Source: Candidatus Borrarchaeum weybense (GTDB lineage Archaea; Asgardarchaeota; Sifarchaeia; Borrarchaeales; Borrarchaeaceae). From it: a DNA stretch of 64,000 nt. The stretch is from contig JAHQJS010000007.1 of assembly GCA_019057385.1 (NCBI GenBank), positions 128,001-192,000 on the forward strand, read 5' to 3'. Positions within the stretch are counted from its first letter, which is position 1, and each line of letters opens with the position of its first letter. Shown piece after piece: positions 1 through 64,000 of this stretch. Under the pieces are notes generated by a model that did no database searches, had not been told where the DNA came from, and saw only the letters and a list, made by a program, of their open reading frames with translations. A program made the translations under genes and the position numbers.

Positions 1-576
1 TCCGGTGGCGATATTTCGTCCTAAAGAGCCTCCTATATTCAGTGGCTTGCCAGTAACAACTCCTGGGACGCTGTATCCTTTCATCATGCTGTAGGTGTCC
101 ATTATCCAGGCCATTTCCCGAGAACCCGTGTATACATCGGGTGCTGGAATGTCCTGTTCTGGACCTATAATTGGGAGAATCCCTACTGTATATCGCCGCG
201 TCATGCGTCTGAGTTCATTTTCAGACATTTCCTTTGGATTGCAAACTACTCCTCCTTTCCCCCCTCCGAAGGGTATACCGACTAGAGCGCATTTCCATGT
301 CATTAACATGCTCAAAGCAATTACTTCATCAAGTGATACATTTGGATGATATCGTATGCCACCTTTTGCTGGTCCTCTCGCAGTTGAATATTGAGATCTA
401 TATCCTGTGAATACTTCAGTTGTTCCATCATCCAAACAAATCGGTACAGAAACTGTCAATACACGTTCTGGTTTTTTCAGCATTTTGTGAATTGACGGAT
501 CAAGTTCCAAGACTTTTGAGGCATTATCTAATTGAGTTAATGAATTTTCAAAAAAGCTTAGAGTTTTTTCAGGCAT
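1..576 (-). CDS. gdhA: Glu/Leu/Phe/Val dehydrogenase (glutamate dehydrogenase), 5' part; runs off the window edge; not in ORF track
   Basis: ATG at 576. Translation [12 protein letters not shown]...[14 protein letters not shown]...[18 protein letters not shown]...DIPAPDVYT...[15 protein letters not shown] carries the GDH signature motifs. Confidence 0.93.
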
Positions 577-729
577 GTTCTCACCCTATTTAATCAATAA
601 GACAGTAAAATGATTGATTTCACTTCTAATACAAAAGTATTTTGTTATGGGATGATTGATTTTCAAAAAAAACTATGAATTGAACTTCAAATAGTAATAA
701 AAGAGAAAAAAAGAGAAAAAAAGTTAGTA

Positions 730-2094
730 TTACCAGCCAGCGAATCTCGCAATTTTTTCATCAGATATTTTGCCTTCTTCAACGTCCTTAATAGACTGGT
801 TAATTATATCAACTGCTTTGTCACAATGTTCTTTGTTAATTATAAGCGGAGGTGTGATCTCTATTGTATTTGAGTGAACACCCACGTAGATTAAAATTAA
901 TCCAAGTTCCCATGCTCGATACATGACTTTAGCGCATTCTAATGAAGCTGGTTCTTTTGTTTTTTGATCTCTAACTAACTCGACACCAATAATCAATCCT
1001 TTTCCACGAACGTCTCCAATCAAACTACGTTCTTCTTGAATTTCACTTAGTCTTTTAATCAGATAATCTCCCATTTCTGCTGCATTCTGTGCGAGATTTT
1101 CTTCTTTAATGACTTCCAAAGTAGCAAGAGAAGCTGCTACTGACACAGGATGTCCACCTGTAGTCAAGAGATGTCCTGCAACCAAAGAATCTAATATTTC
1201 TGACGGAGCAACACATGCGCTTAATGGCATCCCGTTTGCCATAGGTTTGGCCATTGTTATAATATCTGGTTCGATATCAAAGCATTCAATGCCAAACATC
1301 TTTCCAGTTCTACCAAATCCATGTTTTACTTCATCAACTGCGAATAAAATACTGTGTTTCTCACAGAGTTCTTTAAGTCCTTTCAGGAATTCGGGTGGAG
1401 GAGGAATATCACCACCGTCAGATTGGATTGGTTCGATTAGTAGGCATGATGTGTCTTCGGGTGGACAAATCGTTGTCATTACCTGATTTTCTATGAAATC
1501 AACACATTGAAGACCACATGCTGGGCATTCAAGATCTTTTCCGAAAGGGCATCTGTAGCAATAGGCATAAGGAACTTTGACGACATTTGGTAAGCCTACG
1601 ATCTCTGTTTGAGCAGTGTGCCCAGATAAAGTATAAGCGCCCATGGTTTGTCCGTGATAAGCCGCCATAAAACTCATAATGCGTCTTCTTTTTGTAGCAT
1701 ATGGGACTAGTTTATAAATGGTTTCATTCGCGTCAGAACCAGATAACCCGAACCAGACTTTTTTTGCCCAGTCACCAGGCGTGATCTGGATCAATTTTTC
1801 CGCTAATTCGACTACCACTGGATTACTATGCAAAGTAAAGCAATGATGACTTAGTTTTTCGACCTGATCTTGGACTGCTTTTACTATTTTTGGATGTCTG
1901 TAGCCGGCTATAGCAACTGCAGCGCCTGCATTGAAGTCTAAATATTCATTCCCATCAGAGTCGTATAAATACACACCTTTTCCTGATTCAATGGAAAGTG
2001 GATAAAACCGAATATGAATTGAAGATCCAATGACCTTTTCATCTCTATCAATCACGTCAAAAGATTTTGTAACATTTTTTTCCATTGTATTCAC
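730..2094 (-). CDS. Class-III PLP aminotransferase (4-aminobutyrate/diamine aminotransferase-like)
   Basis: SGSDANE, YHG, IEPIQSDGG, DEVKHGFGRTG, MAKPMANGMP, DVRGKGL motifs. Confidence 0.9.
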   Translation of the reverse strand: MNTMEKNVTKSFDVIDRDEKVIGSSIHIRFYPLSIESGKGVYLYDSDGNEYLDFNAGAAVAIAGYRHPKIVKAVQDQVEKLSHHCFTLHSNPVVVELAEKLIQITPGDWAKKVWFGLSGSDANETIYKLVPYATKRRRIMSFMAAYHGQTMGAYTLSGHTAQTEIVGLPNVVKVPYAYCYRCPFGKDLECPACGLQCVDFIENQVMTTICPPEDTSCLLIEPIQSDGGDIPPPPEFLKGLKELCEKHSILFAVDEVKHGFGRTGKMFGIECFDIEPDIITMAKPMANGMPLSACVAPSEILDSLVAGHLLTTGGHPVSVAASLATLEVIKEENLAQNAAEMGDYLIKRLSEIQEERSLIGDVRGKGLIIGVELVRDQKTKEPASLECAKVMYRAWELGLILIYVGVHSNTIEITPPLIINKEHCDKAVDIINQSIKDVEEGKISDEKIARFAGW

Positions 2095-2347
2095 CTAAAT
2101 CTCTTCAATATCCATTGGAAATACTCATCTATTTATTCCCTATATAAAAAACTATGGCTTCCCATGTGTTCTCAGAAACGTGATATTGTTTTCTATTTGC
2201 AACTTAAAGGGTTAAACTTAAATTTCATTAATACTGTTTGATTTCAATACTTTGTATTCTACAACAATTGAAGATGCAAAAATTTTATTGATGTTAACTG
2301 AAATCCTCTCTAAGAAGCAAAAAGTAGTAGTTTTGTGTTGAGAACAG

Positions 2348-3160
2348 GTGACATTTCGTATGAGCGGCGAAAATCTTATTGATGATGAAAAATTTATGCA
2401 AGAAGCATTTAGAATTATAGAAATTGCTGAAGAGCGTGATATAATCTTAAGGTTGCTAGGTTCGATCGCCTTTCGTATTCATTGTCCTAAGTATGCACCT
2501 CTACTGCATCACGGAGCTGAGGTCCACCGATCAATTACAGATATCGACTATATGGCTTATAACAAACACAAAACCCCTATACGAAAGTTAATGTACGACC
2601 TAAGATTTCGTGAGATTTTTGCAGATCCAATCGTCAGTCGGATAGTTTTTCAAAGTCCAAAATACAAGAATTTAAAAGTCGATTTTTTTCTTGAAAGACT
2701 CCGTTTCTGTCACATAATTGACTTTGATAGGAAGAAAAAACGCTTGGAAATTGATAAACCCACCATTCCCTTAGAAGAAATGCTGTTGGAAAAAATGCAA
2801 ATAGTTGAGATCAATGAGAAGGATATCAAAGATACGATTATGCTTGTATGTGAACACGATATCGAAGATGATGCAGAAAAAAATACAGAAATTATTGATG
2901 GAGGTTTTATTGCTAGGATACTGGCTGACGATTGGGGATTTTGGTATACTGTTACAACAAATCTAAATAAAACTAAAGTATGGGTACCAAAATACAGTAA
3001 TGCACTATCAGAAGAAGATCAATCTTTTGCGATAGATAGAATTAATGAACTTTTAGAGCGAATTGATCTGGAAGAAAAGACCAAAAGATGGCAAAAACGC
3101 GCAAAAACTGGCACAAAAAAACGATGGTACGAAGAAGTCCAAAGTTTAGATGTTGATTAG
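2348..3160 (+). CDS. Uncharacterised Pol-beta-superfamily nucleotidyltransferase-like protein
   Basis: LRLLGSIAF...SITDIDY matches the hG[GS]...DxD metal-binding motif; ends in TAG. Confidence 0.6.
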   Translation: MTFRMSGENLIDDEKFMQEAFRIIEIAEERDIILRLLGSIAFRIHCPKYAPLLHHGAEVHRSITDIDYMAYNKHKTPIRKLMYDLRFREIFADPIVSRIVFQSPKYKNLKVDFFLERLRFCHIIDFDRKKKRLEIDKPTIPLEEMLLEKMQIVEINEKDIKDTIMLVCEHDIEDDAEKNTEIIDGGFIARILADDWGFWYTVTTNLNKTKVWVPKYSNALSEEDQSFAIDRINELLERIDLEEKTKRWQKRAKTGTKKRWYEEVQSLDVD

Positions 3161-3168
3161 AATTCTTA

Positions 3169-4128
3169 TTATCCCTCTGAAAACATCCATTTGCATTTTT
3201 TGGGTTTTTTATCTAGAACTAAGATTACTCCGCGAACAACTCCTTCTCCATACTCACTGCCAGGGTTCAAGCAGATAGTTCTTCCGATACGTGTATATCC
3301 CTTGCTTTCGTGAATATGACCATGTAAACCGTATAAAGGTTGGTATTTCTCAATAGCGGCGCGTACTGCTTTGCATCCTACAGGAATCATTTCTGGCTCG
3401 CCTCCTGCTGTCAATACAGGTTTCATGTTTTTATCTAAGAGAGGCGCATAGTCAATGACGGCGTCAAAAGGCGGGCAATGAAAATTGAAAATACAGTTTT
3501 CCATATCATTAACATGTGAAGTCATAGCTTCAATTTTCTGTTCAATTTCTTCTTCTGGAACATCACGTTCACAATGCCACGGAGTAATATTTGCAAATCC
3601 AGTGGAAATCATTTCGTGATATTCGTCTATCTGAATGTTCTTACCTTCTGGAACAATTATTATATCTGATTTCTTCAAAATATCGTCAATAAAATAAGCA
3701 TCATCGTTACCAGGGTTTATGATACACTTGATATTTGTTCCAGCTAATCGTTCTTCAGTTAACACAACCCATTCTTCTAAACGTGCACGAATAAGTTTCT
3801 CAAATAATTCTTTAATTTTGGATCTGTCTTGTCTGAATTCGGATAGTTCATTTTCATTCGTATAATAAAAGTAGGCTCCAATTAGTTTGATATTTTTTTC
3901 TAAGGCTTCAAGTTCCTCTTTAGTTTTCAAAACAAGATCTGAACCTAAATATTCTGCCTCGTGTGAGCCATCATCTTGTTCAACTATCGGAATGATCATT
4001 TTTCCTGTAATATCTCCTCCTAGAACAAGGACATCGGCCTTATACGCCTTTCCAGCATTAATAAACTTACGAAAACAAACGTCACTTCCATGAATATCAG
4101 TTGTGAAAAAGAGTTGAGTTTTTGCCAT
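3169..4128 (-). CDS. Calcineurin-like metallophosphoesterase (Icc-related)
   Basis: TDIHG, GGDITGK, PGNDD, FHCPP, HGHIHE, NPGS motifs. Confidence 0.88.
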   Translation of the reverse strand: MAKTQLFFTTDIHGSDVCFRKFINAGKAYKADVLVLGGDITGKMIIPIVEQDDGSHEAEYLGSDLVLKTKEELEALEKNIKLIGAYFYYTNENELSEFRQDRSKIKELFEKLIRARLEEWVVLTEERLAGTNIKCIINPGNDDAYFIDDILKKSDIIIVPEGKNIQIDEYHEMISTGFANITPWHCERDVPEEEIEQKIEAMTSHVNDMENCIFNFHCPPFDAVIDYAPLLDKNMKPVLTAGGEPEMIPVGCKAVRAAIEKYQPLYGLHGHIHESKGYTRIGRTICLNPGSEYGEGVVRGVILVLDKKPKKCKWMFSEG

Positions 4129-4308
4129 TTTGGTTCTACATCCAAATTTCGCTCAGTGCTAATCGTTCTAGTATAGACAGGATGTCGTAGTAGTAAAAAA
4201 CGAACACAATAAAACTCTTTTGGTTAAGAAAAATAGTTTTTTTTAATTCTTGTTATAAGAAAAAGAAAAAAGGGGTAAGAAGGTAGAGCATTGTTGAAAT
4301 TGTTGAGT

Positions 4309-5934
4309 TTACTCTGGAGGCAATTCTTTATGTGCTAGATGGATTGGTAGACCTTTAGATTGCCAATACGCACGTGCTATGAAGTACCATACAGGTCCTA
4401 TAATCAATGTTATAACCATGCCAATAATATACTCCACAGATACGAAGAATGCAATTGCTCCTGGTGTCAGGGACGCAACAATGACCCAGATTGAAACAAA
4501 TAGGGATAATATCCCGAAGAGACTTATCAAGGGGATTGGTCCGATCATTTTCTTCGCTAGAGGTGGCGCGGCATCAAAGATGTCTTTTCTTCTATAGGGG
4601 AACCATATCGCAGCAATGGATAGAATGAATACTCCTATAAACCAGCCCAACATTGAGTATAGCAGAAACGCAAACACTCCTGTGAAGAACGTCAGGAAAT
4701 TCGCAAATTGAGCAGTTATGAACATTATAAGTATTGCCCAAACTGGATTTCCACGTTTGTCTAGGTCTGCTATTTTACTTGGTAGAAGACGGTCGAAACT
4801 CCATGCAAAGATGTTTCTTGTGTACAAGAATGGAATTACTATACCGCAAGAGCCCACACAAACCATGCATACAGCGAGATTTACCAGTCCAATGATCCAC
4901 ACGTTGGTTGTAGTGAATGCAATCAAATAACTAGGCATTGAATACGCCCAGGTGAATTCATACCAACCAGGATAGCCTAGAGTTGCCAAGAACGATGATG
5001 CGTTGATGAAATCGAAGCCAAAGACAAGATATGTAATGTAGTAAATTGGCCAAACGAGAATACCGAAGATCACAACCGCACCTATCATTGCATAGAGATG
5101 TGTTCTAGTTCCTTTAACTTCACCTGCGCACCAAGCGTTACCGCTGTAGCCTAAGGTTCCTAAAAAGATATGCAGCGTTCCTAAGAATGTTGCAAGGAAT
5201 ATTGGAGTTGCTATGAAGCCATTCGGGACCTGTGCTAGAGCAGCAGTCTCAACAGCAGCTACTGTAGTTCCAGATCTCGCGTCAAAACCAGCTACGAAAC
5301 CAGTGTGTCCTGCGCCTAAAATCGTTGCAAAATAGGCGATAATAGCAACAACAGTTACTGCAAAGATAACATAAGAGGCGCGAATGACCCATTTAGACCC
5401 CCCATAGACTACCAGAGTTCCAATCGAAATAAGAACAAAGGTTATTGCAAATCCAACAAAAGGATCATACATTAGCGCCGCCATATTTATCCAATATGTA
5501 GCTTGTGATGCACTTGGTGCAACTACTGCCAACGCAGAGAACCATGGAGCAAGCCCATAAATAGGCACCCAGCCCACTACAGAGCCAATCCATGACCAAA
5601 GCACCGCAGAGAAATAAAAGTTAACAAGAAATCCCACCGAAGGATGAATTGTCCTTCCAACGAATACATATTCACCGCCTGTACGTGGCATTGACATTGT
5701 AAATAAACCATACATAACTGCAATTGCTAAACTAGCTGGTATAACCAACAAAGCACTTATTGGTAGTTGTGCGCCAGGGAATAGACCTGCAGCAAATGGT
5801 AGTTCAATGAATGCAAACAGAAATCCCATGAAAACGACGTTCATCAGCACTGCTTCAACACCTGAAATGTTTTTTACTAAGCCCGATGCTGTTCTAAGAA
5901 AAACTTTATCTTCGCCCAATTGTTTTTTCTCCAT
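4309..5934 (-). CDS. APC-superfamily amino acid/polyamine permease
   Basis: About 12 TM helices; FLRTASGLVK, MPRTGGEYVF, AGEVK, RNIFAWSFDRLLP. ATG at 5934 preferred to TTG at 5976. Confidence 0.88.
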   Translation of the reverse strand: MEKKQLGEDKVFLRTASGLVKNISGVEAVLMNVVFMGFLFAFIELPFAAGLFPGAQLPISALLVIPASLAIAVMYGLFTMSMPRTGGEYVFVGRTIHPSVGFLVNFYFSAVLWSWIGSVVGWVPIYGLAPWFSALAVVAPSASQATYWINMAALMYDPFVGFAITFVLISIGTLVVYGGSKWVIRASYVIFAVTVVAIIAYFATILGAGHTGFVAGFDARSGTTVAAVETAALAQVPNGFIATPIFLATFLGTLHIFLGTLGYSGNAWCAGEVKGTRTHLYAMIGAVVIFGILVWPIYYITYLVFGFDFINASSFLATLGYPGWYEFTWAYSMPSYLIAFTTTNVWIIGLVNLAVCMVCVGSCGIVIPFLYTRNIFAWSFDRLLPSKIADLDKRGNPVWAILIMFITAQFANFLTFFTGVFAFLLYSMLGWFIGVFILSIAAIWFPYRRKDIFDAAPPLAKKMIGPIPLISLFGILSLFVSIWVIVASLTPGAIAFFVSVEYIIGMVITLIIGPVWYFIARAYWQSKGLPIHLAHKELPPE

Positions 5935-6108
5935 TTGATTTTTAGACTTAAGTTCAGTTTCTAAGCTATTAGTCAATAAGTAATATATAAATTCTTACAT
6001 TTCTGTCATGCCCAATATTTCAAATACAATCTAAACGCTTTACAAAATTAATTATAACTTATACTTAGCAAATAATAAAAATTGCAAAAATATTAATCGA
6101 TTATCTGA

Positions 6109-6927
6109 TTAAAATGTGGCATCTAAAGCCATAGTAGCTACTCCTAACTCAAGCGAGTCGTGAATTAAATTTTTACTTGTGAGTTTTTTGAGTGCCTTAC
6201 TAGTTAGACCTAGCGGGATCCCAGGAGCAACAACAAATGTATCTTCTTTTATCATATCTTCAGAAATAATGTCTGGCACTGGAGTTGCATCAACTATCAA
6301 ATTTGCATACCGCAATCCTTCTTTGATTGAGTGAACAATATGAACGCGATCTTTAAATTTACGTTTGGCATATCCAATCTTTACTTTATCAATATCATAT
6401 AGAACCACATTAGCGCATCTATCAAGTAATTCAATCGTAGCAGCTTGTCCTACGGGACCATATCCTATGATAAAAACAGTTTTACTTTTTATTCCCTTCG
6501 CTGCGAGATCCAATGCTGCGATATAAGCCTTTCCTGTACATGCAGAATTTTCAGAAACATAACGAGTTCTGAGATTAACTGCAATAAAATGATTATCATC
6601 CGCAGCGAATAAAACGTCTGCTTGTTTAGATATCGCTTCAGCGAAACCTCCAACGTCTTTTTTCTTGGTTATATAGGTATCTAAACCGATATGGGTTAAT
6701 ATGGCTAATATTGCATCAGTAAAACCTAGTATTGTGCCTTTTCCAGCAGTTATAGGTATTATTGCTGCAGTTTTCTTACTTAAAACTGAGGTGATATCAT
6801 TTCTAATGTTAAGAGTATGTTTTGCAATTCCTAATAAAGAATGTTCAGTTTTTTTAATCAGCTCTTGTTCATAGTTTTGTAAATCTATTGGGATATTTTT
6901 CACTTGTTCAGGAGTGAGGCGTGTCAT
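6109..6927 (-). CDS. pylD: 3-methylornithyl-N6-L-lysine dehydrogenase (pyrrolysine synthase)
   Basis: MTRLTP start, PITAGKGTILGF, FAADD, Rossmann GYGPVG, HDSLELGVATM end; directly follows pylC. Confidence 0.9.
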   Translation of the reverse strand: MTRLTPEQVKNIPIDLQNYEQELIKKTEHSLLGIAKHTLNIRNDITSVLSKKTAAIIPITAGKGTILGFTDAILAILTHIGLDTYITKKKDVGGFAEAISKQADVLFAADDNHFIAVNLRTRYVSENSACTGKAYIAALDLAAKGIKSKTVFIIGYGPVGQAATIELLDRCANVVLYDIDKVKIGYAKRKFKDRVHIVHSIKEGLRYANLIVDATPVPDIISEDMIKEDTFVVAPGIPLGLTSKALKKLTSKNLIHDSLELGVATMALDATF

Positions 6928-6953
6928 ATTCTTCCACTTATTTAATTAGGCTT

Positions 6954-8108
6954 TTAGTCAATATAGTTTGTAAGTTTAAACTCTGACATAATTTCACTAA
7001 TTACCGCAACCATTTTCTTTTTTGCCTCTTCTAGAGTTTTATCTCTGACAATTAGTGTTGCAACACGTTTTCCATCAGCATTATTGTTGCTAAAAAAGTT
7101 CGTAATGGCCTCATCTGCACCGAAAAATCCTAGTTTATGTGTTAGATTTTTAGCATCGGTCAGAATATGCTCGCCCTGAACCTTCAATGAATGGTCAACA
7201 ATGCAAACATGTTGATATACGACTCCCTTTTCAAAACCAACTTTATTCGATGACAAAGTGTTTTCAAGGAACATATTTGCAAGTTCCTTGACGATATTTA
7301 TGCCAGTAGAGTGAAAAACGACAGTAGGTGTTTGACTGGGTAATCTTGCATTTATTTCATTAGTTTTTAGTGAGTTAGAAGGAGAAACTATACTTTGCAC
7401 GTCTGTAAGTCCATGCAAGTTAAGACCTTTTGCGATTTTCAAACCAGTTTCGATAAATTTATTCTTAACATGATTCGAAAGAACTGTTGGCGCTGTTACT
7501 CTTTTACATCCATAAGATTCATCAAATTCCAAATCTGTAACTTGAAATGGTATCGAGTTTCCATTCTTTGCAAGAACTTCTAAAGAAACCGCAAGTCCTT
7601 CGACAAATTCTTCCACGATAACTTCGTGATCAATTTGTCTTACTTCATTTATAATGTGAGGTAATTGTGATGGTGTTGACACCTTAAAGATACTAATACT
7701 GCCACTCAAACGAGCAGGTTTTACTATTAGAGGAAATGTTGCATCAGGCCAAGGCTTCGGAACAGCAACGTGTTGACTTGTTAAAAAGTTTTTGGAGCGA
7801 GTCTTATTAGATGTTACCCAAAAAGCGTTAGTGTCTTGTAAAAAGTGTATCAGTCCCTTGCACGTCTTTTCCAGAAAAACAAGCGTTTTCATATTTTCAG
7901 TAGTTGGTAAAACTGCATCTACTGTTTTACAAATCTTCTTAAAGAGATTTTCTTGCTTTATCACGTCAAAAACATAATTTTCATCAACAATAGTAGAGGC
8001 AGGAGTATTAGGTTCTCTATCAATTAATATTGTAGTTATATCCGCCTTTTTCGCAAGATAGGCTGCTTCAAGTCCCTGTAAACGTCCACCTATCAAGGCT
8101 AACCTCAA
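6954..8108 (-). CDS. pylC: 3-methylornithine--L-lysine ligase (ATP-grasp)
   Basis: LIGGRLQGLEAAYLAKKA, EINARLPSQTPTVVFHSTGIN, GEHI, FFGADEAITN. Probable TTG start at 8108 after GAGGT. Confidence 0.92.
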   Translation of the reverse strand: MRLALIGGRLQGLEAAYLAKKADITTILIDREPNTPASTIVDENYVFDVIKQENLFKKICKTVDAVLPTTENMKTLVFLEKTCKGLIHFLQDTNAFWVTSNKTRSKNFLTSQHVAVPKPWPDATFPLIVKPARLSGSISIFKVSTPSQLPHIINEVRQIDHEVIVEEFVEGLAVSLEVLAKNGNSIPFQVTDLEFDESYGCKRVTAPTVLSNHVKNKFIETGLKIAKGLNLHGLTDVQSIVSPSNSLKTNEINARLPSQTPTVVFHSTGINIVKELANMFLENTLSSNKVGFEKGVVYQHVCIVDHSLKVQGEHILTDAKNLTHKLGFFGADEAITNFFSNNNADGKRVATLIVRDKTLEEAKKKMVAVISEIMSEFKLTNYID

Positions 8109-8118
8109 AATGATGACC

Positions 8119-9210
8119 TCAAGATAATCGTTTTCTTTGTTGGATGAATTCAATGTATTGATGTGTAGATGCTAGTTTTAATCCTATACTGTCTAAGTAC
8201 GGTTTAATAGTTTGAATGCTTCTAATTCCTTGATTAATTCCCAGATTAGCTGCTGCTACACCCAATAATCCTGATGTTTTTGGGATGAGGGAGGTGATCA
8301 CATTAGCCCCCACCAATAGACGTAATTGAAGCCCCTTTAAACCATCAATATCGAAAGAAGCCGGAATAAGTTTGTCTGGGCAAATTAAACGCAGAAGTGC
8401 AATAGACTTCATTTCCTCCAAGATTGGAGGCGAGATGTTTTGCTCCATTGGAGTTCCTTGTTGCGGTACAAATCCCATTACACGTACTTGATCTGCTCCA
8501 ATATCCTTGATGGTGAAAAACGAATTAATTCGATCTTCTTCTGATTCTCCTACACCTAGAAGAATACCCTCTTCTATTAATAAGCCCATTTCCTTAGCGA
8601 AAATTTTTGATTTCATCCGTTCGTCATAATCTTGATTAATACGCAATTTTGCGAAAAGTGCACGATTGTGTGTTTCTTGGTAAAGAGCATACCATTCTGC
8701 AATTTCAGCAATTTTCCTTAAAACATGTTTAGGGACAACTCCAGGAGAGACCATTAGTGGTAATTCTGTAGCCTCTTTCACAGTAGATAAAGCAGAAAGC
8801 AAACCTGAATAATTTGGCTTGAAAAAAAGTGGATCCTCTCCTGATGTCATATCGATTAAATGCACACCAGATTCTTTCAATTTTTCTGCTTGACTAATAA
8901 TTTCCTCAGGAGTTTTTCTGTAGCGTAGACATTTAGAATTTAGCTTCCTAAAATAGCAGAAACTGCAAGAATTTTTGCAATATGTTGTAAAATAGATGAA
9001 TCCATAAGCAAATACTTTATTTTCAAAATATCTTACACGGAGTTCATTAGCTGCAGAAAACAATGCAAAGATATCATTTGGATGGCTTGTTTTTAGTAAA
9101 TAAAGAGCATTCCGTCTATTCAGTTCTTCACCGTTTAATACTTCTCTTAAAATTTCATAGATCTTTGGGTCCTTTGGATTTGATTCAAAGGAGCTGAAAA
9201 AACTTTCCAT
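8119..9210 (-). CDS. pylB: Methylornithine synthase (radical SAM lysine mutase)
   Basis: YGFIYFTTYCKNSCSFCYFR (CxxxCxxC), GVHLIDMTSGEDP, YALYQETHN, RVMGFVPQQGTP, LIPASFDIDG, GANVITS. Confidence 0.93.
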   Translation of the reverse strand: MESFFSSFESNPKDPKIYEILREVLNGEELNRRNALYLLKTSHPNDIFALFSAANELRVRYFENKVFAYGFIYFTTYCKNSCSFCYFRKLNSKCLRYRKTPEEIISQAEKLKESGVHLIDMTSGEDPLFFKPNYSGLLSALSTVKEATELPLMVSPGVVPKHVLRKIAEIAEWYALYQETHNRALFAKLRINQDYDERMKSKIFAKEMGLLIEEGILLGVGESEEDRINSFFTIKDIGADQVRVMGFVPQQGTPMEQNISPPILEEMKSIALLRLICPDKLIPASFDIDGLKGLQLRLLVGANVITSLIPKTSGLLGVAAANLGINQGIRSIQTIKPYLDSIGLKLASTHQYIEFIQQRKRLS

Positions 9211-9311
9211 TTGAAGCCATCCTTAATGAGGAAGAAGATAAAAGGTTTTTTCTAGACTTTTATTAAATGCCACTTAAAGTAATTTACTCGGGATTACAAA
9301 AAAAGAAGTTT

Positions 9312-10571
9312 TTAGAGTTTATATATGCGCCTTGTGTTTTCTGATAAGATAAGCTTCGCGAATTTATACGCCTCATCTTCATTGATAGCCCCAAATTCGA
9401 TAAATTGTGATAGTACACGAGCTAATGCCTTTTTCGCAATTTTTGCTCCTAACCAATAAAGTTCAGGGGTATTAAATGCATCGCTACCAATCATAACTTT
9501 TGTTAGGGGTGCAAATTCTAAGGTTCTCATTAAATTCGTTGTAGATCCAGCACTCGTAAATGGAAACATCACTGATAATTCAAGATAGACGTTAGGGAGT
9601 ATATTCAGCAGATTTGTAGCCTCAGAGACATAGGGAAACCCTGCATGCGCTAAGATAATCTTTGCATGTCTTATTTTTTTGTCTCTTAAGAACTTAAATA
9701 GGCAAACTGGATTACATTGATCCACCAGTGTATCCACATCTCCAATGCCAGTATGAAACTGAAAGGGAAGATCTAATTTGATACATTTCTCCACTGTTCG
9801 CCATATCAGAAAATCACGAAGATTTTTTAGTCCCCATCGCTCAACTTCTGGAGATTTATCCTGATGATACTTGATAAAATCGTTTCTAGCATCAGACTCA
9901 TCTGGATTTCTTATGTTTAGCCCAGTACGATATGCAACAATCGATTTAAATCCGCGAGAATTGTATTTAGTAATTGCTGTATTCATTTCATTATCATAGT
10001 TAACAAGAAATTCATCAAAATCTGAAGAAACAAGAAGTGCATTCTTAATCAGATTTTCAATTCGACTAAATCGTACAACTTGGATAGGTACTAATTGTTC
10101 GAATTCTGACCATTCTATTGTTTTAAGAGGTTTATCCACGGCGATCTCAGAAAACCCATCATCAATAATCAGCGCCTCAAGGCGTGCATCTGTAAACAAC
10201 TCGATTAAATAGCTTCTAAAATCTACTGCTTTTTGATTTCTTATGTTAATTATAGTATCTAAATCATCAGCACAATTAAAAAACTGTGCAAGTTCATGTA
10301 ACATCTGTCTGTAAAAAAGAGCATGTTTCGCATGGTATTGAAGTTCCTGTAAAGTTTGTGCGACTCTATATTTTTGATCCAGTTCAACTTTTTCCTTATT
10401 TGAAGCTTTGTTGTATTCTTCAAGAATTGATGTCGGAATTAAAAAATCTGGATAAAAAGATCCGAAATTTATGTCTTGGGCGAAATTTTCTGCAGTAAGA
10501 GTCTTGCTTATATCTTCTCTAAAAACATGACAATGTGTATCAATAACGGGATATTCAGATAAATCCAGCAA
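9312..10571 (-). CDS. Amidohydrolase_2-family protein resembling the FluG/NodGS N-terminal domain
   Basis: IDTHCH, FKSIVAYRTGL, QFHTGIGD, LAHAGFPY, PNVYLELS, KVMIGSDA...PELYWLGA. Confidence 0.82.
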   Translation of the reverse strand: MLDLSEYPVIDTHCHVFREDISKTLTAENFAQDINFGSFYPDFLIPTSILEEYNKASNKEKVELDQKYRVAQTLQELQYHAKHALFYRQMLHELAQFFNCADDLDTIINIRNQKAVDFRSYLIELFTDARLEALIIDDGFSEIAVDKPLKTIEWSEFEQLVPIQVVRFSRIENLIKNALLVSSDFDEFLVNYDNEMNTAITKYNSRGFKSIVAYRTGLNIRNPDESDARNDFIKYHQDKSPEVERWGLKNLRDFLIWRTVEKCIKLDLPFQFHTGIGDVDTLVDQCNPVCLFKFLRDKKIRHAKIILAHAGFPYVSEATNLLNILPNVYLELSVMFPFTSAGSTTNLMRTLEFAPLTKVMIGSDAFNTPELYWLGAKIAKKALARVLSQFIEFGAINEDEAYKFAKLILSENTRRIYKL

Positions 10572-10769
10572 AAGAAACCCTCTCTATTGTTAGGTAAAAA
10601 AACATAACAAGTTGGTTCTTTTTAAAAAATATTCGGTCGATTAACATTCTGCCTTTAGAAGCAATTATTCTATTTTTAACTTAGGAAAAAAAGAAGTGAG
10701 ATTGTAGAGAAAAAACTCTTAAGTTGTTGTGTTGCACTCTATGAGGTCTCCATCGTTGTATTTTCAGTA

Positions 10770-11309
10770 CTATGCAAAACTATCTATGATTTCATTCGTA
10801 GAATTTATTTTTGCGTTATAGATATCCTCAAGATATTTTAGACCTTGTTCGTGTTCTTCTTTAGTGAATGTTCCTGTCCCATCAGAAGCAATTACGATTT
10901 TGTATCCTCTAAAGAATGCACCAGCCGCAGTATGGCGATCACATATATTAGTATGCATCCCAGTTATGATTACGGTATCAGAATGCAGATCTCGCAATAA
11001 TGAATCGAGTCCGGTCTCAAAAAATCCGCTATATGTCCTCTTTTCAATGATATAATCGTTTGGTGTTGGATCAAGCTCGGGAATGACTTCTGCACCCTTT
11101 GAACCTTTCATTGCATGTGGACCCCATTTTTTTAGTTCACTGTCATACTGAAGATGCGCATCATTGCAGTAAACTACTGGCAAATCATGTTCTCTTGCAG
11201 CATTGAGAAGCTTTTGTATCGAAGGGATGATTTCTTGAGCTGTATCGCATCTTAATTCACCAGTTACAAAATCATTTAGCATGTCTATAACTAAAATGGC
11301 GGGTTTCAT
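10770..11309 (-). CDS. pncA: Cysteine hydrolase, probable nicotinamidase
   Basis: VIDMLNDF, DAH, WGPHA, EKRTYSGF, GMHTNICD; divergent from a nicotinate PRTase gene. Confidence 0.78.
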   Translation of the reverse strand: MKPAILVIDMLNDFVTGELRCDTAQEIIPSIQKLLNAAREHDLPVVYCNDAHLQYDSELKKWGPHAMKGSKGAEVIPELDPTPNDYIIEKRTYSGFFETGLDSLLRDLHSDTVIITGMHTNICDRHTAAGAFFRGYKIVIASDGTGTFTKEEHEQGLKYLEDIYNAKINSTNEIIDSFA

Positions 11310-11509
11310 TTCTCTTTAAATACCTCCTTTTTATTTAGAGAAGTAAATGTCATTATATGCTATTAGCTACATCGCTAGAGGCAAAAAATGGTGAAAAATC
11401 GAAAAATATGGCAAAAAATACCGCAATCAATGTTCGCATTAAATATAAATATATAATTCTTATCACGGTAAGCAAATCAATTTATTGTATCTTCCTTGAG
11501 TGGAAAACT

Positions 11510-12721
11510 ATGAGACGATTCAATTATTGTGATGAAAACGAAATACTTGATGGACGAGCAACTGATGCGTATTTTTTGAGGACTTTTGAAGTTCTTAAGG
11601 CTAAACGTATTGACAAAAGGGTAGTTATGGAAGCCATGATTAAAGGCTTTCCTGATAAAGACTACAACTTCGGTGTTTTTTCGGGAATTCAAGAAGTTAT
11701 CAATTTGTTAAGTTATGTCGCTGAGAATGTAGCAGAATCTAACTCTTTAAATGTCTGGGCAATGCAAGATGGTGAGATATTCTTTCCAAATGAACCTGTT
11801 CTTCGAATTGAAGGAAGATATACTGATTTCGGCATATATGAAACCGCCATTTTAGGGTTCATTTCTTATGCTTCTGGTATTGCAACAAAAGCTGTTAGGT
11901 CTCGAATTGTTGCCAATGACAAACTTGTTTTTAGTTTTGGGACCAGAAGACTTCATCCAAGTGTAGCACCAGTAATAGAACGCGCTTGTTATGCTGGAGG
12001 ATTTGATGCTGTGTCCAGTATTGTTGGAGCAGAATATATGGGTAAGAACGCAGTAGGGACAATGCCACATGCATTAATGTTACTTTTTGGCAACTCAGCG
12101 GATGCGTTTCATGCTTTTAATGAGGTATTACCAAAAGAAGTCCCAAGAATTGCTCTCGTTGATACATACGGATCCCCAAAGGAAGAAACATTACTTGCCC
12201 TCGAATGCATGGGTCCAAACCTTTATGGCGTACGGGTTGATAGTGGAAATCTACTCAAAGTTGGAAAGGAATTGCGCTGGGAGTTGGATATTCGAGGAAG
12301 AGAAGATGTAAAATTATTTGCGAGTGGTGGATTAGACGAGTATGAAGTTAAGAGACTTGCAGAGGTTTACGATGGATTTGGTATAGGCACTAAAGTAGCC
12401 AATGCTCCCGTTATGGATTTTGCATTGAAAATCGTAGAAGTAGATGGAATACCAAGAGCAAAAGTAGGAAATTATAGTGGAGCAAAGGATGTTTATCGAT
12501 TGAAAAACGAATTTCGCGACCTCGTTGTTCCCAAGGGTAAGGAAATAACAAATGGGTATAAACCTTTACTTCACCAAGTCATAAGAGATGGGAAGGTAAT
12601 AAAAGCCTTTGAATCCGTAGATGATGCCAGAGAAAGAGTGCTTTCTCAGATTAAGAGGCTTCCTGACGATTTAAAAAGCTTGTACAAAAAAGATGGCGAT
12701 AGAGTAAAGTTTTTTTCATAG
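11510..12721 (+). CDS. pncB: Nicotinate phosphoribosyltransferase
   Basis: TDAYF, FGTRR, GTMPHA, LVDTY, GVRVDSG, FASGGLDE, FGIGT. ATG at 11510 preferred. Confidence 0.9.
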   Translation: MRRFNYCDENEILDGRATDAYFLRTFEVLKAKRIDKRVVMEAMIKGFPDKDYNFGVFSGIQEVINLLSYVAENVAESNSLNVWAMQDGEIFFPNEPVLRIEGRYTDFGIYETAILGFISYASGIATKAVRSRIVANDKLVFSFGTRRLHPSVAPVIERACYAGGFDAVSSIVGAEYMGKNAVGTMPHALMLLFGNSADAFHAFNEVLPKEVPRIALVDTYGSPKEETLLALECMGPNLYGVRVDSGNLLKVGKELRWELDIRGREDVKLFASGGLDEYEVKRLAEVYDGFGIGTKVANAPVMDFALKIVEVDGIPRAKVGNYSGAKDVYRLKNEFRDLVVPKGKEITNGYKPLLHQVIRDGKVIKAFESVDDARERVLSQIKRLPDDLKSLYKKDGDRVKFFS

Positions 12722-12831
12722 CTATATTCTTTTTTGGGAACAACAATGTTGGGACAAATTATGTTTCAAAATTCACGAGAGAACTGTATACCTTCTTCTT
12801 GTATAGGTTTTAAAGCAAAGTTAAACGAGAT

Positions 12832-13878
12832 TTATTTGATGAGATAGATGTATTGACGTGTATCTCTTAATGAACTAGTTTTTATGATTAGATCATTTTT
12901 CAGTAGATAGTTTATACTAGATCGAACAGTTCTGGCAGGGAGCATAGTCATTTCGATAATCTCTTTTTGTGTTAAGCGACCTTCATATTTAAGAAGTGTG
13001 TGAATAAATTTAGCTGAAGGTGGAGCTGTTTTAGGCATTAAATCTATTGTTTCGTATTTCTTTCGTAATTTTTGAAAGATCTTTGAATTAACTTCCCTTT
13101 CGAGTCGAATGAAGTGTGCTGGAACTTCAGCCTTTGTTATGTTTATGATATCAGCATTCAAATCAACTCTTATTCTTCCATCAACAATTGCCTGACATTT
13201 TGATGAACTAGAGATATCTTTGATTGTTATCGTGCTCAAATTATTTACAATGAATGGTTTATGTGTTTGTTTTAAAGAACAAATAGGCACAATTACGAAT
13301 ACATTTGCCCCTTCCGATACAATAGGTCCTCCAGCTGAAAGTGCATAACCCGTTGATCCAGAGGGTGTTGAAATGATCACTCCATCAGCAGAATCACGCC
13401 ATATCAACTCGTCATCAATTATTAAAGCATATCTAATAACTGTAGCACTCATTTTGGCATTTACTGTCAATTCGTTAAGAGAGAATGGCAGATATTCACC
13501 ATTTATTTCTATAGCCAATCGTGTGCGTTCTTCTACAAAATAATTCTCTTTTTCGATCTCTAGTATGCTTTTTTCGAAGTTTTTGATATCAGTTTCTGCT
13601 AAGAACCCAATATCCCCGAAACTGACACCTAACACAGGAAGTTGGTTTCTATCTAACTCTCTAAAAGTTTTGAGTATGGTTGCAGCCCCTCCAATAGATA
13701 AAACCAAATCTGCTGTCATTTGACTTAATGGGTGTTCATCAAGGTCGATATTTAGTAATTTTGGGAGTCCTTCTTCTAATTCAATACTATGCTTCCTTTT
13801 TCTTAGAAATGCAATAATATCTTTAACATAATCGAGAATAAGAGCCTCATTCGAAGCACAGCTAATCCCAAATTTCAT
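12832..13878 (-). CDS. NAD-kinase-like protein with degenerate catalytic motif (GGAAT) fused to a C-terminal winged HTH
   Basis: GFL, LNE and DGVIISTPSGSTGYALSAGGP are retained; GGDGT reads GGAAT; C-terminal PPSAK...LTQKEI...RTVR...RDTRQYIY is a MarR-like wHTH. Confidence 0.85.
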   Translation of the reverse strand: MKFGISCASNEALILDYVKDIIAFLRKRKHSIELEEGLPKLLNIDLDEHPLSQMTADLVLSIGGAATILKTFRELDRNQLPVLGVSFGDIGFLAETDIKNFEKSILEIEKENYFVEERTRLAIEINGEYLPFSLNELTVNAKMSATVIRYALIIDDELIWRDSADGVIISTPSGSTGYALSAGGPIVSEGANVFVIVPICSLKQTHKPFIVNNLSTITIKDISSSSKCQAIVDGRIRVDLNADIINITKAEVPAHFIRLEREVNSKIFQKLRKKYETIDLMPKTAPPSAKFIHTLLKYEGRLTQKEIIEMTMLPARTVRSSINYLLKNDLIIKTSSLRDTRQYIYLIK

Positions 13879-13932
13879 AATATAATTCTATGATATATCA
13901 TTTTAAAAAGAGTTGCCTTTATTGACTGTTGC

Positions 13933-14448
13933 TTAAGCAATTGTAATGTTTTCAAAAGCTATATTTCTGGCTTCAATAGCTGTATGAGAGAGATATTCAT
14001 CAAGCCAGGATGAAGCCACCAGCACTTTTACAATTGAATATCCATATTTTTTAGCGAAGTTGATATAATCATCAAGAGTGATTTTCTCACCTTTTTCAAC
14101 CTTGTAGAATGTCTCTTTTTCAAAGTCTAGCATGATCTTCGTGGCTTCCTCTTCGGATAATAAATCGGTTGAATGTTCATTTAAAATTTTTTGTGTCCTT
14201 CTTCCTTGACTTATATTGAGAATCCTTTGCTTAACTAATTCCTGCTGTTCGTTTTCGGGTTCTGGTTTAAGGTGTAGATAAATTTGTTTGCATTGCCGTT
14301 GGATGATTTCTTCAACTGTATTGGTAAAAAGGACTATCATCTTTTCTAACCCCTCTACATAAACCTTAACTAATCCGGAAAGATTTGGATATGCATCGTA
14401 GATCATTTTCTTTAAATATTGAATCTGAGAAATCATTAAAATCACCAT
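13933..14448 (-). CDS. Hypothetical protein
   Basis: 171-aa ORF with plausible composition; no motif recognised. Confidence 0.55.
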   Translation of the reverse strand: MVILMISQIQYLKKMIYDAYPNLSGLVKVYVEGLEKMIVLFTNTVEEIIQRQCKQIYLHLKPEPENEQQELVKQRILNISQGRRTQKILNEHSTDLLSEEEATKIMLDFEKETFYKVEKGEKITLDDYINFAKKYGYSIVKVLVASSWLDEYLSHTAIEARNIAFENITIA

Positions 14449-14592
14449 AAGAAGCTCTCGTTCTTCAGGGCAGGGTTACTTAGTTGCTTCTCATCACTAA
14501 TTGTTTTGAGAGCAGTATCTTGTGTTAAAAAAACTATATAAAGTCATCATTTTTTTAAAAAGCAGCCAATAGATAAAAACGATCATAGTGAG

Positions 14593-15420
14593 CTAGATAT
14601 CTAATCGCCATCCGTTTAAATAACTTAGGCTACGACTAATACGCTTTATATTCTTGAAGTTTTCTTTTAACAGTATCAGTCGTTCAATTCCCACTCCAAT
14701 GCCAGCCCATGGTTCATAAACATTCCAATTTTTGTCTAGTGGATGAGGACCTATGGCGGCAGATGCTATTTCAACTCCTTCAATTGAGACGTCGATTGTT
14801 GTTCCATAAACTAACGAATCAACTTGATGTACCTTATATTCCTTTAACCCAACATTTTTCATAATTAGATCAATCATATAATTGATTCGTTTTTCAGGCT
14901 CTAATATGTCTCCATATTCAACAAGATTCATCATTGTGAATTCTTCAAGATGTTGTTGTCCTGTAGTTTCCTTTCTGAAACATTGTCCGATCTCGAATAT
15001 TTTCACTGGATTTACGAACTTCCTTAGTTGACTCATTAAATGATAAAGACCTGGAGCCAACATGGGACGTAGACAACGTGATTCATCGAGCCAAAAAATT
15101 TGTTTCCAAAGAGAATGGTTCTCTTTAATTTCCATACGTTTGATAAAACTCTTTGAAATGATCACTGGTGTCAATACCTCAACAAATCCTTCAGAAATTG
15201 CAGCTTTTTCAAGTGCTTGCTCAATGCGTTTCAATTCGGGTTTTTTAAACATTAAAAAATTCATTAGGTTTTCACGGTGATATTTTTCAAGTGATGTTGA
15301 TATTTCCTGAAAACGCTTGTCACGTTCGCTTTTCGTTTCAAAACTAAGTAAAAAAAATTCATCAGGAGCATCTAATTCCTTTAACCGTTGTTGTTGTGTT
15401 TTTGAAAAAATAAATGCCAT
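14593..15420 (-). CDS. pylSc: Pyrrolysyl-tRNA synthetase, catalytic (C-terminal) subunit
   Basis: QQQRLKELDA, CLRPMLAPGLY, FEIGQCFRKE, HLEEFTMMNLVE, VYGTTIDV, EIASAAIGPHPLD, GVGIERL, SLSYLNG; ends in TAG. Confidence 0.95.
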   Translation of the reverse strand: MAFIFSKTQQQRLKELDAPDEFFLLSFETKSERDKRFQEISTSLEKYHRENLMNFLMFKKPELKRIEQALEKAAISEGFVEVLTPVIISKSFIKRMEIKENHSLWKQIFWLDESRCLRPMLAPGLYHLMSQLRKFVNPVKIFEIGQCFRKETTGQQHLEEFTMMNLVEYGDILEPEKRINYMIDLIMKNVGLKEYKVHQVDSLVYGTTIDVSIEGVEIASAAIGPHPLDKNWNVYEPWAGIGVGIERLILLKENFKNIKRISRSLSYLNGWRLDI

Positions 15421-15440
15421 TTGATTCTCTCTCTTAAAAA

Positions 15441-15725
15441 TTATTTAAATTTGCGTAAGAATTTAGAGAGCCTCCAGTTTTGAATGTCACATGTCTTGCA
15501 AATCTTTCTAGCCCATCCTCTTCTTAACCATCGTGCAGCGCGGCTTCTTCTTGAATTTCGTGTTAAAATAGACTTATTACAAACTGTCTCTATTTTAAGA
15601 TAAGATCCTGCTATTGAAACATTCTTAACTCCATGAAGTGTTCCGCTTCTTGAAGTCCACAATTTGATCTTTTGTAAGAGTTCATTGAGAGGTGGTCGCT
15701 TTTCTCGAGCTAATTTTATAGTCAA
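15441..15725 (-). CDS. pylSn: Pyrrolysyl-tRNA synthetase N-terminal (tRNA-binding) subunit
   Basis: KIKLWTSRSGTLH...C...RNSRRSRAARWLR...CKTC; TTG start with upstream GGAGG. Confidence 0.92.
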   Translation of the reverse strand: MTIKLAREKRPPLNELLQKIKLWTSRSGTLHGVKNVSIAGSYLKIETVCNKSILTRNSRRSRAARWLRRGWARKICKTCDIQNWRLSKFLRKFK

Positions 15726-15743
15726 AAACTTTCCTCCAACAAG

Positions 15744-15811
15744 CGAAGGCCCCGGGAGTTGAACCCGGCTACAAGGGCTTAGGACCCCTGCGGTCTTTCC
15801 GACCGGCCTCC
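15744..15811 (-). tRNA. pylT: tRNA-Pyl (anticodon CUA at 15780-15782); CCA not encoded
   Basis: Reads GGAGGCC GGUC-GGAAA-GACC G CAGGGG-UCCUAAG-CCCUUG UAG CCGGG-UUCAACU-CCCGG GGCCUUC G. It has a 7-bp acceptor stem, small D loop, 6-bp anticodon stem, 3-nt variable loop and G discriminator, and lies just upstream of pylSn. Confidence 0.93.
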
Positions 15812-15864
15812 ATAATAATTAATACTGCCTCTAAGTCCCCTTCATTAGAGAAAGGTATTGTTAT

Positions 15865-16755
15865 TCACAGAAATTCTCCTTTAGCGATCATTTGCACTTG
15901 GCCCCCTACATATACGTTTATTTTCTTGTTTTCTGTTTCTTCTGCGTTTAAGAATAGCAATGAGGGTCTTCCTATCTCATATCCTTGTTCTGCTCTGATA
16001 TCAATTTTGTTCTGTCCGTAATATCGATGTTTTACTAGATATGCAGCTAAGCAGCCTGCAGCACTTCCTGTGGCAGGATCTTCAGGAACGCCGTAATAAT
16101 AGGCAAACATCCTGACATGAACGTGATTTTCTTCGTACTGAGTCTCGGGGCAAAAGACATGTACAGCTTTAGCTTGTGTTTTTTTAATCAAACGGAAATA
16201 TTCCTCCGTATTGACATTAATTCGTTTTATTGACTTAAGTGTCCGTATTGGAACTATAATGAATGGAACTCCAGTCGACACTTCTTGGATGGGAAATCGA
16301 TTATCTATTTCGTTACTGTCGATATTAAGGACTGTTGATAGTGCATTAATAGACAATTCTGATCCAAAAGTCGGTTCCTTTTGTTTCATCACTAAATTGT
16401 CCAATTCTCCATTTTTATAATGGAGATCGATAGGAATTTGACCAACTTTCAGATTCAAATTCACTAATTCAATAGGTTGCTTGATGATCTCTCTTTGGAT
16501 AATATAGGCAGTGCCTAAAGTAGGATGTCCTGCAAACGGCACCTCACTTGCAGGTGTGAATATTCTTACATCATAACCATTGTTTTCAGGTATATCTGAT
16601 AAAATGAATGTCGTCTCTGAAAAATGCATTTCTTTTGCGATAAGCTGCATCTCTTCATCAGAAAACTTATATCCATCCCTAAAAACCGCTAATTGGTTTC
16701 CTGTGTACTTTTTCTCTGCAAAGACATCTACAATATAGAATTGGTGTCCTTTCAT
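15865..16755 (-). CDS. PhzF-family (DAP-epimerase fold) isomerase
   Basis: VDVFA, GNQLAV, SETTF, RIFTPASEVPFAGHPTLG, EDPATGSAAG, EQGYEIGRPS. Confidence 0.9.
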   Translation of the reverse strand: MKGHQFYIVDVFAEKKYTGNQLAVFRDGYKFSDEEMQLIAKEMHFSETTFILSDIPENNGYDVRIFTPASEVPFAGHPTLGTAYIIQREIIKQPIELVNLNLKVGQIPIDLHYKNGELDNLVMKQKEPTFGSELSINALSTVLNIDSNEIDNRFPIQEVSTGVPFIIVPIRTLKSIKRINVNTEEYFRLIKKTQAKAVHVFCPETQYEENHVHVRMFAYYYGVPEDPATGSAAGCLAAYLVKHRYYGQNKIDIRAEQGYEIGRPSLLFLNAEETENKKINVYVGGQVQMIAKGEFL

Positions 16756-16810
16756 TTTGATCCTCTCCTATTCGAATTTTTACTTAAAGTAATTTTTATA
16801 TATTTCATAA

Positions 16811-16848
16811 ATATGAGGTAACGTTCAATATATGAGGTAACGTCCAAT
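16811..16848. repeat. 19-bp tandem direct repeat in a divergent promoter region
   Basis: ATATGAGGTAACGTTCAAT followed by ATATGAGGTAACGTCCAAT. Confidence 0.85.
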
Positions 16849-16870
16849 TACGAAGAATAGTGTATCAAAA

Positions 16871-18328
16871 ATGTGGCACTCTATTAAATCGTTTCATAAC
16901 GCATTACTCAAAAGCATTCGCTTCAAACTTTTCATAGCCGTTTATATTATATACCAACTCGGAATTGGATGGGGCGTCCATCAAATGGACGAATGGGCTC
17001 ATTACATAATGATCATCGCCCTCGTTGAAGATAACACCTTTATAGTTACCAAGTATGTACACTATATTTATTTTACAGTTGGTTTTTATGAGGGAAATTA
17101 TTATGTCGCCAAAGCACCAGGATTAAGTTTTTTGGGAATTCCAATTTATATGCTTCTAAAAATTCTAGATGGATATGTGAGTTTTCCGAATCATTATCAA
17201 TATATTTTGATCTCTTTCGTAGCAGTAATTTCAGCCTTAACAGTTGTTTTGGTACATGATGTCTGCCGCTTGCTAAATTGTAGTGAAAGAACAAGTATAT
17301 TAACTGCTATTCTTAGTGCATTTGGTATAGCTTGGACTCACTCTAAGAGATTTGAGGATGGGTCGGTATCTCCGTTTTTTTTACTTATGGGCATTTATCT
17401 GTTAATGAAAGTAACCCGTAACCAGCTGCCAGAGAAGGAAGAAATGAAGTATCTTGCTTTTGCTGGTGTTTCAATAGGATATGCCCTTTTGGTAGAATAT
17501 ACAAATGTTATCCTGTTAGTACCCATTATTTCATATGTAATTTTCACATACAAAGCTAAAATATTTGGACACAAATTAAGGCAAGTTCTTTGCCTTTTTT
17601 CACCAATCGTCGCAATGGGATTAGTTATTCTTGGTCTCAATCAAATATTGTTTGATTCTCCGTTCTCAACTGCATATACATACCATACTTTTGGACCAGC
17701 CACTGAGTTTTCAATCACATATATTCCACAGGGTCTTTTTAAGTTCTTGATTTATAGTGATCTTGGAGGCGGCAGTTTGTTTTTCTATCAACCGCTAATT
17801 TTCTTTACCTCCACCTTTGGTTTTTTCAAAATGTATAAATTGTTTAAAAGAGAAACACTGCTCTTTATAGCATCAATTCTGTTGAACATCTTGTTTTTTT
17901 CGATGCGTGTAGATTTAGGCGGGGGATTTCATTACATTGGCCCTGGATACATTCATCCTGTTTTGCCATTGCTTATCATTCCCACTGCCCTAACTATTGA
18001 AACATTTAATGCAAAAAGCGTTTCTATTTTTCGAAGAAGAATCTTCTGGTCAGTATATCTTGGATTATTCGCTTTTAGTGTTGTGGTTATTGGAGCATGT
18101 GTATTGGCGTATAACTTCACGATTTTAAATCTTCCTATTGCATATATTGGGGCATTTGAATTATTGAAAAGCGGATACCTTGATCCGAGGCTTTTGAAAC
18201 ATAGATTTCTTCCATCTATTCTTGTTGGTATATTGTTATATGTAGTTTTTTGGGATCGTCGAGGTACTCTAAAAAGCAGATTACGAAAGATGTTTGGCAT
18301 TAAAAAAAAGAAGAATGAACTCTCATAA
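16871..18328 (+). CDS. Polytopic membrane protein, GT-C (lipid-carrier-dependent glycosyltransferase)-like
   Basis: DE after TM1, YYVAKAPGLSFLGIP, NQILFDSPFSTAY, many TM helices. Confidence 0.65.
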   Translation: MWHSIKSFHNALLKSIRFKLFIAVYIIYQLGIGWGVHQMDEWAHYIMIIALVEDNTFIVTKYVHYIYFTVGFYEGNYYVAKAPGLSFLGIPIYMLLKILDGYVSFPNHYQYILISFVAVISALTVVLVHDVCRLLNCSERTSILTAILSAFGIAWTHSKRFEDGSVSPFFLLMGIYLLMKVTRNQLPEKEEMKYLAFAGVSIGYALLVEYTNVILLVPIISYVIFTYKAKIFGHKLRQVLCLFSPIVAMGLVILGLNQILFDSPFSTAYTYHTFGPATEFSITYIPQGLFKFLIYSDLGGGSLFFYQPLIFFTSTFGFFKMYKLFKRETLLFIASILLNILFFSMRVDLGGGFHYIGPGYIHPVLPLLIIPTALTIETFNAKSVSIFRRRIFWSVYLGLFAFSVVVIGACVLAYNFTILNLPIAYIGAFELLKSGYLDPRLLKHRFLPSILVGILLYVVFWDRRGTLKSRLRKMFGIKKKKNELS

Positions 18329-18359
18329 CCGTATGATACTTCTTTAAATATGAGAGAGC

Positions 18360-19766
18360 TTAAGTAGTTTTTTCAATCTCTTTTACAACCTCTGAAAATA
18401 TTTCTAACCCTTTTTCAAGTAATTCTTTTGTTATAGTCAAGGCAGGGATAAAACGTGCAACATTTATCCAGTGACCTCCCTTCCAAACGATTACACCACG
18501 TTCAAAGCACTTTGCAACGATTTTCTTCAGAAGATCTTCAGCAGGCTTTTTACTATCTTTGTTCTTAACAAATTCTACCCCTAAAAATAGCCCTTTGCCA
18601 CGAACATCACCAATGCAATTAACTTCATCTTGTAGATCTTTTAGCAATTTAAGCGCATAATCGCCAAGTTCTGCGGATCTTTTTAGAAGTTGAGTTTCTT
18701 CTGTGAATTTAATGGCCGCAGCACCTGCAGCACATCCAAGAACATTTCCTCTAAATGTTCCCATGTGCCCACCTGGACCCCACGCCTCATCGAACTCTTT
18801 TTTATACATCATCCCTGCTATTGGGATTCCAATTCCTCCAAGTGATTTCGCCATAGTAATAGCATCTGGTGTAACATCGAAGTGTTCGCAACTCCACCAA
18901 TATGTACCAGTACGTCCGAATCCGGCTTGAACTTCATCACAAACAAATAGAATATCGTTTTCTTTGCAGAGTCTTGCTAAACCCTGAATAAACTCCTTTG
19001 GTGGAATTAGTATACCGCTTTCGCCTTGGATTGGTTCCACAATCATGCCTGCTGGTTGAACGAGACCTGAGTAAGGATCCTTAAAGAGATGTTCGATATA
19101 TCTCAAACATTCCATATCACATTCTTCTGCTGATTCTTTTCCAAAGGGACAACGATAACAATATGGGTATGGAGCATGAACAATGCCTGGAATTAAGGGC
19201 AAGTAGTTCTCTTTGTAACTTTTCTTTGCTGTGGCTGCTAAAGATCCAGATGTTTGCCCATGATATCCACCTTCAAATGTAATTATTCTATAGCCCTTCT
19301 TGTTTACTTTAGCTAGTTTTATGGCTGCTTCCACGGCATCAGAACCCGATGGACCACCAAAAATTATCTTTGAATTGCCTTTCATAGATCCTGGCGCAAT
19401 TCTTGAAAGTGCTTCTAAAATGTCAATACGGGCTTTGGTTGGAATATCTAATGTATGTATAATCTTATCAGCCTGTTTTTTAACTACTTCTAAAACATAG
19501 GGGTTTTGATAACCTACATTGCATACAGAAACACCAGCTGAAAAGTCAACATAGACATTTCCATCAACATCCATTAATGTTGCGCCTTTTGCAGCCTCCA
19601 GAGCAAATGTATAAGTCAGTGGATAACTAACTACATTAGCATCAAGGAGTTCTTGTTTTTCTAAAATCGCACGAGATTTCGGTCCTGGGATTTCTGTTAT
19701 GACTTTTGGAGCTCCTTGAAAATGAAGTTCTTTAAATTCATCTTCTATAATATTATTTCCCTCCAT
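18360..19766 (-). CDS. Class-III PLP aminotransferase (diaminobutyrate/4-aminobutyrate aminotransferase-like)
   Basis: PGPKS, GPSGSDAVEAAIKLA, VEPIQGESG, DEVQAGFGRTG, MAKSLGG, HMGTFRGN. Confidence 0.9.
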   Translation of the reverse strand: MEGNNIIEDEFKELHFQGAPKVITEIPGPKSRAILEKQELLDANVVSYPLTYTFALEAAKGATLMDVDGNVYVDFSAGVSVCNVGYQNPYVLEVVKKQADKIIHTLDIPTKARIDILEALSRIAPGSMKGNSKIIFGGPSGSDAVEAAIKLAKVNKKGYRIITFEGGYHGQTSGSLAATAKKSYKENYLPLIPGIVHAPYPYCYRCPFGKESAEECDMECLRYIEHLFKDPYSGLVQPAGMIVEPIQGESGILIPPKEFIQGLARLCKENDILFVCDEVQAGFGRTGTYWWSCEHFDVTPDAITMAKSLGGIGIPIAGMMYKKEFDEAWGPGGHMGTFRGNVLGCAAGAAAIKFTEETQLLKRSAELGDYALKLLKDLQDEVNCIGDVRGKGLFLGVEFVKNKDSKKPAEDLLKKIVAKCFERGVIVWKGGHWINVARFIPALTITKELLEKGLEIFSEVVKEIEKTT

Positions 19767-19892
19767 GAGCGATTCATTCTATTAATTCAGTTGAAGAGTT
19801 TGTACACATAGTATATAGTATTTAAAAAATAATTCGTTGCGTTTGGAAATAAAAAAAATATGAATTTGTGAAAAAGATGAATGAATAGTAAC

Positions 19893-21236
19893 CTATCTGT
19901 TGTTCACATCACGCAGAACTTCTTCTAATATATTGAGTCCAATATCCAAAAGTTCTTCTGTAATAACTAGGGGTGGCGCGATTCGAATCGTAGAAACCCC
20001 TGCACTAATTATGGCCAGTCCTTTTTTGAAACACTGAAAAATAATTTCTTTTACTTTCTCCTTTGCTGGTTTTTTGGTCTTTCTGTCTTTAACAAGTTCG
20101 ATGCCTATCATCAATCCTTTTCCTCTTACGTCGCCGATTAGTTCATACTTTTCTTTCATTTCATTAAGTCGTTTTAATGTGTGTCCGCCTAATTTAGCCG
20201 CATTATCGAGCAAGTTTTCTTCTTCGATGATATCGAAGGTTGCAATTGCAGCAGCACAAGACACGGGATTACCTCCAAAGGTTGATGCATGAGCACCGGG
20301 CTCCCAATCCATGACATCCTCTTTAGCAATAACTGCTCCAAGTGGCAATCCTGAGGCAATACCTTTAGCAATTGCAATAATCTCCGGTGTAACGTTCCAA
20401 TGCTCAATAGCAAACATTTTACCAGTGCGGGCCATGCCAGATTGAACTTCATCAGAAATGAGTAGCATGTGATATTTAGCCGCTAATTTTCTTAATCGCT
20501 GAAAATAGCCTTCAGGTGGAACTATATATCCTCCTTCACCTTGTATTGGTTCAAATATGAAACCGAGCGTTTCTTCAGGTGGCAAATAGGTTTCAAAAAC
20601 CATTTCGTCGATGAAATCAACGCAATAAAAGTTGCACTCAGGGTATGTTTGTTTGTAAGGACACCGGTAACAGTAGGGATAAGGCACATGAGTGACCCCA
20701 GGGACAAGAGGGAAGAAATATCTTCTCTGAACAACTTTTGATCCTGTTACACTAAGTGCGCCCATCGTTCTCCCATGAAATGCTTTAGTGAAAGCAATAA
20801 TTTGAGGTTTTCTAGTATGCCATTTAGCGACTTTAAGAGATGCTTCAACAGCTTCTGCACCGCTATTCGTGAAAAATATCTTTTTAGGAAAACTCCCAGG
20901 AGTATTATTGTACAGTTTTTGTGCAAGTTCTACGCTTTTTTGGTAATAGAAGTCAGTATTGGAGTAATGAATAAGTTTTGTAGCTTGATGTGTAATCGCA
21001 TTCACTACCTTTGGATGCGAGTGCCCAACATTACATACACAGATTCCTGCGTTAAAATCGATATAAATATTTTCGTCAACATCTTTTATTAGACATCCCT
21101 CAGCGGATTCAGCAACGAGGGGATAAAATCGTGCATAAGACGGCGAGATGTATTTATCATCAAGTTCCAGCAACTTTTTTGCCTTAGGACCAGGTGGTGT
21201 TACCTTGATATTTGGAATAGTTATGTTCTCTATCAA
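19893..21236 (-). CDS. Class-III PLP aminotransferase (acetylornithine/ornithine aminotransferase family)
   Basis: PPGPKA, NSGAEAVE, FHGRT, EPIQGEGG, DEVQSGMARTG, AKGIASG, HASTFGGNP. Confidence 0.9.
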   Translation of the reverse strand: MIENITIPNIKVTPPGPKAKKLLELDDKYISPSYARFYPLVAESAEGCLIKDVDENIYIDFNAGICVCNVGHSHPKVVNAITHQATKLIHYSNTDFYYQKSVELAQKLYNNTPGSFPKKIFFTNSGAEAVEASLKVAKWHTRKPQIIAFTKAFHGRTMGALSVTGSKVVQRRYFFPLVPGVTHVPYPYCYRCPYKQTYPECNFYCVDFIDEMVFETYLPPEETLGFIFEPIQGEGGYIVPPEGYFQRLRKLAAKYHMLLISDEVQSGMARTGKMFAIEHWNVTPEIIAIAKGIASGLPLGAVIAKEDVMDWEPGAHASTFGGNPVSCAAAIATFDIIEEENLLDNAAKLGGHTLKRLNEMKEKYELIGDVRGKGLMIGIELVKDRKTKKPAKEKVKEIIFQCFKKGLAIISAGVSTIRIAPPLVITEELLDIGLNILEEVLRDVNNR

Positions 21237-21530
21237 CTCCAGTCACCTCAAATGATTATTACACAAACACATTAAAAAAACCATAGGATTTCATTTCGAA
21301 CGAAAAGAAGTGGTTTTAGCACTCGATTTTTCGAAAAATGAAGTCTATTCGATATAGAAATTTTTATCTATTCTTGTGAATACACTTGAATTTGATTTCC
21401 ACATGCGAATTTTTAAATATCCTATTTGTAAAGAAACGAACTACATTTACGATTTGGCAAGGGTATTATAAGCAGCATAGTTAAGTCCTGTAAATTTGGC
21501 TTAGAAATTTGGTAGAAGGTGTCATTTAAA

Positions 21531-22889
21531 ATGGCGAATGAAGCCAAGATAATGGAGACAATTGAGAGGGAAAGAATCAAAATAATTCGATTTGTATGGA
21601 TTGGCAATGATGGAGTCATTCGAGCAAAAGCCTCGACAGCGAAACATCTAAAATCACATGTCAAAAGGGGAATCGGGATAGCTAAAGGCATTCAGTCATT
21701 TAATGCATTAGACCATCTAGTACTCGATGGTTCCTTTGGTGCTCCAGCAAAAGAATTTCAAATTTATCCGGATCTACAGACATTTAAGATATTACCTTAT
21801 GCAAAACATTCTGCTCGTTTTATATGTGAATTACTGAATCCCGATTTTGAGCCTTCAGCAACGGACGCTCGCGCATTTTTACGCCGAATCATTTATCAAG
21901 CAAAAGAAATGGGCTTTCTTCCTATGGCGGCTGGGGAATTAGAATATTATCTTACCAAACGGGATGATAGTGGCAATATGATTCAACAAAATAACGAGAA
22001 ATATGGAACGACTACCCAGTACGACTTAGCAAATGATGTAATACAAGATTGGCTAGATACGTTTGAAAAAATGGGACTCGACATAGAACGTGTTATCTCT
22101 GAATACGGCGGTGCACAATACGAAATAACGATAAGATATACAGATGCACTAACTGCTGCCGACAATGTTTTAACGTTCAAAGATGCAGCTAAAGGAGTAG
22201 CTTTGAATCATGGATATTCAACAACTTTCTTGCCCATGCCATTTCCTGGAGGGGCAGGATCGGGAATGCATTTTCACATCAGTTTATGGGATCTCAATGG
22301 GAAGAATAATCTCTTCTATTCAGAAAGTGATGAATATTTCCTCTCTGACACGGCAAAATATTTCGTTGGTGGAATAATGGCTCATCTAAAAGGTTTATGT
22401 GCTGTATGTGCACCAAATCCAAACAGTTACAAGCGTCTTTTACCGCATTCATGGGCACCAGCACATTGTATATGGGGCGTTGATAATCGAGCTGCTGCCA
22501 TAAGAATTCCCACACGTGCAGAAGGAGATGAGGCAGAACCAACGCGAATAGAATTTCGTGTGCCTGATGGCACAGCGAATCCGTACTTCGCTTTAGGTAC
22601 AACCTTGGCTTGTGGCTTAGAAGGAATCAAAAATAAAATAGATCCGCCAGAACCAGCTCATATAGAACCTGGCGACCTGGTGGATGATGATCTTGAAAAG
22701 AAAGGCATTGAGTACTTGCCAAGAACTCTGGGCGAAGCACTTGCAGAATTTAAAAAGGATGCTTTCTTTAAGGAAATTATGGGTGATTTCGGTTTTAATG
22801 AGTTCTATAAGGTCAGAATGTCTGAGTGGAGAGAGTATTGCAGTGTTGTTACTGAATGGGAATTAAAAAACTATCGCGATACGTTTTAA
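21531..22889 (+). CDS. Glutamine-synthetase-like gamma-glutamyl-amine ligase
   Basis: GELEYY, EYGGAQYE, GSGMHFHISL, NSYKRL, NRAAAIRIP, RIEFR. Flap reads SWAP where true GS has YEAP. Confidence 0.85.
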   Translation: MANEAKIMETIERERIKIIRFVWIGNDGVIRAKASTAKHLKSHVKRGIGIAKGIQSFNALDHLVLDGSFGAPAKEFQIYPDLQTFKILPYAKHSARFICELLNPDFEPSATDARAFLRRIIYQAKEMGFLPMAAGELEYYLTKRDDSGNMIQQNNEKYGTTTQYDLANDVIQDWLDTFEKMGLDIERVISEYGGAQYEITIRYTDALTAADNVLTFKDAAKGVALNHGYSTTFLPMPFPGGAGSGMHFHISLWDLNGKNNLFYSESDEYFLSDTAKYFVGGIMAHLKGLCAVCAPNPNSYKRLLPHSWAPAHCIWGVDNRAAAIRIPTRAEGDEAEPTRIEFRVPDGTANPYFALGTTLACGLEGIKNKIDPPEPAHIEPGDLVDDDLEKKGIEYLPRTLGEALAEFKKDAFFKEIMGDFGFNEFYKVRMSEWREYCSVVTEWELKNYRDTF

Positions 22890-22922
22890 TCCAAAGGAGG
22901 GAATAATCTGAGCAATGAACAA

Positions 22923-23555
22923 TTGTTTGAAGGTATTAAAAATTCCATAATTGACCTAGATAGAGAAGAGTGCCTTAGATTAGCACAAGAAGCTCTTGAT
23001 GCTGGAATTAATCCACTTGAAGTTATTGAGAATGGACTAAAGAAAGGAATTCAGATTGTTGGAACGAAGTATGAAGAAGGTGAGTTGTTTATAGTAGATT
23101 TGATGATGGCAGCATCAGCTATGAAAGCTGCAGTCGAACTCCTTGAGCCCCATATTTCGTCAGAAATGAAAGAAAAGGCTAGTGCTGGGAAGATTATTAT
23201 TGGAACAGTTGAGGGCGACATTCATGATATAGGAAAGACCATTGTGTCAACCTTATTAGCTGCCAATGGTTTCGAAGTAATCGATTTAGGTTCAGAAGTA
23301 CCTGCCTCAAAATTTATAGAAAAGATCAAGGAACTCAAACCAGATATCGTTGGAATGTCTGCGCTCCTAACAACTACGATGCCAAAAATGCAGGAAGTTA
23401 TTGAAGCGCTCGAAAAAGAAGACTTGCGTGATGCAGTAAAGGTTATGATAGGAGGGGCTCCTGTTACAAAGGAATTTGCAGCAAAGATTGGTGCAGATGG
23501 CTATGCTAAGGATGCGGAAGAAGCTATAAAATGGGCTAAAGAGCTTGCCTCTTAA
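22923..23555 (+). CDS. mtbC: Methylamine-type corrinoid protein
   Basis: B12-binding motif GDIHDIGK...SALLTTTM...KVMIGGAP with four-helix cap; immediately upstream of mtbB. Confidence 0.88.
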   Translation: MFEGIKNSIIDLDREECLRLAQEALDAGINPLEVIENGLKKGIQIVGTKYEEGELFIVDLMMAASAMKAAVELLEPHISSEMKEKASAGKIIIGTVEGDIHDIGKTIVSTLLAANGFEVIDLGSEVPASKFIEKIKELKPDIVGMSALLTTTMPKMQEVIEALEKEDLRDAVKVMIGGAPVTKEFAAKIGADGYAKDAEEAIKWAKELAS

Positions 23556-23755
23556 ATAGCAATAAACTGTAGGTATTTCTCTATTTTTATTTTTCTTTGG
23601 TCGTTTTTCGAAGGATTCTTGCGTTTTTTTAATCACTTATCCAATATTTTCATTTCTCTAGAATTTCAGAGGAAAGATTTTTTAGGGGATTCTGCTTTTA
23701 CAGATGTTTAAAAAATTGATTACAACAGAGAATCTTCTAGCTAGGAGGTCAACTT

Positions 23756-25159
23756 TTGACCGAATTCACAATGCGTACTGGTACGGGAAAACCGTTATAC
23801 ATGTCTAAAGAACAAATTCGGTCAGACCTCGAAGACGGTGCAAACTGGGCTGCAACAAAAGCAAAGATACCAGAACTGTCAGCTAATGAAATAGATCATA
23901 TCCTTGATATACTCGTGAGACCAGGAAGACAAATTGGAGTTGAACAAGGAAAAGAAATTGTTTTAACTACAGATGGCGGCACCACAAGATATACAGGTAT
24001 TTGCAGATACTCAGCTATGCCTGTATCAAGAGAACAGGCTGTAATAATCGGAGAACGTTTCATTGGTTTCGATACGTTTGAAATTGGACACGCTGACTAC
24101 AGTTTTAGACCAGTAAAAACAATTGCTATGGATGAGGCAACAGTAATCGAGAATACAGAACTTAACAGTGTGATTCCAGTATTCTATGGAGCAATGCCTA
24201 ACCTAGGAATCTATTTCCAATCGCAAGGTGGGAAATGGCCATCTCCTACAGATTTCATGAACGAAGGTAAGATTGACGAGGCAAGGGCGGTTCAAGAGTC
24301 TGCTGCAGAAGATATGACTAATGACATAGTCTACGTAGCAAAAATCTTCGCGGAGACTGGTCTTGACGGTCTTGATATAGATACTACTGCTGCTGCTGGT
24401 GATGCAGATTTCTATGGAACTTTAAAAGCCATTGAGATAATAAAAAAGGAAACTAATTTAGCACTAGAGGTTGGCATGGCTGGCGAAAAAGTATTTGGAT
24501 TACATGCAGATCTTAAATATGATGGTGAACGATTAGCAGGTATGTGGCCACATCAACAAAGTTTGATGGTAGAAAAGGCAGGTGGAGATCTCTTTGGTGC
24601 TGTCATTAATACAGACACAGGTAAATCTTGTCCGTGGAATTTAGCCCGTTCGATAACTTTTGTTAAGGAGGTTATGAAGACAGTCAGTATTCCGGTGCAT
24701 CCTAACATGGGAATGGGTGTCGGTGGAATCCCTATGTGCGAAGTTATTCCAATGGATGTCGTCACTCGATCTGGTGTTGCAATGGTAGAACTTACTAATT
24801 GTGATGGCGTATAGGTAGGAACAGGAGACCCTGTTGGTATGGATTTGGCTTATCGGATGAGCATTGGAATGGGAGGCATCGGCACAGCAGGTGATATAGT
24901 AGCACGCCTTCAAATGACTAAGAGAATGAAACTTGACGCTGCCAAGGAATTTGTTGCTAAAAAATTAGGTGTTGATCAATTCACGCTTCACGATACTCTT
25001 CAAATGAGAGATCTTCGCGATGAACTTGAGCTTGGTTCTGTTACCGCACTTCCAGGAAAGGCCAAAGGTATTGAGGCAAAAGCTAGAATCGCAGATCTGT
25101 TTGATATTAAAATCAATTCTGTGGAAAGGCTTAAGAAGAAACTTTCTTTAGACTTTTAG
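23756..25159 (+). CDS. mtbB: Dimethylamine:corrinoid methyltransferase, 467 aa with pyrrolysine at residue 353 (in-frame TAG 24812-24814)
   Basis: ORFs 23756-24814 and 24839-25159 are in one frame. Read-through gives AMVELTNCDGV-O-VGTGDPVGM, matching the MtbB DGxOxGxGDPxG motif. Also DYSFRPVK, FYGAMPNLG, NMGMGVGGIPM. Confidence 0.94.
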
Positions 25160-25163
25160 CATA

Positions 25164-25248
25164 GTGCTGGCAACGAAATCAACTGAAAGATCGGCAAGGC
25201 TTGATTGGGTTGATTTCAGATGGGCTCACCCCCGCAAGGGGTCAGCAC
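25164..25248 (+). ncRNA. Putative structured RNA in the mtbB 3' UTR
   Basis: GTGCTGGC(25164-71) pairs with GTCAGCAC(25241-48); GAAATCAAC(25175-83) pairs with GTTGATTTC(25209-17); CCC-GCAA-GGG GNRA hairpin at 25231-40. Confidence 0.45.
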
Positions 25249-25292
25249 ATTTATTATTTCTGCCTATTTTTGAATAAAAAGATAGAAAAAAA

Positions 25293-25541
25293 TTAAATCG
25301 CTTTTCTGCGCTTTAAAATAACAATTGCACCAATTAATGAGACTGCAACTCCTGATCCTATCGCTCCAAAGAGATACAAATTTATGTTGGAAAATAAGGC
25401 CGTTTGTGTTTCACCTTCTACATAACTCGTGGTCGATGAACCAATGTTTACTCCCCCTTCTCCTTCTCCCTTTCCTTTTACCCTTTTGAAATTTTCTAAA
25501 TCGGCATTTCGGCAATTTGTTCTATGCTGAAAAAGAATCAT
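25293..25541 (-). pseudogene. Remnant of a membrane-anchored surface protein (C-terminal TM plus basic tail)
   Basis: Ends ...LYLFGAIGSGVAVSLIGAIVILKRRKAI; the N-terminal part does not look native. Confidence 0.45.
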
Positions 25542-25608
25542 TTAAAAACTCCAACGGCACTGATCTGTGATTTATACAAGAAGTCAAAAGAAATAGGAAG
25601 GTGGTACT

Positions 25609-26685
25609 TTGTCAAAATTATTCGAACCCTATGATTTCTGTGGTATTAAACTAAAAAACAGATTTATTCGATCAGCAACCAGTGAAAATTTGGCTAAAAA
25701 TAGATTACCTACTGAACAATTGTTTAAATTATACAAAGAACTTGCTCGTGGTGAAATAGGGTTAATCATTACAAGTGCAATGCGACCTGATCGAACTTGG
25801 ACAAGAGGACCGCAACAAAAGAATATGGTTATTGATAGTGATGATTCGATTCCTAATTTTAGAGAATTGACTAATCTTATGCATTCCTTTGGTTCTAAAG
25901 TCGCATTACAGTTAGGTTCATTTTTCGTTTTTAACGGCGAATCTGTTGCCCCCTCTGCTATACCATATACTTGGATTCCTGGTGTTACGCCCAGGGCTTT
26001 AACAATTCAAGAAATTAGAGAAATAGTTGAAATTTATGGTACTGCTGGAGCACGGGCTAAAAAGGCGGATTTTGATGCAGTTCAGATTCATGCAGCACAT
26101 GGATATCCTCTTTCTAGATTTCTCTCACCACGTTTCAATAAAAGAACGGATGAATATGGAGGTAGCCCTAAAAATAGAGCACGCATTATAATAGAGATAG
26201 CAACTGAAATAAAAAAAAGAGCAGGAAGCGATTTTCCGGTTTTTGTTAAAATGGGCGTGGTAGATTTCTGTGAGGGAGGATTGACAAAAGAAGATGGAGT
26301 AGAGGTCGCAAAAGCTTTATCTCAAAATGGTGTCTCCGCAATTGAAACTTCTGCCGGGACACCTGGTTCAGAAATGAATGCCCTTGGTGCAACAAACAAT
26401 TCTCGATGGACAGAAGGTTATTTATTGGATTATGCAGCGGCAATAAAAGCAGAAGTAGATGTACCAGTTATTTTAGTCGGTGGGCTTCGTGATTTAAGCA
26501 TGATGGAAGATATTATCTCCCAAGGAAAAGCTGACTTAGTTGCAATGAGTAGACCATTTATCATTGAGCCTCATCTCATCAAAAGATGGAAGGAGGATGG
26601 AGATCAAGAGCCCTCACATTGCATATCGTGCAATGGATGTATGGATCTCTATATGGATGGAGAAATTGTAGAATGTATCATTTAA
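25609..26685 (+). CDS. NADH:flavin oxidoreductase (Old Yellow Enzyme family)
   Basis: LFEP...LKNRFIRSAT, FDAVQIHAAHGYPLSRFLSP, NKRTDEYGGS, VGGLR, SRPFIIEP, CISCNGC. Confidence 0.9.
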   Translation: MSKLFEPYDFCGIKLKNRFIRSATSENLAKNRLPTEQLFKLYKELARGEIGLIITSAMRPDRTWTRGPQQKNMVIDSDDSIPNFRELTNLMHSFGSKVALQLGSFFVFNGESVAPSAIPYTWIPGVTPRALTIQEIREIVEIYGTAGARAKKADFDAVQIHAAHGYPLSRFLSPRFNKRTDEYGGSPKNRARIIIEIATEIKKRAGSDFPVFVKMGVVDFCEGGLTKEDGVEVAKALSQNGVSAIETSAGTPGSEMNALGATNNSRWTEGYLLDYAAAIKAEVDVPVILVGGLRDLSMMEDIISQGKADLVAMSRPFIIEPHLIKRWKEDGDQEPSHCISCNGCMDLYMDGEIVECII

Positions 26686-26851
26686 TAGTGTTTATTAATC
26701 AGCTTCATTAGAATTTTTTACTTCTTTTCTTCTCATGGCTTGATTTGTCTATAAACACTGCATAAAGCAAAAATCAGCTAAATGTAAAAAGATAAAAGAC
26801 TGAAATATCATCCTTCTAAAAAAAACTAATATTTCTAGGATGTGAGTATAA

Positions 26852-28525
26852 GTGGATAATTCAGATATGGAAAAACAATTCTCTATCAAAAGAATAGTAC
26901 TCTCAATTCTGGCAATCCTCTTTACTGCTTTCGTGACTTATAATATGACCGTTCCTTTGTACAACTATTGGGCACCAGCGATTTTTGCAGCATTCCTTCT
27001 GATTATAATTAACAGAATCCATCTACTCAGATATCTGAATTTTCTGTTCCGAGTAAGAATGAGATCTAGACCTTCTACGGTTGGTGTTATATTTGTCCTG
27101 ATTTTCATACTTGCTTCTAGTTCCTCAGCAATTACTTGGCAATATAACTTCTATGTCGCGAACAGATTTGTTGACGAACTTGGATTAGAACTCTCAGATG
27201 TTGAAACACCGTTCACACAAGGAATAACGCCAGATGCTGTTCGTTTGGTTGACAGAGATTTAGCTTATACTATAGCCCAAAAGCACAAGGCAACTTTTAC
27301 TGCAAGCGCAGTACTCGGGTACGAACAGATCGGTGTGTATCAAGGACATGAAGCTTGGTATGTGCCCGTCATCGAGGAGACCCTGAATTCTATGAGAGTG
27401 AGAGCAGTTGGTTTTATCATAATAGACGTTAATAAGCCATTTCAGCAACCGACAATAATCAAGTATAATCAAGAAGCAACAGTTATGCCAGATTTGTTAT
27501 GGTATCGAAATCCTGATTATAAACTTTACAATCAAGATCAAAATAGGTATTATGGCAGAAATTATTACACAGAAATCGACGGCGAAATTCGTGTTATTGT
27601 GTTGTCCCATAACGGTTTTCTATATCCCCATGATGCAAAGGTTCATGTATTAAGTTTAGATGGCAAAGTAATCGAAGAACTCTCACCTAATGAAGCATAT
27701 CTTAAAGGTATTCCACAGGTCTTGGACGAAGAGAACTACATCGAGTTCTACGAGAATGCTTTCAGTGGATTTCTAATGAAAGATAAAAGTCTGGATATGT
27801 GGGCAGGATATCTAAGTGAAAAGGATACGTTTGAACCTAGTGAAATCCTTCGTTATCTTCACGACCAACAAACAGGCACAACAATTGCCATAACAACAAC
27901 TCACCCAACTAGCAATCCTTCAACAATGCACGGAATGTTCATTTGGCGTGGTACAAACGTTACTTATCACAATTTACGAAGGGCAAGCTTTATCAGCGCC
28001 GATGAAGCTCAACGAGAAGGAACAAAAATTCCTCAATTAACAATCTTTAGGAGTCTTTCTGCTTCAATGAGACTTCTTTATCCCATTAAATATTCAGACG
28101 GCACAGTCAAACTTGCATGGTTTATCCCCTATACCCAATCAGACCGACTTGTAGCCCTCGCTATCGTAGACCCAGTGGATACTTCGCACATTGGCTATGC
28201 AACGAAAGAGGAAGCGACAGGTGGTGAAGGTCTTGCTCGTTTAGCGATGTCTCGCTTTTCAGGAGTATCAGTATCTGGTGGATCTGGAAATGAGATTCAT
28301 GGTAAGATAAAAGAAAGATCGACTTGGATAGAGGATGGAAACCAAGTAATCTTGTTTAAAGTAGATGACAAAGTGAGAAACGACATTTATGTCATGGCTA
28401 AAGCGAATCAACTTAGTGCACAAGACTTCCATGAACTTATAAGGAAAGATACTGGTGACAGTCTACATGTAACAGCTACATTTAGTGACTCTGAACAGGT
28501 CTGGATAATCACTGGACTTCTCTAA
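26852..28525 (+). CDS. Hypothetical membrane protein with 3 N-terminal TM helices and a large extracytoplasmic domain
   Basis: Hydrophobic N-terminus followed by about 450 aa of beta-rich hydrophilic sequence. Confidence 0.7.
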   Translation: MDNSDMEKQFSIKRIVLSILAILFTAFVTYNMTVPLYNYWAPAIFAAFLLIIINRIHLLRYLNFLFRVRMRSRPSTVGVIFVLIFILASSSSAITWQYNFYVANRFVDELGLELSDVETPFTQGITPDAVRLVDRDLAYTIAQKHKATFTASAVLGYEQIGVYQGHEAWYVPVIEETLNSMRVRAVGFIIIDVNKPFQQPTIIKYNQEATVMPDLLWYRNPDYKLYNQDQNRYYGRNYYTEIDGEIRVIVLSHNGFLYPHDAKVHVLSLDGKVIEELSPNEAYLKGIPQVLDEENYIEFYENAFSGFLMKDKSLDMWAGYLSEKDTFEPSEILRYLHDQQTGTTIAITTTHPTSNPSTMHGMFIWRGTNVTYHNLRRASFISADEAQREGTKIPQLTIFRSLSASMRLLYPIKYSDGTVKLAWFIPYTQSDRLVALAIVDPVDTSHIGYATKEEATGGEGLARLAMSRFSGVSVSGGSGNEIHGKIKERSTWIEDGNQVILFKVDDKVRNDIYVMAKANQLSAQDFHELIRKDTGDSLHVTATFSDSEQVWIITGLL

Positions 28526-28545
28526 AAACCATAAATTGATCTATG

Positions 28546-29523
28546 TCAAAACAGCAAGCGTTTTATACCTGTGTCTTCAACAAGCTTAAACTTTTCTATT
28601 TTTTCTTTACTTAATTCTATTAAATAGGCTTTTAGTGCCCCTATATTATATTCTGAACCTGGATTCACGCACAACGTTTTTCCGATGTATGTAAATCCAC
28701 CAGATTCGTGAATATGGCCGTGAAGAGTTAATTTTGGTTGATATTTTTCAATGACTTCTCTTACAGCTTTACTCCCAACTGCAGAATAAAAAGGAGCGCC
28801 AAGAAGATGAACCACGCGTTTTTTCTTATCAAGTTTTGGAGCTGTATCAAGACCTGAATTAAAAGGTGGCGCATGTATTGCAGCTACGACATGATCAAAA
28901 TCATTGACAGTTTCAAATTTCTGTTCCAGCTTTTTCTTTAATTCTTTCTCTGATAGTTCTCTTAGGGAATTCCAAGGAGTCGGATTTACATAATTAAAAC
29001 TGATTAATTTATGGTAGACGTCTAAATCGATTTCTTTATCTGGATACACAACAAAATCATCATTTCGTAATACTTCATCGATTTTTTTGGAATCATCATT
29101 ACCAGGGATTATTATAATTTTAGGTTTATTTTCAAATGAAGTATTCTTGGCTATTTCTATCCATTCTAGCACTTGTGCAGCGTCTAGGTCCTCAAAAATT
29201 TTACGTTGATATGTAAGATCTTTTATTATTCTTTTAAAATCTTTAGTATCTGTAATTAAAGGTAATAATCCAAAATACTTAGCCCGTTCTAACAATTCAT
29301 TTAATTCTTGCTTTGATGTCACATTGTAATTCTTACCTAAAAGAGTAGCTTGATATAAATTGGATTTTGCATCATGTATAATTGGTAAAATTTCTTTTGC
29401 GGAAAGATCTCCACCCATTATGGCGATATTTACCTTGTATACTTTAATCGCATTCAAAAATTTAAGCCAAACTAGTTTACTACCATGAATATCTGAAGCA
29501 AACAAAATTCTAATTATTGACAA
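28546..29523 (-). CDS. Calcineurin-like metallophosphoesterase, paralogue of 3169-4128
   Basis: SDIHGS, GGDLSAK, PGNDD, IHAPP, HGHIHE, NPGSEY. Confidence 0.88.
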   Translation of the reverse strand: MSIIRILFASDIHGSKLVWLKFLNAIKVYKVNIAIMGGDLSAKEILPIIHDAKSNLYQATLLGKNYNVTSKQELNELLERAKYFGLLPLITDTKDFKRIIKDLTYQRKIFEDLDAAQVLEWIEIAKNTSFENKPKIIIIPGNDDSKKIDEVLRNDDFVVYPDKEIDLDVYHKLISFNYVNPTPWNSLRELSEKELKKKLEQKFETVNDFDHVVAAIHAPPFNSGLDTAPKLDKKKRVVHLLGAPFYSAVGSKAVREVIEKYQPKLTLHGHIHESGGFTYIGKTLCVNPGSEYNIGALKAYLIELSKEKIEKFKLVEDTGIKRLLF

Positions 29524-29730
29524 TCTTCATACGTTCCTTTTCTGGGAAGATAAATCAATTTAGCATGGAATTGATTGGTTATCACTTTGGTTTTGTTGTG
29601 AATTTATCTGTTTAATTCTGCATAAAAAAACAGATTTTTATCGATTTTAATTCTTCTTAAGCTTTATGATACAAACAAAGTGAAGTAATAGTTGATTATA
29701 GCAAAATCAAGTTATTTCTGAAGAATAAAT

Positions 29731-30828
29731 TCATGTAGTTAACAGATTATGAATTATCTGATACCAGTCCAGAAGTCCTTGAATTTCAACATATTCTTCA
29801 GGGCCATGCCAATTTTTGCCCCGAGGTCCAAATTCTACCACTTGTACACCTGTTGGGGCATAAAACACTGCATCGGAACTCCCTGTCGCGATGTACAGCT
29901 CTGGCTTTTCGCCTACCACCTTTTCAGTCTCTTTAACGAGCGTCTGAACCAATTCAGAATTAGGATCTGTATATACTGGAGGAACCCTTGAGGTTGTTTC
30001 TCTAAGAATTTCACAATCAATATCTTTCATAGATTTCTCGAAAGCTACGAGAATTTCCTCTTCAGATACTGTAGCAGGTCTCCTAACATCAACTTTCAAT
30101 TCACATAATTCAGGAATTTGATTGATTTTTGTGCCGCCGCGAATAATAGACGGCGTAACAGTCGTTGCCTCTTTCCCCAGTGTTTCGTAATCGAATAACT
30201 CTTGAGATGTTAAGTTAGTAATAAACTTTGCAGCGCAAAGGATTGCATTTTTTCCTTCCCATGGTCTGCTTCCATGACCTGGAATTCCATGAAATGTTAA
30301 TTTTTGCGAAAAAATGGCTTTAGAGCCATAACATATCCTATTTCCATCCATAGGTTCGCCAAAAATACACCAGTCCGCAGGATATTTCGATACCAGAGCG
30401 CCAGTACCATTTTCACCACTCACTTCTTCATCAGAAACAAATTCAAAAATAGCTTTTTTAGTCAGGATACTCTCATTTTTGAGGAGTTTAATGATCAAAG
30501 ACACCATAACTGCCGCAGCAGCTTTTGCATCTGCTGAACCGCGTCCGTAAACTTTTCCATCTTTTACAGTTCCTTTGCATCTTGATTTTTCGCTCTCAGG
30601 AACAACGTCCAGATGTGTGTTTATTACAACTCGTTGAGAACCCTGTCCAACTTCAACAACAAGATTTTTAAGTCCACCAGATTCGAACAGCGATGTGTTA
30701 ACATCTTCTTTAGCAAGAGTTACGTTTATGTACTCCATTGCCTTGTTTGGTCCTTCTGGGTATTTATAGGAAGGAATTTCAATTAAATTGAGCAGATAAC
30801 CAACAATTTCATCACTTAACTGTTCCAT
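29731..30828 (-). CDS. M20-family metallopeptidase (ArgE/DapE-like deacylase)
   Basis: NTHLDVVP, YGRGSADAK, SDEEVSG, GEP, GHGSRP, GGTKINQIP, HGPEEYV. Confidence 0.9.
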   Translation of the reverse strand: MEQLSDEIVGYLLNLIEIPSYKYPEGPNKAMEYINVTLAKEDVNTSLFESGGLKNLVVEVGQGSQRVVINTHLDVVPESEKSRCKGTVKDGKVYGRGSADAKAAAAVMVSLIIKLLKNESILTKKAIFEFVSDEEVSGENGTGALVSKYPADWCIFGEPMDGNRICYGSKAIFSQKLTFHGIPGHGSRPWEGKNAILCAAKFITNLTSQELFDYETLGKEATTVTPSIIRGGTKINQIPELCELKVDVRRPATVSEEEILVAFEKSMKDIDCEILRETTSRVPPVYTDPNSELVQTLVKETEKVVGEKPELYIATGSSDAVFYAPTGVQVVEFGPRGKNWHGPEEYVEIQGLLDWYQIIHNLLTT

Positions 30829-30882
30829 AATATCCCTCTGTTATCTTGAAAATCTTAATTAGTGCAAAAAAGAGCTGAAAAG

Positions 30883-32250
30883 TTAAAAAGCTCTCATATA
30901 CATCCGACGTTCCCAATCTGTAACATGTTCACGATAAGTAATCCATTCTGTCATCTTCACTTTGATAAACTCTTCAAAGATAGTCGTGCCAAAGGTCTCT
31001 TTGATTACAGTGTCTTTCTTAAGGTCCTCTAACGCTTCAAAAAGTGTCCTCGGAAGCATTTTTGCGCCCTGACGGGCGAGTTCTTCATCACTTAAGGCAC
31101 TGACATCTTTCTGAATAGGTTCTGGAGGTTCGATTTTTTCTTCAATACCCTTTAATCCACATGCTAGTATTGCTGCAAGGACTAAATATGCATTACATGC
31201 AGGGTCTGGACTTCTAAATTCAAGACGCGTATCTTGTTCCTTCGCATCTAACGGAATACGAATTAAGGTAGATCTGTTATTAAATCCCCAGGTGTTGTTT
31301 ATGGGTGCCCATACATTAGGTAAAAGACGTTTGTAAGAGTTTACAGTACATGCACCGACTGCAGTGATGGCTTTAGCATGCTTTAGAAGGCCGCCGATGT
31401 AATAGTACATCATTTCGGATAAATTATGTCCTTTCGGATCATTTGGCTCGTAAAACAAATTTTGACCGTCTAAATCGTAAATTGAGATATGTACATGCAT
31501 ACCTGAACCAAATAGATGCTGAAATGGTTTAGGTAGGAAAGTTGCTCGATAGCCAAACTGTCTTGCAAGTTCACGTGCAACATTCATGAAGGTAATTTGA
31601 TTGTCTGCAGCTTCTACAGGGGAATAGTGGTTGATATTAACTTCCATCTGTGCAGGACCTCCTTCTTTTGTTACTACGGTAGCATCAATTCCCATCTGAG
31701 CAAGCGTTTTACAATAGGTTCGATAGTACTCCTCCCATTCATCCTGCCCTGACATCGCAAAAATCATTCCATGTCCTTCCTTTTCTGCGTAATTTGCAGG
31801 TGCGTAGGAGCCGTCTTCGTATTCTTCAAGAACATAATATTCTGTTTCAAATCCTATCTGTGGAAAATATCCTAGTTCGTTGTAGCGTTTAATAAGTCTT
31901 TTAAGCATTAATCGTGGGCAGCATTCCCACTCCTTACCGTCATGAGTATATAAGTCACAGAAGACTTTAGCCGATTTTGAGGCGTATGGTAATACTGTAA
32001 ATGTATCAAAATCCGCTTTGATCGTAAAATCTTCTGATTGTGCGCCATATTTATTGCCGAAGGCAAATTGATCAAAAGAAGTGAAGTCCATCGTCCCCAT
32101 GTTCATTTTTAGCCCGTGGTCTAATGCTTTTTCAATAGCCTGCAATATTGCGGCGCGTCCCCTCATGATACCGTTTAAATCACAAAATTGGAATCTAACA
32201 CTTTCGATATTTTTTTCTCTTATAATCTCAAGCACTGTATCTTTGCCCAT
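30883..32250 (-). CDS. Second glutamine-synthetase-like gamma-glutamyl-amine ligase
   Basis: GFETEYY, KEGGPAQMEV, FLPKPF, GSGMHVHIS, NSYKRLLPNVWAP, NRSTLIRIP, RLEFRSPD. Confidence 0.85.
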   Translation of the reverse strand: MGKDTVLEIIREKNIESVRFQFCDLNGIMRGRAAILQAIEKALDHGLKMNMGTMDFTSFDQFAFGNKYGAQSEDFTIKADFDTFTVLPYASKSAKVFCDLYTHDGKEWECCPRLMLKRLIKRYNELGYFPQIGFETEYYVLEEYEDGSYAPANYAEKEGHGMIFAMSGQDEWEEYYRTYCKTLAQMGIDATVVTKEGGPAQMEVNINHYSPVEAADNQITFMNVARELARQFGYRATFLPKPFQHLFGSGMHVHISIYDLDGQNLFYEPNDPKGHNLSEMMYYYIGGLLKHAKAITAVGACTVNSYKRLLPNVWAPINNTWGFNNRSTLIRIPLDAKEQDTRLEFRSPDPACNAYLVLAAILACGLKGIEEKIEPPEPIQKDVSALSDEELARQGAKMLPRTLFEALEDLKKDTVIKETFGTTIFEEFIKVKMTEWITYREHVTDWERRMYMRAF

Positions 32251-32353
32251 GCTTACAACCCCATCTTAGTATAAGTTGTAACCGATTCTTAGATTCTTTT
32301 TAGTATCAAAATAAAGTGCTTAATAAGTGTATTTAATACACTCATCCATTTGT

Positions 32354-33223
32354 CTAATGCTGTTCGAAGAACTCGTAGATAAGATTGTTGACAGTATCTG
32401 GTTGATCAGCACTAATTAAATGCCCAGTATTGAGTATCTCAATCTGGATATCAAGAACGTTTTTTGCAAGTTCCTTGACTTTTGCAGGATCACCCACCAA
32501 ATTGTCTTTTTTGCCAAGAATCAACAGAACGGGGATACTTATACTTTGAAGCTGCTCAGGCGTAAATGGTATAGGAGCCGCTACTCTTGGCGTAGTTCCG
32601 CTCATTACCAAGCCAAACCACTCACCACATGCTTCCAATACTCTGGGGTTATCTCCGAGAGCCCACCGGAGCATATCCTCCGGAGAAAACTGTGTATCGG
32701 GCGACGCAGATTGCTCGATTTTTTGAATCGTGCTATCCGTGGCTGGTGTAACACCCATCGGGCCTAATAAAACAAGTTTCTTCACACGTTCAGGGGAATA
32801 AAGAGCATAATTTGTTGCAATGAATCCTCCATTCGAGGCACCAATGACACAAGCATTTTCTATTCCAAGTTTATCGGATATTTCTGTATACAATTTACTC
32901 AAGGCTTTGCCATCATTCGGGAAACTATCCAGATCATTTAAGACACTTTTCCCTACCTCTCCAAGGTTATCAATAGCATAGGTTAGATAGAACTTGCTTA
33001 ACCCTTCAATATTATAAAGCCATGATGAAGCAGACATTCCTGCGGCGTGAAGTAGCAAGACTGGAGGGGCATCTTTTGGTCCGCTAATAATGATATGCAC
33101 TTTTCCATAAGACGTATTTACAAAAGTGCTCTCATAAGGAACTGGCCATTGTTTAAGTCTTGCGTCATACATCGCCATGAGTCTTACTTCAAAATCAGGA
33201 GAATTGTAGATGGTTTTTGTCAT
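32354..33223 (-). CDS. Alpha/beta-hydrolase
   Basis: PPVLLLHAAG, GASNGG nucleophile elbow, GKKDNLV, TGHLI. Confidence 0.88.
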   Translation of the reverse strand: MTKTIYNSPDFEVRLMAMYDARLKQWPVPYESTFVNTSYGKVHIIISGPKDAPPVLLLHAAGMSASSWLYNIEGLSKFYLTYAIDNLGEVGKSVLNDLDSFPNDGKALSKLYTEISDKLGIENACVIGASNGGFIATNYALYSPERVKKLVLLGPMGVTPATDSTIQKIEQSASPDTQFSPEDMLRWALGDNPRVLEACGEWFGLVMSGTTPRVAAPIPFTPEQLQSISIPVLLILGKKDNLVGDPAKVKELAKNVLDIQIEILNTGHLISADQPDTVNNLIYEFFEQH

Positions 33224-33381
33224 AATTTTACCTTCTGTAGACTTTGAATAGATGTAGAAATCTGATATATATCACATCTCCGCCATACAGCTACTAGAAT
33301 ATAAATAATTTTAGGTTGGTTTAAAAAACCAGAGGGGCTATTTGTATATGATCTAAGACAAGTATTTCAATAAAGACAGAC

Positions 33382-33942
33382 TTACTCTTCCTTAAATTTA
33401 ATAAGTGCTTCGCAGTAGGGATCTCCTTTAGAATATGATTTCGTAAACTTGAAAGTTAGTTTAGGATTAATTTCCTTTAATGCCTCTTGAGCAGGCTCTT
33501 CGTGGGCAGGCTGACATATAGTAAGCTCAGGCTTTATCCCAAACTCCTTATATCTTGCCCGCCACCCACAACTGCTTAATCTGATAACGGCTCTTTCTCT
33601 GCTTTCCTCGATTAATTCATACTCAGTCTCAGGGCCACTCTGCAATGTACCAACAACAGTGTGTAACTTAGCTGCGTCTATTGCATTCTCTACGGGTAGA
33701 TCGAACATTTCTTTAACTCGATGATGCAAATTCTTAACACTTTCACCCATTACCCTTATGACAATCTCTTTATACTTTTCCCAGCCCATGACGGGTGCAA
33801 AGACTCCTTCTCCCTTACCTAGAAGAGGAACAACAGTCTTCGATCCTCTTAGCAATGCAAAATTGAGCAGGGTTTTAGCGGTTATTGCCCAACACTTCTC
33901 AGGCGGGATCTTTTCCAATAACTCTTTAGATGTTTGCTTCAT
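33382..33942 (-). CDS. V4R/ATC-hydrolase-like protein, paralogue 5
   Basis: ELLEKIPPEKCWAITAK; CGW...C..H...SYSKGDPYCE. Confidence 0.7.
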   Translation of the reverse strand: MKQTSKELLEKIPPEKCWAITAKTLLNFALLRGSKTVVPLLGKGEGVFAPVMGWEKYKEIVIRVMGESVKNLHHRVKEMFDLPVENAIDAAKLHTVVGTLQSGPETEYELIEESRERAVIRLSSCGWRARYKEFGIKPELTICQPAHEEPAQEALKEINPKLTFKFTKSYSKGDPYCEALIKFKEE

Positions 33943-33973
33943 TTCTGTTTCACTCTTTGAACTGTTTGAAGGT

Positions 33974-34528
33974 TTATTCTTCCTTAAACTCGATGATGTC
34001 TTCGCAGTAGAAATCTCCTCTTGGTATTGTCTTCGCGAGTTTGTAACTTATATTGGGACTAATTGCCTTGAGTCCATCTTCCCGAAATGTTTGACAGGCT
34101 GGGTCGCAAGCTCTATGCTCAGGATCTACCTCTAACTCTTCATAAATCTCCCAGACTGTCGGACACTTTGTCACTCTGATACTGGCTCGTTCTTGGGTAG
34201 CTTCAATTATTTTAAACTTGCACTCAGGACCTGCCAGTAAAGTTACAGCAACTATGACTAATTTAGCAGCACCTACGGCATCCTCTACTGGTATGTTGTA
34301 AGTCTCTTTAACATATGGAAACATCTGCTTACCACCGTCACTATATATCTTATCGTTTATCTCCTTCCACTTTTCCGCACCCATGACCGGTGCGATGATC
34401 CCTTCCCCCCTACCTAAAATAGCTGCGATGATTTTATCCCCTCTCAGAATTGTGAATCTCCAGAGAGTTTTAGCGGTTATTGCCCAACACTTCTCAGCTG
34501 GCATCATCTCCAAAAACTCTTCAACCAT
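33974..34528 (-). CDS. V4R/ATC-hydrolase-like protein, paralogue 4
   Basis: MPAEKCWAITAK; TKCP...CDPAC...IPRGDFYCE. Confidence 0.7.
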   Translation of the reverse strand: MVEEFLEMMPAEKCWAITAKTLWRFTILRGDKIIAAILGRGEGIIAPVMGAEKWKEINDKIYSDGGKQMFPYVKETYNIPVEDAVGAAKLVIVAVTLLAGPECKFKIIEATQERASIRVTKCPTVWEIYEELEVDPEHRACDPACQTFREDGLKAISPNISYKLAKTIPRGDFYCEDIIEFKEE

Positions 34529-34696
34529 TCAACTTCACCATTTCTCGAACTTTCATTTATCCTTTGAAGAGTATTTGTATATACTCTTGTACTTTTTATA
34601 CTTTCAATTAAAATTGAATTGAGAAAACTACAGCGTTATGGGTGTAGAAGAATACAATAACTATCTAAAAGAATGCATTTTACAGGTAGCTAAGCA

Positions 34697-34730
34697 AGAA
34701 AGCCCACTGCTTTAGCTGTGAGTAGTTACT
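34697..34730 (+). mobile_element. Degenerate IS200/IS605-type right-end hairpin remnant
   Basis: AGAAAGCCCACTGC-TTTA-GCTGTGAGTAGTTACT; related copies at 14450-14480 and 38380-38409. Confidence 0.4.
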
Positions 34731-35073
34731 GAGTGCTCCAAAATCCTCTTTCGAGGCGAATCACTTTTCCCATAATTTTTGAAGGATCTATGCGCTTCAA
34801 GAACTGTTCAAGAATTTGACCTGCATGAGCGTCTGTTGCAGGATGAATCATAACTACAATGATACCCAAGTGATCTTTTCTCGAAGGATACAAAAAATCT
34901 CTGTCGTGAGTGATTAAGATGAATCCTTTAGAGGTAGCATACTCTAATAGCTCGCTATTCTTCGATCCAAGAAGTCTTAGCGTCTTTACTGACTCTACAA
35001 TGAGGCCTTGTTTTTTGAGCCGTTGTAAAGTCTTATGAGACACATCTTCATCCAGAAGAAATTTAAGGGGCAA
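34726..35073 (-). CDS. DUF5615/VapC45-like PIN-domain toxin
   Basis: KFLLDEDVS...ILITHDRDF...HLGIIV; TTG start at 35073 overlaps the antitoxin 3' end. Confidence 0.8.
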   Translation of the reverse strand: MPLKFLLDEDVSHKTLQRLKKQGLIVESVKTLRLLGSKNSELLEYATSKGFILITHDRDFLYPSRKDHLGIIVVMIHPATDAHAGQILEQFLKRIDPSKIMGKVIRLERGFWSTQ

Positions 35074-35296
35074 CAAAAGGGGAAATCTCCTCTCCTTCAA
35101 CGAATTGTCTAGCAAATGCAATGCAAGCCTTCACATCATCTTCTTTGATATGAGGATATTCTTCCAGAATTTCAGGAATTGTTAAACCATGCTCCAGCAT
35201 TTCAAGAATGATGTATACTGGAATTCGGGTTCCTCGGATGCATGGTTTGCCATGTTGGATCTCTGGATCAATCGAAATTCTTTTTTCAAGATCCAT
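35063..35296 (-). CDS. DUF433 antitoxin
   Basis: RISIDPEIQHGKPCIRGTRIPV...EILEEYPHI...DVKACIAFA. Confidence 0.92.
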   Translation of the reverse strand: MDLEKRISIDPEIQHGKPCIRGTRIPVYIILEMLEHGLTIPEILEEYPHIKEDDVKACIAFARQFVEGEEISPFVAP

Positions 35297-35433
35297 TTCG
35301 ATACCTCCGTTTATCTATCTTAAATATCATCTCGGACGAGTTTGATATATTCTTCTTTGTTGCTAATCTTATCAACTTTTCGCATCTACACGTAATAATC
35401 CTTTCATATAATTTCTTTCTTGTTTACCATCCT

Positions 35434-35916
35434 TTATTCTTCTATCTTGTATACATATTCACAATAAGAATCCCCAGCACACATTCCTTTAGGTCGTTCA
35501 ACAGTAGCCTTTGGATTTATCGTCTTAACAACAATATTAAAGAAGATTAAGACCCAATCGCTGATATCTTTGGGATCTGTTTTCCATGCACACCCAATAG
35601 GGACTCTAACTCTACAGAATGTTTTAGACTGCTCAAGTTGAGTATATCCTTCTGTCCCAATGAGCTCATTAAAGATGACAAACCACTTATATATTGCGTT
35701 CATATCGTTGTCCTCTATTTTAAAGACATCTTTAAGGGTAGTGGTCATATTCTTTACTCTATCTTCCCTTTTCCAGATTTTTTCATAAAATTCAAGTGCT
35801 GCAGCTGCACCATCTTTCTCGCGGATCTCATACATAACTCCTTTGAATAAGGTTGTCAGCATTCCCCGAATAAATTTGTATTTGAGTTCCCAAGGAATCG
35901 CCAGTGTCTTAGCCAT
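35434..35916 (-). CDS. V4R/ATC-hydrolase-like protein, divergent paralogue 3
   Basis: IPWELKY; GCAW; INPKATVERPKGMCAGDSYCEYVYKIEE. Confidence 0.65.
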   Translation of the reverse strand: MAKTLAIPWELKYKFIRGMLTTLFKGVMYEIREKDGAAAALEFYEKIWKREDRVKNMTTTLKDVFKIEDNDMNAIYKWFVIFNELIGTEGYTQLEQSKTFCRVRVPIGCAWKTDPKDISDWVLIFFNIVVKTINPKATVERPKGMCAGDSYCEYVYKIEE

Positions 35917-35952
35917 ATTCTCATTTACCTCTAAAATTTGATTCGAAAAAGT

Positions 35953-36522
35953 TTACTCTTCCTTAAACTCGTAGACTCCCTCGCAGTACGGATCTCCTCT
36001 TAGTCGTGACTTAGTGAGTGTGTAAATTATCTTAGATTTAATTGCCTTGTGTCCCTCTTCACCCACTGTTTGATGGCCAGCCTCGCAAGGGATAAAAGCA
36101 GGGTCAGCCTCATGTTCTTTATAGTTCTCCCAGAGCGCACACTTAGTCCATCTGACTACGGCTCTTTCTGGGGTTGCCTCGACTAATGTATACGTGGTCT
36201 CAGGGCCAAACATTAATACTGCAACGATAATGACTAATTTAGCTGCATCTATTGCGTCCTTTACTGGTATGTTGAATGTTTCCTTAACCATGGGAAACAT
36301 CATCTTAGCACCATCACCAAATATCTTCACGCCTATCTCTATCCACTTTTCCTCGCTCCAAAGAGGCGAGATGAACCCCTCACTCCTCCCCAAATCAGGA
36401 GCGATGATAGCCTCCCCTCTCATTACTAAGAAATCGGTAAGAGCTTTAGCAGTTATTGTCCAGCACTTCTCAACTGGAATCTTCTGCAATAACTCTTTTG
36501 ATGTCTCCCCCATCCATTTCAC
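35953..36522 (-). CDS. V4R/ATC-hydrolase-like protein, paralogue 2
   Basis: ELLQKIPVEKCWTITAK; TKCALW...CEAGH...RGDPYCE. Confidence 0.7.
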   Translation of the reverse strand: MKWMGETSKELLQKIPVEKCWTITAKALTDFLVMRGEAIIAPDLGRSEGFISPLWSEEKWIEIGVKIFGDGAKMMFPMVKETFNIPVKDAIDAAKLVIIVAVLMFGPETTYTLVEATPERAVVRWTKCALWENYKEHEADPAFIPCEAGHQTVGEEGHKAIKSKIIYTLTKSRLRGDPYCEGVYEFKEE

Positions 36523-36542
36523 CTTTCGAGCTATCTAAAGAT

Positions 36543-37094
36543 CTACTCGTCCTTAAATTCGTAGATGTCTTCGCAGTATGGGTCTCCTTTTGGCATTGCT
36601 TTCGTAAGTTTATGGGTTATCTTAGGATTGATAGCCTTGAGTCCTCCTTGAACCCATGTTTCATGGACAGGATAGCAGGACATAACTTCGTGATTTACTT
36701 CCTGTTCTTTCCACCTATTCATCCAAGGACACTTGGTAGTTCTAACTATGGTTTTGTCTTTGCTTTTTTGGACTATTTCACGCTCCCACTCATCGCCGAA
36801 CGCTAAACTTGCAACGACCGAGACTATTTTAGCCGCTCCTATTGCATCATCCACTGGTATATTGAACATTTCTTTAAACAATGGATATAAACGCATTCCT
36901 CCTTCTTCACCCCAGGCCTTATTTGTTAACTCTTGAAACCTTTCTGCACCTAAAACAGGCGAGATAATCCCTTCACCCTTACCCATTTCGGTCGCAACCC
37001 GTTTCTCCCCTCTCAATAATGCAAATGTTTCAAGAATTTTGGCGGTTATTGCCCATCGCTTCTCAGGTGGAATCTTCTCCAATAACTCCCCCAT
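36543..37094 (-). CDS. V4R/ATC-hydrolase-like protein, paralogue 1
   Basis: ELLEKIPPEKRWAITAK; TKCPW...CYPVH...MPKGDPYCE. Confidence 0.7.
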   Translation of the reverse strand: MGELLEKIPPEKRWAITAKILETFALLRGEKRVATEMGKGEGIISPVLGAERFQELTNKAWGEEGGMRLYPLFKEMFNIPVDDAIGAAKIVSVVASLAFGDEWEREIVQKSKDKTIVRTTKCPWMNRWKEQEVNHEVMSCYPVHETWVQGGLKAINPKITHKLTKAMPKGDPYCEDIYEFKDE

Positions 37095-37489
37095 TAAAGT
37101 TCACCATTTTTTTAGTTAGTTTTCGCAAGTTTTCTGAAAAGTATATATGTGTACACTTCTCTTTTTTATATTTGACTTGAAATACACAAAATGTACTTAT
37201 TTGAATAGTGACTTTTCTAGTAAAAGAATCATTAAAACCAAAAAATTTTGTTGAATTTCTCTTTTAGAAGGTTCATAGCGTCTTCAAGATGTTGAATAAA
37301 ATCTTGACTTGCATAAAAAGTCAATTTCACGCAACTTAATATCATCCCAGAACACTATCTAAATGTTTCATTTTGTAATAATTTCTGGGAAGATGACTTA
37401 AGACTCTACATGAAATATGTAGCAAGAATGAATCTCTTGTTGGGGATTGTTAAGTCACTAATGCGTAGAAGAAGAGGAGGACACTAAAT

Positions 37490-37987
37490 ATGAAACAAAC
37501 AAGTAAGATGGGTTTTCTGTTCTTCATCGCTAGTATTTTATCAGTTCTGGCGTTCCCCTGCAATCCACTGATTATATTCAAGGTTATTGACCCAAATAAT
37601 ATTGAAGTATTATTGTATGTTGGCTGGATATTCATTGCAGTCAGTATAACTCTGATATCTCTGTCTTACTATTCTATTTTCTTCCGCAAATTAAATGTCT
37701 TAATTGATAGTGGAATTTACGCAATTGTTCGACATCCCATGTATCTGGGTTGGATTTTAGGGATATTTGTTGCCACCATTTTCTTGTATCAACATTGGAT
37801 ATTTGTGATTATTGGAATTCCTGGAATAGCCAGTCTCTACTTAATCTCAAGACAAGAAGAACAGCGCAACATTGGAAGGTTTGGTGATGACTACAAACAC
37901 TATATGCAAAAGGTACCAAGAATGAATCTTGTGGTGGGAATTATTAGGCAGGTACGACGTAGAAAAAAGAATGAAAATGACAGATAA
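37490..37987 (+). CDS. Isoprenylcysteine carboxyl methyltransferase (ICMT/PEMT)-family membrane protein
   Basis: LIDSGIYAIVRHPMYLG, EE...RFGDDYKHYMQKVPR. Confidence 0.85.
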   Translation: MKQTSKMGFLFFIASILSVLAFPCNPLIIFKVIDPNNIEVLLYVGWIFIAVSITLISLSYYSIFFRKLNVLIDSGIYAIVRHPMYLGWILGIFVATIFLYQHWIFVIIGIPGIASLYLISRQEEQRNIGRFGDDYKHYMQKVPRMNLVVGIIRQVRRRKKNENDR

Positions 37988-38215
37988 TAGAGTCCGGAGT
38001 TCATTGGAAACAGCGATATTAATGAATGGGTGAAGGAAGTTTACACCAATCTCTTTTATGATTTCATTTCATGAACCTAAGTAGACGTTATATTCGCCTC
38101 TAAACTTGTCTATTATTTATCGATTACTTTCACCGATCTCTCTGTCATCCCTTTTATTATCGTTTTTTATAATATTAATTATTCAATTGTTGTTGAACAA
38201 AAGGTGAAAATAGAA

Positions 38216-38368
38216 ATGGTAGTAGAAGCATGTGAAATTCAGCATATGTTTTGTCCACAATGTGGAGACCCGTTATATCTTAGAGTTTGGGTAAATAAAG
38301 AACAAAGACTGAAGAAAGTTTTTGTCTGTTCCTCATGTCCCTATGTGAAAGATAAGAGTACCATTTAA
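38216..38368 (+). CDS. 50-aa zinc-ribbon protein; below the ORF-track cutoff
   Basis: MVVEACEIQHMFCPQCGDPLYLRVWVNKEQRLKKVFVCSSCPYVKDKSTI; AGGTGA SD-like motif upstream. Confidence 0.7.
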   Translation: MVVEACEIQHMFCPQCGDPLYLRVWVNKEQRLKKVFVCSSCPYVKDKSTI

Positions 38369-38633
38369 CTTATACAACGAGAAGCCCTATCTGTTAGTGG
38401 GGTAGTTCTTGAATATCTTGAACTACTTCATCTGCGTTTCCAATAGTCCTTAAATCGTCTCCGTTTAATTTCTCTAATATCTTACTCATTTTTTGGTCAT
38501 TCTCAATAGAAATTCAAAATGTCACAATATCACTTTTTATAAAACAAGTCAATTAGGTTAATTTCAATATAACTTAATTGAGGGGATTGAAATAGAAACC
38601 GAAACTCTCTATCCAGAAGGATTAGTAAAGTTA

Positions 38634-39671
38634 TTGTCTCCTTTTGTGCAGGATAAATTAAATGAAACTCAAGAATTGCTAGACGAATTGCAATCAATAA
38701 TTCGTCCAACTACTCCTCCTCATCTAAGGGATGCTTATGCAAGGATCAGCAAAACATACGACACTGTTATTGATCTAAAAGATAAATATCTCTCCCAAAT
38801 TCACGAAACAATAAAGTACATACCAGAATTAGAAGCCATAAAAGCGTTTCTTATGAACCAGGATCTTAGATCTGACAAAATTTTCTTCGATAATAAATTT
38901 AATGAAGCACAGCAAGCTGTGAATCGATCAAAGTTATTGATAGATCAAGTTATTGATGAAATTACTACTTCTAAAGGAATTGAATGGATTATGTATGCTG
39001 ATAGGTTCCTCATAGGTGCTGAATCGTTTTTAGAGATGGCCCGTTTACAAAATGTTTCAGCATATCGTCAAATTGTCGATAGTTATGCTTCAAGCTATTG
39101 TATCCATCTTTTTGAGAGATTTCTTGAACTTGCAAAAAACGATCAAACAGGAGTTCAACTTCGTAGAAAAAAGCAGCCTCTCATTAATATTGCTCACTCC
39201 TTGATAAAGCATGTTGAAGCAAGTGCGAGTAATATGAATCTCTCAAAAACTATATTTCAAAATAGAGAGAAGGAAGACCTGCGTGTTGATTTAGTTTACG
39301 TAATGTTGCCCTCTATGCACAGCTATATTACTGAAAAAGCTTATTTTCATGCAATTAATACAAGTATAGATTCGTACAATAAGCTTATTTACATTAAAAC
39401 CTTAAGTGACAAGAAAACGTCAACACAAATAGTAAATGAAAACAAGATTAAACAAAGTCAATTCGTGGGTTTAATTTATGCACTTCATGATGAGGGAGGG
39501 AATTTTTGGGGGATCCTACCCCTTTATTCTTATGAAGTGGCAGAATTGAAAGCTAAAACATACTTTCAAGCAAATAAACTGTTGGCATCTGGTGTTTTAT
39601 CAAGTACCATATTTATTGAGACGCTAAAGCAACATTTATTAGACACTGAAAGCTCAGTTTATTATGCCTAA
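38634..39671 (+). CDS. Hypothetical alpha-helical protein
   Basis: 345-aa ORF; the frame stays open upstream to a GAGGGG site near 38580, so the start is uncertain. Confidence 0.7.
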   Translation: MSPFVQDKLNETQELLDELQSIIRPTTPPHLRDAYARISKTYDTVIDLKDKYLSQIHETIKYIPELEAIKAFLMNQDLRSDKIFFDNKFNEAQQAVNRSKLLIDQVIDEITTSKGIEWIMYADRFLIGAESFLEMARLQNVSAYRQIVDSYASSYCIHLFERFLELAKNDQTGVQLRRKKQPLINIAHSLIKHVEASASNMNLSKTIFQNREKEDLRVDLVYVMLPSMHSYITEKAYFHAINTSIDSYNKLIYIKTLSDKKTSTQIVNENKIKQSQFVGLIYALHDEGGNFWGILPLYSYEVAELKAKTYFQANKLLASGVLSSTIFIETLKQHLLDTESSVYYA

Positions 39672-39696
39672 CCTTTTAAAAAAAGAAAAAGTGTTT

Positions 39697-41037
39697 TTAG
39701 AATCTAAAGCCTTGTAATATCTTTGCTAAGATCTTTGCAGCTTCTTTTAGGCCTGAGCCAAAATTGGCAGTTTGCCTAGTCATCTTATGGACTACTGCAA
39801 GTTTTGAAGGATCTATTTTTTTAACTAACGCTGCAGCATCAGTGGTTTTTAAGAGTTTTGAGCCAATATCAACCGATGACACTCCTGGTAATACCCATTT
39901 TGCTATTGCTGGGATTTTACCTTTTTGAAGTGTTGTACCCAATTTGCTGAGTATTTTTGGATCTATCTTCATTTGACTAAGAAGTTCGCTGCTTACTGAA
40001 CCTAATTGAGTTAATGCTGGAGTTAATTCTTCAAGTCTTTGAACGGGAATGCTTGCAAGTTTTCCCTCGATTTGAGTGAAAATCGAATCAGTTACATCTG
40101 CAACTTTTGTTAAATTTTCATGAATTCTATCGAGGGATTGTCCTCCAATTTTTTCACGAAGCGTTTGAGAGATATTCACATAAATAGACTCAGCTTCTGG
40201 AATAATTGATTTTAATTGATATGCAGCTTCTGGCAGAATTGTTCCTGCATTCTTTGCTTCTTTAATCAGGCTTTGGACGGAATCTGAAATCTCTTTGAAC
40301 GAATTGATTAGTAAAGGACTAATCTGCTGAGTCATTTGGTCAATGCTCGCATTAATTTGACCAAATAACGTGTCTATATTTTGGAGGTTAAGTCCTTCTG
40401 GAATTTTCAGGTCTCTGGCAATTTTTTCGACTGTTGATGCAATCTCTTGTGATTGAGTAGCTATACGTTTGGTAAGATTTGTGTCTAGAAGTTCAGAAAG
40501 TTCTTTTGGGATACCTTTCAATATGAATTGGGTCTGAGAGGACAAATATTGCAGAAATGGGACTATTTTCGGATCAACTATACCTTTTCGAATATTTGTC
40601 CGTATTAATCTGGATAGTCTATAATTTGATAGACGCAGTAAATAGAAAATACTCCATCCACACCACCAACCGCCCCAAGGTCGCCAAATTAAGAATATCC
40701 ATGGGAAATAGTGATCATCTCGTCGTCGATAACCGAAATTTGTTGTATAAACAACCCTCGTTAATAGAGATATTAGTTGATTCAGCGTCCAGTACAAATA
40801 AGAAACTAAATTAGCATCTTTTGGTAATTGTTGGGACATCCAACCAAGATATTCTGCAAAGGCTTCGATTTGGTTGATGATTTGTTCATTTACTTTTCCT
40901 CGTAAAAAATTAGTCATACTTCTTGTGCGATCAGTTAATGTTTGGAGTGTTCTAAGAGCTGAATGTGTGATACCTTGATGATAGAGTTCTGAATAGTTCT
41001 TTGATAAACTGTTAATAAGATCATTCCACTCTTTCAT
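39697..41037 (-). CDS. Hypothetical amphipathic-helical protein with an internal Trp-rich hydrophobic segment
   Basis: ATG at 41037 abuts the CBS gene stop; contains YFPWIFLIWRPWGGWWCGWSIFYLL. Confidence 0.72.
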   Translation of the reverse strand: MKEWNDLINSLSKNYSELYHQGITHSALRTLQTLTDRTRSMTNFLRGKVNEQIINQIEAFAEYLGWMSQQLPKDANLVSYLYWTLNQLISLLTRVVYTTNFGYRRRDDHYFPWIFLIWRPWGGWWCGWSIFYLLRLSNYRLSRLIRTNIRKGIVDPKIVPFLQYLSSQTQFILKGIPKELSELLDTNLTKRIATQSQEIASTVEKIARDLKIPEGLNLQNIDTLFGQINASIDQMTQQISPLLINSFKEISDSVQSLIKEAKNAGTILPEAAYQLKSIIPEAESIYVNISQTLREKIGGQSLDRIHENLTKVADVTDSIFTQIEGKLASIPVQRLEELTPALTQLGSVSSELLSQMKIDPKILSKLGTTLQKGKIPAIAKWVLPGVSSVDIGSKLLKTTDAAALVKKIDPSKLAVVHKMTRQTANFGSGLKEAAKILAKILQGFRF

Positions 41038-41038
41038 T

Positions 41039-41470
41039 TCATTTCTCCTCGATAGCTTTTGAGGCAGATAGTTCAAATTCTTTTAAGGCTAAAAGACAAT
41101 CATTAATTGTAAGTACTCCCAGGAGTTTTTGATCATTTTTTTGTACAATCGGAATAATAGGCACTTTACGGTCAATCAATGTCTGTGTAGCAGTCATCAC
41201 ATCAGTTTCTTCAGAGAGAGGATCGGTTTTTTCCATAATTTGCTTTATTGTAACTTGACTGGGATCCTCTTCTACAGCAATTACTTTTCTGATGATATCA
41301 GATTCCATAACTATACCGCTTAGCTTGTGTTCTTCAGAAATAACAACTAAATCGGTTATATCTCGTGTCTTCATTAGTTTTGCTGCTTCAAGCACGCTCA
41401 TTGTTTCATTTACTGCTTCATATTCGTCATGAATAGGAAGTTCAGAAACTAAAGGTAGTTTTTTTTGCAT
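41039..41470 (-). CDS. CBS-domain pair protein
   Basis: SVLEAAKLM...LVVI...LSGIVMESDI; IIPIV...LLGVLTINDC. Confidence 0.88.
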   Translation of the reverse strand: MQKKLPLVSELPIHDEYEAVNETMSVLEAAKLMKTRDITDLVVISEEHKLSGIVMESDIIRKVIAVEEDPSQVTIKQIMEKTDPLSEETDVMTATQTLIDRKVPIIPIVQKNDQKLLGVLTINDCLLALKEFELSASKAIEEK

Positions 41471-41648
41471 AGTTTGTCCCTCGTTGCACTTCAAGGAAAA
41501 ATGTCTCAAATATTTATTCAATTAACTCTTTCAACTAATCAATGGACATTTAAAAATATAAAACTATTGAATTTGATATTGATAAAAATTGAACTCCTAG
41601 GCGTTTTTAAAGTTTATTTGAATATTATAAGGGTATTACTTCAAATGT

Positions 41649-42113
41649 CTATTTACGAACTCTTACAATTTGCCCCTGATTTGCTTTCTGTAATTCTTCC
41701 GGAGAAATTTTTACTAGTGAGTGTTCAGATCCTCCACTTGTGTAAACAACTTCATTTTCTATTACTCTTGGATCTATCAGAAATATTGCTTGATATCCAA
41801 ATGAAGGAACACCACCACAAGGAAATCCTGTTTTTTCTAAAATCTCTTCTGGTTTAGCGGTTCTGGGTCTTTCGATATTTAAAGCTTTAGCTACACGTGA
41901 CGTACTAACTCTATTCTCTCCTTTGACAATAGCGACTATCAGATTTCCTTGAAAGTCAACCATGCAAATGTTTTTAACAAACTCTTCTCTCTCAGCCTTT
42001 GCAGCTTTTGCAGCTTCTTCTACTGAATGACAGGATTTTTCAAAGTGAAGATGTGCACACTTAATATCTTTATCTCGTATAAAGGCTTTCATTTTTTCTT
42101 CAAATTCATTCAT
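41649..42113 (-). CDS. YbaK/EbsC-family aminoacyl-tRNA deacylase
   Basis: HSVEEAAK...FVKNI, TGFPCGGVPSFG, SGGS. Confidence 0.88.
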   Translation of the reverse strand: MNEFEEKMKAFIRDKDIKCAHLHFEKSCHSVEEAAKAAKAEREEFVKNICMVDFQGNLIVAIVKGENRVSTSRVAKALNIERPRTAKPEEILEKTGFPCGGVPSFGYQAIFLIDPRVIENEVVYTSGGSEHSLVKISPEELQKANQGQIVRVRK

Positions 42114-42199
42114 GCTTCAAAAATAGTATTAGTAGCCTTAAATAAAGGCTTTGATTCTATACTATAACTCTTTTTTTAGATTTACATTGAATCCAATTG

Positions 42200-42886
42200 C
42201 TAGCTTAAACTTTTTCCGCAGTTCGGACAGAAGATCATATCATCTTCAAGTGGAAAATCACAAGATGGACAAGTGTTCATTTTTATTACAGGTTTTAAAC
42301 CTGATTCAATTTCAACTCCACAATTCGGACAGTATATCACATCATCTTCCAATTTAAAACCACAATTCTGACATTTTTTCGCTTCCATTGGATGAACTTC
42401 CCCAACATCAGCCACAGGGGGACTAGTCTCAATACCAGGTTGCATAACCGGTTCCATAGTAGGTTGCATAACCGGTTCCATAACAGGAATTGGGGTAGTC
42501 GAAACTTGACCTTCAGAAGGTAGTCCTTTTACTTTTTCTTGACAATATCTTACAACCTGTTGTGCACTCTTGCCCATTAAATACTTCTCATCCGCTCGTA
42601 TAGGATTTCCTTTAAGATATATTTTCTGCAAGTTTGTTAGATATTCTAAGCCTTTTAGTTCTGTTATTTCATTAAAACGAAGATCCAATACTCTTAGTTG
42701 AGCTAGGTTCTCTAAACCGCGAATCTCCTTTATTTTGTTATGGTCAATAATCAACTCTTGAAGATTTGTAAAATTACCTAAGCCCTGAATCTCAGAAATG
42801 GCCTGTAATTTCTTAAAACGGATTTCTAACTTGCCTTTTTTAACTTCATAGTTGTTTCCTCTAACAGTAACATAACCATTTGTCAT
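42200..42886 (-). CDS. LRR module plus Pro/Met linker plus double zinc-ribbon protein
   Basis: SDS22-like LRRs, SAQQVVRYCQ cap, CQNCG/CPNCG and CPSCD/CPNCG. Confidence 0.85.
   Translation of the reverse strand: MTNGYVTVRGNNYEVKKGKLEIRFKKLQAISEIQGLGNFTNLQELIIDHNKIKEIRGLENLAQLRVLDLRFNEITELKGLEYLTNLQKIYLKGNPIRADEKYLMGKSAQQVVRYCQEKVKGLPSEGQVSTTPIPVMEPVMQPTMEPVMQPGIETSPPVADVGEVHPMEAKKCQNCGFKLEDDVIYCPNCGVEIESGLKPVIKMNTCPSCDFPLEDDMIFCPNCGKSLS
42437..42482. repeat. Intragenic 24-nt-period tandem repeat (MEPVMQP twice)
   Basis: AGGTTGCATAACCGGTTCCATA at 42437 and 42461. Confidence 0.85.
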
Positions 42887-43205
42887 ATTCAGTTCATCAC
42901 CGTTTTTTTCTTTTATTTTTGAGAGGTAAACTCATATGGCTTTTCAGTGTTTAATTATTTCTGTTAACAGAAAATCTCTATTAAGAACTTGTCAAACGAC
43001 TATAAAAATGATATCAGCAAGATTTATATTGAATGAATGTATGCAAATCCATTCTTGTGTAATAGCGAATCTTATGAGAGAGTATCCGACTTTGGAAGGA
43101 GATATAATTCAAACAATGTCTAAGTTTCACTAAAGAATTGACTCAGAAAGATTTAAATTACTAGAGTTTTTTTCATCGATTACTTTACAGTATTAAGCAA
43201 AATTC

Positions 43206-44447
43206 TTGAGTATGGAAGAATGCAATTTGTCCAAATACATTGAACGAAAGCTTTTAACAGGTTGCTCCGTTGTCCATATAGTAAATGATGGATCAGAAGT
43301 TGTAATAGCTGCATTATTACCGCTTATAGCACAAGAATTCTTGCTTAGTTATTTTCAAATTGGTGTACTCTTAGCTTCATATCTGTTAATTCTGGGCATT
43401 TTTCAGATTGCTTTTGGCTACCTTTCAGAAAAATTCTCTGAAAAAATCTTATTGAGTTTTGGTTTAGGCATAGTAATGGTTTCCTCTTTTCTAATTAGTC
43501 AAACTCAAATTTTCTCCGCATTGTTCGCCTTTAATTGTATGGCAGGCATTGGAGCAAGTACATTCCACCCTGCAAATTTTACTTTGGTGTCACGAGTTTA
43601 TGAGGGAAACGTCCAACGAGATAAAGTGATGGGGGTCATTGCAGGAGTTGGAGATCTCGGAGTTTTGATTGCATTCTTTTCAAATGGGTTTATTGGTCAA
43701 TTCTTCGGATGGAGACTGGCTTTTCTGATTTGGGGAGTCTTAGCAGCTCTGGCTATTATTATTCACTCAATCCTCTCTAGAAACTCATCATATGTATGCT
43801 CGACTAATGATTCTTCAAATACTCATTCCAAGTCAGATGAAAACAAACCATCGAGTTATTCCTCAAAGGTAAAATGGGGTCTAGTTCTCATACTAGCGCT
43901 TAACTTCTGTATTGGCGCAGCGTATCGTACATATCTTGCATTTACACCACTCTTTCTCACAACCACAAAAGGCTTTAGTACAGCAATTGCAGACTCGATA
44001 ATGAGTATAATGATTGCCGTAGGAGTCATTTCAATCTCGTTAAGCGGTTTTATATTTAAAAAGTATGGAAAGCGAAGAATTGAACTACTTACACTGCTTG
44101 TATTAGGTGTTGTTTCGATTTTATTTGCTTTCGTTCAATTAACTGTAGCGATAATCATTCTTCTTCTGATGGTAGGATTTAGCTTATACATAATGTACCC
44201 GATTGTGCTAACCTTAGTAGCAGATTTAACACATTTTGAAAAACGTGGTCGAAGCTATGGTTATTTTATGAGTATAAGTTGGATTGGAGGCGCGTTTTCA
44301 TCTTTCTTGAATGGGATTCTTTCTGAGATTTTCGGATTGTTTATTATTTATATTGTCGTTGCCGTTATCATGCTTCTCTGTATAGGTTTGGTTGCTTTTA
44401 GTAGTGCAGACCTTTGGTCAAAAAAGTTAAATGATGTCGATAACTGA
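43206..44447 (+). CDS. MFS transporter (FSR/ACS-like)
   Basis: 12 TM pattern, HIVND, GYLSEKFS, GIGASTFHP, KRGRSYG. Confidence 0.88.
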   Translation: MSMEECNLSKYIERKLLTGCSVVHIVNDGSEVVIAALLPLIAQEFLLSYFQIGVLLASYLLILGIFQIAFGYLSEKFSEKILLSFGLGIVMVSSFLISQTQIFSALFAFNCMAGIGASTFHPANFTLVSRVYEGNVQRDKVMGVIAGVGDLGVLIAFFSNGFIGQFFGWRLAFLIWGVLAALAIIIHSILSRNSSYVCSTNDSSNTHSKSDENKPSSYSSKVKWGLVLILALNFCIGAAYRTYLAFTPLFLTTTKGFSTAIADSIMSIMIAVGVISISLSGFIFKKYGKRRIELLTLLVLGVVSILFAFVQLTVAIIILLLMVGFSLYIMYPIVLTLVADLTHFEKRGRSYGYFMSISWIGGAFSSFLNGILSEIFGLFIIYIVVAVIMLLCIGLVAFSSADLWSKKLNDVDN

Positions 44448-44657
44448 TATTTTGAAAATCATGCATTCTTCGTGAGGTAATTGTAGATCTCGCAATTTTT
44501 TTCCTTTATTTTAAAGTTTATGCGAAAATGTTTTATTTCTGAAGCTAGGATATAATATTTGCAGTTAGTTACAGTTAAATTTGTATATCGGAGCGTAATA
44601 CACTGCGAAATTTTCAAAATATTAAAATCTAGTGATATGGTGGAGAGTTGTTTCATA

Positions 44658-45233
44658 ATGTCTTTCGTGGAGGAGTTCTTTAAAAGGGGAAATACATATT
44701 TCAAGCAAAGAAAATACCAACAAGCGATAGATGAATATACTAAAGCACTAGAAAATGATCCGAACAATTTTTATCTTTTGTACAATATGGGCGTCACTTG
44801 TTTTGAGTTATCTCAGTACACGAGAGCAATTGAATTCTACAGACGTGCATTGAGTATCAATCCAAGCTCAATAAAACTATGGAACAATTTGGGTGCTGCG
44901 TATGATGAATTAGGTCAACGCGAGACAGCAATAGAATGCTACAGTAAAACAATACAATTAAACCCAGAAGACGATATCGCATGGTACAACCTTGGCGTCG
45001 CTTATGAAAGGCGTGGAGAAAGCGACAAAGCAGTTCAATCTTATCAAAGAATTGTTGAAATCACGCCTCATGATGAAAATGCTTGGTTATTCTTGGGATG
45101 GGCTTATGGAAGAATGGGCTATTTTCGTCAAGAAATAGAATGTTATGAAACGGTGTTGATGCTAAATCCTAATCATCAACGTGCTAAAAGAGATTTAGAA
45201 CTTGCGCAAAAGAGGACACCTTTAATATTTTAA
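44658..45233 (+). CDS. TPR protein
   Basis: About five TPRs (YNMG...A, WNNLG...A, WYNLG...A, WLFLG); ATG at 44658 preferred. Confidence 0.88.
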   Translation: MSFVEEFFKRGNTYFKQRKYQQAIDEYTKALENDPNNFYLLYNMGVTCFELSQYTRAIEFYRRALSINPSSIKLWNNLGAAYDELGQRETAIECYSKTIQLNPEDDIAWYNLGVAYERRGESDKAVQSYQRIVEITPHDENAWLFLGWAYGRMGYFRQEIECYETVLMLNPNHQRAKRDLELAQKRTPLIF

Positions 45234-45527
45234 TTAAATAGCAAGGTCCATTTCCAATCTCAATTCCAAATAATTTTTCTTCTTAATTTTGTTTAACTCT
45301 TATTTGAAACTAGATGCTATGCCATTCTTTAATTGTTGATTTTTGAACACATTTCATATGTATGCTCTTTCTGTTTTTTAGCAACTTTTTGATAAGTTAT
45401 TTAAAATGTTTCTTAAAATCATTATTAATCTCTTTGAAGTGTTGAGACTTGTGGTTTTAAAAAGAATAAGTCATAAAAATGTAAAGAAAGCTTAAAATCC
45501 AAATCAGCTTAAATTTTTCAGCTTAAT

Positions 45528-46511
45528 ATGGGTGTTTTTCAAATGGAGATTAAAGAGATAAAAATTAATGAACTTAATCCTGAAAAATTCATAGATGAGA
45601 AAATACAAGAGATATCCTCAACAGTTGGAGATGGAATCGCTATTAATGCATTATCTGGCGGTGTTGACTCATCAACAGTCACTATGTTAGGGCATAAAGC
45701 TTTAGGAAGTCGGCTCAGAACTTACTTCATAGAGAATGGTTTAATGAGAGACGATGAACCTCAACAAGTGGTATCCCTATTTAAGAATCTAGGAGTCCAC
45801 GTAGAAATTATAGACGCAAAAGAAACTTTCTTCAAAGCATTGAAAGGAATAATAGATCCAGAAGAGAAGAGGGATAAAGGCATTACAAAAACTTTTTACA
45901 AGGATGTTTTCGGGAAATTAGTAAAGGAAAGCGGAGCAAAATTCTTACTTCAAGGAACCATTTACACCGATATAGAAGAAACTGTTGCGGGGATAAAGAG
46001 GCAACATAATGTACTTGAACAACTTGGAATAGATACAGAAGAGCAATATGGCTATAAAGTTATTGAACCTTTGCTTGAACTTAGAAAAGATACGGTGAGA
46101 GTTGTTGCTAAACATCTGGGACTTCCAGAATCAACGTACAACAGAATGCCTTTCCCAGGACCTGCCTTAGCGGCAAGAGTAATAGGGGAAGTAACACCTG
46201 AGAGAATTGAAATTGTTAGGAAAGCAACAACAATAGTAGAAGAAGAATTAGCAAACATAGACGCCTTTCAATATATGGCAATACTCCATGAAGACAGAGT
46301 TACTGGAATAAGGAGCGGAAAGAGAGAGTTTGGTCGACAAATTGAAATTAGATGTTGGGATAGTGTCGATGCAACAGTTGCTACACCAACATGTTTAAAC
46401 TTCGAAACGCTGGAGAAACTAGCTGATAGGATCACAAGAGAAGTTCCTGGCGTGGTAAGTGTAACTTACAATATTGCAAAGAAACCACCTTCCACAATGG
46501 AAGTTGTTTAG
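45528..46511 (+). CDS. guaAB: GMP synthase ATP-pyrophosphatase subunit (subunit B)
   Basis: ALSGGVDSS, DPEEKR, LLQGTIYTDIEE, IKRQHNV, PFPGPALAARVIGEV, KPPSTME. Confidence 0.88.
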   Translation: MGVFQMEIKEIKINELNPEKFIDEKIQEISSTVGDGIAINALSGGVDSSTVTMLGHKALGSRLRTYFIENGLMRDDEPQQVVSLFKNLGVHVEIIDAKETFFKALKGIIDPEEKRDKGITKTFYKDVFGKLVKESGAKFLLQGTIYTDIEETVAGIKRQHNVLEQLGIDTEEQYGYKVIEPLLELRKDTVRVVAKHLGLPESTYNRMPFPGPALAARVIGEVTPERIEIVRKATTIVEEELANIDAFQYMAILHEDRVTGIRSGKREFGRQIEIRCWDSVDATVATPTCLNFETLEKLADRITREVPGVVSVTYNIAKKPPSTMEVV

Positions 46512-46740
46512 ACGTCTCCTTTTCTTTTTAAGCGTCAAGCAAGTCCTCATTTTTTACCATAACTTTTTAAAAACAGGTAATTTTCCTTCAAAATTTTCTA
46601 ACGCAAAAAATATCACATTTTATCACGTTTTTGTGATCATCAGTTTCTTTTTTGGTGAAAAGTTTATAATCATCAACGTAGATACTATATTTGAATATCA
46701 AAAAAACAATATATGGATTTGTACAAAAATTAGGGGCGTA

Positions 46741-46792
46741 TTTATCATTATAGTTTAATACACAAGCCGGTTTATCATTATAGTTTAATACA
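46741..46792. repeat. 30-nt-period direct repeat immediately upstream of the ATPase subunit gene
   Basis: TTTATCATTATAGTTTAATACA identical at 46741 and 46771. Confidence 0.88.
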
Positions 46793-46808
46793 AAAACTGG
46801 GGATTCTA

Positions 46809-47894
46809 ATGTCGCTCTGGACATACGGTTACCTCAATGCGAGGCTTAGAGGTCTCCTAAGTTTTATGACCAGAGCGGACACCATTCATAATTTGCTACA
46901 AGCGGCTACAGTTAACGAATTAATAGATATTATTAATTTAACTTCTTATAAAAAATATTTTGAAGCCTTGGATGAGATTTCAATCGATCAAATTGAAATA
47001 GCATTAAAAACACACTTTTCTGATATATGTAATTCGCTTCATAGGGGTTTAAGGGGGAAGCTTGCCTATACTTTTAATGCTATATTGGCAAAGTTTAATA
47101 GTCCGAATTTAAAAACAATCTTGAGAGGTATACACGCCGACCTTGATAGAGATGACATTCTTAAATATATTTTCCCTATTAAAGGCTCATTTCCAAGAAT
47201 AGCATCAAATGGATGCTTTTCGGAAAGTTTTACTCCACTTGCTAAAGAAAATACAATTAAAGATGCTCTAGAAAACATTAGAAACCCCGAACTAAGAAAT
47301 AAACTTTTAGAAGCATATTCTGAATATCAGGCCTCAGATAATCTGCTTTTTTTAGAATTATCTATTGATAATTTTGTATACAGCCAACTTTGGAAAACTG
47401 TATGCAAGTGGAAGTCTAATAAGTTATTCAGAATTAATCCAAAATTTCATATTAAGAATTTAGTGGGAGAAGAAATTGATTTAATGAATATTTTAGTAAT
47501 TTTACGATGTATTTCGCAAGGTATCGACCCACAACAATTTATTATTCCAATTTATTATAGGATCTGCAAAATTGTTCCTATTATCTTAAAACAAGATAGT
47601 ATAGATAAGGTTTCACAGATTTTTTCACAATGCCCATTTTATGAGTACCTTTTTGCGGATTTTGCAGATAAAGAGCTTTTTGAAGTGATTTCAACGTTAG
47701 AAGTCACTTTACCAAGGCATCATGTGCGTTTGTGCAGGGATTGCTTTAATGAGCATCCCTATAATGTTGCTTTACTCTATTGTTTTCTTATCGTGAAATT
47801 TTATGAGATTTACGATCTTAGGTTAGTTCTTGCTGGCAAATTAGAAGAAATGAGTCCTACGAAAATTCAAAATCATTTGATACTCTATACTTAA
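46809..47894 (+). CDS. A/V-type ATPase subunit C (V0-d/AC39 family)
   Basis: YGYLNARLRGL, NLKTILRG, EIDLMNILVILR, EIYDLRLVLAGK. Confidence 0.8.
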   Translation: MSLWTYGYLNARLRGLLSFMTRADTIHNLLQAATVNELIDIINLTSYKKYFEALDEISIDQIEIALKTHFSDICNSLHRGLRGKLAYTFNAILAKFNSPNLKTILRGIHADLDRDDILKYIFPIKGSFPRIASNGCFSESFTPLAKENTIKDALENIRNPELRNKLLEAYSEYQASDNLLFLELSIDNFVYSQLWKTVCKWKSNKLFRINPKFHIKNLVGEEIDLMNILVILRCISQGIDPQQFIIPIYYRICKIVPIILKQDSIDKVSQIFSQCPFYEYLFADFADKELFEVISTLEVTLPRHHVRLCRDCFNEHPYNVALLYCFLIVKFYEIYDLRLVLAGKLEEMSPTKIQNHLILYT

Positions 47895-47916
47895 AGAAGA
47901 GGAGGTGAACTGAAAT

Positions 47917-48231
47917 ATGAAAAAATCTAAATTCGTGATCCTTTCGTTTCTTTCAGTCTTTTTGCTAATTCAGCGTGCCGTTGCTGAGAATGAAATCATC
48001 CATACAATTCCTGAAAACGGACTCATTGCTATAGGTGTTGGAGTTCTTCTCGGTCTGGCTGGTCTTGGGGCCGCCTTAGGTATGGGTATGGCTAGTTCTG
48101 CAGCGTGTGGAGCGATTGCTGAAAAACCAGAAATATACGGAAGAACCATGCTCTTTATTGTTTTCATTGAGGCCATTGCAATTTATGCCTTTGTTATTGC
48201 ACTAATGATGGCAACTACAATAATAGGCTAA
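47917..48231 (+). CDS. atpK: A/V-type ATPase proteolipid (subunit K/c) with N-terminal signal-like extension
   Basis: GLAGLGAALGMG...GAIAEKPE...FIVFIEAIAIYAFVIA. Confidence 0.88.
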   Translation: MKKSKFVILSFLSVFLLIQRAVAENEIIHTIPENGLIAIGVGVLLGLAGLGAALGMGMASSAACGAIAEKPEIYGRTMLFIVFIEAIAIYAFVIALMMATTIIG

Positions 48232-48335
48232 AAACAATATTTCCAACAAACTAATAGTCAGTTTAAAGGTTTTTTGATGCGTTAACTGAATAATTTTTTC
48301 CATAATGATTTGAATTTAACCTATGGGGTGATATC

Positions 48336-48656
48336 GTGAGAGAAAACTCAATCAATACTATTAAAGAAAAAATAGAATGTTTCAAAAACCTTAGCTTAGC
48401 AATTACTGTCCCGAGTTTTGTGATAATAGGTCTTGTAGTAGATTACTACTATGGGATAATGTGCAATTATATATTGTGCGGCACTGGTGTGCTCTCTGGT
48501 ACATTAATCGGGATATTCCTTACCTTTATAGAAGTAATTGCTTGGTATAATCATCCTAATACATCTCCCAGAAAAATTCCAGCACATAGGCTCTCAAAAC
48601 TCATTAAAGATAGCACTTGGGTTAATCAACCGGTTAAGACACAAGAAATAAACTAG
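48336..48656 (+). CDS. AtpZ/AtpI-like small membrane protein
   Basis: Two TM helices with IG..VD..YG...G.LIG pattern; adjacent to the proteolipid gene. Confidence 0.55.
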   Translation: MRENSINTIKEKIECFKNLSLAITVPSFVIIGLVVDYYYGIMCNYILCGTGVLSGTLIGIFLTFIEVIAWYNHPNTSPRKIPAHRLSKLIKDSTWVNQPVKTQEIN

Positions 48657-48893
48657 AACTATAATCTCATCAAAGAAATTCAAGTTCACAGCAAAACATG
48701 TTATTTAATTCTACCTGAAATGGAGATGATGTCTCTAATGTGTTTAAGTAAAATACATTTATACAGTATTTTTTTCATAATTACTGCTAAGTTGCCAACA
48801 CGAAAGGAATTCAGGGAATTTTGTATACCAATCGAGCCTTAATCATTAAAAGATATTGTGTTTTTACCGGAATGTTCCTGATTCGATAATAAA

Positions 48894-49151
48894 ATGAAAG
48901 AAAGAGGAGGTGGAAAAAAAATACTGGTCGAAATTCCTAAACTGAAGTATTTAAAGACTTTCATAATTTCAGAAAATAAAATCTTACGTTTTCTTCAGAA
49001 GGATGAAAAATACTACATTGAAATAATCGGGAAGGGATATATAGTTCAATATTTAGCAGGTAAAACTCTAATAATGGCAGAAAAACGCTATAAAGATGTT
49101 ATCAAAAAGATAAATGCAGGATGGAGTTCTCTTGAACCATTTTGGTTTTAG
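48894..49151 (+). CDS. Hypothetical protein
   Basis: 85-aa ORF, no motif recognised. Confidence 0.35.
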   Translation: MKERGGGKKILVEIPKLKYLKTFIISENKILRFLQKDEKYYIEIIGKGYIVQYLAGKTLIMAEKRYKDVIKKINAGWSSLEPFWF

Positions 49152-50535
49152 ACATAATAAAAGAATAGGTTTATCAAAGGTTCTTGTGTGTGGAGGAGGA
49201 ATAGCTGGAATTATCGCTTCGCTTCGTGTGGCAGAGTATGGAGTGGAATGTTATCTAGTTGAAAAAGAGGCGAGTATAGGCGGCCACATGATCCAATACC
49301 CAAAAGTTTTTCCAACTCTTGATTGTTCGCAATGTATCTTAACTCCTAAGCTAGGAGATATTCACGATGCAGAAAATATTCAACTTTTAACCTTATCAGA
49401 AATAGAGGACATCTCTGGAACACCTGGAAATTGGAAAGTAAAGATAAGACAAAAGCCGCGGTTTGTTGATATTCAAAAATGTATTGGCTGCGGAGAGTGC
49501 TTTAACGTATGTCCTATTGAAGTGCCTAGTGAATTTAACCAAGGACTAGGGACAAGAAAAGCAATATACCGACCGTTTCTTCAGGCAGTTCCCAACGTTG
49601 CGGTGATCGACGCAAACGCATGTACCGATTGTGGACTTTGTGAAACAGTATGTCCTTCGAATGCAATAATTAGAGATGATGAAGAAAAAACTATAGAAAT
49701 AGATATCGCTGCAATAATCCTAACAACGGGTTTTGATCTTTATGATCCAAGAATTTTGGGTAGATATCTTTATGGAAAAAATCCAAACGTCCTTACATCT
49801 CTCCAAATGGAGCGAATGCTGGATATAACAGGGCCCACAGGCAGCCGAGTTATTCGCCCAAGTGATGGGAAAGATGTTAAGAAAGTCGCCTATGTGCTTT
49901 GTTGTGGATCAAGGAATGCTGAAGCAGGAGCAAATAAGGACGAGGGTGTTCCATATTGTTCTACTGTATGTTGTCTCTATGCTCTGAAACAAGCTATACT
50001 CCTCAGAAAGTTCGAGATTGAGATTTGGCTTTATTACCTTGATATTCGAGCACCAGGGACTCGATATGAAGATTTTTATCACCATGCACAGGAATTAGGA
50101 GTGAATTTCATCAAAGGCAGAGTTTCTGAAATTATGCCGACACTAAATGGCGATAAACTCCTAGTTCGAGCAGAAGATTTGCACATTAACTGCATAATAG
50201 AAAATGAAGTTGATCTTGCGGTTTTATGTCCACCAGTCTTACCAAGCGAAGGTACGAAGGAGTTGGCACAGAAATTGAAGGTTCCACTAAACGAGTATAA
50301 ATTCATTTTAGAGAGCCATCCGAAATTGGATCCACTTGCAACAAAACGAGAAGGAATTTTCGCAGCAGGTATGGCTACTGGACCAAAAGATATACAAACT
50401 ACAGTTTCCGAAGCAGAAGGAGCCGCAATAAAAGCCATTAATTTTGTACGCGCAAAAGCTATAATAGCTGAGAAAGAAAAAGCCGCAATACATGTTAACC
50501 ATCTTATAAAAGCAAAAAAGGAGAGCGTCGTATAA
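49114..50535 (+). CDS. hdrA: Heterodisulfide reductase subunit A-like FAD/Fe-S protein, lacking the C-terminal ferredoxin domain; start uncertain
   Basis: GGGIAG, KVFPTLDCSQCILTP, two CxxCxxCxxxCP clusters, CCGSR, YCSTVCC, ESHPKLDP, GPKDI. Confidence 0.85.
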   Translation: MQDGVLLNHFGFRHNKRIGLSKVLVCGGGIAGIIASLRVAEYGVECYLVEKEASIGGHMIQYPKVFPTLDCSQCILTPKLGDIHDAENIQLLTLSEIEDISGTPGNWKVKIRQKPRFVDIQKCIGCGECFNVCPIEVPSEFNQGLGTRKAIYRPFLQAVPNVAVIDANACTDCGLCETVCPSNAIIRDDEEKTIEIDIAAIILTTGFDLYDPRILGRYLYGKNPNVLTSLQMERMLDITGPTGSRVIRPSDGKDVKKVAYVLCCGSRNAEAGANKDEGVPYCSTVCCLYALKQAILLRKFEIEIWLYYLDIRAPGTRYEDFYHHAQELGVNFIKGRVSEIMPTLNGDKLLVRAEDLHINCIIENEVDLAVLCPPVLPSEGTKELAQKLKVPLNEYKFILESHPKLDPLATKREGIFAAGMATGPKDIQTTVSEAEGAAIKAINFVRAKAIIAEKEKAAIHVNHLIKAKKESVV

Positions 50536-50537
50536 AA

Positions 50538-50753
50538 ATGGGTTATTGGGGTTTTTTTGGAAAAGGAAAATTAAAGACATCAAAAAAACCATCCAAAAAA
50601 CTTGTGAGACTTGCAACCACCGTCTATGAGACGGCTTTGTGCGCAAAACGTGACACATTAGAAGGATCTCAAATGGACGACTGCTCTTGGCTTAGTTATC
50701 TAATTGAAAGGGGTCTAGAAAAAATCGAACATTGGAAGGAACTCTGGAAATAA
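50538..50753 (+). CDS. Small hypothetical protein
   Basis: 71-aa ORF starting 2 nt after the hdrA-like stop. Confidence 0.4.
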   Translation: MGYWGFFGKGKLKTSKKPSKKLVRLATTVYETALCAKRDTLEGSQMDDCSWLSYLIERGLEKIEHWKELWK

Positions 50754-50861
50754 GTAAGCATTTAATGAAGGGTATCCTCTTTAAAGGATAAGAGGAAAGA
50801 ATAAACAAAGAGGAGAACACCTCTTTAAGTCATTAATCACGAAAAGAATGAGGAATGCCAT

Positions 50862-53294
50862 ATGGCAGATAATTTTGTGACGCTTAGAGGCGAAAAGTAT
50901 TATGTAAAAAAAGGCGAACTTGACCTTCGAGATAAAGAAATTGTTGATCTCACCAAGGTCAAGGGACTAAAGCACCTTACTAACCTCAAAAAACTAGATC
51001 TTAGTCAGAATCAGATTAAAGAGATCAAAGGGTTGGAACACCTTACGAATCTCCAAGAATTGTATCTTGGTAGTAATCAGATAAGAGAGATTAGTGGATT
51101 GAAGACACTCTCTCAATTAAAACTACTGTGGCTTAATTATAATAAAATAAAAGAGATCAAGGGATTGGAATTTCTTAAGCGTCTACGAATGCTATATCTT
51201 TGTTGTAATCAGATAAGAGAGATTAAAGGATTGGAGTATCTTAGAAATCTTCAAAGACTCTCACTTTGGGCAAATAAAATAGATGAGATCGAAGGACTGG
51301 AGTATCTTGTCAACTTAAAAGTACTGGATCTTAGTCGTAACCTGATAAAAGAGATCAAGGGATTGGAGCATCTCGAAAATATCCAGGAAATAGACCTTGA
51401 TGGTAATCCGATAAGAAACGATGAACTACCTTTACTGAAGAAGAGTGCGCAGGAAGTCGTAAGATACTGCCAAGATAAAAAATGTGACAAAATAAATTTG
51501 CCATTTGTGACAGTTAAAGGAAGAAAGTATTCTGTCATATACGGCAACTTAAACCTTAGTAAGATAGGGCTAGCTGATATTACGGAAATCAGGGGGTTGA
51601 AGGCTCTCACTGAACTAAAGGTACTAGATCTTAGCCGTAATGATATAAAAGGACTTAGAGGGTTAGAAGCACTCGCTCAACTAGAAATACTAGATCTCAG
51701 TAGTAATCAGTTAGAATTGATCACAGGATTGGAAGATCTAACTAATTTACAGAAATTAGTCCTTCGTAATAATCAGATAGAAGAGATTAAAGGACTGGAG
51801 CATCTCTCGCAACTCCAAGAACTATATCTTAATGGAAATCAAATAAAGGAAATAAAACGATTGGGTGACCTTACCTGCCTACAAATATTGGATCTTAGTA
51901 ATAATCAGATAGAAGAGATTAAAGGACTGGAGCATCTCTCTAACCTACAAGCATTATATATCGGAAAAAATCAAATAAAAGAGATCAAAGGATTGGAGTT
52001 ACTTTCTAACCTCGAAGTACTGGATATAAGTCGAAATCAGATAGAAGAAATCAGGGGGTTAGAAAATCTCTCCAACCTAGTAATAGTGGAACTTGGAGGC
52101 AATCCAATAGGCAATGCCGAACGTGTATACGCTTTTGGGATGTCCCCATGGGAGATTGTGGAGTATTGCCAAGTAAAAGCAGGTCAAGTTGAAGCAGAAG
52201 AAGCATTTGTGACAGTTAGGGGGGAAAAGCACTATGTCAAGCATGGTACACTAGACCTTCATGCCAAAGGAATTACTGATACCGCCGAAATCAGAGGATT
52301 AGAACAACTTACGAATCTCCAAAACTTGGGTCTTGGTGGTAATCAGATCAAAGAAATTAGAGGATTGGAAACCCTCAAAACCCTAAAAAGACTGGCATTA
52401 TGGTCCAATCAGATAGATGAAATCAAGGGTTTGGATTTCCTTACTGAGTTAGAAGTACTAGATCTCAGCCGTAATAAAATAAAAGAGATTAAGGGTTTGG
52501 AAACGCTCATTAACCTAAAGACGCTAGACCTCAGGAATAATCAGATAGGAGAGATCAAAGGACTGGAGCCTTTAACTAATTTGAAAGTATTATTTCTTTT
52601 TAATAATCGGATAGAAGAGGTTAAAGGATTGGAACATTTCATTAATCTAAAACATTTAAACCTTTTTCTCAATCCGATAAAATTTGGCGAGAGACCTATA
52701 TTAGATAAAAACGCTCAAGAAATTGTAAAATACTGTCAAGATAAAAAAGAGGAAAAATTAGAATTTGTAAAGGTCAAAGAGGAAAAATATTATGTCATAT
52801 ATAGTACACTAGACCTTCACGGCATAGGTCTCACTGGTATCGACGAGATCGAGGGTTTGGAGCAACTGGATCATATTAAAAATCTAAATCTTTGTTGTAA
52901 TCAAATAACAGAGATTAAGGGATTAGATCACCTCTTCAACCTAGAAACATTATATCTTGATCATAACCTGATTGAAGAGATTAAAGGCTTATATACACTC
53001 TCTAATCTTCGAAGTTTATCCCTTAGTGGCAACCAAATAAAAGAAATTGAGGGATTGGGGAAACTCACGAAGCTCACAACGTTATATCTCGATCGTAATC
53101 AGATAGAAGAACTCAAGGGATTGGAACACCTCGAAAATTTGCAAAAGTTGCATCTATTTGGTAACCCTATACTAGACCGCGATGTGATGGAGTTATTAAC
53201 GCATAAAGATGCAGAGTTTGACGCGCAGGAACTTGTAAGATATTGCCAAGAAAAAGAAAGCGTGGCTAAAATAATCGGAGCTGATTCTAATTGA
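50862..53294 (+). CDS. Leucine-rich-repeat protein with four tandem capped SDS22-like LRR modules
   Basis: 22-aa LxxLxLxxNxIxEIxGLE repeats; FVTVxGxKYxV N-caps and NPI...QE[VI]VxYCQ C-caps, each four times. Confidence 0.93.
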   Translation: MADNFVTLRGEKYYVKKGELDLRDKEIVDLTKVKGLKHLTNLKKLDLSQNQIKEIKGLEHLTNLQELYLGSNQIREISGLKTLSQLKLLWLNYNKIKEIKGLEFLKRLRMLYLCCNQIREIKGLEYLRNLQRLSLWANKIDEIEGLEYLVNLKVLDLSRNLIKEIKGLEHLENIQEIDLDGNPIRNDELPLLKKSAQEVVRYCQDKKCDKINLPFVTVKGRKYSVIYGNLNLSKIGLADITEIRGLKALTELKVLDLSRNDIKGLRGLEALAQLEILDLSSNQLELITGLEDLTNLQKLVLRNNQIEEIKGLEHLSQLQELYLNGNQIKEIKRLGDLTCLQILDLSNNQIEEIKGLEHLSNLQALYIGKNQIKEIKGLELLSNLEVLDISRNQIEEIRGLENLSNLVIVELGGNPIGNAERVYAFGMSPWEIVEYCQVKAGQVEAEEAFVTVRGEKHYVKHGTLDLHAKGITDTAEIRGLEQLTNLQNLGLGGNQIKEIRGLETLKTLKRLALWSNQIDEIKGLDFLTELEVLDLSRNKIKEIKGLETLINLKTLDLRNNQIGEIKGLEPLTNLKVLFLFNNRIEEVKGLEHFINLKHLNLFLNPIKFGERPILDKNAQEIVKYCQDKKEEKLEFVKVKEEKYYVIYSTLDLHGIGLTGIDEIEGLEQLDHIKNLNLCCNQITEIKGLDHLFNLETLYLDHNLIEEIKGLYTLSNLRSLSLSGNQIKEIEGLGKLTKLTTLYLDRNQIEELKGLEHLENLQKLHLFGNPILDRDVMELLTHKDAEFDAQELVRYCQEKESVAKIIGADSN

Positions 53295-53542
53295 TTGTTC
53301 ACGTCTTCATATTGTCAATATAAACGCCTTATCACTCTTAGGTGGCTCTACGCATAAGTATACAAAGTAGAGTTTTAAACGGCGATCATTTTTTTTAAAT
53401 TGTCTAGAATAGTTTGAATAATAAAAGAGCGGTCTATTTCAGTCTTTAAAAAATTGTTTAAGTTATTCAACCAAAACCCTTAAATAATTAAATATAATTA
53501 GCCAACTCATTAAATATAATTATTATTTCTCAGTGATAAAGA

Positions 53543-54295
53543 ATGGAGCCTTTATATTTCTTCATATTTCTTACAACTATCTCATTTTTATGCGAATATG
53601 TAGATTCCTCTTTAGGCATGGGTTATGGGACAACGCTTACACCTCTCCTTCTATTTATGGATTTTGAGCCATTGCATATTGTTCCAGCTGTTCTCTTATC
53701 AGAATTTGCAACAGGTTTTACTGCAGGGTTTTTACACAACAAGTTAGGGAATTGTGACTTTAAAAAGAACTCAGAAGATTCACAAGTAACATTAGTTCTC
53801 GCTTCATGTAGTATTGCGGGTACGATAATCGCCGTCATGCTTGCATTGACTCTCTCTAAACTCTTTGTGAGTATGTATATTGGAATATTAGTGCTTTCAA
53901 TGGGTCTCTTGATTATTGCAAACATTTCTTGGATTTTTTCGTGGAAAAAAATTGTGGGGATTGGTGTTCTTGCAGCCTTTAACAAAGGAATAAGTGGCGG
54001 AGGATATGGGCCACTGGTTACAGGTGGACAAGTTATCTCTGGACGAAATTGTAAAAATTCGATAGGTAGCACTTCTGTCGCAGAAGGTCTAGTTTGCTTA
54101 GTTGGTATCCTTCTTTATGCATTTACTATTTCAATAAATTTTGTTCTCGCAATACCTCTATTGATAGGCGCCCTTTTCTCTACTCCTGTTGCCTCAATTA
54201 CAGTGAAAAAAATTAATGTAGAAAAATTAAAACGCGTTATTGGCATTGTAGTAGTAACTCTTGGTATTTTCACTTTATTAAAAGTTCTTCTCTAA
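53543..54295 (+). CDS. TSUP (TauE/SafE) sulfite-exporter-family transporter
   Basis: DSSLGMGYGTTLTP, FNKGISGGGYGPLVTGG, SIGSTSVAE. Confidence 0.88.
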   Translation: MEPLYFFIFLTTISFLCEYVDSSLGMGYGTTLTPLLLFMDFEPLHIVPAVLLSEFATGFTAGFLHNKLGNCDFKKNSEDSQVTLVLASCSIAGTIIAVMLALTLSKLFVSMYIGILVLSMGLLIIANISWIFSWKKIVGIGVLAAFNKGISGGGYGPLVTGGQVISGRNCKNSIGSTSVAEGLVCLVGILLYAFTISINFVLAIPLLIGALFSTPVASITVKKINVEKLKRVIGIVVVTLGIFTLLKVLL

Positions 54296-54421
54296 ATTGG
54301 ATTTGAGATCTTAGTTTGCTAATTTAAGAACTAGAAAGTCGTAACATAAACCAGTAGTTCACTTCTAGGTACGTTATTTTTGAATTTCGAAAAGAAAGAA
54401 GATACTAAATTCCTGGGGTGG

Positions 54422-54619
54422 TTAACAGTTATTGATTTTATATACAAAATAGACAACTATAGACAGTTCTTTCACGGGCAAGGGTTTCCACAGTGGCACG
54501 TGAGAGGCGTGGTGTCTCTTGACACTCTTATATAGATCAATAATAACTTCGGAGGAATCAATAACATCGATTTCAAGAAACCCGGTATCCTTGAAGTATG
54601 AATCCAGAACTTCTAAGGA
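54422..54619 (-). pseudogene. Start-less 3' gene fragment abutting the truncated receptor gene
   Basis: Open frame SLEVLDSYFKDTGFLEIDVIDSSEVIIDLYKSVKRHHASHVPLWKPLPVKELSIVVYFVYKINNC*; the overlapping + frame looks like antisense translation. Confidence 0.35.
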
Positions 54620-56792
54620 TACATTAAACGAATGGGATACTCTAGGCGCTTTTCAATACGAATCATCTCCGGGCTGGAATGTATACCCCCTTAATAAAAG
54701 TCGCCATCTTTTGGGAACTGGACAAGATACTTTTACGATACGATACCGTGATACACAACCAGATGGAAATCCTCCTACTATTCTTATTGACGTTGTTGAA
54801 GTGAGGACATTTTCTGATCCCGCCTCTTATGACTTAGATCTGTATTACGTCTTCAAATGGGCTGAAACTGGGAATGAAAAGAATATAAGCATTTATGATG
54901 TGAGGTACGGAAATCAAGATATAGAATTGTGTATTAAAGATTTTGATGGTAATCAATGGGTGTCTATGCCGCCTAATGCTACTTCTATTGAGGCTGCTTA
55001 TACAAATCATACATATATTATTAATACTAACCTCGGAAGTTATATTAGCGGGACTAACGAAATTTGGATAAGATATAATGAGATAGATAGTTCAAGCTCA
55101 GCATCATTAAACGTAGACTACTTAGGAGTGAATATTCATTGTGTTACAGGAATAAACCAACAAGCAGATATTGTATACGATTTTGAGGATTTCCCGGGCG
55201 ATAGGATAGCAGTCACGCAAATCAGGGTTCATGATTCTTCATTCGTAAATGATTCATCCGCGAACATTGAAGTACAACTTTTTGATTATGCAAATTATCA
55301 GTGGGTTTCCTGTTTTAATATAAATGAAACCATCGAAACCTCTCATACAGCCACTTTTTCCTCATTTCCTAGTAATTTCATCAGCAGTAACCCTGGAAAT
55401 ATTCAAATTCGTTACGTATTCAATGGTAATATGCCTGTCATCGTGAATGTGGATTATTTACAAGTTGATATTACTTCCACAAGCCAGAATGGGGGAGGTG
55501 GAGGAGGAGGCATAGATGGTGGTGATGACAGTGGTGACAGTGGAAGTGGAGGGAATGGAGGAGGAACAAGCCAACAAACTCTTATCTCGTCTATCGTTTA
55601 TCCCGAAGAAATAGAAAAATACTGCGACGCTGAGGTTGACGTGATTCTAACCGACGAGGAAGGTTCTTTTGTAAGCAATGCAAATGTTACGCTTACCATT
55701 GAAAACATCACAGAACCTCTTTCTATGATTGAAAAAGATGATTATTACACGATTCTAATTGATACTGACAATCTTGACACTGGAAATTACAACTTTACAG
55801 TTTATGCAATAAGATCTGGATATAAAGATTTTATCTCATCCGCATTTCCATTTAGAATTATTGTTTCTTATCCGTTTTTAACTGCGATTCAGCACCCTTC
55901 ATATTTCTTACAATTGATGGAAAATCCAACCTCTTTGTTATTAGATCCGACATTCTATATTATACCTTCTCTAATTTTGTTTGGAATAACACTTCAAGTC
56001 ACGACTTTTGCGCAAATCAACCCGAAGAAACTTCATTCAATTTATATATTTACATCTGGAGGCCATGGCATTTATTACAGATCCTTCGGCAGAGAAGGAG
56101 TTGATAGTCCATTAATGAGTGCTGCGCTATCGGGAATTGTAAATCTTGTCATGGAAGCAACTCAAAGCGAAAAGCCAACTCACACAATAGATCAAAAAAC
56201 CTTTGATATATTTCTAGAATATGGACGCGTTCTTACGGTAGCTCTCTTTGTTGAAAAAGGAACTTTGAATAAAAGAAAAATACGAAATGCAGAAAAAAGA
56301 TTGGTAGAATAGATTGAAATGAAGTATGAGAACATTCTCATGAACTGGAATGGTGATTTAAGTTTCTTTTATGAGTTGGATCAACTTGTGTTTGATACCT
56401 TTGACTTTAGAGTGACAAAAGACTTGACGAAACTGATATTTGATGCCGCAAAGGTGCAAGAAAGTATTGTAGAATTATACGCGAGCCAGGAGAAGTATCA
56501 AATTTGTGGTGCTGCCTTATGGAAAGCCTACGACTTACACGCTAAAATCAACAGTCCGCGCAAGCGCTTTGTCTTAGAGAGTTGGCAGGCACTTGAGAAG
56601 GCATTTCTCGTAGATCATATTCCGCCTAAAACTGAGTTACAGCATCAGTTATTAAATCTATTTTTTGCCATACTGGATTTGGTAAAAACTCCTTGGCTGC
56701 TTAAAATTCTTTTTAAAATTCGGGGTTTGATATATCCTGAGGTTTCAAAGGAGCTATATTACTTCATCCCTCCAGAAAAGATATTGAAATAA
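54519..56792 (+). pseudogene. 5'-truncated paralogue of the receptor-longin protein with one in-frame TAG at 56310-56312 (pseudogene or Pyl read-through)
   Basis: ORFs 54519-56312 and 56319-56792 are in frame. KRLVE*IEMKYENIL aligns to the paralogue's KQLIDNIERRYSHVL. Similarity begins only near 54620 and there is no signal peptide. Confidence 0.65.
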
Positions 56793-57216
56793 ACAGATAA
56801 AGGCATATAAGAAGGTTTTAGTTCAGTTATTTGGAAAGAAGTAAATTTAGGTATTCAATACAAATGCGTTTAAAGATTTCTTTTAGACATAAAAGTAGTA
56901 AAATCGCATTTTACAATTTTTTAATTTCATCTACAATATCTAGTTGTGTTGATTTGCGGAGAGTTTTACTATAACGCTAAAATATAGTATCTATTTATTG
57001 ACATATAGAAGAATTGCTTAAAAATGCGCGCACCCAATTAAAACCTATATCTTGAAAATGAAATAATTACACCAAAATTGATTTTAGGCAGTTTTTCGTG
57101 GTATTTACTGAATAACCTAAAAATTTAAAAAATATGTTGTGCACTCGGCATTACTTCATAATCCTTTCATTTAATCTTAAAAAGCAGAATCGGAGTCTAG
57201 TAAGAGGGACAATACG

Positions 57217-60200
57217 TTGAAGTCGTTCCGTAGGATATGTCTCACAGCAACTGTTCTAGTTGTTTTATTTTTACTGATAGGACTCCCTAATAATGCTGCT
57301 AATTATTCATCTGATACTACTCGTACACTTACAATGCAACCTAACGTTTCGCTAGATCAAACTGCTGACAGTTATGGTCAAGGAGAACTCTCTACTTTTC
57401 AAACATCGCCAGATCATCTAAAAGTGCAAAGTAGCCAATTAACCGTTGGGATACAATCTGGTACTACGAGTGTAACTCTCTTTGATTATGACGACGAATA
57501 TCAGCTGATTGACTCTCAATATATTAATACAGAGACAGCAACAGGCAAAACATTTACACAAGGTTCAGATGGCGGCGAAGATGAATCAGAGACAATCACG
57601 TATGATGGTAATTACGATTATAATTACCCTCTAGTATCCACTACTTTACAGGAAGTTCTTTACGAAACAAATGTAACTGGTACGACCACAGGGGTTACTG
57701 GCGCAACACTCGATGCTGCTGATGCTTCATTTGAAACGCTAAATGAAGACACTACTTATGGTTCAATACCAACAGAAATTGGTGAGCTTCATACAACTGA
57801 AGATCAAATAATATATTACACTTGGTTTGATGATGGAGATGTCCTTGGTGTAAAACCAGGTAAGAGAATGCACATAACTTCATGGGACACAACAACTATT
57901 TCTGGAACAATTACATCTGTCGAACTTTATGTGAAGTATAGTGTAGAATCAGGTTGTGGCAATTCTAATTATATTGAATATAATTCAACTACCTTCGATT
58001 GGAAAAGTACAGGTATGAAACCGGTGGATGGACAAGTCAATTTTGTAAATTCATCAACTTTAGTGGGTATCGATACTATTAATAAACTTCAGAACATAAA
58101 TGTTAGGTTCTTGAATAACGATTCAGGCAGCAAAGAATATATAAATTTTGAGAAAATTTGGATAGTCGTAACGGTTTCATCTCCAGTATACAGATTAAAT
58201 GTAATGCAAGAAATTACTGGAGTTTCCCCCACAGCAGGCACGAATAAAATATGTATTTATGGCAAAAGAGGTGGTACTGAAAATATTACTGTACAAGTCT
58301 ATAATACGGATGCACAATGGGAAACTATTACACAAATCAATTCTGCCTCAGCAGGTTGGTATAATACCACGATAAATTCTTCAACACAAATCATAGATGA
58401 CAGTTATATCTTCATACGCTATTTAGATACAGTGTCAGCTTCGGATTTTGCTCAAGATAGTGCTGAAATTGATGCTGCCTTATTTGAATCGACTGGAGCG
58501 GCGCTAGATCTTTATTATACTTTTTCATGGGCGGGTGATGAAGCTTTAGCGGATGTAGCAAATATTAGTGTGTATGATGTAAGTAAAGGCGACCAAGATA
58601 TGAGAGCGTATATCCGGGACTTTCAAAATGGTCTGTGGATTTTATTAAACGTTGATATAGATTCTACGGTTTCAAACCATAGCGACATTATAAGCACTAA
58701 TCCTGAGTATTATCTTGAGGATGGTACTGGTGCGATTTGGGTTCGCTATGTACAAACATCTAGCGGCAGTACAGCAACTTTGGATGTAGATTATCTAGAA
58801 GTAAATGTTCATAGTTCATCTACCACAGGTGCTGCTCCTCTTGGTGACTGGGAAATTGATATGGTCTATAATATTCAAGATTTTACAGGTGATAGGTCAT
58901 CAGTCACTCAAATTACTGTTGTTGATTACTCAAATGTAACTAACCTTGGAGATATTGTAGAAGCGAAGATATATGATTACACAAATACTCGATGGGTTAC
59001 CTGCTTTTTAATTGGGGAAGACAATGAAACACAACATAGTGAAACTTTTTCCTCATCAGCAAGTAATTATATCAGTAGTAATCCTGGAGATATTCAAATT
59101 CGTTATATACTCAGCAGCGGTAGTAGCCTCAGTTACAGTTTGAATTATTTAGAAGTGATAGTTGAAACCGGCGATGATGGAGGCGGTGGTGATGGCAGTA
59201 ACGGTGGCGGCGGTGGTGGAGGCGGAGACAGTGGTGGAACCACAATCATAAGGACACTAAGTGCACAAATCACCTATAATGAGGAAACAGAAAAATATGT
59301 CCCAGCTGAAATCGATGTGACTTTAGCCGATGACGAAGGAACATTTGTAAGCAACGCAAGTGTTACTCTCACATTCGGTAACGAAATAGAGTCTTATGAG
59401 TTGGAAGAAAAAGAGGGACAATACAGACTACTCCTTGAAACAGATACGCTCGACACAGGTAATTATACTTTTACAATTTCGGCTAAAAAAACAGGATTTA
59501 GAGACTTTCTCTCCTCAGCGTTTCCGTTTAATATCGTAGTGAAATATCCCTTTGCAACTGCTGTCCAATATCCTGATTATTGGCCAGAATATAGATCACA
59601 AGCAATAGAGAACCCCCTTTCTGTACTGATAGACCCCTCGCTCTATGTTCTTCCTGCCATCGCTTCAATTCTAATTACCCTTCAGGTCACAACGTTTGCA
59701 GCAATCGATCCACGAAAACTTCGTTCAATTTATATATTTACAAATGAGGGTCAAGGTCTCCATTACAGAACCTTTTTCGAAGAAAAAGGAGGCGTCGATA
59801 GCCAATTAATGAGTGCCGCGCTGTCTGGAATTGTAAGTCTCGTAATGGAAGCCACCCGTAGTGAGAAACCCCTGCGGACAATCGATATAGAAACCTTTGA
59901 AATTTTCTTGGAATATGGGCAATATGTTACTATAGCCACTTTTGTTGGCAAACGAATCTTTTACAAAAGGAAAATACGCAGAGAGCAAAAACAATTGATA
60001 GATAATATTGAAAGAAGGTATTCTCACGTTCTTTCGAACTGGGATGGTGACCTTAGTCACTTTTATGAGATGAATCAACTTGTTTTTGATGCCTTCGACT
60101 TTAAATTAACAAAAGACTTATCAAAGTTGGTCGAAGGAGCGGCAAGAGTTCAATTAGACCTAGTATCTTTATATTCGATGCAAGAGAAGTTTCACATGAG

Positions 60201-60504
60201 CGGAAGGGCCTTATGGAAAGCATATGACTTATATTCCAAAATTGAACACCCTCAAGCTGGATTTATCTTACAACAATGGAAAGCCCTTGAAAAGGCCTAC
60301 TTTACGGATCATTTTGGTTCGACCAGTGTGTTACGAACCAAACTCTTATCAAAATTCTTTGGGATTCTGGATTTCATAAGAACTGCAAGTATACTGAAAA
60401 TACTTTTCAGACTACGGAATATCCTGTATCCAGAGATTTCAAAGGAGCTGTACTACTTTATTCCTCCAGAACAACTGACGGAAAGAACAGATGAAGGTAT
60501 TTGA
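57217..60504 (+). CDS. Single-pass receptor-like protein: signal/anchor, beta-rich ectodomain, Gly linker, Ig-like domain, TM, cytoplasmic longin/roadblock-like domain, helical tail
   Basis: N-terminal hydrophobic segment; poly-Gly near 59170-59240; TM LYVLPAIASILITLQV; KLRSIYIFTNEGQGLHYRTF...DSQLMSAALSGIVSLVMEAT...IFLEYG. Confidence 0.8.
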   Translation: MKSFRRICLTATVLVVLFLLIGLPNNAANYSSDTTRTLTMQPNVSLDQTADSYGQGELSTFQTSPDHLKVQSSQLTVGIQSGTTSVTLFDYDDEYQLIDSQYINTETATGKTFTQGSDGGEDESETITYDGNYDYNYPLVSTTLQEVLYETNVTGTTTGVTGATLDAADASFETLNEDTTYGSIPTEIGELHTTEDQIIYYTWFDDGDVLGVKPGKRMHITSWDTTTISGTITSVELYVKYSVESGCGNSNYIEYNSTTFDWKSTGMKPVDGQVNFVNSSTLVGIDTINKLQNINVRFLNNDSGSKEYINFEKIWIVVTVSSPVYRLNVMQEITGVSPTAGTNKICIYGKRGGTENITVQVYNTDAQWETITQINSASAGWYNTTINSSTQIIDDSYIFIRYLDTVSASDFAQDSAEIDAALFESTGAALDLYYTFSWAGDEALADVANISVYDVSKGDQDMRAYIRDFQNGLWILLNVDIDSTVSNHSDIISTNPEYYLEDGTGAIWVRYVQTSSGSTATLDVDYLEVNVHSSSTTGAAPLGDWEIDMVYNIQDFTGDRSSVTQITVVDYSNVTNLGDIVEAKIYDYTNTRWVTCFLIGEDNETQHSETFSSSASNYISSNPGDIQIRYILSSGSSLSYSLNYLEVIVETGDDGGGGDGSNGGGGGGGGDSGGTTIIRTLSAQITYNEETEKYVPAEIDVTLADDEGTFVSNASVTLTFGNEIESYELEEKEGQYRLLLETDTLDTGNYTFTISAKKTGFRDFLSSAFPFNIVVKYPFATAVQYPDYWPEYRSQAIENPLSVLIDPSLYVLPAIASILITLQVTTFAAIDPRKLRSIYIFTNEGQGLHYRTFFEEKGGVDSQLMSAALSGIVSLVMEATRSEKPLRTIDIETFEIFLEYGQYVTIATFVGKRIFYKRKIRREQKQLIDNIERRYSHVLSNWDGDLSHFYEMNQLVFDAFDFKLTKDLSKLVEGAARVQLDLVSLYSMQEKFHMSGRALWKAYDLYSKIEHPQAGFILQQWKALEKAYFTDHFGSTSVLRTKLLSKFFGILDFIRTASILKILFRLRNILYPEISKELYYFIPPEQLTERTDEGI

Positions 60505-60555
60505 ATTATTGTCTATGAGTAAGAAATAATATAAAATAATTAAAAATCTCAGTAT

Positions 60556-61167
60556 ATGGAATGGAATTCAATGTCGGAATTCATCTTTAAAGTTGTTGCA
60601 ATCGGTGATGGTGGTGTTGGAAAGACAAGCATTGCCATGCGATACGCTTACGATAAGTTCGACCCGAAATATAAAGCAACTATTGGAGTTTCATATGCTG
60701 TGAAAAAACTTTTTCATGGAGATACGAAGATAACATTGAGCATCTTAGATACAGGCGGACAGGAAATGTTTGATTATATACGCCCCTTTTATTACAAAGG
60801 TTCCAGTGGAGCCCTCATTGTTTACGATATTACGAGAAAAAAGAGTTTTAATAATCTCGATCGATGGTTTGATAACCTGTATTCACAGTGCAGAGAGATA
60901 CCTGTCATCCTCGTTGGCAATAAAACCGATTTGATCGATGAACGTGTTATTTCTACAGAAGAGGGATCGAATTACGCCATGCAAAAAGGTGTCATCTTTT
61001 ATGAAACCTCAGCAAAAACTGGAGACAAAGTTGTCGATGTTATGAATGAACTCGCCAAAGTGATTCTTCAGAAGAAAGAGAAAGTTAAAGTATTAGCGGA
61101 AAAACCGAGAAAAACCCCTAGAGATAAAACTCGTATTCCCGGCTTTATGCGACGGTTGTTTAAATAA
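60556..61167 (+). CDS. Rab-like small GTPase
   Basis: G1 GDGGVGKT, G2 YKATIG, G3 DTGGQE, G4 NKTD, G5 ETSAK; basic C-terminus without CAAX. Confidence 0.93.
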   Translation: MEWNSMSEFIFKVVAIGDGGVGKTSIAMRYAYDKFDPKYKATIGVSYAVKKLFHGDTKITLSILDTGGQEMFDYIRPFYYKGSSGALIVYDITRKKSFNNLDRWFDNLYSQCREIPVILVGNKTDLIDERVISTEEGSNYAMQKGVIFYETSAKTGDKVVDVMNELAKVILQKKEKVKVLAEKPRKTPRDKTRIPGFMRRLFK

Positions 61168-61249
61168 GCGAATTTTAATTAACGACTTCTTGTATAATAC
61201 TCGCGAGATTTCTTCTTTGATTTTCATCTATGAAATCCTCGATGCACTC

Positions 61250-61972
61250 TCAAAAGAAATAGCATTCCTTTGCTGCTAACATAGATTCTAAAGTTATATC
61301 ATAAACCTCAATAAACTGGCTACATGTGTCTAGATTTGGATCGAAAACAGGATTGAGTTCAATTATTATGTATTGAGCTAGATTTCTTCTATCTAAATTT
61401 ATCAGTTTTCTTTGGTTTACTTCTAAGATGGGAAGGTGCTGTGGAAATCGATACACTCCTGAATCTATACCGTTCATAAGAATGTTGTACTTGTCTTTAT
61501 GGCGTCCTCCAAGATAGGTTCTAGCTTTATCGAGACCTGAAGTACTTTCAAATGTCTTTTCTGCAAAGTACCCCATTAATTGTGAGGGGCTTTGGAAATC
61601 ATTTTCTTCTTCTTCTTGTTCATCAGATATTGCCATAGGATCTATAACAATCGGATTAATCGTATCAAGGAGTGGTATAGGTTTGTCAGGACGTAATTCA
61701 GTCGAATCAAAGATCACTCCAGAAAGTGTTTTGACTTTTCGTATACCTCTTGAAGTGTATCCATATAATACTGAAGGTCCTATAAGACAAGATCGCATAA
61801 ATGTTTCTTCTTCTTGTTCATGGGTAGTAATGAAATTCCAAATTTGTTTAGAGGTTGCCAATATATGTCCTTTAAAATCTACCGATCCCATAGCAATCTG
61901 ATACTGTGGGATATAAAGGTCAAGTAGCCAGAATAAAGTCGGATCTTCGCTGGTTTCTTTGATTTTTATCAC
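61250..61972 (-). CDS. Hypothetical protein
   Basis: 240-aa ORF, GTG start with upstream GAGGTG. Confidence 0.65.
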   Translation of the reverse strand: MIKIKETSEDPTLFWLLDLYIPQYQIAMGSVDFKGHILATSKQIWNFITTHEQEEETFMRSCLIGPSVLYGYTSRGIRKVKTLSGVIFDSTELRPDKPIPLLDTINPIVIDPMAISDEQEEEENDFQSPSQLMGYFAEKTFESTSGLDKARTYLGGRHKDKYNILMNGIDSGVYRFPQHLPILEVNQRKLINLDRRNLAQYIIIELNPVFDPNLDTCSQFIEVYDITLESMLAAKECYFF

Positions 61973-62713
61973 TAAGACACCTCAAATACGTCGCTACCCT
62001 TAATGTTGGTAGGAATTGAGGGAAATAATTTTTAAATACGTTTTCTGAGATAAATGTAAGTGGTCTCCATTATTCAAAGGGTTAAATTGCGAATTAGAAG
62101 ATTATTAGTGCTGGGATGCGGCAGATACTTTGCTAACTTATGATTTTGAAATGTTAATGAATTTAAAGATACTATTTCCAAGATGCGCGCGTTTTCTTAA
62201 TATTATATCAGTTGTTTGTAGCATATATGCGTTTGTGTAGATATTCGTTAAAATATTCTTTATGTTGTTCTATAAATATTCTCGTAAAACTCTCCACACA
62301 ACTAGTAAAAAACTCGTACTACGATAAGAAGAAAAAGAAATGGATTATAAGTTACTATTATATTCAATTACTCAATTCTATTTATAGGATATAAGATACT
62401 ACTCATTCAAGTTATTAAATTGTTATATTCACCGACATCTCACATCTATGATTTGATACATCTTGATTTGCAGATATCTTGATATATTTTTGATTATCTA
62501 ATGAAAAACTGATATATCGCTTCAGGAACACTTATACTGTGCAAATAATGATTATGGTCTCATTGTTTTCCGGCCAATATCAAATTATTTTGTTTCGTAG
62601 CATTTTCTATTCTTTTAATCTCCTTTTCTGCAACTATTCGAAAAAATTCGAAGCCATGTTCGAGAAATCTAGAACTAAAAGGATAAATATTTAGTTGTGT
62701 TGAAGTATGTCAG

Positions 62714-63694
62714 GTGATAAAAATGAAAATACCGAAAATTGGAAAACGACAAGCACTAAAAGTCATATGTTCAGTGGCATTTCTATTCTTTCTATCACTA
62801 GGATCTATATCTACAGTGTATGCACAAGATGGTGTTCAAGCTCGTCTTGAGACACATGGACCAGTGACTGTTTCAACGGAAGATATCACCGTACGAGTGA
62901 ATCCTGGACCTGTACCGCATTTCTGGTATTGGTCTACTGATGGAAGCCAAGATGACGCGTATCATGTGAAGTTCCAGCATCTAATAGAATACAGCGATGA
63001 CAATGGTGACGAAATGTTTGCTTCAACTGAAACAGAATTAGGTGGTGCTTCATTCTCATTAAGTAGTGGAAAATGGGAATTTAGTGGACTTACAACGGAA
63101 GATGGAGATTCTCTAGAATCTGGTGATACTGCAGACTCTGTAAAATTCAGTTTTACTTTGGTTGGACCAATACGTGGCAAGAAAAATGGAAATAATGGAC
63201 AACAAGGTAATTTAAGTACAACTAAAATCGCGTCAGAGAATTTAGTGGTCGTTTTAACTTGTCATATTAGTGCTGATGAAGGTAACAAGATGAAGATTGA
63301 TGTTTACATCGAAAATTGGAACTTTGTAAGTGAAGATAACAGGTTAGCGGTACGCACTGATTTTACAACAGATAACGGCACACATACGATAGAAGAAGGT
63401 AACGATGGTTATCAGATCGGCGATGCCTTCTTTGCCTACGAAGACTCGGCAACAGCAGATGGACAATCAGTGACTGTAACAGCTAATGCTGAAGAACTAG
63501 AGCAGGCAACAGGTCTAAAGGTATGGTTCAATTACCCCTCGTTTACTGATACTTTAGATCACGATCCAACTATTGGAATTGGTGATTTGTCAGCAGAAAC
63601 TGGTGGACTTGGAGGCTTTTGCTTAGGTACGATAGCGATCATAGTCATTCCGTTTGCTGCTCTCTTTGCAGTTGCAGTTAGAAGACGCCATTAG
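62714..63694 (+). CDS. Secreted/C-terminally anchored surface protein
   Basis: Signal peptide ending TVYA; acidic beta-rich body; YPSF...LDHDPTIG; C-terminal GFCLGT-TM-RRRH. Confidence 0.8.
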   Translation: MIKMKIPKIGKRQALKVICSVAFLFFLSLGSISTVYAQDGVQARLETHGPVTVSTEDITVRVNPGPVPHFWYWSTDGSQDDAYHVKFQHLIEYSDDNGDEMFASTETELGGASFSLSSGKWEFSGLTTEDGDSLESGDTADSVKFSFTLVGPIRGKKNGNNGQQGNLSTTKIASENLVVVLTCHISADEGNKMKIDVYIENWNFVSEDNRLAVRTDFTTDNGTHTIEEGNDGYQIGDAFFAYEDSATADGQSVTVTANAEELEQATGLKVWFNYPSFTDTLDHDPTIGIGDLSAETGGLGGFCLGTIAIIVIPFAALFAVAVRRRH

Positions 63695-63806
63695 AACAAC
63701 TACAACAATTATCATCATCATAACCCTCTTTTATTTTTTTATTAAAAGTCATATGGAAAATCTTGTAGAAAAAAATAAATTATTTTAAGACTACTAGGTG
63801 ACACAA

Positions 63807-64000
63807 ATGGAACTCTTTAAGCCTGGAAGACTAAGCGTGCGAAAATTGATACTTTCAATAATAATACTTTGCTTTCTGGCACTAGGGCCAATTTCTTCAG
63901 TATATGGACAGAATGGTGTTCAAGCCCGTGTCGAAACTAGTGGACCAGCTATTGTGTCAACAGATGAACTTACCGTACAAGTGAATCCTGGACCTGTGCC
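63807..64000 (+). CDS. Paralogue of 62714-63694, 5' part; runs off the window
   Basis: MELFKPGRL...SSVYGQNGVQARVETSGPAIVSTDELTVQVNPGPV matches TVYAQDGVQARLETHGPVTVSTEDITVRVNPGPV. Confidence 0.85.
   Translation, partial: MELFKPGRLSVRKLILSIIILCFLALGPISSVYGQNGVQARVETSGPAIVSTDELTVQVNPGPV

Follow-up and report, generated by a model that had tools for sequence, protein, structure and literature searches.

We describe a locus for pyrrolysine (Pyl), the 22nd amino acid, in Candidatus Borrarchaeum weybense, lying in a window of 64,000 nucleotides (assembly GCA_019057385.1, contig JAHQJS010000007.1, positions 128,001 to 192,000 of the forward strand); all coordinates below are those of the window. An original prediction, made from the letters of this DNA, had placed here the whole set of genes for making, charging and using Pyl. 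Biosynthesis genes pylBCD, charging genes pylT-pylSn-pylSc and a corrinoid protein-mtbB pair are all there, above curated family cut-offs, and chance is no issue, since seven independent curated models were passed within 19 kb.

Pyrrolysine genes and their layout

The biosynthesis and charging genes, with the genes beside and between them, are as follows (profile and bit score in brackets, with the cut-off where one applies).

4309-5976, minus strand: APC-family permease (AA_permease_2, 43.5 bits), immediately 3′ of pylD and co-directional with it
6109-6927, minus strand: pylD, 3-methylornithyl-N6-lysine dehydrogenase (TIGR03911, 244.5 bits; cut-off, 150)
6954-8153, minus strand: pylC, 3-methylornithine--lysine ligase (TIGR03909, 325 bits; cut-off, 248)
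8119-9210, minus strand: pylB, radical-SAM methylornithine synthase (TIGR03910, 415 bits; cut-off, 348)
9312-14448, no strand assigned: spacer between the two pyl units, five genes
9312-10571, minus strand: Amidohydro_2 protein, spacer
10770-11309, minus strand: isochorismatase/nicotinamidase, spacer
11357-12721, plus strand: NAPRT, spacer
12832-13878, minus strand: NAD-kinase-like protein with a C-terminal extension of ~70 aa, spacer
13933-14448, minus strand: 171-aa open reading frame of no known family, spacer
14593-15420, minus strand: pylSc, pyrrolysyl-tRNA synthetase catalytic subunit (TIGR02367, 281 bits; cut-off, 178)
15441-15725, minus strand: pylSn, separate tRNA-binding subunit (TIGR03912, 104 bits; cut-off, 51)
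15743-15811, minus strand: pylT, tRNA-Pyl with CUA anticodon (ARAGORN), next to the pylS genes

The three biosynthesis genes are contiguous, pylB and pylC overlapping and pylC and pylD standing 26 nt apart. Measured against Candidatus Borrarchaeum yapensis, dN/dS was 0.155 (pylC), 0.137 (pylB) and 0.126 (pylSc) at a dS of 0.47 to 0.84, so all three genes are selected for function. The permease had no NCBIfam match; it is possibly a lysine or methylamine transporter and may be tied to the Pyl system. Amidohydrolase and NAD-salvage genes split the two pyl units, as had been predicted (9312-14448). The synteny of the Pyl locus is kept in B. yapensis (locus L025), where the spacer genes are identical in set and order; in 79 further Pyl loci, none of them accompanied pylS.

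The TIGR02367 match covers the whole class II domain profile (positions 1 to 242 of 242), and PylSc residues 4 to 275 align over the full length of D. hafniense PylSc (PDB 3DSQ/2ZNI; 252 bits); the gene's own stop codon is TAG. PylSn likewise aligns along its whole length to its M. mazei counterpart (5UD5), with His and Cys columns, including a CxxC, common to both. These residues are presumably zinc ligands. As the TAA stop of pylSn falls 20 nt before the ATG of pylSc, the two are separate genes, likewise adjacent and separate in D. hafniense (PylSn+PylSc, 2ZNI/3DSQ). By inspection of its sequence, the tRNA-Pyl has a 6-bp anticodon stem, a 3-nt variable loop, a 5-nt D loop and a discriminator G. 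Alignment with 17 other tRNA-Pyl genes placed C33, not the usual U33, in its anticodon loop, as in that of B. yapensis; no mention of this was found in the available text of Sun et al. 2021 (PMC9723677). The 3′ "GC tail" that the same text calls unusual is read here as the discriminator G plus one genomic base, the CCA simply not being encoded. PylSn and PylSc are predicted to charge this tRNA with pyrrolysine.

The separate pylSn gene had been taken as a bacterial-type arrangement. The gene is indeed separate, but the bacterial sign fails: PylSc is only ~45% identical to bacterial PylSc and in the tree groups with Bathyarchaeia, its sister, and other archaea, apart from bacteria (support 95/89 and 99/92). 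Judged from this phylogeny, the split layout is not a mark of bacterial origin. The clade holding this PylSc is Borrarchaeum-specific, and a PylSc was encoded by 2 of the 400 Asgard genomes.

The client gene and its amber codon

The client genes lie on the opposite strand.

21519-22889, plus strand: glutamine-synthetase-family ligase (Gln-synt_C, 350 bits), 33 nt upstream of mtbC
22923-23555, plus strand: mtbC-like cognate corrinoid protein (TIGR02370, a subfamily model, 242 bits; cut-off, 215)
23756-25159, plus strand: mtbB, dimethylamine:corrinoid methyltransferase (TIGR02368, 520 bits; cut-off, 369)
24812-24911, plus strand: match to Rfam PYLIS_2 (PYLIS, RF02509, mtbB; 38.4 bits; gathering score, 36), beginning at the in-frame TAG

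The ligase is closest to gamma-glutamylputrescine synthetase (NF045547, 416 bits, below the cut-off of 650), and its gene holds the same position in B. yapensis. Against the MtbC equivalog NF041607, the corrinoid protein scored 226 bits (cut-off, 350); its adjacency to mtbB supports an MtbC role.

MtbB matches Pfam Dimeth_Pyl (592 bits) without a break across an in-frame TAG at codon 353 (24812-24814). The prediction that this TAG sits exactly at the MtbB Pyl position held: the motif around it, DG[VIL]-TAG-[VI]G.GD, is common to all 13 other metagenome MtbB loci translated across the site and is kept even in loci only 49 to 54% identical. Several model pairs of the PYLIS_2 match are non-canonical, so the match may well be coding similarity only. 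The terminal stop is likewise TAG (25157-25159), followed 8 codons on by a TGA as back-up; this TAG is kept in 11 of 11 distinct relatives with an assembled 3′ end. In all five genomes of the genus, mtbB has the in-frame TAG or is truncated at a contig end. Short mtbB contigs, two of them spanning the in-frame TAG, also turned up in RNA libraries of four studies, with DNA carry-over possible. Pyrrolysine at MtbB residue 353 and an activity specific for dimethylamine are predicted.

Apart from mtbB, a luciferase-like oxidoreductase gene carries a species-specific amber codon, which was not found mentioned in the available text of Sun et al. 2021 (PMC9723677).

Host lineage, methyl metabolism and UAG usage

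The genome measures 4.18 Mb in 8 contigs, with a marker completeness of 100% and an estimated contamination of 7%. Its GTDB genus (class Sifarchaeia, Asgard) is that of B. yapensis, the genome with the closest PylSc locus. The host had been called Asgard-like, which was borne out by this placement, by a Ras-family GTPase and an 810-aa LRR protein encoded in the window, and by a Vps4 gene adjoining an ESCRT-II gene on contig C4. The contig that holds the Pyl cluster is 905 kb long, is even in GC content and carries Asgard-type genes.

The host had also been thought non-methanogenic, and a PF02249 search of the genome (marker completeness, 100%) gave no McrA match, control genomes being matched. 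The genome searches proposed alongside returned two RamA-like (RACo/RamA) activators, no MttB and three non-Pyl MtmB paralogues, all without an in-frame stop. These three are only ~40% identical to one another, and two adjoin corrinoid protein genes. By these features alone they may be likened to MtqB-MtqC, MtqB of Methanococcoides methylutens Q3c (PMC13044021) being a non-Pyl MtmB homologue. Five MtrH and six URO-D family genes, Mtd and CODH/ACS (CdhC) are also encoded.

In the path that we propose, PylB, PylC and PylD would convert two lysines to pyrrolysine, the two-piece PylSn-PylSc would load it onto tRNA-Pyl(CUA), and the charged tRNA would decode UAG at mtbB codon 353. MtbB would then pass one methyl of dimethylamine to the adjacent corrinoid protein in its Co(I) state, and the RamA-like activators would keep that cobalt reduced. 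An MtrH-type (or URO-D-type) methyltransferase would carry the methyl to tetrahydromethanopterin, from which it would enter acetyl-CoA by way of CODH/ACS or be oxidised; methane would not be formed. Methanosarcina (pylTSBCD/mtbB1-mtbC) has the same five pyl functions and a methyltransferase of the same family whose UAG stands at the same position, and both have a neighbouring cognate corrinoid protein and a RamA-type activator in the genome. In Borrarchaeum, by contrast, PylS is split, the pyl cluster is interrupted, MttB, Pyl-containing MtmB and Mcr are lacking, and methyl groups probably pass to H4MPT by way of MtrH, not to CoM.

Of the stops of 3005 long ORFs, 22.8% are TAG, a share equal to the trinucleotide background, against <6% in previously studied Pyl-using archaea, as cited in the available text of Sun et al. 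2021 (PMC9723677). The genome gave no sign of adaptation to read-through, TAG not being depleted and back-up stops after TAG not being enriched. As UAG is kept as an ordinary stop, its selective decoding would have to rest on regulated pyl expression, release-factor competition or an mtbB-specific signal. PylSc was not found in three incomplete genomes of the genus (69 to 77% complete), two of which have mtbB with the in-frame TAG and one an mtbB cut at contig ends; incompleteness is a likelier cause than loss.

We regard the locus as very probably the native, working Pyl system of a Borrarchaeum species, serving essentially one protein. A degenerating relic, or a piece of a methanogen or bacterial genome binned here by mistake and left unused by the archaeon, would fit the single conserved client gene, the undepleted TAG, the three genus members without PylSc and the 7% contamination, yet this reading is most improbable. 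It is largely refuted by pyl genes that are every one intact and under purifying selection, by the cluster's place within the 905-kb contig of Asgard genes and by the same locus in a second species, B. yapensis; the Borrarchaeum-specific PylSc clade and the finding of mtbB in RNA libraries speak against it as well.

For this native system, the original prediction had correctly pointed to a report of Pyl from Sifarchaeia, but had held that layout and client set might be new; both were published for the same family. The available text of Sun et al. 2021, ISME Commun 1:30 (PMC9723677), gives a complete Pyl system in Sifarchaeia/Ca. Borrarchaeaceae, with pylBCD ~6 kb from pylT-pylS and NAD-kinase and hypothetical genes between, MtbB as the sole UAG-recoded gene, MtmB without Pyl, UAG as ~21% of stops and Mcr absent; methyl groups were proposed to reach acetate, with CoM via MtbA as the acceptor. 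Guo et al. 2022 (PMC9630628) described split PylSn and PylSc in two Asgard genomes, placed with TACK archaea. For this genus, the Pyl system has thus been known since 2021-2022, together with its split arrangement and the one client enzyme, and the value of the core finding is confirmation, not discovery. The MAGs of Sun et al. belong to the same genus-level lineage and are far more fragmented than the present assembly (8 contigs; marker completeness, 100%). In a near-complete genome, the Pyl system of fragmentary MAGs is seen as native, intact and selected, and as confined to this genus in a set of 400 Asgard species genomes.

The predicted RNA element behind mtbB

Directly after the mtbB terminal TAG lies one further feature.

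25160-25252, plus strand: conserved structured RNA element of ~93 nt (predicted)

Its first helix begins 4 nt after the terminal TAG, and the element as a whole sits ~345 nt 3′ of the recoded codon. In the predicted fold, a closing helix of 8 bp, a 10-bp arm capped by a small hairpin and a hairpin with a GCAA loop meet in a three-way junction (folding energy, -33 kcal/mol; z = -3.1), and a T-rich tract lies 3′ of the closing helix. Pairing was in register in 98% of cells, against 28 to 55% with the partner slid. The element is single-copy per genome and always stands after the mtbB terminal TAG (genomes G000-G003 and seven metagenome loci). In most pairwise comparisons it is 85 to 99% identical, against 55 to 87% at mtbB third codon positions; conservation drops abruptly at its 3′ end, and with the element conserved synteny ends. 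Changes fall in loops or preserve pairing in the small hairpin. Covariation is weak, with one two-sided change and about a quarter of shuffles reaching the observed score. Rfam listed no family at E<=10 over 25100-25320, SECIS included. Missing from the Pyl loci of other lineages, the element is genus-specific; it had no notable complementarity to pyl gene starts. Neither the terminal TAG nor the RNA behind it was found in Sun et al. 2021 (main text) or Guo et al. 2022, and the element is possibly the sole item here that is new.

How one UAG reads Pyl while hundreds stop is the stated question of Sun et al. 2021 and of a 2025 Methanosarcina study. The RNA might be an mtbB-specific signal, placed as SECIS is, that directs or tunes Pyl decoding or senses read-through of the terminal UAG. 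We consider this unlikely, even though it would explain the recoding of a single UAG where 23% of genes stop at UAG. It would also suit an element present once, at a fixed spacing to a terminal TAG kept in 12 of 12 distinct sequences, mostly conserved above third codon positions up to a sharp 3′ limit, and folding stably (z = -3.1) with 98% of its pairing in register and changes that the structure tolerates. The lack of an Rfam match, the absence from other lineages' Pyl loci and the silence of the main text of Sun et al. on the element point the same way. The likeness to archaeal 3′-UTR SECIS is one of working only: both are structured RNAs within the 3′-UTR of an mRNA with a recoded stop, and the lineage uses selenocysteine too, while no sequence or covariance-model similarity was listed even at E<=10. 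We know of no Pyl system that needs such a signal, nor of a dedicated Pyl-specific elongation factor. The recoded UAG lies ~345 nt upstream of the element, the covariation is statistically weak, and the same observations would suit a small RNA gene, or a structure at the mRNA 3′ end that stabilises or terminates the transcript.

We lean, short of firm conviction, towards an ordinary element at the 3′ end of the mtbC-mtbB mRNA, for instance a terminator or a block to exonucleases, or else a separate small RNA, with no part in decoding in either case. UAG selectivity would then come from conditional pyl expression and aRF1 competition, as proposed for Acetohalobium and Methanosarcina, a published model that, in its available text, works without a cis signal. 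The T-rich tract after the closing helix, the coincidence with the end of conserved synteny and the lack of notable complementarity to pyl gene starts agree with a 3′-end element. It does not account for the constant distance from a conserved TAG, however. Terminators are seldom conserved base for base past the level of synonymous sites across species, and three-way junctions are rare in them.

That Borrarchaeum uses a dedicated cis-acting RNA for gene-specific UAG decoding, or to report the supply of Pyl-tRNA, is doubtful; if true, it would be the first functional SECIS counterpart for pyrrolysine, and in an organism that commonly ends its other genes with UAG. The conserved terminal UAG and the RNA behind mtbB provide a concrete, clonable target for the question of UAG selectivity.

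Pyrrolysine genes and host genome

The complete pyl gene set predicted from the sequence was recovered in the window, with the five protein-coding genes well over the curated cut-offs of their NCBIfam equivalog models and the tRNA detected with ARAGORN:

6109-6927, (-), pylD
6954-8153, (-), pylC
8119-9210, (-), pylB
14593-15420, (-), pylSc
15441-15725, (-), pylSn
15743-15811, (-), tRNA-Pyl(CUA) (pylT)

This tRNA was the only one in the 64-kb window (ARAGORN) and had the usual Pyl hallmarks (6-bp anticodon stem, 3-nt variable loop, and 5-nt D loop). Its anticodon loop (UCCUAAG) carried C at position 33, as in Candidatus Borrarchaeum yapensis; C33 was also present in one Nitrosopumilales-labelled tRNA-Pyl locus, and A33 in two Hadarchaeota loci. 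To our knowledge, U at this position is almost universal.

The pylSn gene ended in TAA, 20 nt ahead of the pylSc ATG; the synthetase is therefore truly split, in line with the separately encoded PylSn of the original prediction. PylSc aligned end to end with Desulfitobacterium PylSc structures, and PylSn had His and Cys columns in common with Methanosarcina mazei PylSn (CxxC included). In a maximum-likelihood PylSc tree, which had been proposed as a check, the window grouped with B. yapensis (100/100), this pair was sister to Bathyarchaeia (95/89), and the archaeal clade holding the pair stood apart from bacterial sequences (99/92). Given this placement, the split enzyme is no evidence for a bacterial origin, which qualifies its earlier description as a bacterial-type arrangement.

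The pyl genes formed the two expected units (pylD-pylC-pylB and pylSc-pylSn-pylT), separated by an amidohydrolase and NAD-salvage genes. The spacer comprised genes for an Amidohydro_2 protein, an isochorismatase, and NAPRT, an NAD-kinase-like gene, and a 171-aa open reading frame (ORF), which were rejected as Pyl accessories because none recurred beside pylS in 79 other loci. NAD-kinase models covered residues 1 to 274 of the 348-residue "NAD kinase" (12832-13878, [-]), with a C-terminal extension of ~70 aa remaining. An APC-family permease gene (4309-5976, [-]), encoded on the pylD strand and 132 nt beyond the 3' end of that gene, may import lysine or methylamine.

The genome, in which the window spans C7:128001-192000, was 4.18 Mb long (8 contigs; GC content, 37%); its marker completeness was 100%, and its contamination was estimated at 7%. 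Its predicted Asgard-like character was borne out by a Ras-family GTPase and an 810-aa leucine-rich repeat protein in the window, by Vps4 beside an ESCRT-II gene on contig C4, and by the best-matching PylSc locus of the species-genome collection, that of Ca. Borrarchaeum yapensis Yap2000.bin9.141 (81% identity), which belongs to the same GTDB genus. Only six species genomes make up the class. Across the phylum, 2 of 400 genomes had a PylSc above the cut-off, each from the window's genus, and three incomplete genomes of that genus gave no match. MtbB was found in all five genus members, with the TAG present wherever a contig end did not cut the gene; PylSc is therefore probably missing from the incomplete genomes through assembly gaps.

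Against B. yapensis orthologues, dN/dS was 0.126 for pylSc, 0.137 for pylB, and 0.155 for pylC (dS, 0.47 to 0.84), values that point to clear purifying selection on all three. Synonymous divergence from the matching B. yapensis locus was patchy across 6109-25159, with dS of 0.03 to 0.04 for mtbB and mtbC, 0.12 to 0.29 for most neighbours, and the highest values (0.84 to 0.99) for pylSc and the PhzF gene adjoining pylT. Relaxed constraint was rejected as the cause of the extra divergence of the pyl genes over their neighbours, since dS was high and dN/dS low; the pattern instead points to a recombination mosaic, in which alleles would have been shuffled inside the locus.

The MtbB client and methyl metabolism

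On the plus strand, a gene for a B12-binding corrinoid protein preceded the MtbB ORF pair:

22923-23555, (+), corrinoid protein, B12-binding (mtbC-like; mtbC below)

The ORF pair behind it formed a single 467-residue MtbB if the TAG at 24812-24814 was read through. The translation matched Pfam Dimeth_Pyl (592 bits) and TIGR02368 (520 bits; cut-off, 369) in one stretch spanning the TAG, and the motif DG-x-TAG-x-G-x-GD held the TAG in the 13 other metagenome MtbB loci covering the site, some with only 49 to 54% identity, so the predicted corrinoid-mtbB pair with TAG at the MtbB Pyl position was confirmed. In RNA libraries of four separate sediment/marine studies, short contigs matched mtbB (23724-25067), and two of them crossed the in-frame TAG; these matches are compatible with, though no proof of, its transcription. 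A glutamine synthetase (GS)-family ligase gene, nearest to gamma-glutamylputrescine synthetase and below the cut-off of that model, lay 33 nt upstream of mtbC and adjoined two class-III aminotransferase genes (18360-22889), an arrangement kept in B. yapensis. Because no Pyl-containing MtmB is present, this group may handle the monomethylamine left by MtbB.

McrA was not found in the genome, which agrees with the predicted non-methanogenic host. Among the methyltransferase-related genes suggested for a search, ramA-like and mtmB-family genes were present, and mcrA and the mttB family were absent. One MtbB was accompanied by three MtmB-family genes without internal stops (C4, ~811 to 946 kb; 39 to 41% identical to the copy L002), two of which adjoined corrinoid proteins. 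The Pyl position of Methanosarcina barkeri MtmB aligned with His in one paralogue and with Leu or a gap in the other two. MtqB, a non-Pyl MtmB homologue, demethylates tetramethylammonium and choline (PMC13044021), and by analogy the three paralogues may be quaternary-amine methyltransferases.

The genome also held five MtrH homologues, two RamA-like activators, six URO-D family genes, Mtd, and CODH/ACS, many of which clustered with further corrinoid proteins at C7:857-877 kb. The surrounding methyltransferase island (L117/L118; C7:854-882 kb) contained two RamA-like activators, three MtrH, Mtd, a URO-D-like gene with a corrinoid protein, a corrinoid-HTH fusion, and two MetH-activation-domain proteins. 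Elsewhere, a URO-D family (MtaA/MtbA-like) gene (L119, 4409-6112; C5, ~218.4 to 220.1 kb) stopped in TAG, in frame with a corrinoid gene 12 nt on, and read-through would fuse the two. In the best-supported path, of which we infer all steps beyond gene identification, Pyl-containing MtbB would transfer a methyl group from dimethylamine to MtbC as methyl-Co(III)-MtbC, an MtrH-type enzyme would pass it to H4MPT, and methyl-H4MPT would enter acetyl-CoA.

UAG usage and the 3' end of mtbB

TAG made up 22.8% of stops in 3,005 long non-overlapping ORFs (trinucleotide background, 23.6%), and pylSc itself ended in TAG (14593-14595). Adaptation to read-through was not detected, the next non-TAG stop lying equally far beyond TAG, TAA, and TGA stops. 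A recoding screen gave 126 in-frame TAG sites flanked on both sides by coding-like sequence; of the best 20, on which Pfam was run, 19 were adjacent genes with no spanning domain. The exception was a luciferase-like (F420-type) oxidoreductase gene (L147; C7:743913-744887) with TAG at C7:744624, a codon that was CAG (Gln) in two sister species and TAG in this genome only. The Pfam domain spanned the TAG and the downstream part was intact; the TAG may reflect recent pseudogenization, toleration of an amber codon, or a variant of the assembly. Only mtbB is a conserved Pyl gene.

A second TAG (25157-25159) served as the terminal stop of mtbB in all 12 distinct Borrarchaeum-type sequences with the 3' end available, followed mostly eight codons later by TGA or TAA. 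At the next base began an element of ~93 nt:

25160-25252, (+), structured 3' RNA element behind mtbB, single-copy and genus-specific

Identity between sequences was 85 to 99% in the element; between the diverged sequences, it was 78 to 92% in the 222 coding bases ahead of it and only 55 to 87% at third positions. The element was conserved beyond mtbB synonymous sites in most comparisons, the pair of loci L124/L109 being no better than coding DNA. Conservation dropped abruptly at its 3' end, and the downstream genes varied between genomes. Conserved in-frame stops lay within the stretch, and the only open alternative frame had a TAA in one relative; a small ORF was therefore rejected and the element taken as noncoding.

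The element was predicted to fold into a three-way junction (-33 kcal/mol; z = -3.1). RNAalifold modelled the closing helix at 8 bp and placed a 6-bp hairpin on top of a 10-bp arm; the remaining hairpin had a GCAA loop. Substitutions were few and either fell in loops or preserved pairing in the small hairpin. Covariation among 10 sequences was not significant (one two-sided change), because only the small hairpin varies, and the modelled structure draws its support from folding energy and register. A covariance model found exactly one copy in this genome and in each of three others (G001-G003), always behind mtbB. It found none in the sister family, and neither 36 Pyl loci from other lineages nor a locus with a 58%-identical MtbB gave a convincing match. 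No second copy was detected in the whole genome with blastn or nhmmer. Rfam gave no family match over the element at E ≤ 10, only chance-level snoRNA/miRNA. At the internal TAG, Rfam PYLIS_2 scored 38.4 bits (gathering score, 36), which we read as probable coding similarity because several model pairs are non-canonical here.

By default, the element is read as a transcript-end or stability structure. RNA-library contigs over 22800-25700 (four libraries) covered parts of mtbB and none passed 25127, short of the element, so that they weigh neither for nor against it; such contigs cannot show transcript ends. A minority reading is that the element acts in gene-specific UAG decoding or senses read-through. 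Pairing with pyl gene start regions or the UAG353 region was rejected, the RNAduplex duplexes being long and loose, with no pyl gene ranked high and coding-region controls not comparable.

Relation to published work

Sun et al. 2021 (PMC9723677) reported a complete PylSBCD and tRNA in Sifarchaeia and, by a note added in proof, in Ca. Borrarchaeaceae, with pylS ~6 kb from pylBCD and NAD kinase and hypothetical proteins in between, MtbB as the sole gene with in-frame UAG, a gene for MtmB, UAG at 21% of stops, no Mcr, and a metabolism from methylamine to acetate. Guo et al. 2022 (PMC9630628) placed two Asgard genomes among the archaeal PylSn+PylSc enzymes, grouped with Bathyarchaeota and other TACK. 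Pyl presence, layout, client set, and phylogeny are therefore already published and were reproduced here on a better assembly; the observation in the original prediction was confirmed and its interpretation supported, except that the layout and client set, thought perhaps new, were both described by Sun et al. The main text of that paper mentions neither PYLIS nor a UTR element, and the conserved terminal TAG and the RNA behind it were likewise not found there or in PMC9630628. The conserved terminal UAG of mtbB, the sole recoded gene, and the RNA that follows it are a slight addition to the published system.

Follow-up and report, generated by a model that had tools for sequence, protein, structure and literature searches.

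In the 64,000-nucleotide stretch of the Candidatus Borrarchaeum weybense genome analysed here (hereafter the window), the minus strand carries a genuine, working-looking tRNA-Pyl gene (pylT) of a Sifarchaeia (Borrarchaeum-like) Asgard archaeon, whose anticodon loop has a cytosine in place of the conserved uridine at position 33 and whose D stem adjoins the acceptor stem without nucleotide 8. We consider the chances about even that the full account developed below is correct, namely that of a functional Sifarchaeia pylT with two derived traits, one of which, C33, probably de-tunes amber suppression.

The pylT gene [tRNA-Pyl(CUA)] occupies positions 15744..15811, an assignment supported by ARAGORN, by its fold, by a covarying consensus cloverleaf and by its retention in relatives. 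ARAGORN called a single tRNA in the entire window [tRNA-Pyl(cta), 15743-15811, minus strand]; the gene itself is 68 nt long and extends from G1 at 15811 to the discriminator base G73 at 15744, with 15743 being a flanking C, and CCA is absent from its sequence. The acceptor stem (15811-15805/15751-15745; 7 bp, including G1:C72 and a G2.U71 wobble) is abutted at its base 7 by the D arm (15792..15804), which consists of a 4-bp stem (GGUC/GACC; 15804-15801/15795-15792) and the 5-nt loop GGAAA, and lacks nucleotide 8. A single base after the D stem, G26 (15791), leads into a continuous 6-bp anticodon stem (15790-15785/15777-15772) that presents the loop UCCUAAG (15778..15784), comprising U32 (15784), C33 (15783), the CUA anticodon (15782-15780), A37 (15779) and G38 (15778). 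This is the loop given in the first-pass annotation, and direct reading of the sequence, ARAGORN and the predicted fold agree on it. The 3-nt variable loop UAG is followed by the T arm (15768-15752), with a 5-bp stem containing G51:C63 and the T loop UUCAACU. The minimum-energy fold is this cloverleaf with U32.G38 additionally closed (-39 kcal/mol, z = -3.2), and an alignment of 56 tRNA-Pyl sequences folds in the same way, 17 of its 21 pairs showing compensatory changes.

The hallmarks of a tRNA-Pyl are found in pylT almost without exception: a cloverleaf with a CUA anticodon, the bases G73, G1:C72 and G51:C63, a 6-bp anticodon stem, a 3-nt variable loop, a 5-nt D loop, an adjacent pylS gene, and a genome that encodes PylBCD and a TAG-containing methylamine methyltransferase. 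[quoted passage not shown] No other tRNA with a CUA anticodon is present in the 4.18-Mb genome. None of the Rfam tRNA-clan models reached its threshold on pylT (the best, tRNA-Sec, scored 16.8 bits against a gathering cut-off of 47), so that pipelines built on general tRNA models could miss the gene, which may explain a missing annotation. It had been listed as unannotated at first pass; however, it is not unknown, since a tRNA-Pyl of this lineage is described in the searched part of Sun et al. (2021; ISME Commun 1:30, PMC9723677, Fig. 4d/S23). As in that description, pylT lies upstream of pylS, and pylBCD follow at a distance of about 6 kb, beyond an NAD kinase gene. The searched text of the same paper comments only on a 'GC tail' of the tRNA; C33, G38 and the absence of nucleotide 8 do not come up in it (PMC9723677). 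The 'GC tail' is G73 plus the next genomic base, C; CCA is just not encoded, and none of the archaeal mixed-clade tRNA-Pyl genes in our alignment encodes it.

The gene for the small subunit of pyrrolysyl-tRNA synthetase, pylSn (15441..15725, minus strand), begins 18 nt past the 3' end of the tRNA with a TTG start codon preceded by GGAGGA; its product matches TIGR03912 with 104.3 bits (cut-off 51), in keeping with the PylSn reported in the first-pass annotation. The gene for the catalytic subunit, pylSc (14593..15420, minus strand), comes next; its product scores 281 bits on TIGR02367 (cut-off 178), and the closest solved structure is that of the D. hafniense PylSc (3dsq/2zni; E 4e-74). The pyrrolysine synthesis genes pylD (6109-6927), pylC (6954-8153) and pylB (8119-9210) form a block on the minus strand (6109..9210) with profile matches to TIGR03911 (244 bits), TIGR03909 (325 bits) and TIGR03910 (415 bits). 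When 400 Asgard genomes were searched for PylSc, it was found in two, both of this genus. The gene order pylT-pylSn-pylSc is common to the archaeal relatives, and PylSn is present in all Sifarchaeia-type loci. In a 16-sequence alignment, the Sifarchaeia PylSc proteins have the motif LAPGLY (LAPSLY in one relative) where 12 non-Sifarchaeia homologues have LAPNLY, and GIGVG where the other homologues have GxGFG, with V for F; these are lineage-specific changes in otherwise invariant motifs of the active-site region. Of the two pocket motifs singled out at first pass, the G of LAPGLY is thus specific to the lineage, whereas NLVE is ordinary for the PylSc clade.

A client for the tRNA is encoded on the plus strand, where mtbC and mtbB span positions 22923-25159. 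The dimethylamine methyltransferase gene mtbB (23756..25159) contains an in-frame TAG at codon 353 (24812-24814), the pyrrolysine codon, and the product obtained by reading through it scores 520.6 bits on TIGR02368, compared with a cut-off of 369. A PYLIS_2-like element (24812..24911, plus strand; Rfam RF02509, 38.4 bits against a gathering cut-off of 36) begins at this codon. The stop codon of mtbB is itself a TAG (25157-25159), so that one message needs UAG to be read both ways. A genome-wide search for the three canonical methylamine methyltransferase families found this single MtbB with its one TAG as the only TAG-interrupted member, and no MttB homologue was found in the whole genome. Three MtmB homologues located outside of the window (contig C4: 811276-812652, 879948-881294, 944974-946323) have no internal stop codon and appear not to use pyrrolysine.

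The unusual loop is not confined to this assembly. It is identical in the congener Ca. Borrarchaeum yapensis and in the metagenome loci L111, L112 and L114. In Logan contigs of four studies, one of them identical to the window and three from relatives with about 93% identity (found in sediment, soil and seawater projects), there are zero differences at 15778-15784, while variants occur at 15793, at 15788 and, in one run, at 15777. Where the window has G.U at one anticodon-stem pair, Borrarchaeum has G-C and L111 has A-U; a D-stem pair is either G-C or G.U among the Sifarchaeia-type sequences, and the second D-stem pair of L111 is a G.U. Stem pairs that change in compensation around a fixed loop argue for a structure that is maintained and a loop that is held constant. 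Four of the five distinct Sifarchaeia-type sequences share the loop; the exception, L113 (1983-2051; PylSc 81% identical), has UUCUAUG, with U33 but also U37. The first-pass annotation had named a U33 in the reads, or CUCUAAA loops in all relatives, as findings that would speak against C33; instead, the contigs of four studies carry C33 and the close relatives have UCCUAAG. That C33 reflects an error in sequencing or assembly, or that the gene is a pseudogene in decay, is therefore next to impossible, given that the loop recurs in independent assemblies, in independent metagenome loci and in the Logan contigs, that the stem changes are compensatory, and that the pyl genes and the pyrrolysine-dependent mtbB are intact. 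C33 and the missing nucleotide 8 are, from this comparison, derived, heritable lineage traits and not errors. One further match, in genome G034 (78% identical), is a tRNA-Arg(CCU)-like sequence and not a tRNA-Pyl.

Few bases in biology are as conserved as U33. To see how tRNA-Pyl behaves at this position, we read 80 of the more than 590 PylSc loci matched from GTDB genomes, together with 26 metagenome loci, and located their tRNA-Pyl genes by means of ARAGORN and a covariance model derived from our alignment. Almost all bacterial tRNA-Pyl have the loop CUCUAAA, which accounts for 44 of the 67 ARAGORN tRNA-Pyl calls; C33 is rare against the loops of characterised tRNA-Pyl, as had been pointed out at first pass. 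An Aminicenantes locus (L056), a Spirochaete locus (L071) and two Eubacteriales loci (L083, L100) have CCCUAAA. Among the archaea, the Sifarchaeia have UCCUAAG, the Bathyarchaeia UUCUAAG and the Nitrososphaerota-type sequences UUCUAGY or CCCUAGC, while two Bathyarchaeia-like contigs (L117, L118) have UCCUAAG. Two Hadarchaeota species (L044:3587-3656, L082:3586-3654) have AACUAGC, with A32 and A33, in loci of normal pylT-pylSn-pylSc synteny, and Methanomethylicus (L084:2277-2346) has CUCUAUC. In the last of these and in L113, position 37 is thus a pyrimidine (U37), a purine in nearly all tRNAs.

An 82-row PylSc tree requires seven changes at position 33, with at least six of them forced by well-supported branches, and one C33 clade takes in both Spirochaete and Eubacteriales loci. 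This pattern, together with the A33 of two Hadarchaeota species, is compatible with long-term function. A base other than U33 was present in 15 of the 82 rows, a count from a sample enriched for relatives of the query and hence not a population frequency. U33 was present in 46 of 56 tRNA-Pyl; as a small control, about 2 Mb of fetched loci contained 29 distinct tRNAs of other kinds, of which 28 had U33. Collectively, these data indicate that the loss of U33 recurs in natural tRNA-Pyl, as C33 in archaea and bacteria and as A33 in Hadarchaeota, and that position 33 of this tRNA is unusually changeable across both domains. In the literature searched, we found no mention of natural non-U33 tRNA-Pyl or of variability at this position.

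The nearest relatives of the window's tRNA-Pyl are those of the Bathyarchaeia (L032, L033, L115, L116), with 80% identity; hence, pylT is not a new class by sequence. They share with it the pylT-pylSn-pylSc order, U32, G38, a canonical UUC T loop and the lack of an encoded CCA, but differ from it in having U33 and a U8 spacer; the exceptions, L117 and L118, have acquired C33 independently. The PylSc tree agrees with this relationship in that the Sifarchaeia clade (support 100) has the Bathyarchaeia group (support 80) as its sister inside a larger clade (support 96). With its separate pylSn and pylSc genes and a PylSc that falls with Bathyarchaeia and other TACK sequences, the pair belongs to the archaeal PylSn+PylSc 'mixed clade' (Bathyarchaeia/Asgard; Guo et al., 2022, PMC9630628). 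Since U32 and G38 are common to the U33-bearing Bathyarchaeia, G38 is ancestral to the Sifarchaeia-Bathyarchaeia group and, contrary to what the first-pass annotation implied, not special to this genome. By the same comparison, only C33 and the missing nucleotide 8 are derived in the Sifarchaeia tRNA-Pyl. A covariance-model sweep of 151 Bathyarchaeia genomes returned two true tRNA-Pyl; the other six matches are apparently tRNA-Cys(GCA) false positives (two were inspected and both were so). In L117 (884-952), which is nearly identical to L118, one C is absent from the 3' strand of the anticodon stem, which leaves the loop with 8 nt or the stem mispaired; this may be an assembly error.

In JdFR-19 and Hydrothermarchaeum, the GGUC/GACC D stem of the tRNA-Pyl recurs with a single spacer base before it, and pylT is one nucleotide shorter than the relatives that share its D stem. 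The Bathyarchaeia tRNA-Pyl have U8, and among the archaeal relatives only the Sifarchaeia are devoid of nucleotide 8. Loss of this nucleotide is the simplest reading of the spacer-less D stem as judged from these homologues, and the 4-bp stem proposed at first pass is to be preferred on this ground. The alternative fold, in which G8 is a spacer and the D stem has 3 bp, was set aside on homology; the first D-stem pair is invariant in the lineage and shows no covariation. The lack of nucleotide 8 has been described as striking in the PylSn-less class, and the M. alvus enzyme uses it as an identity element (PMC10810272). It is shared between pylT and the delta-PylSn Methanomassiliicoccales tRNA-Pyl (classes A/B; Ca. 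Methanomethylophilus alvus); however, pylT has a 5-nt D loop and a continuous 6-bp anticodon stem without a bulge, and it co-occurs with PylSn, so that a tRNA-Pyl of the Methanomassiliicoccales type is ruled out. A review that puts the Sifarchaeia among the PylSn-less lineages (PMC9499178) fails in this respect for the present genome, while Guo et al. (2022; PMC9630628) describe the Asgard systems as PylSn+PylSc.

How, then, might such a tRNA function? The pylT gene is probably co-transcribed with pylSn-pylSc, and its product would be charged by PylSc/PylSn by virtue of the identity elements G73, G1:C72 and G51:C63 (PMC11764691, PMC7609411) and of a compact core (5-nt D loop, 6-bp anticodon stem, 3-nt variable loop), all of which are present. 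The anticodon loop would lie outside of what PylRS reads, as structures and footprints in which the enzyme makes no contact to it suggest (PMC7609411, PMC1851642). The charged tRNA would then decode the single in-frame UAG of mtbB.

A C at position 33 cannot form the hydrogen bond from N3-H to phosphate-36 that stabilises the U-turn. C33, together with a U32.G38 combination capable of pairing, would be expected to make the tRNA a somewhat poorer competitor for the ribosomal A-site against the release factor, in other words a de-tuned suppressor. We hold this specific effect of C33 only tentatively, at a little less than an even chance. Such de-tuning could be tolerated, and perhaps favoured, in a genome with one pyrrolysine codon and about 800 UAG-ending reading frames (799 of 3532 long ORFs, 22.6%; the corresponding share in the searched part of Sun et al. 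(2021; PMC9723677) is 21%), although the main safeguard is probably still a regulated supply of pyrrolysine. Experimental precedents exist. [quoted passage not shown] Other natural tRNAs without U33 are the yeast tRNA-Leu(GAG) and some eukaryotic initiators with C33, and the Candida tRNA-Ser(CAG) with G33 (PMC13492127, PMC11122139). They share with pylT the natural departure from U33, and in the Candida case also a codon with two meanings, but they are different tRNAs from a different domain; G33 lowers decoding efficiency in Candida, while the yeast C33 was measured as nearly neutral with only minor effects (PMC13492127), and effects that range from almost none to reduced decoding give no prediction for pylT.

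If weak suppression were an adaptation to frequent TAG stops, as proposed at first pass, TAG usage might be expected to follow position 33. We compared TAG usage in 21 genomes, including that of Ca. B. weybense, from samples of about 100 kb with crude longest-ORF calls (error about +/-4-8%). TAG made up 20-37% of the stops in all nine non-U33 genomes, but also 16-38% in nine of the 12 U33 genomes, among them bacteria with the canonical loop; the only TAG-poor genomes were those of Methanogranum (0-2%) and JdFR-19 (6%). Hence, there was no discriminating association between TAG usage and position 33 across the 21 genomes, and five matched contrasts (within the Aminicenantes, the Spirochaetes and the Nitrososphaerota-type sequences, and between Sifarchaeia and Bathyarchaeia and between Hadarchaeota and Methanomethylicus) gave no consistent direction. 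Back-up stops after TAG were not in excess either: the median distance to the next in-frame stop is 8-9 codons for TAG, TAA and TGA alike. Since TAG-rich genomes with a canonical U33 are common, C33 is not required for living with frequent TAG stops. The proposal of a deliberately weakened suppressor thus stays plausible in view of the one pyrrolysine codon set against some 800 TAG-ending ORFs, but this comparison gives it no support, because TAG-rich genomes have U33 just as often.

In the strongest alternative, C33 and the loss of nucleotide 8 are near-neutral lineage markers, fixed by drift and tolerated without a meaningful effect on decoding; we see this as a real possibility, though clearly below an even chance. 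A tRNA that serves very few codons may be under relaxed constraint in its loop, so that odd bases become fixed repeatedly, and in this genome just one pyrrolysine codon was detected. The roughly seven changes at position 33, the wide variation of positions 32, 37 and 38 in the archaeal mixed clade, the presence of U33 in L113, the lack of association with TAG usage, and a yeast C33-to-U33 swap that was almost neutral (PMC13492127) are all in line with drift. It is harder to reconcile with the read-through lost by the M. barkeri U33 mutants in E. coli (PMC11467909), with the invariance of the loop across Sifarchaeia variants whose stems change with compensation, and with the extreme uniformity of the bacterial CUCUAAA loops, which speaks for a loop that is normally constrained.

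Both traits could alternatively act mainly in recognition by the synthetase and not in decoding, giving the Sifarchaeia PylSc/PylSn a tRNA whose shape or identity is private to this pair. As a common explanation this is improbable. It could hold for nucleotide 8, whose absence reshapes the M. alvus tRNA-Pyl (PMC10810272), and the lineage-specific LAPGLY/LAPSLY and GIGVG motifs of the Sifarchaeia PylSc would fit it. For C33 it is unlikely: initial reports counted U33 and A37 among the identity elements of the M. barkeri PylRS (PMC11764691, PMC7609411), but the lack of contact between PylRS and the anticodon loop and the reinterpretation of the U33 effect as a ribosomal one (PMC11467909) stand against it.

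A post-transcriptional conversion of C33, by C-to-U editing or modification, would give a mature tRNA with a normal U-turn. Archaeal C-to-U editing of tRNA exists at position 8 (the Methanopyrus enzyme CDAT8), but we judge this reading very improbable: to our knowledge no tRNA editing at position 33 has been described, and bases other than U33, including A33, have arisen independently in unrelated archaea and bacteria, so that a dedicated system would be needed in each lineage.

With de-tuning as the preferred reading of C33, a broader and more doubtful proposition can be formulated: that selection has repeatedly de-tuned tRNA-Pyl through the loss of U33 (to C or, in Hadarchaeota, to A) in organisms where UAG serves often as a stop and rarely as a sense codon, with the Sifarchaeia as an extreme case in which a tRNA without nucleotide 8 works with a PylSn-containing synthetase. 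Were this true, positions 32, 33, 37 and 38 would constitute a natural dial for suppressor strength. An intrinsically weak-competing tRNA would also be one possible answer to a question left open in the searched parts of PMC9723677 and PMC9499178, namely how UAG can be read as pyrrolysine in Sifarchaeia when about one fifth of the genes end in it. What is new here is the recurrence of non-U33 bases in tRNA-Pyl, the ancestry of G38, and the absence of nucleotide 8 alongside PylSn. Natural working exceptions to U33 help to reveal why tRNAs need the U-turn. In a PylSn-dependent pair, a tRNA devoid of nucleotide 8, an absence that is an identity element of the M. alvus pair, brings known identity features together in a new way, and this combination could behave differently in orthogonality tests; the suggestion made at first pass that the pair is a candidate orthogonal pair for genetic code expansion is a reasonable one.

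Further observations outside of the window concern other tRNAs and synthetases. ARAGORN copes poorly with the intron-rich Asgard tRNAs in a genome-wide check of U33 among the host tRNAs. In this genome, rated 7% contaminated, a 179-kb contig (C1) carries tight arrays of intron-less tRNA genes (C1:19435-19896 and C1:74513-74748), several of which have non-U33 loops according to ARAGORN (Glu CAUUCAA, Pro CCUGGAA, Thr CCUGUAA); its stop usage differs as well (TGA 40%, TAG 15%), and the contig could be of foreign or viral origin, or a contaminant. In Desulfosporosinus sp. HMP52, two PylSc genes, on contigs C69 and C36 of that genome, score above the family cut-off with 376 and 305 bits.

Follow-up and report, generated by a model that had tools for sequence, protein, structure and literature searches.

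In the 64,000-nucleotide stretch of DNA analyzed here (the window), a gene for a glutamine synthetase (GS)-like protein, designated GSL1, is followed after 33 nt by a corrinoid protein gene and then by mtbB, and this arrangement raises the question of which amine GSL1 acts upon and whether its activity is coupled to the demethylation of dimethylamine. An earlier examination of the letters of this DNA (the sequence-only reading) had described the same gene order, with which both the ORF coordinates and the family matches agree (Table 1), and had proposed that the monomethylamine released by MtbB may pass to a GmaS-like ligase and be captured as gamma-glutamylmethylamide, in the manner of the bacterial N-methylglutamate (NMG) route.

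Table 1. Positions in the window of GSL1, the mtb genes and the genes of the putative amine-catabolic island
Feature	Position	Strand	Remarks
Third class-III aminotransferase, 270-aa protein, metallophosphoesterase, APC permease	730..5976	.	Same set flanks GSL1 homologues in L126 and L127
Amidohydro_2 protein	9312..10571	-	Homologues directly beside GSL1-clade genes in L122, L126, L128 and L129; also in the haloarchaeal glnA2 cluster
Two class-III (omega-)aminotransferases	18360..21236	-	Divergent from GSL1; homologues adjoin GSL1-clade genes in distant contigs
GSL1, putative GS-like gamma-glutamyl-amine ligase	21531..22889	+	452 aa; flap HSWAP; Pfam/NCBIfam scores, flap alignment, start codon, dN/dS
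33-nt spacer GSL1-mtbC	22890..22922	+	GGAGG Shine-Dalgarno-like motif; no oligo-T, no TATA-like element (by reading of the sequence)
mtbC-type corrinoid protein	22923..23555	+	TIGR02370, 242 bits (cut-off 215); Pfam B12-binding, B12-binding_2
200-nt spacer mtbC-mtbB	23556..23755	+	T5-T7 runs (terminator-like), then TTTAAAAAA box, AGGAGG before mtbB (by reading of the sequence)
mtbB, dimethylamine:corrinoid methyltransferase	23756..25159	+	TIGR02368/PF09505, 520.6 bits (cut-off 369.1)
PYLIS element	24812-24911	+	Rfam PYLIS_2 match beginning exactly at the mtbB TAG
GSL2, second GS-like ligase, and adjacent M20 hydrolase	29731..32250	-	GSL2 flap NVWAP

We placed the start of GSL1 at the ATG at 21531, because in an orthologue (L119) a TGA separates the upstream GTG from this ATG; Trp312, discussed below, is numbered on the 456-aa ORF starting at the GTG, and the stop codon occupies 22887-22889. 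Pfam Gln-synt_C matched the ORF with 350 bits, and GSL1 fell under the cut-off of every equivalog model. The top NCBIfam model was NF045547 (gamma-glutamylputrescine synthetase, archaeal GlnA2 type) with 416 bits against a cut-off of 650, while TIGR00653 (glutamine synthetase type I) gave 308.8 bits (equivalog cut-off 429.15) and TIGR03105 (GmaS; type III glutamate-ammonia ligase/glutamate-methylamine ligase) gave 286.3 bits (cut-off 469.6). The best annotated plasmid match was haloarchaeal glnA2, encoding a gamma-glutamylputrescine synthetase (39.8% identity), and a PDB sequence search returned true GS I-alpha enzymes as the top matches. The dN/dS of GSL1 was 0.09-0.17, which shows that the gene is functional wherever it has been kept.

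The LLPHSWAP segment of GSL1 aligned column for column to LVPGYEAP of solved glutamine synthetases, confirming the SWAP flap that the sequence-only reading had set against YEAP of GS. Therefore, Trp312 replaces the flap Glu (Glu327, S. typhimurium numbering), and this Glu is missing across the whole GSL1 clade. Residues equivalent to those that bind metal, ATP, and glutamate in GS (E129, E131, E212, E220, H269, H271, R321, R339, R344, E357, and R359) were all kept in the alignment, and the differences from GS were confined to ammonium-site positions. There, MAFFT aligned Asp65, which is invariant, to Asp50 and Val68 to Ser53, in a register made ambiguous by a 10-residue insertion, such that Asn62 is an equally possible counterpart of Asp50. 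The amine pocket itself is built at the interface of neighboring subunits.

If Asp65 does sit at the Asp50' position, GSL1 could be an ammonium-using glutamine synthetase isoenzyme with an atypical flap, which would also suit its top PDB matches, and in four related Bathyarchaeia genomes a GSWAP-type protein is the sole GS-family gene. The latter is no proof of GS function, because 23 of the 61 genomes of that Bathyarchaeial order carry no GS-family gene. An isoenzyme is further opposed by the clade-wide loss of the flap Glu, by the low TIGR00653 score, and by a canonical GlnA with GYEAP that adjoins GOGAT-like genes on contig C4 of the same genome, as well as by Haloferax GlnA-2, which has glutamate-putrescine ligase activity and in which, according to its authors' analysis, residues indispensable for making glutamine are missing (PMC8394153). 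We regard the isoenzyme as most improbable, and the earlier view of GSL1 as something other than an ordinary ammonium GS, to be grouped with gamma-glutamyl-amine ligases, stands.

In the tree of GS-like proteins, GSL1 belongs to a clade of 19 rows with a support of 100, which adjoins a group containing Haladaptatus GlnA2, while GmaS/GlnT and PuuA/IpuC/NpaA1 diverge earlier. Thus, GSL1 does not fall with GmaS and lies in a clade of its own beside the haloarchaeal GlnA2 type. Clade members occur in Sifarchaeia, Bathyarchaeia, and relatives and are marked by the motifs GSWAP and QSFNALD. Haloarchaeal GlnA-2 (Haloferax mediterranei, PMC8394153; NF045547; the Haladaptatus orthologue in L198) provides both the best model and the best annotated match and shares with GSL1 the flap Trp, the 10-residue insertion, and the QSFN[AS]LDHL motif of the Asp50' loop. 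Yet GSL1 scores below the cut-off of this model, its clade is separate and well supported, and its residue aligned to Tyr179 differs from the Ala reported for GlnA-2 (PMC8394153).

At distant loci of the GSL1 clade (40-52% identity), the Amidohydro_2 protein, aminotransferases, permease, metallophosphoesterase, and 270-aa protein of the window all have homologues, and GGT is present in addition. The conserved neighbors are an Amidohydro_2 protein, aminotransferases of class III, an APC permease, and hydrolases of the GGT or M20 type, all of which but GGT have homologues in the window; no mtb gene belongs to this conserved neighborhood. The Haladaptatus glnA2 cluster likewise contains Amidohydro_2, M20, and permease genes, in common with the GSL1 set. 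In S. coelicolor, the gamma-glutamylpolyamine synthetase GlnA3 (SCO6962) has the amidohydrolase SCO6961 as its neighbor, and in FluG the two domains are joined in a single protein (PMC6478659). The GS-like/Amidohydro_2 pairing of the SCO6961/6962 pair, FluG, and NodGS, compared by description (PMC6478659, PMC5403932), recurs in the distant GSL1-clade loci, whereas in the window 11 kb separate GSL1 from the Amidohydro_2 gene, and no fused FluG-like relative of at least 799 aa was found in a search at E<=1e-40, which is weak evidence. The E. coli Puu pathway follows the same logic, in which an amine is gamma-glutamylated, modified at its far end, and released by hydrolysis, the permease and class-III aminotransferase being analogues of PuuP and PuuE; PuuA differs in its flap Tyr and in its long, distant branch in the tree, and homologues of the PuuB oxidase and PuuD (C26) were not detected here. 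Together, the tree and the neighbors define an uncharacterized, well-supported clade of GS-like ligases whose conserved partners point to anaerobic gamma-glutamyl-mediated amine catabolism.

We favor, with slightly better than even confidence, a reading in which GSL1 would serve an amine-catabolic island as a gamma-glutamyl-amine ligase, with a lineage-specific link to the mtb genes and no obligatory methylamine hand-off. GSL1 would phosphorylate the gamma-carboxyl of glutamate at the expense of ATP, and an organic primary amine, likeliest a polyamine-type or omega-amino compound, would then attack the acyl phosphate; we infer this substrate class from neighbors and relatives. The ligase would be part of a conserved set comprising Amidohydro_2, class-III aminotransferases, an APC permease, and M20 or GGT hydrolases, and the island would resemble a gamma-glutamylation pathway of the Puu/GlnA2/GlnA3 type, with transaminases in place of the O2-dependent oxidase, in a step order that we likewise infer.

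We then considered the mtb side of the locus. The corrinoid protein gene starts at TTG 22923 or at the in-frame CTG 22908. MtbB scored above its family cut-off and has a single in-frame TAG, codon 353 (24812-24814), at the Pyl site, and the window also carries pylBCD, pylSn/pylSc, and tRNA-Pyl. The Pyl system of Sifarchaeia has already been published, with pylSBCD/pylT, MtbB as the sole UAG-Pyl gene, and an MtmB that lacks Pyl (Sun et al. 2021, PMC9723677); the same layout was found here, and that work makes no mention of glutamine synthetase, polyamines, or a GS-like gene upstream of mtbC. No MtmB-family gene was found within the window, as noted in the sequence-only reading, which had taken mtmB elsewhere as a point against its own proposal. 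Three such genes do occur on another contig of the genome; however, all are without a stop codon and lack Pyl, and in the one homologue that was aligned the Pyl position is occupied by His. A 557-aa downstream protein has three N-terminal transmembrane helices and no family match and is neither a permease nor RamA.

Because the spacer between GSL1 and mtbC has GGAGG and neither a T-run nor a TATA-like element, the two genes are probably co-transcribed, and only in Sifarchaeia. The elements of the mtbC-mtbB spacer may act as signals, and pylBCD and mtbB appear to have promoter-like and terminator-like signals of their own. The possibility that pylBCD rides on the Amidohydro_2 transcript was set aside, as the DNA between them contains a T7 run as well as a TATA-like box.

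Across genomes, seven Sifarchaeial sequences retain the tight GSL1-mtbC junction, the most divergent of them at 80% protein identity. In a congeneric genome (G001), GSL1 is cleanly deleted, while mtbC-mtbB is intact with its TAG and the spacer junction before mtbC is kept; furthermore, MtbB is absent from the Bathyarchaeia genomes with GSL1-clade genes. Thus, the synteny that the sequence-only reading had looked to holds among these Sifarchaeial sequences and is not conserved in the distant relatives or in G001. Both points that the sequence-only reading had named against its own proposal, a linkage that is not conserved and mtmB elsewhere, therefore apply in part. On an unrelated metagenome contig (L129), genes for a URO-D methyltransferase and for a corrinoid protein lie just upstream of a GS-like/Amidohydro_2/GGT set. 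Two actinobacterial loci (L093 and L069) also gave corrinoid matches close to GS-like genes; these lie inside ORFs of 1200-1300 aa, presumably MetH, and were discarded as irrelevant. Against the reading we favor, we count the scores of GSL1 under all equivalog cut-offs, the Sifarchaeial junction, which is compatible with a functional tie, the juxtaposition in L129, the need of methylamine from MtbB for a fate, and the acceptance of small alkylamines by some GS-like enzymes that fall outside the GmaS clade, tea theanine synthetase being an example (PMC9909507).

GSL1 was also compared with GmaS (TIGR03105; PDB 7CQL, 9QUR), with which it shares the superfamily, the predicted chemistry, and a Trp at the flap-Glu position, Trp300 in RhGmaS (PMC7948447). 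This Trp is no pointer to methylamine, because GmaS, haloarchaeal gamma-glutamylputrescine synthetase, and IpuC all have it. In RhGmaS, Asp177 is catalytic, and Gln175 and Asn188 are methylamine-pocket residues (PMC7948447); their equivalents in GSL1 are Ile, Arg, and Thr, respectively, and most of the clade agrees on Lys in place of Asp177 as its consensus residue. GSL1 lacks both the YQxDHEDANGQFE signature that includes this Asp and the 6-residue flap insertion of GmaS, which ends in TWAP, such that only W-A-P of the flap is common to the two, and it has an inserted Asp50' loop versus the uninserted GAGFAG loop of GmaS. The Aminobacter reference cluster is mgsABC-gmaS-mgdABCD, whereas GSL1 is unlinked to mgsABC or mgdABCD, with no mgs genes near it. 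An NMG dehydrogenase was not found in the genome, which gave no SoxD or SoxA-type matches and only GOGAT-like sets near true glnA. The proposed hand-off to a GmaS-like enzyme is poorly supported in view of these differences and of the separate branch of GSL1, and also of the non-mtb partners of its distant relatives, the Bathyarchaeial genomes without MtbB, and the deletion in G001.

Methylamine from MtbB nevertheless needs a fate, because the organism has no Pyl-containing MtmB, and GSL1 might be a convergent gamma-glutamylmethylamide synthetase that traps it for nitrogen assimilation or detoxification. While the probable co-transcription with mtbC, the linkage kept to 80% identity, the correspondence of the flap Trp to Trp300, the lack of Pyl in all three MtmB homologues, and the second juxtaposition in L129 speak for such a trap, it is unlikely in view of the missing GmaS-defining residues, flap insertion, and loop type, the TIGR03105 score, the tree, the lack of NMG dehydrogenase and mgs genes, the loss of GSL1 beside a kept mtbCB, the clade members without MtbB, and a flap Cys instead of Trp in the 80%-identity orthologue. 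That a GlnA2-like ligase was recruited in Sifarchaeia for methylamine or another small alkylamine and is co-transcribed with mtbC, as a convergent trap combining methanogen-type and bacterial-type handling, we consider quite unlikely. If true, a methylamine trap would account for the fate of the product of dimethylamine demethylation in a non-methanogenic, Pyl-using Asgard archaeon and would represent convergent evolution of GmaS activity.

Finally, over about 33 kb the conserved island genes have pyl and mtb genes interspersed among them, and this, together with the similar gene mix in L129, could reflect a single pathway in which the APC permease imports an N-methylated amine or polyamine, MtbB/MtbC demethylate it, and GSL1 gamma-glutamylates the primary amine so generated, which is then transaminated. 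MtbB, however, lies comfortably over the cut-off of the dimethylamine-methyltransferase equivalog with no sign of a changed substrate, pylBCD and mtbB seem to have their own signals, and the G001 deletion speaks against dependence, making this pathway very unlikely. Under the favored reading of GSL1 as an island ligase, the pyl genes and mtbC-mtbB of Ca. Sifarchaeum would be interleaved with the island, mtbC lying directly behind GSL1 and probably in one transcript with it, and the tie to dimethylamine demethylation would be one of regulation or position, confined to this lineage. The only Pyl-dependent gene of Sifarchaeia thus sits inside what is probably an amine-catabolic island.

Re-reading of the coordinates bore out the gene order and spacing that the sequence-only reading had given for the glutamine synthetase (GS)-like gene GSL1, the corrinoid protein gene mtbC and the Pyl-dependent dimethylamine methyltransferase gene mtbB. 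The GSL1 start was confirmed as the ATG, since metagenome contig L119 has a TGA between an upstream GTG and this codon. As summarized in the table, signals in the two spacers suggest that GSL1 and mtbC lie on one transcript, and mtbB possibly has its own promoter. GSL1 and mtbC share a reading frame with a single TAA between them, and the mtbC start is ambiguous.

Features at and around GSL1 (window positions unless a contig is named)
Feature	Position	Observation
Class-III aminotransferase	730-2094	homologues up to 62% identity at GSL1-clade loci
270-aa protein	2348-3160	homologues 37-38% identity at GSL1-clade loci
Metallophosphoesterase	3169-4128	homologue 51% identity at GSL1-clade loci
APC permease	4309-5976	homologue 45% identity at GSL1-clade loci
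Amidohydro_2	9312-10571	homologues 37-42% identity, immediately beside GSL1-clade genes in L122, L126, L128, L129
Class-III aminotransferase	18360-19766	homologues about 50% identity at GSL1-clade loci
GSL1	21531-22889	ATG start (21531)
GSL1-mtbC spacer		33 nt; GGAGG, no T-run
GSL1-mtbC junction	22887-22925	shared frame; TTG 22923 is 22 nt, in-frame CTG 22908 7 nt, from GGAGG
mtbC	22923-23555	
mtbC-mtbB spacer		200 nt; T5-T7 runs, then TTTAAAAAA box and AGGAGG
mtbB	23756-25159	TAG at codon 353; Rfam PYLIS_2 match starts at TAG
mtbB 3' end	25157-25186	TAG; read as Pyl, 8 extra residues before TGA
557-aa protein	26852-28525	three N-terminal TM helices, large soluble domain; no match in Pfam or NCBIfam
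G001 deletion 1	L216 (G001:C107) 8550-8950	vs window 21504-22807 (GSL1)
G001 deletion 2	L216 (G001:C107) 11167-11650	vs window 25609-26685 (OYE flavoprotein gene)
L129 co-oriented run	Ga0187878_1000053 3631-12418	M42 peptidase, URO-D-fold methyltransferase, corrinoid protein, class-V aminotransferase, GS-like, Amidohydro_2, gamma-glutamyltranspeptidase
MtmB-family genes (L001-L003)	C4 811276-812652, 879948-881294, 944974-946323	no in-frame stop
MtbB homologue (L209-L215)	G339:C10 118187-119942	several frames, one piece with TAG

In the alignment, GSL1 retains every metal, ATP and glutamate ligand, so that the protein should be an active ligase. The flap substitution noted earlier was also recovered, HSWAP of GSL1 aligning with GYEAP of solved GS enzymes. 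Trp occupies the flap-Glu position in GSL1, the window's other GS-like protein (GSL2), Aminobacter GmaS (the gamma-glutamylmethylamide synthetase, verified by its cluster, mgsABC-gmaS-mgdABCD), Aquabacterium GlnT, Haladaptatus GlnA2 (an annotated gamma-glutamylputrescine synthetase) and IpuC; PuuA has Tyr and NpaA1 Leu, and among the aligned proteins only two GlnA sequences, that of E. coli and the one on contig C4 of this genome, keep Glu. On this alignment the flap Trp is not specific to methylamine enzymes, nor is it fixed even among mtbC-linked copies, because the Sifarchaeial orthologue at 80% identity (L120 / P0005) reads KMCTP in place of GSWAP/HSWAP, with Cys for Trp.

GSL1 and the haloarchaeal GlnA2 type have in common a 10-residue insertion in the Asp50' loop and the QSFN[AS]LDHL motif, and the NCBIfam model for gamma-glutamylputrescine synthetase (NF045547) ranked first with 416 bits, ahead of GlnA (309) and GmaS (286), all three scores being below the cut-offs. 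In a 52-row ML tree, in which long reference branches make the deeper placement of references uncertain, GSL1 fell into a 19-row clade (support 100) neighboured by an 18-row group (support 100) containing Haladaptatus GlnA2; GmaS/GlnT (support 99) and PuuA/IpuC/NpaA1 branched earlier, and true GS lay outside. The motifs GSWAP, QSFNALD and ERLKKEYGH are strongly conserved in the GSL1 clade. GSL1 is under purifying selection where retained (dN/dS 0.09-0.17), and an orthologue of 91% identity is found on a contig of Candidatus Sifarchaeum marinoarchaea (L038).

The synteny expected in other genomes was kept within the genus only: a divergent class-III aminotransferase, GSL1, mtbC and mtbB recur in this order in G002, G003, G004 and the metagenome contigs L118 and L119, and the GSL1-mtbC junction is kept in L120 (80% identity), but MtbB is missing from all GSL1-clade loci of 40-54% identity. 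The latter loci carry homologues of genes found elsewhere in the window (see the table), together with a gamma-glutamyltranspeptidase whose homologue is absent from this window; L126, for example, has the order Amidohydro_2, GS-like, aminotransferase, permease, phosphoesterase. Similarly, genes for an M20 hydrolase and a permease accompany a homologue of the window's Amidohydro_2 in the Haladaptatus glnA2 cluster. A GS-like gene paired with an amidohydrolase gene is also known from S. coelicolor (SCO6961/SCO6962, the latter being GlnA3), and in FluG the two are fused (PMC6478659). These partner homologues and parallels indicate that GSL1 was ancestrally associated in function with amine-catabolic genes, and only in Sifarchaeia is this island interleaved with pyl and mtb genes. 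The one notable exception is L129, in which genes for a URO-D-fold methyltransferase and a corrinoid protein, the latter with 48% identity to MtbC, lie ahead of the class-V aminotransferase and gamma-glutamyl genes; here corrinoid methyl transfer and a gamma-glutamyl module have come to lie side by side independently.

Could the GSL1 clade still make glutamine? A GSWAP-type protein is the sole GS-family gene in four related Bathyarchaeia (G400, G434, G436 and G437; also L039), but in 23 of the order's 61 genomes no GS-family gene was detected at E<=1e-30, which makes this argument weak. Flap, family scores, tree and partners together support a gamma-glutamyl-amine ligase rather than an ammonium GS. 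GSL1 adds a new member, or an uncharacterised clade, to a known kind of enzyme.

Compared with RhGmaS, whose methylamine pocket comprises Tyr147, Gln175, Asp177, Glu179, Glu186, Asn188 and Lys30' and whose strictly conserved catalytic residues are Asp177, Glu186 and Arg312 (PMC7948447), GSL1 has Arg, Ile and Thr for Gln175, Asp177 and Asn188. In both solved GmaS sequences, 7CQL and 9QUR, the GAGFAG loop is uninserted, a YQxDHEDANGQFE block is present and six residues are inserted in the flap ahead of TWAP; GSL1 has none of these features. Furthermore, tblastn with Aminobacter N-methylglutamate (NMG)-pathway proteins found no SoxD or SoxA-type NMG dehydrogenase in the genome, only two split-GOGAT-like sets (24-33% identity) on C4, one of them beside the true glnA; the bacterial N-methylglutamate route is therefore without visible continuation.

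A natural deletion was found in the congeneric genome G001, where the alignment of contig L216 stops at 21503 and restarts at 22808, so that ~1.3 kb, virtually the whole GSL1 coding sequence, is missing. What remains is the promoter region upstream, the final 26 codons of GSL1, the SD, and mtbC-mtbB, intact and with its TAG. This supports the view that the GSL1 promoter serves mtbC, the two genes probably being co-transcribed, and shows that the Pyl-dependent methyltransferase can be kept without GSL1. Given this deletion, the missing NMG dehydrogenase and GmaS features, and the amine-catabolic partners, the earlier proposal that GSL1 captures MtbB-released monomethylamine as in the N-methylglutamate route was not supported. 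Methylamine capture is retained as a minority possibility because the GSL1-mtbC junction is tight and the organism has no Pyl-containing MtmB. G001 has a second clean deletion, of the OYE flavoprotein gene on the other flank of mtbC-mtbB, with mtbCB and the membrane-anchored 557-aa protein kept; the gene for the latter lies downstream of mtbB in all congeners, the deletion variant included.

Across 400 genomes of this phylum, MtbB is confined to this genus, bar fragments in one genome of a different family (G339) that look like a decaying gene, and it is absent from the Bathyarchaeial genomes carrying the GSL1 clade. The genome under study, that of a Sifarchaeial Asgard archaeon (4.18 Mb, 8 contigs; the window is C7:128001-192000), encodes one MtbB, whose gene contains a single in-frame TAG, as well as three GS-family and three MtmB-family genes; neither McrA nor an MttB-family gene was found in it. 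The Sifarchaeial Pyl machinery, with MtbB as the sole UAG-Pyl gene and MtmB without Pyl, has been described by Sun et al. 2021 (PMC9723677), whose text is silent on glutamine synthetase and polyamines. The position of GSL1 beside mtbC is specific to this lineage and joins it to a Pyl system that had been published before.

ARAGORN without intron search gave only 17 tRNAs in the genome, 11 of them in tight bacterial-style arrays on the 179-kb contig C1, which may belong to the 7% contamination; alternatively, archaeal tRNAs with introns may have escaped detection. Of the MtmB homologues, one was aligned to M. barkeri MtmB (1L2Q) and carries His where the latter has Pyl202; corrinoid-protein genes adjoin two of the three MtmB-family genes, and nine MtbC-like corrinoid paralogues are encoded in the genome.
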